Assembly (NCBI GenBank): GCA_052055015.1
Contig: JBQJIT010000004.1
Length of the DNA: 22,234 nt
Reading direction: 5' to 3' (one strand)
Source: Malassezia furfur
Taxonomy: Eukaryota
Shown: in pieces, positions 1 to 22,234 of the stretch
Layout of the letters: the number at the start of each line of letters is the position of its first letter
Numbering within the stretch: position 1 is the first letter of the stretch
Position numbers and translations under genes: made by a program
Notes under the pieces: generated by a model
The model's database searches: none
Told to the model about the DNA's origin: nothing
Seen by the model: the letters and a program-made list of their open reading frames with translations, nothing else

Positions 1-958
1 CGCTAAAGGATGTTTCTATTGTACATAGCAATTTCACAAACTAAGCCTTAACATATCGTTCACAAGCTCATCCAGAATAACAAAAGAACATGCGTGTCCA
101 GCCATTAGTTCTACAACATGCCACTTTTTCTTGAGCCGTAATTTGAGCGCAGCTGTTTCCGCGAATATTCTCCATCATGGCTGGCACCGGTGTAGCCATA
201 GTTGCGGGCATCAAATTGAAAATTTTCTTATACTGTGTACCACTGCGCACAGTGGCGCATTAAGACGAAAGAGGAAATTGTTGGGCCCTGGGCATTAGAC
301 GAAGCGATGCCAAGTGGTGTAGAGGCCTCCGGCCTCCGGAGCTCCGCCACGATTGGCCCTCAAATCCGCTTCTTTTTCGCAGCTTCTGAATTTGGAGCGC
401 AATGCTGCTGCGCATCGGACGAGATTTCGTCATCGACATTGAGCCGGTGGTTTGCTTGAGAAACTTAACAAGTTTTTTTGAGCCACGCTTGGTACTTCTT
501 TCGCCATGATCCGCACGGTGCTACCACCGAGGCGATTTACGAGAATGTAAATGTTGCCTCGTTAGCTGCGATGCTGACTATATGTAGAGCAGCTGGTTAA
601 AAACACGCCCCTTAAGCACAATTTGAAGTCACTCCACGCTTCGCCTTGCTCGATTGCTGTAGCTGCCCTACGACAGACGGGCGAATTGATATTCCGAAAT
701 CAGCTGAATTATCAACAGGTACACCAAGGTCAATATAGCCACCTTGGTATTGATTGTACTTCATTCCCATGGCCCCAGGACCAGGGCAGTAAAGGACACG
801 AGCCACATGAACTGGAGAAAATGCACGGACGCGGGGGTTGCGATGACTAAGCGCGAAGTAGGTACATGCTCCGCAACGGTGTGTGGCATACCATCTCCCA
901 CGTACGCTTCGCTCGCCCAACTCCTCCTCGTTTGTGTAGGAGTCTTGTCCAGCTGACA

Positions 959-2122
959 ATGTCGCAAATTATGAACCTCGACCCCCTCGTTTCTGAGAAG
1001 TTCAAGGCGGCCGTCGATGCCGGTGATGCCTTCTTCTTCGACTCGACCGTGCACATTACGGGCAACCAGGACAAGAATCTCCCGCCTATTGCTTCGGTGC
1101 CGTGGCAAGTTCGGACGGTACCTGCTCTACTCAAGAAGCCTACAGCTAGCAAAGAGGAGCCGAAGGAAGATCCGAAGGATGAAAAACCGAAGCAAAACCA
1201 GAAGGATGTGTTTGCGCCTCCCTACGTACCGAACCTTCTCGTAAAAGAGTTCACTGATTTTACGGTGCTGCTGAACAAGTATTGCGTGCTTCCCAAGCAC
1301 TTTTTGATGGTGACAAAAGGTGCGCCGCGCGACTCACCCAGACTTTGTCAACCAGGAGCTTCCGCCCTCCCCTGAAATGCTTGCGTCGGTGTATCTCGTA
1401 ATTGACAGGCATCGCGCAGAGCATCCTGAAGCGGAGTTGCTGGGGTTCTTCAACTGCGGAAAAGACAGTGGTGCATCACAGCCGCACTGTCACTTCCAGA
1501 TGGTGGAGCTGGTGCCCGAAGATTCTTCGATGGCTGTGCCGATTGAGAACCTGTTGCAGCACATTGAGCGCGATGGGAAGGAGTACAGTACGTCTGCGGC
1601 TGACATAGGCGATGTTCATTTGCTGCCCGTTCCATGGCAGCATTTTGTCGTGCTGCTTGACCCCCCGGGCGACGAGACGCAGCTCACGACTTACTTGGGC
1701 CACCGCTTCACGCAATTGCTTGACTGCATGTTTGCTGCCGCGCGGGACTTGAGTGATATTGAAAAAACAGGACCGCGTCGTGGACCACCCCAGTTCAATA
1801 TCTTGCTCACCAAGCGAGCGATGCACCTTATTCCGCGGCGCCAGGAGGGCTTTGACCTGCGTACTACTGACTGGGCCCCGTACAAGGGCGGGGAAGCGCC
1901 GGAACATACGGGCACACTCAGCGTGAATGCGCTCGGTACGTCTTCCTTACTGATGCAGGGTACGCGGGTCTCTTTTTGACGAGGCACGAAGCCGAGTTGG
2001 AGGCGATGACCGACCCTTCGAACGCACGCATTGCGCATGTACTCTCCCAGACCGGCTTGCCGATCCCAATCCAGGAGGGCGCAGAAGCCCCAGTTGCAGA
2101 CAAAAAAAAGGCCGACGCCTAG
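959..2122 (+). CDS. APA2: Diadenosine tetraphosphate phosphorylase / ATP adenylyltransferase (Apa1/Apa2 family), 365 aa, 4 exons
   Basis: Exons 959-1319, 1342-1587, 1609-1935, 1959-2122 (introns 22, 21, 23 nt) join into one open frame. Family motifs: LLNKYCVLPKHFLMVT, GFFNCGKDSGASQPHCHFQ (HxHxQ), and SVNALGYAG, which forms only after splicing intron 3. Confidence 0.88.
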
Positions 2123-2133
2123 TTTGCCATGCT

Positions 2134-3520
2134 CTACATACCTTGGAATATACGAGAAATGTTGATAAAAAGAGCCAACACCAGCACAGCTCCGCCCCAG
2201 ATTCCGAGGAAGAAGGCAGACGAGTGCAGAGTCGTGTTCGGCTCGTCATCGTACATGCGACGATACAGCAGTGCAGGAAGAATGAAGGAGATGGTCGTGC
2301 TTCCGACCGATCCGACGATGCCCAGCACGATCGACAGATCGTCGATCAGCAGGCTCACCAGCAGGCCGGCCGTCATGAGTGCCAGCGTAAGGATTGACCA
2401 TCGCCGATCGTTCACCTCATAGTGATTCACTGGGTCCATCTCGGCAGAAGTAGGGCCGAGCATGGACTCCTCTGTGTCATCCGAGGAGAGGACATTTGCA
2501 TTCACTTCGAGCATGTTGATCAAACTCGCACGGCATGGGTATAGTTGCATCGGATAGCTAGTGAGCGTCAAAGCAATCACCGACAGCTTGCCAATGCTCA
2601 CAAATAAGCTCGAAGAAGGGTACATGGCGATGATGTTGTCACCCACCTGGGCACCGAACGTTGCATATCCCACCGACGCGACCACGACGTAGACCAACGC
2701 ACTGGCACCCAGGGAAACGATCGTCACAATCGACGAGCGCTTCACGGTACTGTCCTGCAGCTCGCTGTACACGGGAAGGATGTTTTGTGCGCATGTGTAC
2801 GCAAACACCATGATGGGGAAAGTGCGGAGCACGTCGGTCGAGAAGATCACCGCGGCGATCTCTCCGCGCGGCGGAAGCGAGGCGCGTGCCGTACTCGATA
2901 GGAAGTAATAAAGCATAATCACCAGCAGGTACAAAACCGCGGCCATGTTCAGGTACCCGATCCCGCGCATCTGGTGCAGCTTCCGGTAAAAACATACGGG
3001 GCTGACCAAAGCCAGCGACACAACCACCCACAGCAGCTTGCTGAGGAAGAAGGCAGGTACCGTGTGCGCATCACCACGGATCGACTGGGCAAAGCTCAAA
3101 ACCACCTGGGGCATCAGGTGGCCACAAATCATCAGATAAGACACGCCAACGCCAAAGCACTGGGTAAGCTACAAAATCGCATACCTTGACAAAGATGGTA
3201 GCATCAAAGTACCACACCGCCGAGGGCATCACCTGGCTCGTCATGTCATAAAAGCTCTGTGGGCGTCGCTCCATGCGCACCTCGCAAAGTTTAACGAGGT
3301 GCAGGCCAAAGTTGGTCACCATGGCGCATAGCAATACCAGCACCGTACCCAACAGCCATCCCATCGTCGCATAGGCGTGCGGCAGTGCGAGCATGCCAGC
3401 ACCGATAATGGTGTTAGTCAGGCCGCTGATACTGGATAGCACGGTGGCAGAACCGGACACCTCCTCACCATCTTCGCCCAGCGCAACAGCGCCGCGGCGC
3501 TCCTGCGTCGGTTCGTGCAT
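2134..3520 (-). CDS. Vacuolar amino acid transporter (AAAP/Aa_trans family, Avt5/6/7-like), 453 aa, 2 exons
   Basis: Exons 3520-3185 and 3159-2134; 25-nt intron GTATGC...CTTACCCAG. Motifs NTIIGAGMLALPHA, FVK|CFGVGVSYL, FAYTCAQN, SYPMQLYPCR, GSTTISFILP, and many hydrophobic segments. Confidence 0.88.
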
Positions 3521-3538
3521 CGCAGCCGGGAGGAACCC

Positions 3539-3563
3539 CACGTGGAGTGGGTTAGCCCACGTG
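3539..3563. promoter_or_regulatory. Two CCCACGTGG (CACGTG E-box) motifs in the 96-nt divergent promoter between the transporter and RAD51
   Basis: CACGTG at 3539-3544 and 3558-3563, with identical flanks. Confidence 0.45.
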
Positions 3564-3604
3564 GCCAAGTAACACTAGCGCGCGCGTGGTGGCGAACCGA
3601 CGCG

Positions 3605-3610
3605 ACGCGT
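3605..3610. promoter_or_regulatory. MCB-like element ACGCGT (within ACGCGACGCGT) just upstream of RAD51
   Basis: Exact ACGCGT ending 6 nt before the RAD51 ATG. MCB control of RAD51 is known in ascomycete yeasts; function here is untested and the site may lie in the 5' UTR. Confidence 0.35.
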
Positions 3611-3616
3611 CCCACG

Positions 3617-4717
3617 ATGGCTGAGGAACATGCGGCGGAACCGCAAGAGATGGAAGAGGTCATCGGACCGCTTCCCATCAGCAAGATGGAGGTATGCCGT
3701 TATGCTGATGACAGGAATTTGGCATTTCCGCATCGGATTGCAAGAAGCTCAAGGAGGCGGGCTTCCACACGCTCGAGAGCCTCGCGTTTACCCCCAAGAA
3801 AACGCTGGTGGGGATCAAGGGCATGTCGGAGCAAAAGGTGGACAAAATTCTAAGTGAAGGTACGCGTAAGGTACTCACCTAGCCGCCAAACTGGTCCCCC
3901 TTGGCTTCACCACCGCGACTGAGTACCATCAGCGCCGCTCGGATCTGATCACGATTACCACTGGTTCTCCCGCATTGGATCTCGTGATTGGCGGTGGGAT
4001 GGAGACGGGAAGCATCACGGAGCTCTTTGGCGAGTTTCGTACGGGGAAGAGCCAGATCTGTCATACTCTAGCCGTCACCTGCCAGCTGCCGATCGATATG
4101 GGCGGCGGAGAAGGCAAGTGCCTATACATCGACACTGAAGGCACCTTCCGTCCCGTGCGTCTTCTGGCTGTTGCTGAGCGGTTTGGTTTGGATGGTGAAG
4201 AGGTGCTCGACAACGTGGCGTATGCTCGGGCCTACAACGCTGACCATCAACTCGAGCTCCTCGTACAGGCGGCAGCGATGATGGCCGAGTCTCGGTTCGC
4301 CCTGCTGATCGTCGATTCTCTCACATCGCTGTACCGCACCGACTTTGCGGGGCGCGGTGAGCTATCGGCGCGTCAGACGCACCTCGCCAAGTTCCTACGC
4401 ACACTTCTACGCCTCGCTGACGAGTTTGGTGTCGCGGTAGTAATTACCAATCAGGTCGTGGCACAAGTGGACAACGCAGGGTTTGGCGGCATGGAGACCA
4501 AGAAACCGATTGGCGGCAATATCGTGGCCCATGCGTCTACGACACGGTACGTTGCGTCCTAATCCAGTTTGTCGCTCCGCAAGGGACGCGGGAACCAGCG
4601 GATTTGCCGCGTGGTAGACTCACCCTCCCTTCCCGAGGCTGATGCTGTGTTTGCTATCAAGCCAGAGGGCATCGCCGATCCAGTAGGTGAAGCGTGCGCT
4701 GACCGCAGGACGAGTAG
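3617..4717 (+). CDS. RAD51: DNA recombinase Rad51, 335 aa, 5 exons
   Basis: Exons 3617-3691, 3715-3859, 3883-4546, 4568-4682, 4709-4717 (introns 23, 23, 21, 26 nt). Walker A GEFRTGKS, Walker [47 protein letters not shown]. Confidence 0.96.
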
Positions 4718-4768
4718 TTGTTGTAGTGTAGCCACCTCCACATTCCCCACGCCGTGCCCATCCCCGCC

Positions 4769-5714
4769 ATGGCGTCCGAGGCACGCAAGGGTCTCGCGGC
4801 GTTCAGTGCGCGCGATGCCGCGCCGCGCTTCCAGTCACTGTGTGCATCTACTTTTTCAGCGCTTCAGGAGCGGATACGACTCGGTCATGAGGTCGCCATG
4901 TCAACTGAGGGCAGCGAGCATGCCTTCTTGCGCACCTTCCCCTACTTTGCGCGCGATAAAACCATCACTAAGAACTTGCATACCCTGATGGATGCGCTCG
5001 ACACATGGAATGCAACGCATGCAAATGGTGACCTCATACAAAGCGACGACATACCCACGCTTGAGCAGCTTTCCGACTGGACGGCAACTGTGCACCGATT
5101 GGTGCACTTGTTGGGCGAGACGAACAACGAGTTAAATGACCCTCGTGGCTCCGAAATGCTTTCGGAACTCCGATCTGCGTACGTTTTCGTCTGACACAGT
5201 CATCCACATGTGTTTGGGCTCGATGCAAAAACCGATGGCCCGTCTGACACCGCGCCGACACCGTCCGCCGCCGAACCTACCGAGCTAGTGGAGCGGCTGC
5301 CTGCGTCGCATCTCCCGCGCACCAAATTGATGTCCCACGTCGGCTCGATGCCATCGACGGGATTTGCACGCGACGAGGACGACGACCGTTTTGCCGCCCA
5401 GCAGCTCGCGCAGCAAAACATGGCATTCCGCCAGCAAGACACGCATTTGGACCATCTAAGTGCCTCCATCTCTCGGCAGCATGAGCTGAGTCTACGTATG
5501 AATGAGGAGCTGGAGCTCCACACTGATCTCCTACACGAACTCGACCGAGACGTTGATGACACAGGTCTGCGGTTGGGTGGCGCCAGCGACCGCCTCGAAC
5601 GTTTTCGGCGGAGCGTCAAGGAGCATGGTAGGTCACGTTGCTCACGCAGGCTCCGTATGGGTCATCTTCGTGCTAATTTTCGTGTTGGTCCTACTCATTT
5701 CGCTATTCAAGTAG
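4769..5714 (+). CDS. SYN8: Syntaxin-8-like Qc t-SNARE, 300 aa, 3 exons
   Basis: Exons 4769-5178, 5200-5627, 5650-5714 (introns 21, 22 nt). SNARE motif [34 protein letters not shown] has H at the zero layer as in fungal Syn8; the C-terminal TM anchor [18 protein letters not shown] joins only after splicing. Confidence 0.82.
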
Positions 5715-5721
5715 CAGGGTA

Positions 5722-6782
5722 TCATGCGTCAGTGAGCGGACAGCACTGGATTATTCCTCCCACCTACCAGGAATTCAACAAACGCATGGCCTGACGCGGC
5801 GACTGTGAGGGGTGCCGCGTTTCGTGGCATAGTCTGGGCATGGTGGCTTGCGATCATGAACTGAACGCTCAGCATCCCGTTATCGTCGATGCGCAGTGAC
5901 GTCTTGAGTGACGTCTTGATCGCCTGCAACATGTACGCAACGCATTGCAGTGGGTATGAACACGCGACCGACTCGACACAGTCAAACTTTTCCGTAAGTT
6001 GGTTTTCGTTCGGGAAGGAGATCTGGGTGAGTCGTAGACATGCCTCGGTGCTACCATGACTGTTTTCGGTGCTTAGGTCGAGCCCGCCGCGCTCGGTGCG
6101 CCCTTTGCGGGGATGAAAATGGATGTGCACTTGGGTTTCGCCGCCCGCATCGAGCTCCTGAAACGCACGCGCAAGATGCTCCGACTGAATCAGAAGTAGA
6201 CGCACCTTCATGATAACTTGTGCGACGGTCGCCTCGGGCGAGAACTGCAGGTCCGGAACCATACTCGAATCGAGCGTGCGCAGCCGAAAGTTCATGTCGA
6301 TGCGGCTCGTGTGTAGTCCAACGCTAAGTGGCTCACCAAAGTCCCGGTATGTGATTTCGACATAGTCACCTCGCCGGCGCGCATCCATACCCCGCGAATC
6401 GCTTGCATGCATGCGGCCTTCGAACAGCGTCAAACATTGTACCATCGTCGACACGTTGAGTTCGAAGCTTATATAAGGCTGGGCATCCTCGTCATCGCTG
6501 TCATCCCGATTCGCCAGTTCCATCCAGTTTCTCGGCGGCACGAACGTGTATTCATCAAAAATGGACGCGTAGAGGTAGGCGTGCGCTGCGTCAGCCAGCG
6601 TACCTACCCTGCACAGCCTTGTTCATCTCCGATACCACCTCGAGACCGGACGAGGAGATGGATACAGTCGCGAACTGGGTAAGAATGCCACGTACTGCCG
6701 TGAAGTTAACCGCGCGCAGCATGGCCGTCAGCATCGATGCGTCCGCGACGCGCGCATACAACACGCCGCGCGCCGTGGTCAT
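5722..6782 (-). CDS. RAD1: 9-1-1 checkpoint clamp subunit Rad1/Rec1/Rad17, 317 aa, 6 exons
   Basis: Exons 6782-6696, 6674-6608, 6585-6206, 6184-6044, 6022-5768, 5745-5722 (introns 21, 22, 21, 21 with GC donor, 22 nt). Rad1-like segments AVQAHAYLYASIFDEY, KTSLRIDDNGMLSVQFM and FVEFLCCP. Confidence 0.88.
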
Positions 6783-6843
6783 GGCCAATGCGGCGAGGTG
6801 GGATCACGTGCCGCGAAGTGACAGAGCACAGACGCGAACCTCG

Positions 6844-7915
6844 ATGGCCTCGTCGCAAGCACCGCAGAAGTCGGCGCCGCTGACGTGCCACGGGCACACG
6901 CGACCCGTGGTACACTTGGAGCACTCTGAGAAACAGGATGACGGGTCTTATCTGTTGCTGTCGAGCTGCAAAGACGGGAACCCTATGTACGTGGCATCTC
7001 TCTCACACAGGCTTCGAGACTGGCTGGGCGACTGGATCGGCACCTTCTTGGGTGCGTGTGTGCCACTAACGCAGGTCACAAGGGCGCAGTCTGGAGCGCC
7101 AAGCTCTCTGGAGGAGATGCGGCGCGTGCTATCACTGGGAGCGCCGATTTTTCCGCAAAAGTGTGGGATACGTACTCGGGCGAATGTGTACAGACCTTCA
7201 CGCACAACCACATTGTGCGAAGCGTTGCCGTGAACAGTGCTGGCACGCAGATGCTTACGGGTGGTCATGAGAAAAAATTGCGCCTGTTCGACCTGCAGCA
7301 CATAAAGGGAAACTCCGCGGAGGATGCACAGGTATTTGCTCCGAGGTTGGGATCCGATGACGGCACGACACACAGTGGAACCATTCGCAGTGTCGTGCTA
7401 GGCCGCGGAACTAGTGGAGCAGAGAATGTGGTGGTGACGGCTGCCGAAGACAAGTGCATCCAGTGGTGGGATGTGCGGACGATGCAGCCCGTCTACGAGT
7501 TGAATCTCGATGAGCCCTTTTCGTCGATGGAGCGCTGTGCAGGTGTCTATGGCGAGTACATCACCATTACTGCCGGCAATCAAGCGATGTTTTTGGACCT
7601 GATGACGTGCGTAAATGCCGCACTGACCACAGACACGAAATCGTGAGGCAGCACACGCTTGACATTGCGCCATCATCTGTGTACTTGCACCCGACCAAGG
7701 GCGACAAATTTGTTGCTGGGTGCAGTGCAGATGAGTGGGTGCGCGTGTATGACTTTGAGACGGCCAAGGTGCTAGACCTGAGCAAGGGACATCATGGCCC
7801 CGTCCATTGTGTAAGCTATGCACCCGATGGCGAAGTTGCTGCCAGCGGCAGCGAGGATGGTACGATCCGTCTGTGGCAGACCAATCCCGGAACCAAGTAC
7901 GGCCTCTGGTCGTAG
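6844..7915 (+). CDS. STRAP: STRAP/UNRIP-like WD40 repeat protein, 332 aa, 4 exons
   Basis: Exons 6844-6986, 7011-7051, 7075-7606, 7633-7915 (introns 24, 23, 26 nt). PLTCHGHTRPVV, SSCKDGNPMLRD, GDWIGTFLGHKGAVW, GHHGPVHCVSYAPDGE, SGSEDGTIRLW and the YGLW C-terminus are typical of STRAP. Confidence 0.9.
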
Positions 7916-8140
7916 GGTGGAGAATTGTACATACAAGGTTAAAAATTGGGAATGCGTGTCAACGAGGTTGCGATTGCGACACGACAGCTCACGACCCACG
8001 TTCCAGTGACGCATGTGGTAACGGGACACCATTCAATGCGGAGTATCGCTTCCATGAATGTGTGCATTACCGACAGACACAGAAAGATAGAGTATAAAGT
8101 GGGCGCAGCGCGTCCCCAGCATACACATGTACGGGCCACC

Positions 8141-9074
8141 ATGAGTTTGTCCAATACCTCCCCCCGGACAGAAAGCAAGGCGATGGCACGCCGGTTTCAG
8201 TGCCCGTATGAGCCATGCACCAAGTCGTTCGCCCGGCAGTCAGACTTGAACAGGTACGCTACCCGCTCATGTTAGACACGTCCGGATCCATACCAACGAA
8301 CGACCGTATGCATGCGCATATCCTGGATGCAACAGACGGTTTGTGCAGAGCAGCTCGCTTCGCGTCCACCTCAATGTTCACACGGGCGCACGTCCTTATA
8401 CTTGCGAGACTTGTTCGCGAGCCTTTAGCGACACGAGTTCGCTGTCACGGCATCGGCGCTCCCATACGGGCGTGCGTCCATACAAATGCGAGTTTGCAGG
8501 GTGTGACAAAGAGTTTTGTCGTCGCACAACCTTGCGACTCCACGTCCAGCGCGACCACGGCGAAACCTCATCGCCGTGGCCATGCAGCGACAGCGCACAG
8601 GCTGATCCCTCCGGGATGCCGCAAGCGCAGACAATGCAGTACAGTGCGCCTGTGCCTTACAATGCGTCGCAGCTCCTGGAGGACAACCTGGTATTCCCCA
8701 CGTGTGGTCAAGCTCAGGCACCTAGCGCGCCCGTGCACGCTCATCTCTCCGAGCGCCGCGTCGGGTCCCAGCCCGCACCGCTCCTTGTAACTCCGCCCCA
8801 AGCGCAGCTTGCACCGCAAACATCACTCTCTTCGATGTACGACGTGAGCTCATTACAATCGGCCATGTGCCTGAGCGCGCTGTCGTCGCCCGAGTGTTGG
8901 AGCTCGCCGGTAACCCCCGGTTTTCCGCTAACGCCCGTCACGGCTGCTTCCGCGCCGGTTGAACCGCCCAAGCATACGAGTATGCAAAATCAATTTCTGG
9001 ACCCGTGTACATGGTCAATGCCATTCGTACTGCATGGCGATGCGTCGCACTATGCCTCACACGTTTTTCTGTAG
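8141..9074 (+). CDS. C2H2 zinc-finger transcription factor (4 fingers, Pro/Ser/Gln-rich C-terminus), about 303 aa, 2 exons
   Basis: Exons 8141-8253 and 8276-9074; 22-nt intron GTACGC...CTCATGTTAG inside finger 1. Linkers HTNERPY, HTGARPY, HTGVRPY. The start could instead be the downstream ATG (MARRFQC). Confidence 0.87.
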
Positions 9075-9259
9075 TCTGTCGTTCGTTCCTAGTGTTGCTT
9101 TCACTCTGCCTCCACATATGCGCGTCGGGGCTCCAGCGACGCGTTGGTGCGCACTGATTTGGCTCAGTGGGCTGCACGTGAGCGAAAGTGACACAAGCCG
9201 CGGATACAGCCAGCCAAACGCGTCGGCTGCCCACGCATTCGTCTTCCGCCTGACCCGCG

Positions 9260-12200
9260 ATGATCGATGCCCAGGTGCCGCCCACGGGCCCTGCGGCTGG
9301 CGGTGCGGAGGACGAGCTGGCTACTCAGCTGTGCCACCGCTACTACCAAGGGATCTTTTATACCCAAATCCAGGAGAGTGTGTTGGTGGTGCTCAACCCC
9401 TTCCACACGCCGGTGGATGTGAATGGTGAAGAGACGCTGCGAGAGTATTGCCGCGCGTACCGTGACATGCGGTACACGACGAGCGACCGCAGCGTTCCGC
9501 CACATATCTTCCGTACGGCATCCGATGCCTATTTCTACATGCAGCGCACCGGCCAGGATCAAGCGCTCTTTTTCCTTGGCGAAACGGCGAGCGGAAAAAG
9601 CGAGGCACGTCGCCTTGCTGTGCGCGCAATTGTGGCACTCTCTGTGGCACTTCCCGGGAAGCGTGGCGCGCGACTTGGAGCGCAGTTACCAGCGGCGCAG
9701 TTCGCCATGGAGTGTTTTGGGAACGCCGAGTCGGACGAGAACCGTAATGCGTCCGGCATGGCGCTTTATTCCGAGCTGCAGTTTAGCAAAAACGGGCGAC
9801 TGGTCGGTATGAAGATGCTCAACTACTACCTTGAGCGCAGCCGGGTGTCGCCGCTACGCAGCATGGAGCGCACCTTCCACGTATTTTACCTGTTGATTGC
9901 CGGTGCCTCTCCCGAGGACCGCAACCGCTGGCGGTTTGACGATGTCCCGAGTTTCCGCCTGCTCACTGCGGGCGGCCGCGGTGCGCCGGTCAGCAGTGCT
10001 GAACAACTGGCTGGGCGGTACGCGCGCCTGCTGCATGCGCTCGACGTCGTCGGCATGCCGCCGGTGCAGCGCGCGGCAATGCTGGATGTGCTCGCGGCAA
10101 TTCTGCACCTGTCCAATTTGGACTTCGTGCGCGACAGCGGTCCCCACACGGCGGCACGCGTCACGTCTGAAGAACCACTGTATATTGCTGCGTCGTTGTT
10201 GGGCGTCGGTGCGAGTGCACTGGCGAATGCGGTGACGCACCTGACCAAAGTCGTGCGCGGCGACCTTTGCACCATTATGCTCGATGCCAATGGCGCTGCC
10301 GCGAACCGGGATGCGCTTATGCGCATGCTCTACTCGCTGTTGTTTGCGTGGCTGAATGAATTCCTTAACCAACACCTGTCCAGCGACCAGTTCCACGCGT
10401 ACATCGGTCTGCTCGATACGCCAGGGTGGACAAACCGTGTGCACAACTCGCTCGATCAGTTCGCGGTTAACTTTATGGCGGACACCGTGCATCGGCACAT
10501 GGCCGCGACGCTGCTGGAGCGCCGCACGGATGAGATGGACCGCGAAGGACTGTCGCACATGGCGCCGCTGCCCGTCGCGGCGGACGAGGCCGAGAGGCTT
10601 CGTCTGCTGACGCACTTCCCCGGCGGCCTGGTACACATCATGGACGACCAGACGCGCCGGCGTCCGCGCAAGACGGACGAGACGATGGTCACAGCGATGC
10701 AGAGGCGTTGGGTGAACCACGCGGCACTGCACATCGACACGTCCGACTCGCTAGGCCCCCCTTCGTTTGTCGTGACCCACTTCCACAGTGAGGTGTCGTA
10801 CGACCCGCACGCGTGGTTGGAGCGCAACGACGAGTCGTTTGCTCTGGAGCACGTATCGTTGCTGCGCGGCGCTGACCGGTCCCCCGACGGCACGACAGGG
10901 ATGGGCTCGTCGAACGCGTTTATCCGCAACCTGTTCAAGACTGCGGCGGTCTGGACGCAGCTGCCGATGCCCGACGGCGCCAATTTGCAGGGTACGCAGG
11001 CGGCGCTGCGTCCCCTGCGCGCCCCGTCAACAATCCGTGCACGGCGCAACGGCACGCTGCGGGGCGCCGCGTCGGGTCGCGCGCGCGACACCGACGCCGA
11101 CGAAGACACGTACGGGAGTGACCTGCAGCGTACGCCGGCCGTCGCGAAGCATGAGATGCCGTGTGTGCTGGGCGAGCTACAGAATGCGCTCGGCACGCTC
11201 ATGGAGGTCGTCGACGACGCTAAGCCGTGGTTCGTGCTGTGTGTGCGCCCCAACACGAACCAGCTCGCGAACCAGTGTGAGGCGCGCATGGTGCGCCGAC
11301 AGACGCACGCGCTGGGCCTTGCGCGCCTGCGTCACGGCCACGCGCGCGACTACAGCGTGACGCTGACCTATACCGAGTTCTGCGACCGGTACGGCACGTT
11401 GCCCGGTCTCGACTCGCTGCAGTTGCTGGGTGCGCCGAGTGCCGAGGCCAAGATGCGCGTGAGCGATGCATGTGCACTGATGAACTGGACCGATGCCTAC
11501 GTCGCAATGGGCATTCACAAGGTCTTTTTGTCGCATGACGTATTCCGCGAGCTAGAGGACAGTTTGCGCCAGCGCGACCCCGAAGAGGTGCAGTATACGC
11601 TGCGAAAGGCGGCCGCGGAAGACGACACGCCCGTGCAGGACGAGCCGTACTCGCCGTACATCGATGCGCCGCACGCGCCCGAGGACCTGCCGAACCCGTT
11701 CGAGGTGGTGGACGCGCCCCCGGCCGCCGCCTTTACGTATGCAGGCGAAGTCGACGCTGAAGAAACGCACAGCCTGTTGCAGCGCGATGCTGCCTCAGAA
11801 AAGGGGTGGGCGGACGAGTCCGTGTTTATGGACGACGCGCTGGATGCCGGCCCGGGCGACACTGGGACGGCCGATGGGCCGCGGGTCACCGAGAAGCTGC
11901 GCGTCTCGGCACTGCGGCGGCACTGGGTGGCATTAACGTGGTTGTTCACGTGGTGGATCCCGTCGCTGGTGCTGAAGCGGTTCAAGCGGTTCAAGCGGTC
12001 GGACGTGCGCATGGCGTGGCGCGAGAAGCTGCTGATCAACATGATCATCTGGTTCATCTGCCTGTGCTCCATCTTTGTAATTGTGTTTTTGGGCAACGTG
12101 GTGTGCCCGACGCAGCACCTATACAGCACCACGGAGCTGTCTGGCTACAAAGGCAAGCATGCATACACGGCGATCCGTGGCGAAGTGTTCAACCTGAACG

Positions 12201-15076
12201 GCATCATATCGGGCCACCGCGCAGCGATCCCCGTCATCTCGAGCAAGACGCTGCAGCAGTATGCGGGCACCGACGCGACCAACATCTTCCCTGTCCAGGT
12301 CAACGCGCTGTGCAACGGCGTCACGGGCAGCATCTCGCCCTGGGTCACGCTCGACAACAACAACAACACGGACGCCAACGCCCAGTACCACGATTTCCGT
12401 GCGTACCGTGGCGTGGATGTACGCCCCGACTGGTATTACGAGCAGATGTGGTACATGCGCAGCCGCTTCCGTGTGGGGATGATTGGGTACACGCCCAAGG
12501 AGATCGACAACGCCAAGCAGGACGGCCGGACGCTCGCGGTGTACAACAAGGAGATTTACGAGATCACCGACTACATCTCCCAGGGCAACCAGGGCGGTGT
12601 GCTGGTGCCTGACGGCATGGCGCCCCCACCCAACCTGGACCGCACGATTTTGGCCCCAGAGATTGTGAGTCTCATGGCACAGAACCCCGGGGCAGATATT
12701 ACGCAGCAGCTGGACCGCCTGCCGCTCGATCCAGCAGTGCTGGGCCGGCAGCGTGTGTGTTTGCGCAACCTGTACTTTATCGGGAGGCTCGACGAGCGCA
12801 ATTCGGCTCGGTGCACCTTTTCCAAGTACATCCTGCTCGCGCTCTCGGTCATTATGGTTGCTACCATCGGTTTCAAGTTCTTTGCGGCGCTACAGTTTGG
12901 CGGCGCGCGACCACCAGAGGAGCAAGACAAGTTTGTGATCTGCCAGGTGCCGTGTTACACCGAGGACACCGACTCGATCCGTAAGACGGTCAACTCGCTG
13001 GCCAAGCTCAAGTACGACGACCGGCGCAAGTTGCTCATCCTCGTCTGTGACGGCAATATTGTGGGCGCGGGCAACGATGCGCCCACGCCACAGCTCGTTC
13101 TTGATTTGCTCGGCGCTGACACAAGCCAAGAGGCGGAGCCGTACAGTTTTGTGTCGCTTGGCGAGGGCAGCAAGCAGCACAACATGGCGCGTGTCTACAG
13201 CGGACTGTACGAGCACGCCGGACATATGGTACCATACCTGGTGATCGCCAAGTGCGGACGCCCCACTGAGACCACCAAGCCGGGCAACCGCGGGAAGCGC
13301 GACTCGCAGCTGGTGCTGATGCGCTTTTTGAACAAGGTGCACTTCGGTCTACCCATGTGCCCGCTCGAGCTTGAGATGTACCACCAGATCAAGAACGTCA
13401 TCGGGGTCAACCCGTCGTTCTACGAGTACATCCTGCAGGTGGACGCCGACACCGAAGTCGAGCCCACGGCGCTCACGCGCATGGTCGCAAGCTTTGTGCA
13501 CGACAAGAAGATCATTGGGTTGTGTGGCGAGACGGCCATATCCAATGAGCAACAGAGTCTCACGACGATGCTACAGGTGTACGAGTACTACATCTCGCAC
13601 CACATGGTCAAGGCGTTTGAAAGCCTGTTTGGCTCGATCACCTGTTTGCCGGGGTGCTTCTCCATGTTCCGCATCCGCACGCCGGACACACAGCGCCCGC
13701 TATTCATCGCCAATAGCGTGCTGGAGGACTACTCGGAGAACCGTGTCGATACCCTGCACCTCAAGAACCTGCTGTACCTCGGTGAGGACCGCTACCTTAC
13801 TACGCTTGTGCTCAAGCACTTCCCGGACTACAAGACGGTATTTGTGCGCCATGCACGCTGCACCACCACCGTGCCGGACAGCTGGCGCGTGCTTCTCTCG
13901 CAGCGGCGCCGTTGGATCAATTCGACCGTGCACAACCTTGTCGAGCTGCTGCGCACTCCGCAGCTGTGTGGTTTCTGCTTGTTCTCAATGCGCTTCGTCG
14001 TGATGCTAGACCTGCTCTCGACCATCATTGCACCGGTAACGATTGGCTACCTCGTTTACCTCGTCGTGGTGGTCTCGGTGGATGGCGGTACCATCCCGCT
14101 CACTTCCATCATGCTTCTCGCGGCGATCTACGGCCTGCAGGCGATCATCTTCCTGCTGCACCGCCGCTTTGATATGATCGGATGGATGGTGGTGTATATT
14201 CTCGCACTGCCTGTCTGGTCTCTCATCCTCCCGCTCTATTCCTTCTGGCACATGGACGACTTCTCGTGGGGCAATACGCGTATCGTCACCGGGGAGAACG
14301 GTGAAAAACTGGTGGTGCACAACGAAGGTACCTTCGACCCCGCTGAGATCCCGCACATGACCTGGGAAGAGTACGAAAACGGCCTCTGGGAGAACCGCAC
14401 GGGCGTCTCCGACCCCGAGGCGTTTGCGCGCCACGTGCCAATGAGCAAGTCGACGCGTGCGCTACTCCAGCGCAACCCGAGCCTGTACGGGTACGCGTCG
14501 CACCCCGTGCCAGAGTACACGGAGCCGGAGGCGATGTACGCCAGCTACTACACCGACGAATCCGACCCGCGTCTGTCCAAGCCTCCACTCGACGAAGCTC
14601 CAGACGCGTCGTGGGGTGCGCACGAATCCGTCTCGCTACTCCCTCGCGGCGGTGGCTACGACATGGCACCGTCTGCAAAGCGGCCCTTCAGCCTCGCAAC
14701 CTACAACCCCTCGTCCGTGGGACACGGCACCGAGTACAAGGACGACGCCTATGGTCTCGATCCGCCACATGCCGAGCCGCTCATCGACACGCATCCGGCG
14801 CCGATGCAGCCGAGCGCGTACACCTATGAGTCGGCTGCACCGGCGCCTGCGTCCGTGCCTGCAACCCCTCCGACATTCGCCGAGGCGCGGCGAAACCGAC
14901 TGCCGCGTGATGAAGTGATCCGCTATGACATCCGGACGATCATTGCGCACAGCGATCTGACGACCGTCACCAAGCGACAGGTGCGCAATCAGCTCCAAGA
15001 ACGCTATGGGTGCCCGATTGACGAAAAGAAGGCCTACATCAATGCGCAGATCGAGGCGGCGCTGCGCGACGTGTGA
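9260..15076 (+). CDS. Chitin synthase with N-terminal myosin motor-like domain (class V, Mcs1/CsmA type), 1938 aa
   Basis: Single long ORF. Myosin-like head (PPHIF, P-loop GETASGKS, NYYLERSRV, ERTFHVFY), cytochrome b5-like region (AIRGEVFNL), GT2 motifs QVDADT, GEDRYLT and QRRRW (13901-13915), WHMDDFSWGNTR, and a C-terminal DEK_C-like domain. Confidence 0.96.
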   Translation: MIDAQVPPTGPAAGGAEDELATQLCHRYYQGIFYTQIQESVLVVLNPFHTPVDVNGEETLREYCRAYRDMRYTTSDRSVPPHIFRTASDAYFYMQRTGQDQALFFLGETASGKSEARRLAVRAIVALSVALPGKRGARLGAQLPAAQFAMECFGNAESDENRNASGMALYSELQFSKNGRLVGMKMLNYYLERSRVSPLRSMERTFHVFYLLIAGASPEDRNRWRFDDVPSFRLLTAGGRGAPVSSAEQLAGRYARLLHALDVVGMPPVQRAAMLDVLAAILHLSNLDFVRDSGPHTAARVTSEEPLYIAASLLGVGASALANAVTHLTKVVRGDLCTIMLDANGAAANRDALMRMLYSLLFAWLNEFLNQHLSSDQFHAYIGLLDTPGWTNRVHNSLDQFAVNFMADTVHRHMAATLLERRTDEMDREGLSHMAPLPVAADEAERLRLLTHFPGGLVHIMDDQTRRRPRKTDETMVTAMQRRWVNHAALHIDTSDSLGPPSFVVTHFHSEVSYDPHAWLERNDESFALEHVSLLRGADRSPDGTTGMGSSNAFIRNLFKTAAVWTQLPMPDGANLQGTQAALRPLRAPSTIRARRNGTLRGAASGRARDTDADEDTYGSDLQRTPAVAKHEMPCVLGELQNALGTLMEVVDDAKPWFVLCVRPNTNQLANQCEARMVRRQTHALGLARLRHGHARDYSVTLTYTEFCDRYGTLPGLDSLQLLGAPSAEAKMRVSDACALMNWTDAYVAMGIHKVFLSHDVFRELEDSLRQRDPEEVQYTLRKAAAEDDTPVQDEPYSPYIDAPHAPEDLPNPFEVVDAPPAAAFTYAGEVDAEETHSLLQRDAASEKGWADESVFMDDALDAGPGDTGTADGPRVTEKLRVSALRRHWVALTWLFTWWIPSLVLKRFKRFKRSDVRMAWREKLLINMIIWFICLCSIFVIVFLGNVVCPTQHLYSTTELSGYKGKHAYTAIRGEVFNLNGIISGHRAAIPVISSKTLQQYAGTDATNIFPVQVNALCNGVTGSISPWVTLDNNNNTDANAQYHDFRAYRGVDVRPDWYYEQMWYMRSRFRVGMIGYTPKEIDNAKQDGRTLAVYNKEIYEITDYISQGNQGGVLVPDGMAPPPNLDRTILAPEIVSLMAQNPGADITQQLDRLPLDPAVLGRQRVCLRNLYFIGRLDERNSARCTFSKYILLALSVIMVATIGFKFFAALQFGGARPPEEQDKFVICQVPCYTEDTDSIRKTVNSLAKLKYDDRRKLLILVCDGNIVGAGNDAPTPQLVLDLLGADTSQEAEPYSFVSLGEGSKQHNMARVYSGLYEHAGHMVPYLVIAKCGRPTETTKPGNRGKRDSQLVLMRFLNKVHFGLPMCPLELEMYHQIKNVIGVNPSFYEYILQVDADTEVEPTALTRMVASFVHDKKIIGLCGETAISNEQQSLTTMLQVYEYYISHHMVKAFESLFGSITCLPGCFSMFRIRTPDTQRPLFIANSVLEDYSENRVDTLHLKNLLYLGEDRYLTTLVLKHFPDYKTVFVRHARCTTTVPDSWRVLLSQRRRWINSTVHNLVELLRTPQLCGFCLFSMRFVVMLDLLSTIIAPVTIGYLVYLVVVVSVDGGTIPLTSIMLLAAIYGLQAIIFLLHRRFDMIGWMVVYILALPVWSLILPLYSFWHMDDFSWGNTRIVTGENGEKLVVHNEGTFDPAEIPHMTWEEYENGLWENRTGVSDPEAFARHVPMSKSTRALLQRNPSLYGYASHPVPEYTEPEAMYASYYTDESDPRLSKPPLDEAPDASWGAHESVSLLPRGGGYDMAPSAKRPFSLATYNPSSVGHGTEYKDDAYGLDPPHAEPLIDTHPAPMQPSAYTYESAAPAPASVPATPPTFAEARRNRLPRDEVIRYDIRTIIAHSDLTTVTKRQVRNQLQERYGCPIDEKKAYINAQIEAALRDV

Positions 15077-15123
15077 GGGTCGGCGCGCGGACAAACATCA
15101 ATGAGCGAAACTGTACATTTTTT

Positions 15124-16247
15124 TTAGCGCATGATTTCTTCGTAGATCAATCGTTTCAGCTCTTCACGCGACAGCGGCGCCTTGGCCGAGTCGGCATCAA
15201 AGAAGCTCGGGTCCAGCGGCTCGGCGTCCGGCTCGTCATTGGGGTCGTGATAGGGCTCAAGGTAGGGATGGGCTAGCGCGTCTTCCACAGTGATGCGCTT
15301 CCGAGGCGAGAACTCGAGGAGCCGCTCGAGCAGGTCAATGGCAAGCGGGTCGGCATTCGGGAAGAGTGTCGCAAAGTTTTTGCGCTTGCAGAAGGGGAGG
15401 GAGCGGATGTAGTCCCGCGACCGAGCCGAGTTGATCGCATAAAAGTCGTCCAGCGACGGAGTGCCCAGCACTTCAAGGATCAGTGACAGCTGGTGGTGGT
15501 AATCGCGTCCGGGGAAGAGCGGGCGGCCCGAGAGCATTTCGGCGAAGATGCAGCCAACGGACCAGAGGTCGATGGCCTTGGTATATTCCTTGAAGGTAAG
15601 CATGATTTCCGGCGCCCGGTACCACCGTGTCGCAACATATTCCGTCAGGAACGCCTTGCCGTCCGGCTCCGGCTGGTCCGCACTGCGTGCAAGACCAAAG
15701 TCGCAAATCTTCAGGTCGCAATTGGCGTTCAAGAGCAGGTTAGTCGGCTTCAAGTCGCGGTGCAAAACGCCCGCCGAGTGCAGCGCCTTGAGGCCACGCA
15801 GGATTTGATAGACAAAGTATTGATAATGGTCATTGGATAGATTCTGCGTCCGGATCACGCGATGCATGTCCGTCTCCATAAGCTCCTGGATGAGGTGCAC
15901 TTCGGTAAACGACTCGAGCGACGCGGGCCGAACGATGTCGAGAATGGAGATGATGTTCTCGTGGTGAAAGTGGCGCAGCAGCCGGATTTCCCGCAGTGTG
16001 CGCAGGCAGAACATCTGATGGTCAAACGGCGAGATGCGCTTGACAGCGACGCGCGTGGACGTGGGCAGGTGTACGGCCGAACTGGGTGAGCAATAGACCA
16101 ACGTACTACACCACGCCGTAGGCGCCCTCGCCCACGGTCTTGATCAGGCGGGCGGTATGTTCCGCCCAGCTGTGGTCCTGCAGTACCATCTGTGGTCGTC
16201 GGTGCGACGGAGGTCGCGCCCGCACGCGTAGGGTCGACGTTATTCAT
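15124..16247 (-). CDS. MAP kinase of the Fus3/Kss1 (Kpp2/Ubc3-like, TEY) class; exon 1 carries an apparent 4-bp frameshift
   Basis: Exon 2 is 16081-15124; 25-nt intron 16106-16082. Motifs [60 protein letters not shown] 16247 is out of frame because GCGG is duplicated at 16148-16155; ATG 16189 is in frame (346 aa). Confidence 0.9.
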
Positions 16248-16522
16248 TAGCTTGTGTCAGGCCTCGACCGAGGGACGTCGCCAAGGCTGGGTCCGCACGC
16301 CGAGAGCACCAATTTCGGTCACGTGTCACATCATGTTGGGGAAGCCCGACGACGCTCCCGATTTGGCGCTGTGGGACTTGGCAAGCGAGGGGAAGGGGAC
16401 TGTCGCGTGGCAATTTCCCCGCCGACCGCGTGCGCGCATTTGAGATCGACTTTGCCTTAAACGAGACACGCTGTATCGCTCAGGCAGTTGGTTCGATCTT
16501 AGCTTCGCTGCTCCCTGGAAGC

Positions 16523-19090
16523 ATGCCACAGGCCTATGCGCTATCGCAGCAGGGGGTAGGAGCTAATGCTCATCCTCGTCGCCCTCCATCAACCTGGTCA
16601 GCTGCATCCAGGGACAATCATGATGGGGCCGACGATCGTGTGAAGTACTCCCACTCAGGGGTCAACATCCTCGACATTCTCACGCGCGTGAGCCAGCGCA
16701 GCTCTCCGCAGGTGAGTTTGGGGCCGGTGGATATGACTTGCGCGATGAGCGTTGCACGTGTTTCTGTCAACAACGCATCCCGCATGCTACAGATCGAATA
16801 CGGGGATGTTAGCGACGAGTTTTTGCGGCTCGTGGGACAGACGCGCGATCGTGTCGTAGGCCAAGAGCCTGGAAATGTACTCCCATGTGCCAACTATGAG
16901 GTGCAGCGCGTGCGCCGAATGTACGCGGCAGCAGCGAATGGTGTAGAACAGCAGGCGGTGATGGAGCTGACAGGTCCCAAACAGCAAACATTCTATGTGC
17001 TCATGACGTTGATTCCGCTGCGATACACGGGTCGCCGAGATCATCGCGCAATTTCTCGCGGCATTGAGTGGATTGTGGGCTTTCAGGCGGAAGTGACGCC
17101 GGGTGACCTCCCACACATGCTAAGTCTTATCCACAACAGCCAAGGACCGTTGGACCCGTTGGAGCCGCAGAAACTCGCCAAGGAGTCGCCAAGCAAGCCC
17201 CCGCCTCCCGAGACCTCGCATGAATGGCATGACCTCGTGGCCGAGACAGGTGATGCGGGGACCGTGTACTTCGTTACCTGGCATGACGTCCTACAATATG
17301 TCTCAGCGTCCGTCGAAACCCAACTTGGCTACCGCGCCGACGAGCTAATCGGCAAGCCCGTGGAGGAGCTGTGTCATCCAAACGACATGGTTGCGCTCTT
17401 CCGTGAGCTCAAAGGGATCAAGAACAAGACGGGCAAAATGCCCAATGCCCGTGCGCGATTTCCAGTCAAGCCTGTGCGCCTCGACGAGAGCGTATCACAG
17501 CACATGATCCTCGCTGAGGTCAATGGCCTGCTGCGTTTCAAACACAAGACTGAGGGGCTTATCTGGATGGAATCATCGGCGCGCCTTGTGCAGCAGCAGG
17601 GCGCTCCTGGACGACGGGCGCGCTCGGTAATTGCTGTTTCGGGATGGCGTCACAAAAATCCGATGGCGTCTCAATCGGATCTACTCGACGGAAAGAGAAT
17701 GGCCAATTCACCCAAGGTCGTGCAGGCCCAGGTGATGCAGCTTGCACAGGCGCAACAAGCACAAGCCAAGCAGGCACAGATACAACAGACACAACAGACA
17801 CAGCTGCAGCAGGCACAGCTACGACAGGCACAGGTTCAGCAGGCACAGGCTCAGCAGGCACAGGCCCAGCAGGCACAAACCCAGCAGGCACAGGCCCAGC
17901 AGGCACAGGCTCAGCACGCCGCCGACCAGGCCAAGCACGCTGCCATGCAAGCACAGCAGGCTGCCCAGCAAGCGCGACGTGTACAGGAGGTGCAGCACGC
18001 ACAGCACGCACAGCACGCACAGCAGATGCAGCGTGTCGAACAAGAGCGCGCTACGCACTCGCGCTCGGCGTCGATGGAGAACAAGGCCCACCCCAATCTG
18101 CCCTTGTGGCTGACACTTTCGGCCATGGGTCTGATTCTGCAGTGCTTTGAGCAGACCGACGCCGACACGGTGCAGCCTGTGGACGAGCCCGAGATCCCTC
18201 TGCGGATTGGTTTTGTGCTTCCGAATGTGATGCAGCAAGAGGTCATGCTCCAGATCCAGAAGGCATTTATGCATGGCGCAAAGCAGCCCGTGAGCATCGC
18301 TACATGGATCTCCAATACGCCCGTGATCACCACCTGGATTCCGCTCTCGCCGGAGCTTACGAGTCCGTCGCTGGAGCAGATGGGTGTGCAGATGTTGGTG
18401 CGTTTGGACATTTGCCGCAACGGCTTTGATCGTGCGCCGCATCGGCTCTTTTCCCCGGACGAGGCGTGGTTGACGGTGCCTTCGGGGTTGCGGCAAAACG
18501 GCCCAGAGGAGGCGACGTTGGAGCCGACCGCCCCGACGCTTGCGTCCTTCGATATGGGTCCCTCGCCCTCGCAGGTATCTGACCGGTCGTCGTCCGTGGT
18601 CAGTGGCCAAAACTTTTTCCCATGGGGCTCCAGCGATGAGGCCTGGTCGCAATGGTCACACTTTCGCGGACCCAGCGCTGAAGAACCAGATCCGCTGACA
18701 CCTGGCTCAATTTCATCGTTACTGTGGAACATCAGTTCAACCAGCGACACAGGGATGGACACCGACGGTGGACAGAGGACGCCGACGTCGGTACCGATGC
18801 AAGGCGCTAGAACGCGCGACGCCGACTTGTCGCAGTATACATCGCACTTTTCGGCGCCGCTTGCGGCGGGGATGAACACGGCCGCGCCGCTCGTCGGCAT
18901 GCCTCTCAATGAGTTTTTAACCCAAAGCGGGCTAACGCCGATCCCGTCGGACAGCCTGCCGGGCGCAGAGAAGAATTGGTCCGCGGAGATGTTCCCAGTG
19001 TCGATGTCGTCCAATGCGCCGTCGCACTACATCTCGGACACCTCCCAACATCAAGCGCAGTCGCATGACTTCGGTTTTTGGCCCTACTAA
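16523..19090 (+). CDS. White collar-1-like protein with degenerate LOV domain, PAS domain and Gln/Ala-rich repeat, about 855 aa
   Basis: WC-1-like pre-LOV cap ([33 protein letters not shown]), LOV-like core ending WIVGFQ, and PAS segment [39 protein letters not shown]. No GATA finger, as expected for basidiomycete WC-1. First ATG at 16523. Confidence 0.75.
17740..18030 (+). repeat. Coding minisatellite: 15-nt CAGCAGGCACAGGCY units (QQAQA), then 9-nt CAGCACGCA units (QHA)
   Basis: Directly visible tandem units at about 17806-17915, and QHA x3 at about 17993-18019. Confidence 0.85.
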
Positions 19091-19267
19091 GGATAGCGCG
19101 CGCCGCGCTCGACGATACCCATAGCACGGTGGCCGGTCCACCTTGATACCCATCTATCGGGGCGCGATGCCCGATCCTCACGTGGTGTGCGCGCGAAGAC
19201 GCGCTGGGTGCGCAGTGCAGGCATCTCCACCAACCTACACCGTCGCTACCTGCTCCGTCTGCCGTGC

Positions 19268-21388
19268 ATGTCGTTCCTGCCGGACCTGCCTTCGGGCTTC
19301 GGCAGCGAGTCTGCGTATCCTCCCATGCCGTCGCATGCGGCGAGCGAGTCGGCTGGTGATGCGATGAGGCCCATGTCGCCACCGCGGCCGCCGCGCGCCC
19401 CTGGCAGCGGCGCCAGCTCGCCGCGACCCGCGTTTATGCAGCACGCCGAGTACATTCGCGAGCCAAGCCCGCGTGCGTCGCCGTTCGTGCGCAACGAAAT
19501 CTCCCGGCGCACTAGTGCGGAGCCTGTCGCGCCGCGCCCCACGCGCAGTCCACCCCGGCGCTCACAACCGCCGCCCGCGACGACGCACGGCGCGATAGGC
19601 GAATGGCCCACGTCGCCATACACGAACGCATCCGACGATGCGCGTGCCCCCGTGCACAGCCCCGCAAGTGATCCGCGCCGGCCGTCTACGCCGAATGCCC
19701 AAGCGTACGCGGCGCACCCTGCCTCGCCGCAGCGCGGCCAAGTGCCGGCGCCGCCGCCGCCGCAGCGGGTCCTACCTGTGGAGCCGCCAAGCGCGCCGAG
19801 CCCCCCGCGCATGCGGGTGCCGTCGAGCGCGCCGGTCGCGCCCGTGCCACAACGTGCGCCGCCTGTGCGTGCACCACCTGCGCAGCCTGCGCCGATTCAT
19901 GTGCCCCTGCCGGATACCAAGACCCTCGCGGAGCAGCGCGAACGGGCGCAAAGGAGTGGGCAGGAAAGCGACCTGCTGCACTGGTCGATGCAGGTCGTCA
20001 AGTATGTCGAGCGCATGCAGGCGAGCGATACGCAGGTCGACGAACAGGTCACGCAGTGGATCGACGAGGCGATTGTGCAAATCGTGCAGGCTGCATCGCT
20101 GCCCGACCCGCCCGCCGAGGCGCTGTATGCGCGCGGCGACTTGCTCGCCGGCGGCGCGTTCCCAACGTACGTGACCAAGGACCTGCGCTCGGCGTTCAGC
20201 GACTTTGAGCGCTCTGCCCGCAAAGGGTACGCCCCGAGCTGGTTCCGCATTGGGCGCGACTACGAGACGCTCGGAGACATTGCGCGCGCGCGCAGTGCGT
20301 ATACGCGGGGTGTCAACCTGAGTGACGTGAGCTCCACGTACCGCATGGGCATGGCTACACTGCTCGGCCAGCTCGACGTCTCATCCAACGCCACGGAGGG
20401 TGTGCGGCTGCTGCGTACGGCAGCCGACATGTCGACGGTCGACACGCCGCACCCCGCGTACATCTACGCGTTGCTTCTCGTCGGCGAACTCGAGGGCGTA
20501 CACGTGCCAAGCGCGACGCTCGCCGAGGCCGAGGGCCTGCCCGCCGGCGTGGCGCCCGAGGCGTTTTACCCCGCGGTGCGCAAGTATTTGCAGCGCGCCG
20601 CGTATCTCAATCTGGCGCTCGCGCAGTACAAGTGCGGGTGGTGCTTTGAGCACGCACAGCTCTCCTTCCCGTTCGACCCGCTGATGAGCGTGCAGTACTA
20701 CAGCGCGGCGAGTCAGGGCGGCGAGCCGGACGCAGACATGGCGCTCTCAAAGTGGTTCCTATGCGGCGCCGAGGGCTGTTTCGACAAGAACGAGACGCTC
20801 GCCTGGACGTTTGCGGAGCGCGCCGCCAAGCACCAGCTGCCTACGGCCGAGTTTGCATTGGGCTACTACATGGAGGTGGGCATCGGCACGCCCGTTAACC
20901 TCGCCGGCGCCCAGCGTTGGTACGAAAAGGCTGCCGCCCAAGGCAACACGGACGCGTCCGACCGCCTGACGGCGCTCAAACACTCGCAGGAGGCGCAGCT
21001 CTCGCGGGCACAGCACCAAGAGAACCTTGATGCGCGCCTCTACTCCGAGCATACGCTTGCGCGCTCACGCTCCGCCGACCAGCCGCTCGCGAATGCCAAC
21101 GGTTCGCGGCACACCGAGCTCACGCATAAGCAGACCATGCGTATGGTTGATGCAAGTGTGCGACGACAGCGGGTCGAGCGGGCGCGCGCGCCGCCGACAC
21201 AGGCGCCACCGACACAAGCGCCACCGACACAGGCGCCAACGGCGCACGGCGGCGAACCGGTGCAATACGGACGCAACGATGCACCACGCCCCGCTGCGGC
21301 GGCTCAGAGCGGCGCCAAGCGCGGCCCCGCGACCTTTTCCGAGATGGGTCTGCAGCCGAAGCAGGACCGCGATTGCATCATTTGTTAG
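19268..21388 (+). CDS. Sel1-repeat chitin synthase activator-like protein (Chs4/Skt5/Csr family) with C-terminal CaaX-type box, about 706 aa
   Basis: Pro-rich N-terminus, Sel1-like repeats (AFSDFERSARKGY, AQYKCGWCFE, ADMALSKWFLCGAEG, AEFALGYYMEVGIG, WYEKAAAQG) and C-terminal DCIIC*. The start ATG at 19268 is inferred. Confidence 0.8.
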   Translation: MSFLPDLPSGFGSESAYPPMPSHAASESAGDAMRPMSPPRPPRAPGSGASSPRPAFMQHAEYIREPSPRASPFVRNEISRRTSAEPVAPRPTRSPPRRSQPPPATTHGAIGEWPTSPYTNASDDARAPVHSPASDPRRPSTPNAQAYAAHPASPQRGQVPAPPPPQRVLPVEPPSAPSPPRMRVPSSAPVAPVPQRAPPVRAPPAQPAPIHVPLPDTKTLAEQRERAQRSGQESDLLHWSMQVVKYVERMQASDTQVDEQVTQWIDEAIVQIVQAASLPDPPAEALYARGDLLAGGAFPTYVTKDLRSAFSDFERSARKGYAPSWFRIGRDYETLGDIARARSAYTRGVNLSDVSSTYRMGMATLLGQLDVSSNATEGVRLLRTAADMSTVDTPHPAYIYALLLVGELEGVHVPSATLAEAEGLPAGVAPEAFYPAVRKYLQRAAYLNLALAQYKCGWCFEHAQLSFPFDPLMSVQYYSAASQGGEPDADMALSKWFLCGAEGCFDKNETLAWTFAERAAKHQLPTAEFALGYYMEVGIGTPVNLAGAQRWYEKAAAQGNTDASDRLTALKHSQEAQLSRAQHQENLDARLYSEHTLARSRSADQPLANANGSRHTELTHKQTMRMVDASVRRQRVERARAPPTQAPPTQAPPTQAPTAHGGEPVQYGRNDAPRPAAAAQSGAKRGPATFSEMGLQPKQDRDCIIC
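21188..21241 (+). repeat. 15-nt coding tandem repeat (APPTQ x3 plus partial unit)
   Basis: GCGCCRCCGACACAR x3 followed by GCGCCAACG. Confidence 0.85.
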
Positions 21389-21505
21389 ATAGAAGAAATG
21401 GCCAAGTCTGCCGTAGCTACGGAAGAACGCCATTTCGCGACACGACCGTGCGCCGCGCCGGCACGGCGCCGCACCTGCGCGCCACACGGTGCGAGGCGTT
21501 TTCGT

Positions 21506-22058
21506 TTACTTGCCCTGAGGAGCCTCCTTGAAGGCGAGCGCGTGCTCCTCGTTCATGGCCGCAACGATGGTGACCATGAGGTCCTTGCCCTCCTCGAAGG
21601 CCTCGTTGATCTGCTCGCCGAGCTCACCCTCGGGCAGCTTGACGTCGTCCTTCGACGTGCCGTCGTTCGACATCAGGTTCAGGTAACCGTCGTCGATGTT
21701 GATCAGCTGGTACTCGCGACGGGTCACGTTGGGCACCTCCATGTTGTGCGTCGAGGGCGAAATATCCTCGTACTTACGGTTGGTGAAGATGTCGGTGGCG
21801 ACCAGGTGCACCTTGGCGTGACCGTGCTTGCCCGTCTTCGAGGTCGACATGTCGATGATCTGGGGTGAGCGAGTGTGGGCAAACGCACCTTGCAGGGGCG
21901 GCCCTTGATCACCACATGGCCGTTCTTGCGGAGCGCCGAGCACTGCTGGGGGTAGGTCAGCGAGGCACCGGCGTGGGCGGTCTCGAAGTTGACGTTCTGG
22001 GTCTCGTCGTCAGACTGAAGGGTTAGCCGCACTGCGTTTCAGCAGGCCTACGCACCAT
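21506..22058 (-). CDS. TIF51: Eukaryotic translation factor eIF5A, 160 aa, 3 exons (first coding exon is only the ATG)
   Basis: Exons 22058-22056, 22014-21889, 21859-21506 (introns 41, 29 nt). Hypusine motif [39 protein letters not shown]. Confidence 0.96.
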
Positions 22059-22234
22059 GTCGGATGGGTTGAGAGGAAAGCGGCGCCGCGCGTGCACCCA
22101 CACTTCTTTTCTCGGGCGAAGAAAAGACCCGCTTGCAGTTTTTTCCGCGTGGCCAAAAACGTGGCGCTGCGGCAAGCTCGGCCGGCGGCAGCGCGCCGCG
22201 CGCCGCGCACTCGCCCGTGCGCCGTCGTCCATGG

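Follow-up and report, generated by a model that had tools for sequence, protein, structure and literature searches.

Nine genes of Malassezia furfur are interrupted by 20 GT-AG elements which, from their sequence features, are in all probability (we would put it at about 0.93) genuine major-type (U2-dependent) spliceosomal introns that have shrunk near the physical minimum. They were placed in a single stretch of DNA of 22,234 nucleotides, referred to here as the window (Table 1), in which the first intron begins at position 1320 and the last one finishes at 22055. Five introns are 21 nt long, four are 22 nt, four 23 nt, one 24 nt, two 25 nt and two 26 nt, and single introns measure 29 and 41 nt; the median is 23 nt, and 19 of the 20 do not exceed 29 nt. 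A RAD51 exon matches NCBI M. furfur proteins with 100% identity, and the host is the Malassezia nuclear genome.

A preliminary description of the same DNA had reported 22 introns in nine genes over exactly this span. The nine genes and the span stand and every length class in its list was recovered, with the count reduced to 20 placeable introns; one 21-nt and one 22-nt intron in that list, given without coordinates, could not be located. Its example, 1588-1608, reads as it was written in length, branch motif and position of the A, and its reading of the whole set as ultra-short spliceosomal introns with a minimal layout agrees with the U2-type signals seen in 20/20.

Table 1. Gene models and introns placed in the window ("Branch A" is the position of the presumed branch A within the intron)
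Feature	Coordinates	Strand	Length	Branch motif	Branch A	Remarks
Gene A, ATP adenylyltransferase (Ap4A phosphorylase, APA2-like)	959..2122	+	365 aa			3 introns
Gene A intron	1320..1341	+	22 nt	CTCAC	17	5 nt to end
Gene A intron	1588..1608	+	21 nt	CTGAC	16	multiple of three, stop-free
Gene A intron	1936..1958	+	23 nt	CTGAT	18	
Gene B, amino-acid transporter (Aa_trans)	2134..3520	-	453 aa			1 intron; Pfam PF01490 on both exons
Gene B intron	3160..3184	-	25 nt	CTTAC	20	
Gene C, RAD51	3617..4717	+	335 aa			4 introns; final coding exon 9 nt
Gene C intron	3692..3714	+	23 nt	CTGAT	17	6 nt to end
Gene C intron	3860..3882	+	23 nt	CTCAC	18	
Gene C intron	4547..4567	+	21 nt	CTAAT	16	in-frame TAA
Gene C intron	4683..4708	+	26 nt	CTGAC	20	6 nt to end
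Gene D, tail-anchored SNARE-like protein	4769..5714	+	300 aa			2 introns
Gene D intron	5179..5199	+	21 nt	CTGAC	16	in-frame TGA
Gene D intron	5628..5649	+	22 nt	CTCAC	17	
Gene E, Rad1/Rec1 checkpoint clamp subunit	5729..6782	-	329 aa			3 introns
Gene E intron	6185..6205	-	21 nt	CTGAT	16	multiple of three, stop-free
Gene E intron	6586..6607	-	22 nt	CTGAC	17	
Gene E intron	6675..6695	-	21 nt	CTTAC	16	multiple of three, stop-free
Gene F, STRAP-like WD40 protein	6844..7915	+	332 aa			3 introns; 41-nt micro-exon (7011-7051)
Gene F intron	6987..7010	+	24 nt	CTCAC	19	multiple of three, stop-free
Gene F intron	7052..7074	+	23 nt	CTAAC	18	
Gene F intron	7607..7632	+	26 nt	CTGAC	20	6 nt to end
Gene G, C2H2 zinc-finger protein	8141..9074	+	303 aa			from ATG at 8141; 1 intron
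Gene G intron	8254..8275	+	22 nt	CTCAT	16	6 nt to end
Gene H, class V-type chitin synthase with myosin motor	9260..15076	+	1938 aa			intronless (contrast)
Gene I, Fus3/ERK-type MAP kinase	15124..16189	-	346 aa			1 intron; PDB Fus3 2b9f, E 1.1e-127
Gene I intron	16082..16106	-	25 nt	CTCAC	20	
Gene L, eIF5A	21506..22058	-	160 aa			2 introns; first coding exon consists only of the ATG
Gene L intron	21860..21888	-	29 nt	CTCAC	23	6 nt to end
Gene L intron	22015..22055	-	41 nt	CTAAC	33	8 nt to end

Uniform splice signals

The consensus layout of the 20 introns is GTRNGY, 6-13 nt, CTNAY, 1-2 nt and YAG; the 41-nt intron deviates from it, with a 23-nt spacer before CTNAY and 4 nt between CTNAY and YAG. 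All 20 start with GT and finish with AG. Donor position 3 is invariably a purine (14 A and 6 G), position 4 is usually C (15 introns, against three with G and two with T), position 5 is G throughout and position 6 is always a pyrimidine (T in 15, C in 5); every donor thus fits the basidiomycete-style GTNNGY with its conserved G at +5. CTNAY is likewise present in each intron, and the acceptor is always YAG (17 CAG and 3 TAG). The presumed branch A lies 5 nt from the intron end in 14 introns, 6 nt in five and 8 nt in one, and never closer to the 5' end than position 16. Between it and the AG there are 3-4 nt, or 6 in one intron. With only 3-6 nt separating the two, a polypyrimidine tract would not fit, and the preliminary description had likewise remarked on its absence. 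Such tracts are typical of animals and plants and are not a defining feature of fungal introns. Minor-type (U12) introns are marked by RTATCCTT as an extended donor and by a branch site resembling TCCTTAAC; ATCC at +3 to +6 occurs in none of the 20 donors, all of which have G at position 5.

We scanned both strands of the window with the pattern GTRBGY-N6-13-CTNAY-N1-2-YAG. This returned 19 sites, all of them introns of our models and all in the sense orientation of the gene concerned, and 300 dinucleotide-preserving shuffles of the window gave a mean of 0.42 matches and a maximum of 4. The count of 19 is partly circular, because the pattern was derived from these same introns; the lack of extra matches is not.

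Reading frames and conserved junctions

For each of the 20 introns there is support beyond the splice motifs, and excision of all of them leaves open frames. Fourteen junctions are colinear with orthologs (four in RAD51, three each in STRAP, ATP adenylyltransferase and Rad1, and one in the MAP kinase, compared with Fus3), and the other six are backed by Pfam continuity, a restored motif, a removed stop or a supplied start codon. Pfam profiles bridge the junctions at 4547 (Rad51, 205 to 207), 6185 (Rad1, 153 to 154) and 21860 (IF5A-like_N, 25 to 26); at 3160 the Aa_trans profile stops at 87, with 7 exon-1 residues left, and resumes at 95 with the first residue of exon 2. Retention leads to a premature stop or a frameshift in 16 of the 20, in keeping with the earlier claim that most of the introns restore the frame.

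Exons of the ATP adenylyltransferase gene match Pfam Ap4A_phos_N and ATP_transf, and its orthologs carry the same name. Both the 1320 and the 1936 intron cause a premature stop when retained, and each junction is colinear in 5/9 aligned proteins. At 1320 the others comprise an annotated relative with an 8-aa insert, a divergent protein and two proteins that begin downstream. At 1936 a 90%-identical relative has a read-through insert of 7 aa (21 nt), and coding sequence would not tolerate the resulting 2-nt difference in length between relative and window. The transporter intron, too, yields a premature stop upon retention.

RAD51 (Pfam Rad51, E 2.4e-106) was aligned with 10 proteins, of which 8, 9 and 8 are colinear across its first, second and third intron, respectively. 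The fourth lies 6 nt upstream of the stop codon. Once spliced, the protein ends 2 residues past the conserved DP, and 7 orthologs stop 2-6 residues past it; unspliced RAD51 ORF calls of relatives extend 60-100 residues further.

Ortholog alignments covered Genes A, C, E, F and I, and the two introns of the SNARE-like gene lie outside them. The latter gene had no Pfam match at E 0.01, and its name is therefore a reading of the sequence. Retention of its first intron, which fits the specific donor-branch-acceptor pattern, introduces a stop; retention of the second shifts the frame, and its removal gives the protein a C-terminal hydrophobic anchor of ~20 residues and then a stop. In the Rad1 gene, aligned with 10 proteins and matching Pfam Rad1 on exons 3 and 4, the 6586 intron gives a premature stop when retained and is colinear in the 5 well-covering proteins, with a 10-aa insert in one protein. 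Orthologs of the STRAP-like gene carry the name serine-threonine kinase receptor-associated protein; its third intron, again with a premature stop upon retention, is colinear in 8/10, the remaining 2 differing by 1 residue in a variable loop.

Premature stops also follow from retention of the zinc-finger, MAP kinase and 21860 introns. Excision in the zinc-finger gene (Pfam zf-C2H2 and zf-H2C2_2) restores the first finger, C-x4-C-x12-H-x3-H. In the MAP kinase, exon 1 contains the glycine loop, and the first whole codon in exon 2, that of residue 29, pairs with residue 29 of Fus3; the 27 residues of exon 1 gave nothing meaningful in PDB, and the junction was tested via exon 2. The eIF5A gene matches Pfam IF5A-like_N and eIF-5a as well as an eIF5A in PDB. 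The donor of its 41-nt intron abuts the ATG; the sequence preceding exon 2 contains an in-frame TGA but lacks an ATG, and the fourth residue encoded by exon 2 pairs with residue 3 of the solved eIF5A.

Introns that keep the frame open

Four of the 20 introns (1588, 6185, 6675 and 6987) are stop-free multiples of three to which frame-based checks are blind, and they therefore rest on the ortholog alignments. We considered whether they might instead be translated lineage-specific insertions of 7-8 residues, or introns retained so often that protein isoforms result. Their retention indeed leaves the frame open, and ORF-based calls from the window and from a relative contain the inserts (P0241, P0243, P0252). 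The 7 residues of 1588-1608, however, are absent from 7/9 aligned proteins, and the two calls that have residues there are unspliced ones, the window's own and that of the 90% relative. The relative's 7-aa insert moreover differs in sequence although the flanks are nearly identical, and the NCBI M. brasiliensis model splices out the equivalent element. The window's own ORF call also includes a 7-aa read-through of 6185-6205, which is lacking in 8/10 aligned proteins, these being colinear across the junction. For 6675-6695, all 3 informative proteins, those with a matching N-terminus (P0255, P0258 and P0259), are colinear without gaps, and 6987-7010 is missing from 10/10 orthologs within a strongly conserved stretch. 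Furthermore, all four elements fit the full donor-branch-acceptor pattern, which is free of false matches in the window. We thus regard the insertion or retention reading as improbable and treat the four as introns; because they keep the frame open, some retained-intron protein isoforms are possible.

Public gene models and longer introns

The real introns might also be longer ones with splice sites further away, as public models have it, in which case the 21-23-nt versions would be artefacts of motif hunting. Three longer introns do reproduce public M. furfur models exactly: 3692-3747 (56 nt, in place of 3692-3714) and 3854-3882 (29 nt, in place of 3860-3882) give the RAD51 model P0001, and 7052-7089 (38 nt, in place of 7052-7074) gives the STRAP model P0121. 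These choices nevertheless delete 11, 2 and 5 residues (the last being GHKGA) that are kept in 8/10, 9/10 and 9/10 aligned proteins, distant fungi included. Both public RAD51 models, in addition, read into the 21-nt intron at 4547 and terminate there, whereas orthologs run ~40 conserved residues further, and the short-intron model recovers these residues. We consider the longer introns very improbable; the preliminary description had named them among the outcomes that would refute its reading.

That description had also expected gene finders to mis-model these genes, as the 56-, 29- and 38-nt introns and the skipped 21-nt one confirm. The errors in the public models of these conserved M. furfur genes arise from introns of 21-23 nt that the predictors either avoided or failed to see, and users of the M. 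furfur proteome in orthology, drug-target, allergen or phylogenomic work inherit such errors.

Assembly errors, pseudogene lesions or ribosomal frameshifting or bypass sites can be dismissed almost entirely: that 16 elements break the frame is the one observation in their favour, and against them stand the uniform signals (GT, AG, G5 and CTNAY at a fixed distance in 20/20), the sense orientation of all 20 elements, the essential or conserved host genes (RAD51, eIF5A and MAPK) and similar elements at the same codons in relatives.

Short introns in Malassezia and other eukaryotes

Very short introns are already known for the genus Malassezia, as the preliminary description had noted. The curated M. 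sympodialis set comprises 5350 introns with a mean of 30 bp, 99% of them supported by RNA-seq (Zhu et al. 2017, PMC5389616 Table 2), and M. restricta introns have a mean of 37.2 and a median of 30 bp (PMC9241646 Table 1). In this literature, Malassezia genomes are described as compact, at 7-9 Mb, and "containing very short introns," and annotation needed a minimum intron length lowered to 15-20 (Zhu et al. 2017, PMC5389616; Cho et al. 2019/2022, PMC6473144, PMC9241646; review, PMC7426719). A typical length of ~30 bp or less holds in the M. furfur window as well, with a lower median, 23 nt. The text passages on M. sympodialis and M. restricta give lengths, but neither a lower limit nor the geometry of donor, branch and acceptor. 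Our literature search found neither M. furfur-specific intron statistics nor a statement on short introns in this species, and no description of the anchored-branch architecture or of the apparent 21-nt floor; the M. sympodialis length distribution is available only as a graphic (Supplementary Fig. S8), outside a text search.

According to passages of Irimia and Roy (2008, PMC2483917), most fungi are without a polypyrimidine tract, and in Yarrowia lipolytica, Trichomonas vaginalis and Giardia lamblia the branch motif is in addition fixed near the terminal AG, as it is in M. furfur, where the A lies 5-6 nt from the end in 19/20 introns. The introns of those three species are long overall (median 204 nt in Y. 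lipolytica), in contrast to the 21-29 nt of M. furfur, and their branch motif is stricter, ACTAAC or CTAACA, whereas the third position of CTNAY is free. Ustilago maydis, a relative of Malassezia, is given there a median intron of 95 nt and a weak branch consensus (PMC2483917). Introns below 30 bp with GT-AG ends and scant polypyrimidine tracts, like those of M. furfur, are described for ciliates (15-16 bp in Stentor), microsporidia, dicyemids and myxozoans in passages of a 2026 paper (PMC13644364). The branch signal of myxozoans and dicyemids is a weak run of A, unlike the strong CTNAY found here in 20/20, and Malassezia does not occur in that paper's list of taxa with introns below 30 bp. 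Unlike ciliates or obligate parasites, Malassezia is a culturable, transformable yeast (PMC5654937; review, PMC7426719). These properties, together with introns whose signals are strong and countable, make it well suited for testing minimum donor-branch and branch-acceptor distances.

Possible consequences for splicing

Judged by motif and position, the A of CTNAY would be the branch point, which would make the smallest lariat loop 16 nt. The acceptor would be the first AG, 3-4 nt past the branch A, probably picked by its proximity rather than through a polypyrimidine tract. The 21-nt minimum among the 20 introns of this one window may reflect a lower limit of ~15 nt between donor and branch A. 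About 14 of the 21 nt are specified in the shortest introns. In the yeast and human scheme, U1 and the U2-associated factors each cover more RNA than such introns offer, and early recognition would have to differ in detail from that scheme. A bolder version, which we put forward tentatively and think somewhat doubtful, is a hard geometric limit (branch A at least 16 nt from the 5' end and 5-6 nt from the 3' end) that would rule out the usual simultaneous footprints of U1, the U2-associated factors and the 3'-site factors, together with a modified early assembly and second-step pathway. If this were true, Malassezia would become the first genetically tractable yeast model for spliceosome handling of ~20-nt introns.

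Rejected candidates and other regions of the window

Within the range, 9147-9167 was the sole remaining 21-nt candidate whose donor was good. It was not accepted: situated 5' of the chitin synthase gene, it has a branch-like A 10 nt from its 3' end and does not connect coding segments. The intergenic candidate 16228-16250 joins no exon. Looser scans brought up alternates nested inside real introns (7056/7058-7074 and 6586-6603) and antisense matches (4362-4382, 11477-11500 and 20318-20341), while 9751-9775 and 8644-8672 would frameshift long open genes. As far as the two further introns of the preliminary description are concerned, looser scans of the window gave only such nested, antisense, frameshifting or exon-less matches. 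An upstream exon of the PAS gene, starting at the ATG at 16333, would need an intron of 22, 25 or 28 nt, and none was credible by eye.

ORFs in region 1-958 had no Pfam match, and six-frame reading of this region shows no convincing gene; Rfam gave 0 matches on the whole window. The closest JGI-sourced proteins reach at most 81% (RAD51), 50% (STRAP) and 40% (ATP adenylyltransferase) identity, and Malassezia DNA is therefore unlikely to be present in JGI metagenomes. The density in the window is 20 introns per ~19 kb of coding sequence, with three long genes having none. The intronless chitin synthase gene, a contrast to the intron-bearing ones, carries Myosin_head, Chitin_synth_2 and DEK_C (Pfam) within one open frame.

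Twenty very short introns in nine genes

Excision of 20 short GT-AG segments yielded uninterrupted reading frames in nine genes of the window (A, B, C, D, E, F, G, I and L), which contains twelve in all. The introns measured 21 (×5), 22 (×4), 23 (×4), 24, 25 (×2), 26 (×2), 29 and 41 nt, with a median of 23 nt. The preliminary description had counted 22 introns in nine genes; 20 of these were recovered, including its example at 1588-1608, which is exactly as described, but one 21-nt and one 22-nt intron, claimed without coordinates, were not. Looser scans of the window for two further introns gave no acceptable candidate: the matches were nested alternates within real introns or antisense, lay in long open genes where splicing would cause a frameshift, or, in two cases, were intergenic and joined no exon.

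Genes of the window
Gene	Product	Coordinates	Strand
A	ATP adenylyltransferase	959-2122	+
B	Amino-acid transporter	2134-3520	-
C	RAD51	3617-4717	+
D	Tail-anchored SNARE-like protein	4769-5714	+
E	Rad1	5729-6782	-
F	STRAP-like WD40 protein	6844-7915	+
G	C2H2 zinc-finger protein	8141-9074	+
H	Myosin-chitin synthase	9260-15076	+
I	Fus3/ERK-type MAP kinase	15124-16189	-
J	PAS-domain protein	open frame 16232-19090	+
K	Sel1-repeat protein	19268-21388	+
L	eIF5A	21506-22058	-

The third RAD51 exon (3885-4544) was 100% identical to two NCBI Malassezia furfur proteins and 96% identical to a protein of Malassezia sp. CBS 17886, and the STRAP-like gene matched an M. furfur protein at 100%. The window is therefore M. 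furfur nuclear DNA, or that of a near-identical strain. The three longest genes (H, J and K) have no introns in ~10.5 kb of coding sequence, and the nine shorter genes have 20 in ~8.8 kb. The coding exons include an internal 41-nt micro-exon in the STRAP-like gene (7011-7051), a first eIF5A exon consisting of the ATG alone (22056-22058), and a 9-nt last RAD51 exon comprising two codons and the stop (4709-4717).

Ortholog alignments and protein profiles support the boundaries

Spliced models were built from the coordinates by script and aligned with orthologs, and 14 junctions were tested in this way. RAD51 junctions 1-4 were colinear in 8, 9, 8 and 7 rows of an alignment with 10 proteins, the colinear rows spanning Ustilago, Tilletia, Cryptococcus, Schizosaccharomyces and Pneumocystis; the discordant rows were two public M. 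furfur models and one unspliced open reading frame (ORF) call. The three STRAP junctions were colinear in 10, 9 and 8 rows (10 proteins), and the micro-exon, flanked by 24- and 23-nt introns, codes for a portion of a segment whose conservation extends from Malassezia to ascomycetes. For the three ATP adenylyltransferase junctions, colinearity was observed in 5, 7 and 5 rows (9 proteins), and the remaining rows came from ORF calls made without splicing, from truncated models or from an annotated relative carrying an insert of 8 residues. For Rad1 (10 proteins), the first junction was colinear in the 3 rows whose N-terminus matched, and the other two in 5 and 8 rows. Residue 29 of the MAP kinase model, where exon 2 has its first complete codon, aligned with residue 29 of yeast Fus3.

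When exons were scanned one by one, Pfam profiles continued across junctions, from position 205 to 207 for Rad51, 153 to 154 for Rad1 and 25 to 26 for IF5A-like_N; Aa_trans ended at 87 and resumed at 95, with seven residues between. In the zinc-finger gene, intron removal restored a C-x4-C-x12-H-x3-H finger. The 41-nt eIF5A intron starts immediately 3' of the ATG; upstream of exon 2 there is an in-frame TGA and no ATG, and the fourth residue of this exon aligned with residue 3 of a solved eIF5A. The two introns of the SNARE-like gene are the least tested of all: the first contains an in-frame TGA, and excising the second recovers a hydrophobic anchor at the C-terminus. With their sequence and placement so defined, these excisions restore the conserved proteins exactly. 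The original observation is real, and its interpretation as introns is right.

Intron anatomy and specificity of the pattern

Donor positions G1, T2 and G5 were invariant (each 20/20), with A (14) or G (6) at position 3, C (15), G (3) or T (2) at position 4, and T (15) or C (5) at position 6. A CTNAY motif was present in 20/20 introns (CTCAC 6, CTGAC 5, CTGAT 3, CTTAC 2, CTAAC 2, CTAAT 1, CTCAT 1), and the acceptor was CAG in 17 and TAG in 3. Fourteen introns have the CTNAY adenosine 5 nt from their last base and five have it 6 nt away; for the 41-nt intron the distance is 8 nt. This adenosine lay at position 16 from the 5' end in six introns and closer in none. A 21-nt intron is thus composed of donor (6), spacer (6), CTNAY (5), one base and YAG (3). 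A polypyrimidine tract would not fit, and the intron G+C content (56%) is near that of the window (60%).

The pattern GTRBGY-N6-13-CTNAY-N1-2-YAG had 19 matches on both strands of the window, all 19 of them model introns on the sense strand of their own gene, and 300 dinucleotide-preserving shuffles contained on average 0.42 matches and at most 4. Since the pattern was derived from the same introns, the informative part is that no other match occurs in 44 kb of sequence. Spacers of 0-5 nt matched only nested alternates inside real introns, which would break the frame if used.

Introns that evade reading-frame logic and mislead gene models

Retention of 16 introns, taken singly, would end the frame prematurely or shift it. 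The other four, at 1588 (gene A), 6185 and 6675 (gene E) and 6987 (gene F), are stop-free and a multiple of three in length, and would pass any open-frame check. Two of them appear as 7-residue inserts in ORF-based protein calls from the window's own sequence (P0241 and P0252). Their status as introns is argued from insert-free orthologs and splice signals.

Protein sequences of relatives give hints here. P0243, an unspliced ORF call with 90% identity, has a 7-residue insert of differing sequence where gene A has its 21-nt intron, and a 7-residue (21-nt) insert where this gene has a 23-nt intron. Such a 2-nt difference between close relatives would be permitted in an intron and excluded in coding sequence. 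Among four RAD51 relatives compared as proteins only (P0003, P0004, P0006 and P0007), three (95-97% identity) ran without a break through the sites of introns 2 and 3, and one (89%) had two in-frame 9-residue inserts at sites that are intron-free in M. furfur. Both inserts start with VR and finish with Q, as would the reading of a GTNCGN...CAG intron. This suggests, as a lead, that close Malassezia lineages differ by RAD51 intron gain or loss.

The preliminary description had warned that gene finders would mis-model such genes, and three public proteins thus make this a fact for the present locus. P0001 (CBS9595_001544) is reproduced exactly by a RAD51 model whose introns are 3692-3747 (56 nt) and 3854-3882 (29 nt); with the third intron left unspliced, it ends within the 21-nt intron. 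P0002 ("RecA recombinase Rhp51", M. furfur) has introns 1 and 2 as in our model and also ends within the 21-nt intron. These public RAD51 models, mis-spliced or truncated at 21-23-nt introns, have 286 and 299 aa, compared to 335 aa here. P0121 (M. furfur CBS9595_001541) is residue for residue a STRAP model with intron 7052-7089 (38 nt) instead of the 23-nt intron 7052-7074; it has 327 rather than 332 aa, lacking five residues that the other nine aligned orthologs keep.

Possible splicing mechanism and known context

The CTNAY adenosine is probably the branch point, in which case lariat loops may be as small as 16 nt. On the 5' side of the branch site, the U2-associated SF3a/b proteins contact ~20 nt, and budding yeast can do without the second-step factors Slu7 and Prp18 when branch and acceptor lie very close together. 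If these general points hold, both intron ends would lie in regimes that strain the textbook assembly order, and it is on this that the preliminary description's idea of a possibly modified spliceosome is based. The acceptor may simply be the first AG, 3-4 nt downstream of the branch adenosine, as happens in other lineages whose branch site is anchored (PMC2483917).

Very short introns are already known for the genus Malassezia, and a review names them as an acknowledged feature (PMC7426719). The curated M. sympodialis annotation lists 5350 introns with a mean of 30 bp, 99% of them RNA-seq supported (PMC5389616, Table 2); M. restricta introns have a mean of 37.2 and a median of 30 bp (PMC9241646, Table 1), and this species was annotated with a minimum intron length of 15-20 (PMC6473144). 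In contrast, the median is 95 nt in U. maydis (table in PMC2483917) and the mean 63 bp in C. neoformans (PMC8476143). The taxa named as having introns of <30 bp in a 2026 study of the shortest introns of animals are ciliates, microsporidia, dicyemids and myxozoans; Malassezia is not mentioned there (PMC13644364). In the literature outside subscription journals, we found no description of donor-branch-acceptor geometry or of a length floor in Malassezia. The window contributes a clean, quantified account of how M. furfur introns are built, specific errors in public gene models, and examples of introns undetectable by reading-frame logic.

Other features of the window

Positions 1-958 have a G+C content of 49%, compared to about 60%; six-frame reading of this segment gave no convincing open frame and Pfam no matches. 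Gene H encodes a class V-type chitin synthase of 1938 aa with myosin head, cytochrome b5-like, chitin synthase 2 and DEK_C domains. Two genes away, the Sel1-repeat protein ends in a CaaX-like CIIC, and presumably resembles chitin synthase activators of the Skt5/Chs4 type. The PAS-domain gene has its first in-frame ATG near 16523 and another ATG, out of frame, at 16333; the middle of the protein (17700-18080) contains a long low-complexity stretch rich in glutamine and alanine, with AQ/QAQ repeats.

Follow-up and report, generated by a model that had tools for sequence, protein, structure and literature searches.

In U. maydis, the Kpp4-Fuz7-Kpp2 cascade serves the pheromone response and filamentation (PMC7766764, in extract). 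Malassezia furfur comprises P1 and P2 lineages that are 89% similar, with CBS9595 as the P1 reference, and the accessible portion of PMC9040865 describes its hybrids as diploid or aneuploid and includes hybrids in which loss of heterozygosity has left a single MAT a type. According to excerpts of a 2026 preprint (PMC13405305), M. furfur undergoes mating and a parasexual cycle, while hybrids with an incomplete MAT system remain yeast-like. Excerpts of PMC10410736 report hyphae together with KPP6 up-regulation in engineered strains; none of six terms for the cascade was found in the searchable text of four of its supplementary files. With respect to gene loss after hybridization, 27 read-confirmed inactivations of one homeolog with the partner intact are described for Zygosaccharomyces parabailii (PMC5433688, in extract), and de novo duplications of 1-4 bp are a known product of Top2 breaks and end joining (bioRxiv 10.1101/2020.05.03.075358, in extract).

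Here we describe a 22,234-nucleotide stretch of an M. furfur assembly (GCA_052055015.1, contig JBQJIT010000004.1; hereafter the window), whose minus strand carries a kpp2-type MAP kinase (MAPK) gene that is interrupted, as assembled, by a 4-bp tandem duplication. Judging from the assembled sequence, we put at about 60% the probability that this is a real, recent loss of function in one of the two homeologous kpp2 genes carried by an M. furfur hybrid of P1 and P2.

A frameshifted kinase gene and its intact homeolog

The plus strand at 16148-16155 reads GCGGGCGG, corresponding to two tandem copies of CCGC on the minus strand (TA-CCGC-CCGC-CTG at 16155-16148), and the window contains no N. When aligned with the syntenic contig G000:C68 (85.3% identity over 21 kb), the site forms a clean 4-base gap with matching flanks, so the repeat is an insertion and not a chance repetition. 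The duplication (16148..16155, minus strand) lies in exon 1 of the kinase gene (16107..16247, minus strand) and shifts the frame after codon 32. Translation from the conserved start, ATG 16247, which aligns to the homeolog start, and splicing of a 25-nt GT-AG intron (16106-16082 on the minus strand, i.e. 16082..16106) gives a product of 66 aa that ends at a premature TGA (16024-16022, i.e. 16022..16024, minus strand). The homeolog on G000:C68 carries the 4-mer once and the same intron at equal length, and its single open frame from this start, when spliced, encodes 364 aa identical to P0121, a named M. furfur protein, and identical over 364 aa to the M. furfur MAPK WFD45850.1 / KAI3627843.1 'tmk1'. 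A preliminary description of this DNA had reported the 4-bp tandem duplication, the 66-aa truncated peptide and a 364-aa MAPK once one CCGC is removed; all three were reproduced, and 364 aa is the length of the homeolog as well as of both named M. furfur proteins.

Downstream of the frame break, exon 1 still holds the codons of the Gly-rich loop (GEGAYG, 16115..16132, minus strand), and exon 2 (15124..16081, minus strand), which encodes the remainder of the kinase domain, is open to its TAA and contains the VAVK, HRD, DFG, TEY, APE and YHDPxDEP motifs. Exon 2 matched PF00069 with an E value of 1.8e-56, and the Gly loop, Lys, HRD, DFG and APE of a kinase domain were all located. The activation-loop TEY (15637..15645, minus strand; residue 192) and YHDPNDEP at residue 323 were likewise found; we take the latter to be the C-terminal MAPK docking motif, and the motif names throughout are our own assignments. 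The window kinase was 80-82% identical to four proteins of smut relatives named Kpp2, compared with 57% for a second TEY paralog and 55% for the Hog1-type kinase, and the nearest solved structure to its intact P1 relative was Fus3 (E 6e-134). Separate Mpk1-type and Hog1-type genes, typed presumptively by their motifs, are present in the same assembly. These results bear out the earlier assignment to the Fus3/Kss1 type. A tree of 22 rows, U. maydis Kpp6 not among them, left 13 of 19 inner branches open; identity favours Kpp2 for the window gene, and the divergent TEY paralog (C53/C309) is a candidate Kpp6.

The assembly comprises 13,683,795 bases (13.68 Mb) in 1856 contigs, with kinases mostly in pairs, and 14 contig pairs aligned in 18 blocks at 77-90% identity, as found for two divergent subgenomes in one assembly. 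Over its first 32 residues the window copy is identical to the M. furfur MAPK KAI3626177.1 (P0122, the protein of the P1 reference CBS9595), and in exon 2 the two agree at 99%; by its sequence, the window represents the P1-type subgenome of a hybrid between P1 and P2. The copy on G000:C68, being non-P1 M. furfur sequence, is probably P2-type; GC polarity gave no reliable subgenome assignment. The annotated protein of the P1 haploid (P0122) is intact, the parental state being judged from this one annotated P1 protein. P0122 carries changes of its own (Gly136 and Ile363) that are absent from the window, the homeolog and P0131 and are possibly record errors. Because an intact kpp2 homeolog is kept in a two-subgenome hybrid, the organism is not a MAPK null, and the implication in the preliminary description that it may lack this kinase is not supported. 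The connection drawn there to a genus with no observed sexual cycle is also weak: the kinase is intact in haploid M. furfur and in other Malassezia, and the extracts of PMC13405305 report mating in M. furfur.

The kinase gene has close neighbours on both sides. A myosin-head chitin synthase (9254-15076, plus strand; 1940-codon open frame) lies tail-to-tail, 47 bp from the MAPK stop, and a PAS-domain protein (16523-19090, plus strand), which we take to be White-collar-like, lies head-to-head about 275 bp away and contains a Gln-rich repeat differing in length from that of its homeolog. At the start of the window, positions 1-711 align to G000:C68 11614-15037 as the remnant of a long gene, with gaps of 2.1 kb and 0.6 kb, about 70% DNA identity and 41-52% protein identity interrupted by stops; the partner on G000:C68 is a 1017-codon open frame, presumably sorting-nexin/Mdm1-like by its motifs, and the remnant looks older than the hybrid. 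Other neighbours include Rad51, Rad1, eIF5A, a Sel1-repeat protein, a C2H2 zinc finger, an amino-acid transporter and an Ap4A phosphorylase.

Probable loss of function, possible assembly error and possible rescue

The same allele carries a second private change. Residue 159 in the catalytic loop (HRDLKPTN; codon 15742..15744, minus strand) is Thr in the window, compared with Ser in 167/167 motif-bearing proteins and Thr in none (173 examined, 6 without the motif). Exon 2 is therefore somewhat less intact than the preliminary description held when it called the rest of the kinase intact, although its frame is indeed open and its motifs are present. A second private change at an invariant site of the same allele supports a real lesion, and so do the flanks of the duplication, which are purely P1-type and align cleanly, with no N or contig end nearby. 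Tandem copies of four nucleotides are, moreover, uncommon as short-read errors, whereas slippage and the end joining of Top2 breaks do generate them. Masking by the homeolog and the one-homeolog inactivations documented in Z. parabailii also favour a real lesion.

The core of the loss-of-function reading is observed directly, namely a frameshifted P1-type copy, an intact P2-type copy and an intact P1 haploid protein. The remaining steps can be sketched as follows. The duplication would date from shortly before hybridization or from some time after it, and would be the product either of replication slippage or of a 4-nt staggered break mended by end joining. A ribosome that initiates at ATG 16247 would reach a stop after 66 codons, and the mRNA would probably be cleared by nonsense-mediated decay, which is made likely by the two copies of UPF1 in the assembly. 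The P2 copy would supply the kinase, leaving the lesion masked and nearly neutral, and Ser159Thr would be one more change that a dead allele can tolerate. By leaky scanning, ribosomes could reach an internal ATG at 16189 and make a trace of a 346-aa variant lacking the conserved Tyr strand, as a by-product.

The preliminary description had left the choice between a recent change and an assembly error, and we keep both. Under the second, which we consider unlikely on balance and yet a serious competitor, both kpp2 copies of the strain are intact, and the duplication, perhaps with Ser159Thr, stems from a low-coverage GC-rich stretch of a difficult hybrid assembly. The fragmentation of the assembly into 1856 contigs is in keeping with such an error, and so is the position of the duplication in a GGC-rich run on the plus strand, GGC-rich runs being an error-prone context for Illumina. 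Exon 2 is otherwise near-identical to P1-type proteins, with 1 difference from P0131 in 296 aa. Exact look-up in a collection of 15 billion returned none of three window-specific proteins, so that no independent assembly backs the allele, while the Ser159 P1-type protein occurs on at least four contigs; a pattern scan of metagenomes for either allele gave five matches, all five unrelated and without a blastn match to the window. Against an error stand the clean, purely P1-type flanks, the rarity of 4-nt tandem copies among read errors and, if Ser159Thr is also wrong, the need for two independent errors in one 1.1-kb gene.

To place the lesion against its background, we surveyed frameshifts in homeologous contigs picked around kinase genes (14 pairs, 373,933 columns, approximately 200 gene pairs), with handling of introns; without it the nearby intron hid the MAPK lesion, and the sensitivity of the survey is imperfect. 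Among 224 indel clusters of a length not divisible by three, 75 fell in predicted introns, 138 failed the coding test and 11 passed; the latter, judged by eye, comprised 3 clear coding frameshifts, 1 intronic change and 7 that were not clearly coding. The MAPK duplication was thus accompanied by two other clear coding frameshifts in about 374 kb of aligned homeologs. In one, an extra G (+1) in a G run shifts the frame in one copy of a phosphatase that we take to be Psr1/FCP1-like (G000:C143 versus C101:8708); in the other, a +1 A in an A run just past intron 1 frameshifts one copy of a kinase, presumably of the CaMK type (G000:C62:9863 versus C36). No clear nonsense changes were found, as inspection by eye assigned each of the 6 of 104 candidates left after filtering of antisense shadow frames to such shadows or to intron sequence. 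Both other frameshifts being +1 changes in homopolymer runs, with no clear nonsense changes beside them, the pattern also fits an indel-prone assembly. Taken at face value, the two unselected events correspond to approximately 0.5% of gene copies, or about 37 genome-wide, with a very wide error, and these two further frameshifts place the MAPK lesion near background and make it unremarkable in kind. Nor was a tandem enrichment shown among four-base homeolog gaps, 4 of 45 of which scored as tandem.

The preliminary description had also proposed that an internal ATG could rescue the gene. In its strong form, a real hypomorph in which leaky scanning past ATG 16247 yields enough active 346-aa kinase to matter, we regard this as highly improbable. 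The geometry would permit it: ATG 16189 (16187..16189, minus strand) straddles the Asp-Gly codons and opens a frame of 346 aa, which runs into the kinase reading frame immediately upstream of the Gly-rich loop and retains that loop and every downstream motif, and the loss of the conserved Tyr from this product was likewise confirmed. The base at -3 of ATG 16247 is a pyrimidine (C), and N-terminal length upstream of the Gly loop varies widely among homologs. However, ATG 16189 also has a C at -3, and start context proved uninformative in our survey, in which 73 of 126 first ATGs and 867 of 1477 internal ATGs had a purine at -3. The lost Tyr (residue 31), with which the Pfam kinase model begins, occurs in 137 of 139 proteins in which the stretch could be located (173 examined), Ser159Thr strikes the catalytic loop, the premature stop should reduce the mRNA, and rescue is needless given the intact homeolog. 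The ATG itself appears incidental: the duplication alone brings it into the kinase frame, in the homeolog it is out of frame and opens 13 codons before a stop, and among the Malassezia ortholog N-termini compared none starts at this position. Rescue is thus possible by geometry only.

A normal gene structure, be it an alternative start, a cryptic intron or a programmed +1 ribosomal frameshift, is largely refuted and barely credible: frame-correcting GT-AG pairs exist on paper and the break falls at a CCG codon, which is shift-prone in S. cerevisiae, but the P1 haploid protein is colinear across the site, the P2 copy lacks the repeat, the cryptic splice sites are unconserved in the homeolog, and a signal for a frameshift or alternative start is absent from the homeolog and implied neither by the P1 protein nor by other Malassezia orthologs. 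The comparison with orthologs suggested in the preliminary description was run, and among the ortholog N-termini compared the alternative N-terminus is not the normal start. The claim that no GT-AG intron fits needs adjusting in its letter, as frame-correcting pairs with donors at 16238 and 16208 exist upstream, but these donors are non-consensus, and they and the nearby acceptors are absent in the homeolog, so the conclusion itself holds. Such cryptic introns were enumerated and dropped as non-consensus and unconserved.

Other members of the mating cascade

A second lesion was found elsewhere in the predicted cascade. The P1-type Ste11/Kpp4 copy, split across two contig ends, keeps its SAM domain and is identical at 416/416 residues to P0174, which clusters with CBS9595_003127. 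In the non-P1 copy, an in-frame 201-nt deletion between short repeats removes the whole SAM domain, with the junction at G000:C152 near 10451 (L100 ~935) when compared with G000:C88 (L099 744-944). The missing SAM piece was sought on small contigs and the candidate rejected, the SAM match on C1805 being without similarity to either Ste11 copy; the protein searches did not return a Ste11 protein of a P2-type haploid. Fuz7-like and Ubc2-like genes each form a pair of copies that is free of coding indels over the stretches covered (the 3' end of Ubc2 lies outside), and the second TEY kinase is present as two open frames. For the STE3-type pheromone receptor one locus was found (G000:C267 11523-12418; two matches, both on this contig). 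Partner copies were not found for a Mkk1-type MAP2K, an HMG-box gene and a homeobox match (G000:C328, G000:C75 and G000:C17), as expected from loss of heterozygosity or gaps. The cascade thus holds one lesion in eight unselected copies, which at the background rate has a probability of 0.04 to 0.12, with the limit that the background rate did not count large in-frame deletions as a class (none of at least 60 nt occurred inside a long aligned block).

The SAM-less Ste11/Kpp4 and the single receptor locus together hint at a reciprocal decay of the hybrid's mating MAPK cascade, in which one receptor locus would leave no compatible MAT A pair, the P1 Kpp2 would be lost through the frameshift and Ser159Thr, the other subgenome would have lost the SAM domain of its Kpp4/Ste11, and the only complete cascade would be a chimera of P1 Kpp4 and P2 Kpp2. 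We consider this scenario improbable. If it is true, the hybrid would depend on both of its subgenomes to mate and to grow as hyphae, most haploid segregants would be signalling-defective, and the yeast-locked state reported for hybrids with an incomplete MAT system would have a second cause.

Significance and comparison with described systems

As it stands, the locus is a spare copy of a known MAPK, either broken or mis-assembled, in a hybrid of a known kind. Its significance is small, as the strain keeps an intact kinase, and lies mainly in a caution for the annotation of duplicated hybrid assemblies. Should the MAPK lesion and the SAM-less Ste11/Kpp4 both be real, shared within a hybrid lineage and absent from both parents, they would represent a reciprocal loss inside one signalling cascade. 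In M. furfur, mating and hyphal growth have become newly testable, and hyphae are more efficient at invading skin models (PMC13405305, in extract). Our literature search, thin in its coverage of subscription papers, returned no title dealing with this allele or with lesions of MAPK genes in hybrids of Malassezia.

With regard to the known M. furfur MAPKs, the duplication and Ser159Thr are features of the window copy that are absent from WFD45850.1, KAI3627843.1 and KAI3626177.1. The gene resembles a member of the U. maydis Kpp2/Ubc3 cascade in that Ubc2-, Kpp4- and Fuz7-like genes are also present in the assembly, a likeness that is judged via the Kpp2-named proteins of smut relatives, with the function of the Malassezia gene predicted from sequence. 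As to origin, it shares with the Top2 and end-joining signature the duplication of a short unique segment inside the 1-4 bp size given in the available extract of bioRxiv 10.1101/2020.05.03.075358; a single event is, however, not assignable, and slippage gives the same outcome. The closest parallel is that of Z. parabailii, in which, as the extracts of PMC5433688 describe it, one homeolog is frameshifted with the partner intact, mostly in strain-private fashion and at a frequency of similar order, although those lesions were confirmed by two technologies and in a different phylum, whereas the lesion described here is read from the assembly.

Follow-up and report, generated by a model that had tools for sequence, protein, structure and literature searches.

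A likely light-blind descendant of the White Collar-1 photoreceptor in Malassezia yeasts

The WC-1-like gene and its surroundings

The DNA analysed here, a stretch of 22,234 nucleotides called the window below, carries on its plus strand a gene for a protein resembling White Collar-1 (WC-1), the main blue-light receptor of fungi, divergently transcribed from a neighbouring MAPK gene. Its reading frame is open across 16430..19090 (+), as an earlier, sequence-only reading of this DNA had maintained, and the first ATG, at 16523, yields a product of 855 amino acids. This product is colinear throughout with the M. furfur protein GLX27_000476 (885 aa; 84% identity over the searched region), and because the colinearity runs from end to end, a single exon is the likely gene model; the gene is that of a Malassezia species. 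The gene, its upstream region and the features of its product are as follows (window coordinates, strand, description and basis):

16190..16522, no strand: region between this gene and the MAPK gene transcribed away from it, putative shared promoter (ATGs at 16189 and 16523)
16523..19090, plus: WC-1-like gene, single exon, 855 codons and stop (ORF and ATG; colinear with M. furfur, M. brasiliensis and other Malassezia proteins)
16634..16744, plus: N-terminal cap and hinge of the VVD/ENVOY/WC-1 type, residues 38-74 (33 protein letters not shown; phmmer alignment to ENVOY and VVD)
16745..17098, plus: LOV-like PAS core without flavin site, residues 75-192 (Pfam PAS_9, AlphaFold2, Foldseek, VIA)
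16859..16864, plus: deletion junction G113/Q114, RNCRFL with the adduct Cys missing (HMMER, BLASTP, MAFFT)
16967..16969, plus: L149, column of the first flavin-binding Asn (NYRK); N in 66/66 WC-1-like rows, L/F/M/V in 10/10 Malassezia-type rows
16997..16999, plus: V159, column of the second flavin-binding Asn (FxNL); N in 65/66 WC-1-like rows, V/I/T/A in 10/10 Malassezia-type rows
17084..17086, plus: Q188, the kept Gln of VGFQ (I-beta); Q in 65/66 WC-1-like rows and 7/10 Malassezia-type rows
17243..17656, plus: second PAS domain (PASB), residues 241-378 (Pfam PAS_3 and PAS; BLASTP alignment to WC-1 PASB)
17744..18032, plus: tandem repeats rich in CAG/GCA, imperfect, that code for a Q/A-rich linker (Tandem Repeats Finder)
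18083..18472, plus: third, divergent PAS-fold domain (PASC-like), residues 521-650 (AlphaFold2 model and VIA)

The sequence-only reading had the gene share a divergent promoter of 275 nt with the MAPK gene. The two genes do share an intergenic region, but the length is approximate: the MAPK frame begins at the ATG at 16189 (first 27 protein letters not shown), the intergenic region measures 333 nt, and the ATG at 16247 from which the shorter figure came is out of the MAPK frame.

A gene for an Mcs1-type chitin synthase lies two genes away from the WC-1-like gene in the window. The um gene numbers of Ustilago maydis, which we take to follow chromosome order, are the basis of an argument that wco1 and mcs1 are linked there as well. 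According to the accessible parts of the sources, mcs1 (um03204) is 24 gene numbers from wco1 (um03180) in that species (Brych et al., 2016, among others). Outside Malassezia, a first metagenome scan for micro-synteny found no loci, and a second recovered 80 WC-1 loci, whose long contigs (4-6.6 kb) are not close to Ustilaginomycotina (identity at most 51%). By tblastn with the window's neighbours as queries, an Mcs1-like synthase, the Sel1 protein or eIF5A was near WC-1 in 0 of these 80 loci, and a kinase 29% identical to the window neighbour in two (L036 and L037).

Domain layout and the altered LOV position

A VVD/WC-1-type N-cap opens the protein, and three PAS-type domains come after it: one that is LOV-like, a second PAS domain, and a third that has the PAS fold but is divergent. 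No zinc finger follows, the C-x2-C-x17/18-C-x2-C pattern of GATA fingers being absent from the window protein. U. maydis Wco1 (um03180), Cryptococcus Bwc1 and Coprinopsis Dst1 are built in the same way, with an N-cap, a PAS domain at the LOV position, two further PAS domains and no finger; so is the Thecaphora frezii WC-1-type protein P0021, and the layout matches the one given for basidiomycete WC-1 in the available portion of Idnurm and Heitman (2005).

The N-cap, which is helical at residues 12-20 of the predicted model, has the cap/hinge motif LGPVD..C in common with Neurospora VVD and Trichoderma ENVOY, and together with the LOV domain it retrieves both of these from the PDB with phmmer (ENVOY 4wuj, E 3.3e-4; VVD, E 5e-4). 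Pfam PAS_9 recognizes the LOV-like part at 39.4 bits (E 7.8e-10), as against 85.5-99.8 bits for the intact Ustilaginomycotina WC-1 proteins. AlphaFold2 models the domain with confidence (pLDDT 90.8, pTM 0.87) from an alignment whose 66 intact LOV sequences favour the fold toward LOV. In this predicted model the PAS fold is closest to solved LOV domains, the best structural matches being ENVOY (Foldseek E 1.6e-9; VIA against 4wuj_A, Z 15.7) and VVD (VIA against 3rh8_B, Z 16.2, rmsd 2.5 Å over 137 residues, 25% identity). Unlike the window protein, these two are single-domain flavoproteins with GRNCRFLQ, and the model departs from both in that its Ealpha segment is cut to a helix of three residues.

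The next PAS domain, earlier described as intact, is recognized by Pfam PAS_3 with an E value of 2.8e-8. The Q/A-rich repeat stretch beyond it is confined to the window type and to M. furfur and M. brasiliensis. Unlike in Wco1, Bwc1 and Dst1, the third domain has diverged beyond HMMER recognition. AlphaFold2 models the region 18065-18502 with a pLDDT of 87, and VIA aligns the domain with ARNT PAS-B (Z 8.5, rmsd 2.5 Å over 87 residues), its top rows all being PAS domains; all Foldseek matches stay above E 0.001 (best E 5e-3 to 3e-2), and hhalign pairs this C-terminal domain of the Malassezia proteins with WC-1 PASC in register but weakly (E 0.0019, probability 14%). The VIA score and the uniformly PAS match list point to a PAS fold for this modelled domain. 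A protein atlas look-up returned generic PAS clusters only.

At the LOV position, HMMER, BLASTP and MAFFT open the same gap of six residues, G[RNCRFL]QAPG becoming GQEPG, and because the three aligners coincide, the motif is read as deleted rather than substituted. The sequence-only reading had located the site precisely, G113 of a stretch of ten residues (letters not shown) starting exactly at 16859, and was right that GRNCRFLQ is absent; the residue-by-residue replacement it described gives way to the deletion. The adduct Cys expected within GXNCRFLQ is missing, its column holding Cys in none of the ten Malassezia-type rows as against 65 of 66 other WC-1-like rows, and no NCRFLQ-like peptide was found in the other two frames or behind an intron in 16700-17100. 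A Cys slightly downstream, Cys122 of NVLPC, was considered as a substitute adduct residue and rejected, since only four of the ten aligned Malassezia-type sequences carry Cys there.

Both flavin-binding Asn are lost, as had been proposed, and the pairing of F.N with FYV was correct, but the first Asn had been matched to a Glu one column away from its true counterpart, L149. The terminal VGFQ, previously noted as kept, retains its Gln (Q188); the three Malassezia-type rows without it have L, H and H. Moreover, the Ealpha-Falpha loop is shorter by five residues in most Malassezia-type sequences. The window protein thus stands apart from Wco1, Bwc1 and Dst1 in lacking RNCRFL, in the replacement of both flavin Asn and in its shorter Ealpha-Falpha loop. 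The accessible part of Yee et al. (2015) names as LOV-conserved, in YtvA numbering, G59, N61, R63, F64, L65, Q66, N94, N104 and Q123; three of these nine are left, namely the equivalents of G59, Q66 (if the gap corresponds to RNCRFL) and Q123, while L149 and V159 occupy the places of N94 and N104. The protein resembles Cys-less LOV-like regulators such as halobacterial BAT-LOV in having a LOV-related PAS domain without the adduct Cys, but that class, as presented in the same portion of the paper, binds flavin and keeps at least nine other residues (Yee et al., 2015), and with three of nine the window protein falls outside it. Because RNCRFL is deleted and both Asn have become hydrophobic, we infer that this pseudo-LOV domain can neither hold flavin in the manner of LOV domains nor form a Cys adduct. 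The original claim of a LOV domain without photoactive Cys and flavin-binding residues is borne out insofar as there is no adduct Cys and most flavin contacts are gone.

Ancestry and constraint across the genus

Outside Malassezia, the best matches of the window protein are Ustilaginomycotina WC-1 proteins. In an exhaustive profile search the Malassezia-type sequences score above 260 bits and are followed, at 166-155 bits, by proteins of Tilletia and Thecaphora and by Coprinopsis Dst1; with P0021, BLASTP aligns 382 columns at 27% identity (E 9e-27). The WC-1 LOV motif is almost invariant in these other proteins, the Cys being kept in 125 of the 127 WC-1-like ones among the best 150 of the exhaustive search, and in all 76 among the matches listed in a search with an Ustilaginomycotina WC-1 profile.

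Maximum-likelihood trees of WC-1, which included neither um02052 (a second U. maydis protein discussed below) nor a non-WC-1 LOV outgroup, gather the Malassezia sequences in one clade (100/100) and join it to the other Ustilaginomycotina WC-1 proteins with modest support (UFBoot 61 / SH-aLRT 90). The Malassezia stem measures 2.5-2.6 substitutions/site versus about 0.3 for other class stems, a roughly 8-9-fold excess that invites tree artefacts, and an alternative topology that sets Malassezia apart from every zinc-finger-less basidiomycete WC-1 survives the test (delta lnL 5.5, AU p 0.062). The favoured placement is consistent, at its modest support, with orthology to Ustilaginomycotina WC-1. 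Hence, the descent from WC-1 proposed by the sequence-only reading finds agreement in the shared layout without zinc finger, the best outside matches and the tree position, while the phylogeny that was to bear on it comes out in two parts, with the protein beside Ustilaginomycotina WC-1 and the alternative topology still standing.

Loss of the LOV hallmarks is common to all Malassezia-type sequences found, which cover nine named species (M. furfur, M. brasiliensis, M. psittaci, M. yamatoensis, M. obtusa, M. japonica, M. cuniculi, M. sp. CBS 17886 and M. pachydermatis), and the frame is open over 715-885 codons in every Malassezia lineage found. No intact Malassezia paralogue appeared among the matches listed (at least 120, 56 of them organism-named) in a search that used a profile built from nine WC-1 proteins of Ustilaginomycotina and scored the 8000 candidates with most shared words. 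Mean pairwise identity within the genus is 59% for the N-cap, 46% for the LOV-like domain, 62% for PASB, the best conserved part of the protein, and 48% for the PASC-like domain, compared to 12-23% for the linkers; because of this difference the protein is taken to be under constraint, and the earlier idea that it has been retained now extends to the genus. More than 100 positions are invariant across seven aligned Malassezia-type sequences, and at the remodelled site P116 and V119 are new invariant residues. The M. pachydermatis-type sequence has shed its N-cap and a large part of the LOV-like core (8% and 25% identity).

A proposed light-independent role and its alternatives

We consider it fairly likely that the protein is a light-blind Malassezia descendant of basidiomycete WC-1, kept for a light-independent role as a co-regulator; to judge from its residues, it now probably works without light. 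Its ancestor would have been a White Collar-1 photoreceptor of the Wco1/Bwc1/Dst1 type. Along the stem of the genus, RNCRFL would have been deleted in frame, and with it the adduct Cys plus one Asn and one Arg; the two flavin-binding Asn that were left would have turned hydrophobic, and purifying selection would have acted on the PAS fold and N-cap, and above all on the two downstream PAS domains. The role retained would most likely be the light-independent half of WC-1 function, that is, PAS-mediated self-association and nuclear binding of a DNA-binding partner, making the protein a constitutive transcriptional co-regulator by analogy with the Wco1/Wco2 and Bwc1/Bwc2 pairs. A functional analogy is offered by Neurospora WC-1 without its LOV domain, which in 2002 work by He et al. 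is said still to support the dark functions of the White Collar Complex; that case is engineered, in an ascomycete, in a protein with its own zinc finger, whereas the Malassezia state is natural, genus-wide and finger-less. The reading we prefer is thus of a WC-1 blind to light that would persist as a PAS scaffold or co-regulator. According to the available part of Brych et al. (2016), Wco1 interacts with Wco2 and with itself in the yeast two-hybrid system and induces photolyases. A search for WC-2 among shorter proteins, with PASC and the zinc finger of Aspergillus LreA as query, gave at least 120 listed matches, all of them WC-1 C-terminal fragments by Pfam.

There is a small chance that the protein is no Wco1 orthologue, and that an older WC-1-like paralogue already without hallmarks, akin to U. 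maydis um02052, was kept while Wco1 was lost in Malassezia. As given in the accessible portion of Brych et al. (2016), and compared here by description only, um02052 is a second annotated wc-1 homolog without GKNCRFLQ, and so resembles the window protein in annotation, missing motif and subphylum; Zhao et al. (2018) also include it in a list of seven PAS proteins from U. maydis, and a stem of 2.6 substitutions/site with an AU p of 0.062 allows a deeper origin. Yet the 127 non-Malassezia WC-1-like proteins among the best 150, for which all representatives were read, are without exception of the Wco1 type, including the 125 with Cys, and because no other type occurs there outside Malassezia, any um02052-type representative would have to lie under 107 bits, where the Thecaphora Wco1-type protein reaches 163.5. 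The alignment to WC-1, extending over 340-380 residues, takes in the WC-1/VVD N-cap and a basidiomycete-type PASB; the U. maydis gene numbered near mcs1 is wco1, not um02052; and the text available from Brych et al. (2016) speaks of a um02052 'PAS domain' in the singular. Search ranking and gene-number linkage favour Wco1 as the closer relative. Cryptococcus Pas3 was also considered as a relative and was rejected, being described as a small one-PAS protein.

It is unlikely, though the fold itself is confidently predicted by AlphaFold2, that the domain is still a sensor, its remodelled pocket binding a lipid, an indole, another cofactor or flavin in a non-LOV manner under ligand or redox regulation. 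The identity of 46% within the LOV-like core, the invariance of P116 and V119 and the hydrophobic residues in both Asn columns of all ten Malassezia-type rows would suit such a pocket. Many PAS domains have no ligand, however, the I-beta Gln is missing in three of the ten rows, and the domain is eroded further in the M. pachydermatis type, so that the pseudo-LOV part may be expendable and not a working module. Signalling through flavin reduction is still possible in natural LOV-like proteins without the Cys, as the accessible part of Yee et al. (2015) reports, but these keep at least nine other conserved residues, and of the nine listed the window protein has three. A narrower proposal, which we think quite improbable, has the former chromophore pocket bind a hydrophobic metabolite, either a lipid or a tryptophan-derived indole, because the Ealpha wall of the flavin site is deleted and the polar Asn are now hydrophobic; such a ligand-sensing PAS transcription regulator would be a fungal counterpart of the ligand-activated bHLH-PAS receptors, made from a light sensor in a lipid-dependent skin yeast. 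It is highly improbable that the gene has lost its function and is simply decaying: the very long stem, the long terminal branches, the highly variable linkers and the loss of the N-cap in the M. pachydermatis type are what decay might leave, but frames open over 715-885 codons in all lineages found, domains far more alike than linkers (46-62% versus 12-23%) and over 100 invariant positions in seven aligned sequences argue against it.

If the protein is a light-blind WC-1, as we favour, its genus-wide lack of the photochemical core would constitute a natural experiment that parts the light-dependent from the light-independent roles of White Collar proteins. Motif-based surveys would count Malassezia as without WC-1. 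M. globosa was reportedly listed in a 2010 review as having no white collar genes, and no published account of a LOV-deleted Malassezia WC-1 was found in the literature searched. Loss of the LOV core would then fit a broader loss of blue-light and photoreactivation functions in Malassezia: because this core is lost and photolyases are absent in published tables, the evidence suggests that Malassezia skin yeasts have dismantled both blue-light sensing and photoreactivation. Four Malassezia genomes are recorded with zero (6-4) photolyases, zero CPD class I/II photolyases and zero CRY-DASH, and U. maydis, in the same table, with photolyase/cryptochrome counts of 1/1/0/2 (iScience 2026, Table S1a).

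Loss of the LOV flavin site from a conserved PAS protein

Malassezia belongs to the Ustilaginomycotina, class Malasseziomycetes (NCBI taxonomy), and the WC-1-like protein of the window has close counterparts in M. brasiliensis (87% identity over the searched residues) and in M. furfur GLX27_000476 (84%, likewise). Its gene and neighbours are as follows.

9260-15076, +: class V chitin synthase, Mcs1 type, 1938 aa (N-terminal myosin motor, cytochrome b5-like, Chitin_synth_2, DEK_C as tail), two genes from the WC-1-like gene
15124-16189, -: Fus3/Kss1-type MAPK (best PDB match yeast FUS3, E 2.7e-128)
16430-19090, +: WC-1-like open frame, first ATG 16523, 855 residues
19187-21388, +: Pro-rich Sel1-repeat protein with a CIIC terminus (CaaX-like end)
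21506-21943, -: eIF5A homologue (eIF-5a and IF5A-like_N domains)

The WC-1-like frame is intact, as the sequence-only reading had it, and is likely a single exon because an 885-aa M. furfur model is colinear with it from first to last residue. Pfam finds PAS_9 (39.4 bits, E 7.8e-10) and, for the next PAS domain, also correctly described as intact, PAS_3/PAS (E 2.8e-8 / 8.2e-7), this second domain aligning to WC-1 PASB. Among PDB sequences phmmer retrieves ENVOY (4wuj, E 3.3e-4) and VVD (E 5e-4), in alignments running from the N-terminal cap, a stretch of 32 residues, onward through the PAS core. Residues 38-200 were modelled confidently by AlphaFold2 (pLDDT 90.8, pTM 0.87), from an input alignment whose 66 intact LOV sequences bias it toward a LOV fold. 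The nearest structures to this model are again VVD and ENVOY (Foldseek E 1.6e-9; VIA Z 16.2, rmsd 2.5 A over 137 residues for 3rh8_B, VVD, and Z 15.7 for 4wuj_A, ENVOY, the remaining PAS domains scoring Z <= 13.5); Ealpha is predicted to be reduced to a helix of only three residues.

What has gone is the flavin site. The earlier reading was right that the canonical GRNCRFLQ is absent, but its column-by-column pairing with GQEPGNVL gives way to a clean in-frame deletion, since HMMER, MAFFT and BLASTP against P0021, a WC-1-type protein of Thecaphora frezii (27% identity, 382 columns, E 9e-27), place one and the same 6-residue gap at RNCRFL. Thus G-RNCRFL-QAPG of WC-1 becomes G-QEPG in the window protein and GQAP in M. 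furfur, with loss of the motif's Asn, adduct Cys and Arg; nor do the other frames of 16700-17100 encode an RNCRFL-type peptide. Residue counts confirm, throughout the window protein's own clade (Malassezia-type), the proposed absence of the photoactive Cys and of both flavin-binding Asn.

Residues at LOV positions in a 76-row alignment (66 WC-1-like and 10 Malassezia-type rows)
Adduct Cys: WC-1-like 65/66; Malassezia-type 0/10
First flavin Asn: WC-1-like 66/66; Malassezia-type 0/10 (L/F/M/V)
Second flavin Asn: WC-1-like 65/66; Malassezia-type 0/10 (V/I/T/A)
I-beta Gln: WC-1-like 65/66; Malassezia-type 7/10 (others L, H, H)

In addition, the post-motif loop is five residues shorter in most Malassezia-type rows, and its near-invariant Arg is replaced by Glu/Asp/Lys or a gap. 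The LOV-conserved residues listed by Yee et al. (2015) are YtvA G59, N61, C62, R63, F64, L65, Q66, N94, N104 and Q123, and the natural Cys-less class described there needs at least 9 non-Cys conserved residues, whereas the window protein has three, the equivalents of G59, Q66 and Q123. At the sequence level, then, the canonical flavin site and adduct Cys are shown to be gone while the PAS domains are conserved. The Cys of NVLPC, present in only 4/10 Malassezia-type rows, is ruled out as a conserved replacement.

Rarity of the loss

A profile built from seven Malassezia-type proteins was run across 1.84 billion representatives; the best 150 matches comprise 12 Malassezia-type, 127 WC-1-like and 11 long proteins matched via repeated PAS stretches only. 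The adduct Cys is found in 125 of these 127 (motif NCRFLQ in 122, NCLFLQ or SCRFLQ in three) and in 76/76 further WC-1 proteins from a Ustilaginomycotina WC-1 profile search, and in none of the Malassezia-type sequences, whose clusters are named M. furfur, M. brasiliensis, M. psittaci, M. yamatoensis, M. obtusa, M. japonica, M. cuniculi, M. sp. CBS 17886 and M. pachydermatis or are unnamed. Nor did an intact Malassezia paralogue appear among the 120 matches listed (56 with organism names) for a nine-protein Ustilaginomycotina WC-1 profile, in a search whose scoring was limited to the 8000 candidates with the most words in common.

Two of the 127 WC-1-like proteins lack the Cys: P0096, with NARFMQ, and P0144, where part of the motif is missing. 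P0096, a non-Malassezia protein of 605 aa, has Ala for the Cys and VGFC, that is, Cys for the I-beta Gln; since both flavin Asn are kept, this is possibly a naturally occurring WC-1 without the Cys that might bind flavin all the same. P0144 (939 aa) reads GRNWHGAIND in place of CRFLQ and the subsequent loop, which reflects either a genuine deletion within the protein or an intron called wrongly.

Relationship to Wco1 and um02052

Wco1 of Ustilago maydis (um03180) is described as finger-less, with GKNCRFLQ present, as pairing with Wco2 (um02664) and with itself in yeast two-hybrid assays, and as inducing photolyases (Brych et al., 2016). The window protein likewise yielded no match to a GATA-finger pattern, and its layout is that outlined for basidiomycete WC-1 by Idnurm and Heitman (2005) and shared by P0021 (PAS domains, finger-less). 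Its C-terminal conserved block (18065-18502) adopts a PAS fold in an AlphaFold2 model (pLDDT 87); VIA ranks ARNT PAS-B (Z 8.5) among top rows that are PAS domains throughout, Foldseek E values are no better than 5e-3, and the match to a WC-1 PASC (third PAS domain) profile is weak (E 0.0019, probability 14%).

A live rival is that the Malassezia protein is orthologous not to Wco1 but to um02052, a second annotated wc-1 homolog of U. maydis said to be without the LOV hallmark (Brych et al., 2016), and one of the seven PAS proteins (UMAG_02052) of Zhao et al. (2018), whose Pas3 is a small, single-PAS protein. Against it, only Wco1-type proteins rank directly below the Malassezia clade in the best 150 profile matches, and cap and PASB are alignable across 340-380 residues. 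Moreover, wco1 is 24 gene numbers from mcs1 (um03204), the myosin-motor chitin synthase of U. maydis, if numbers run in chromosome order, as we assume, and an Mcs1-type synthase lies two genes off in the window. The window neighbours occurred at 0/80 metagenomic WC-1 loci, which included no long contig from a close relative.

Outside Malassezia, the highest-ranking matches come from three Ustilaginomycotina genera, Tilletia, Thecaphora and Ceraceosorus; Agaricomycetes come next, Coprinopsis Dst1 among them (taxonomy confirmed for two of the match genera). Trees were built from 71 of 138 usable rows (quick run) and from 49 rows picked for having names (quick and careful runs), excluding the fragments P0004, P0012, P0015, P0016, P0018, P0078 and P0122 and the 11 multi-PAS proteins. 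Both row sets recover Agaricomycotina and Ustilaginomycetes and join Malassezia, a 100/100 clade, to the other Ustilaginomycotina, a placement that fits orthology to Wco1. The joining branch has modest support (UFBoot 61 / SH-aLRT 90), the Malassezia stem measures 2.5-2.6 substitutions per site versus ~0.3 for other class stems, and a position outside all finger-less basidiomycete WC-1 is not rejected by the AU test (delta lnL 5.5, p 0.062). P0063, labelled as the fern Adiantum nelumboides, falls with Ustilaginomycotina WC-1 in tree and searches, which suggests fungal DNA in that assembly.

Constraint within the genus and possible role

Mean pairwise identity among seven full-length Malassezia-type proteins is 59% in the N-terminal cap, 46% in the LOV-like core, 62% in PASB, 48% in the PASC-like domain and 12-23% in linkers and tails. 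Over 100 positions do not vary at all, P116 and V119 of the remodelled site among them, and all lineages keep open frames of 715-885 codons. The M. pachydermatis type has lost the cap and first strand (8%, 25% and 41% identity to the window type in cap, LOV-like core and PASB), and so, of the three domains, the pseudo-LOV part (the LOV-like core without flavin site) is, judging from these alignments, the least secure.

The protein would no longer be a blue-light sensor, and probably persists as a module for PAS-mediated interaction, associating with itself and with a DNA-binding partner to serve as a constitutive co-regulator, by analogy with Wco1-Wco2, with Bwc1/Bwc2 and with Neurospora WC-1 without LOV, which reportedly retains its dark function. 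For Bwc1/Bwc2 a light-independent role in virulence is cited by Brych et al. (2016). According to Table S1a of a 2026 iScience paper, (6-4) photolyase, CPD of classes I and II and CRY-DASH number, in this order, 1/1/0/2 in U. maydis and 0 each in M. vespertilionis, M. pachydermatis, M. globosa and M. sympodialis; on these counts the Wco1-induced photolyase output known in U. maydis is therefore also absent from these species. For two of the four species the same paper gives a 'plant CRY' that is bacterial-like. A full-text literature search found no paper on Malassezia WC-1; the gene is taken here as a probable WC-1 orthologue whose pseudo-LOV state is fixed across the genus.

Several smaller features accompany the locus. 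Imperfect CAG/GCA-rich tandem repeats (17744-18032, periods 9-30) code for a linker of ~100 residues rich in Q/A, the source of spurious TFIIA/PAT1 Pfam matches; this linker is confined to the window type, M. furfur and M. brasiliensis, among which its length varies. Near 18840 (residue 776/855) the window reads TSHFSAP where the otherwise identical database protein P0002 has TSHSSAP, so that the two differ in one residue. The first MAPK exon (ATG 16189) ends in GAYGVV directly before an in-frame TAG, so that the sequence requires a very short intron at around 16105-16135; the eIF5A homologue probably has its N-terminal exon upstream of 21506-21943 (-). The Sel1-repeat protein is possibly a chitin synthase activator of Skt5/Chs4 type, and its gene is fused to the WC-1-like gene in models from M. 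yamatoensis (P0007, 1418 aa) and M. japonica (P0290, 1436 aa), so that the order of the two is conserved and these two models are probably merged genes.
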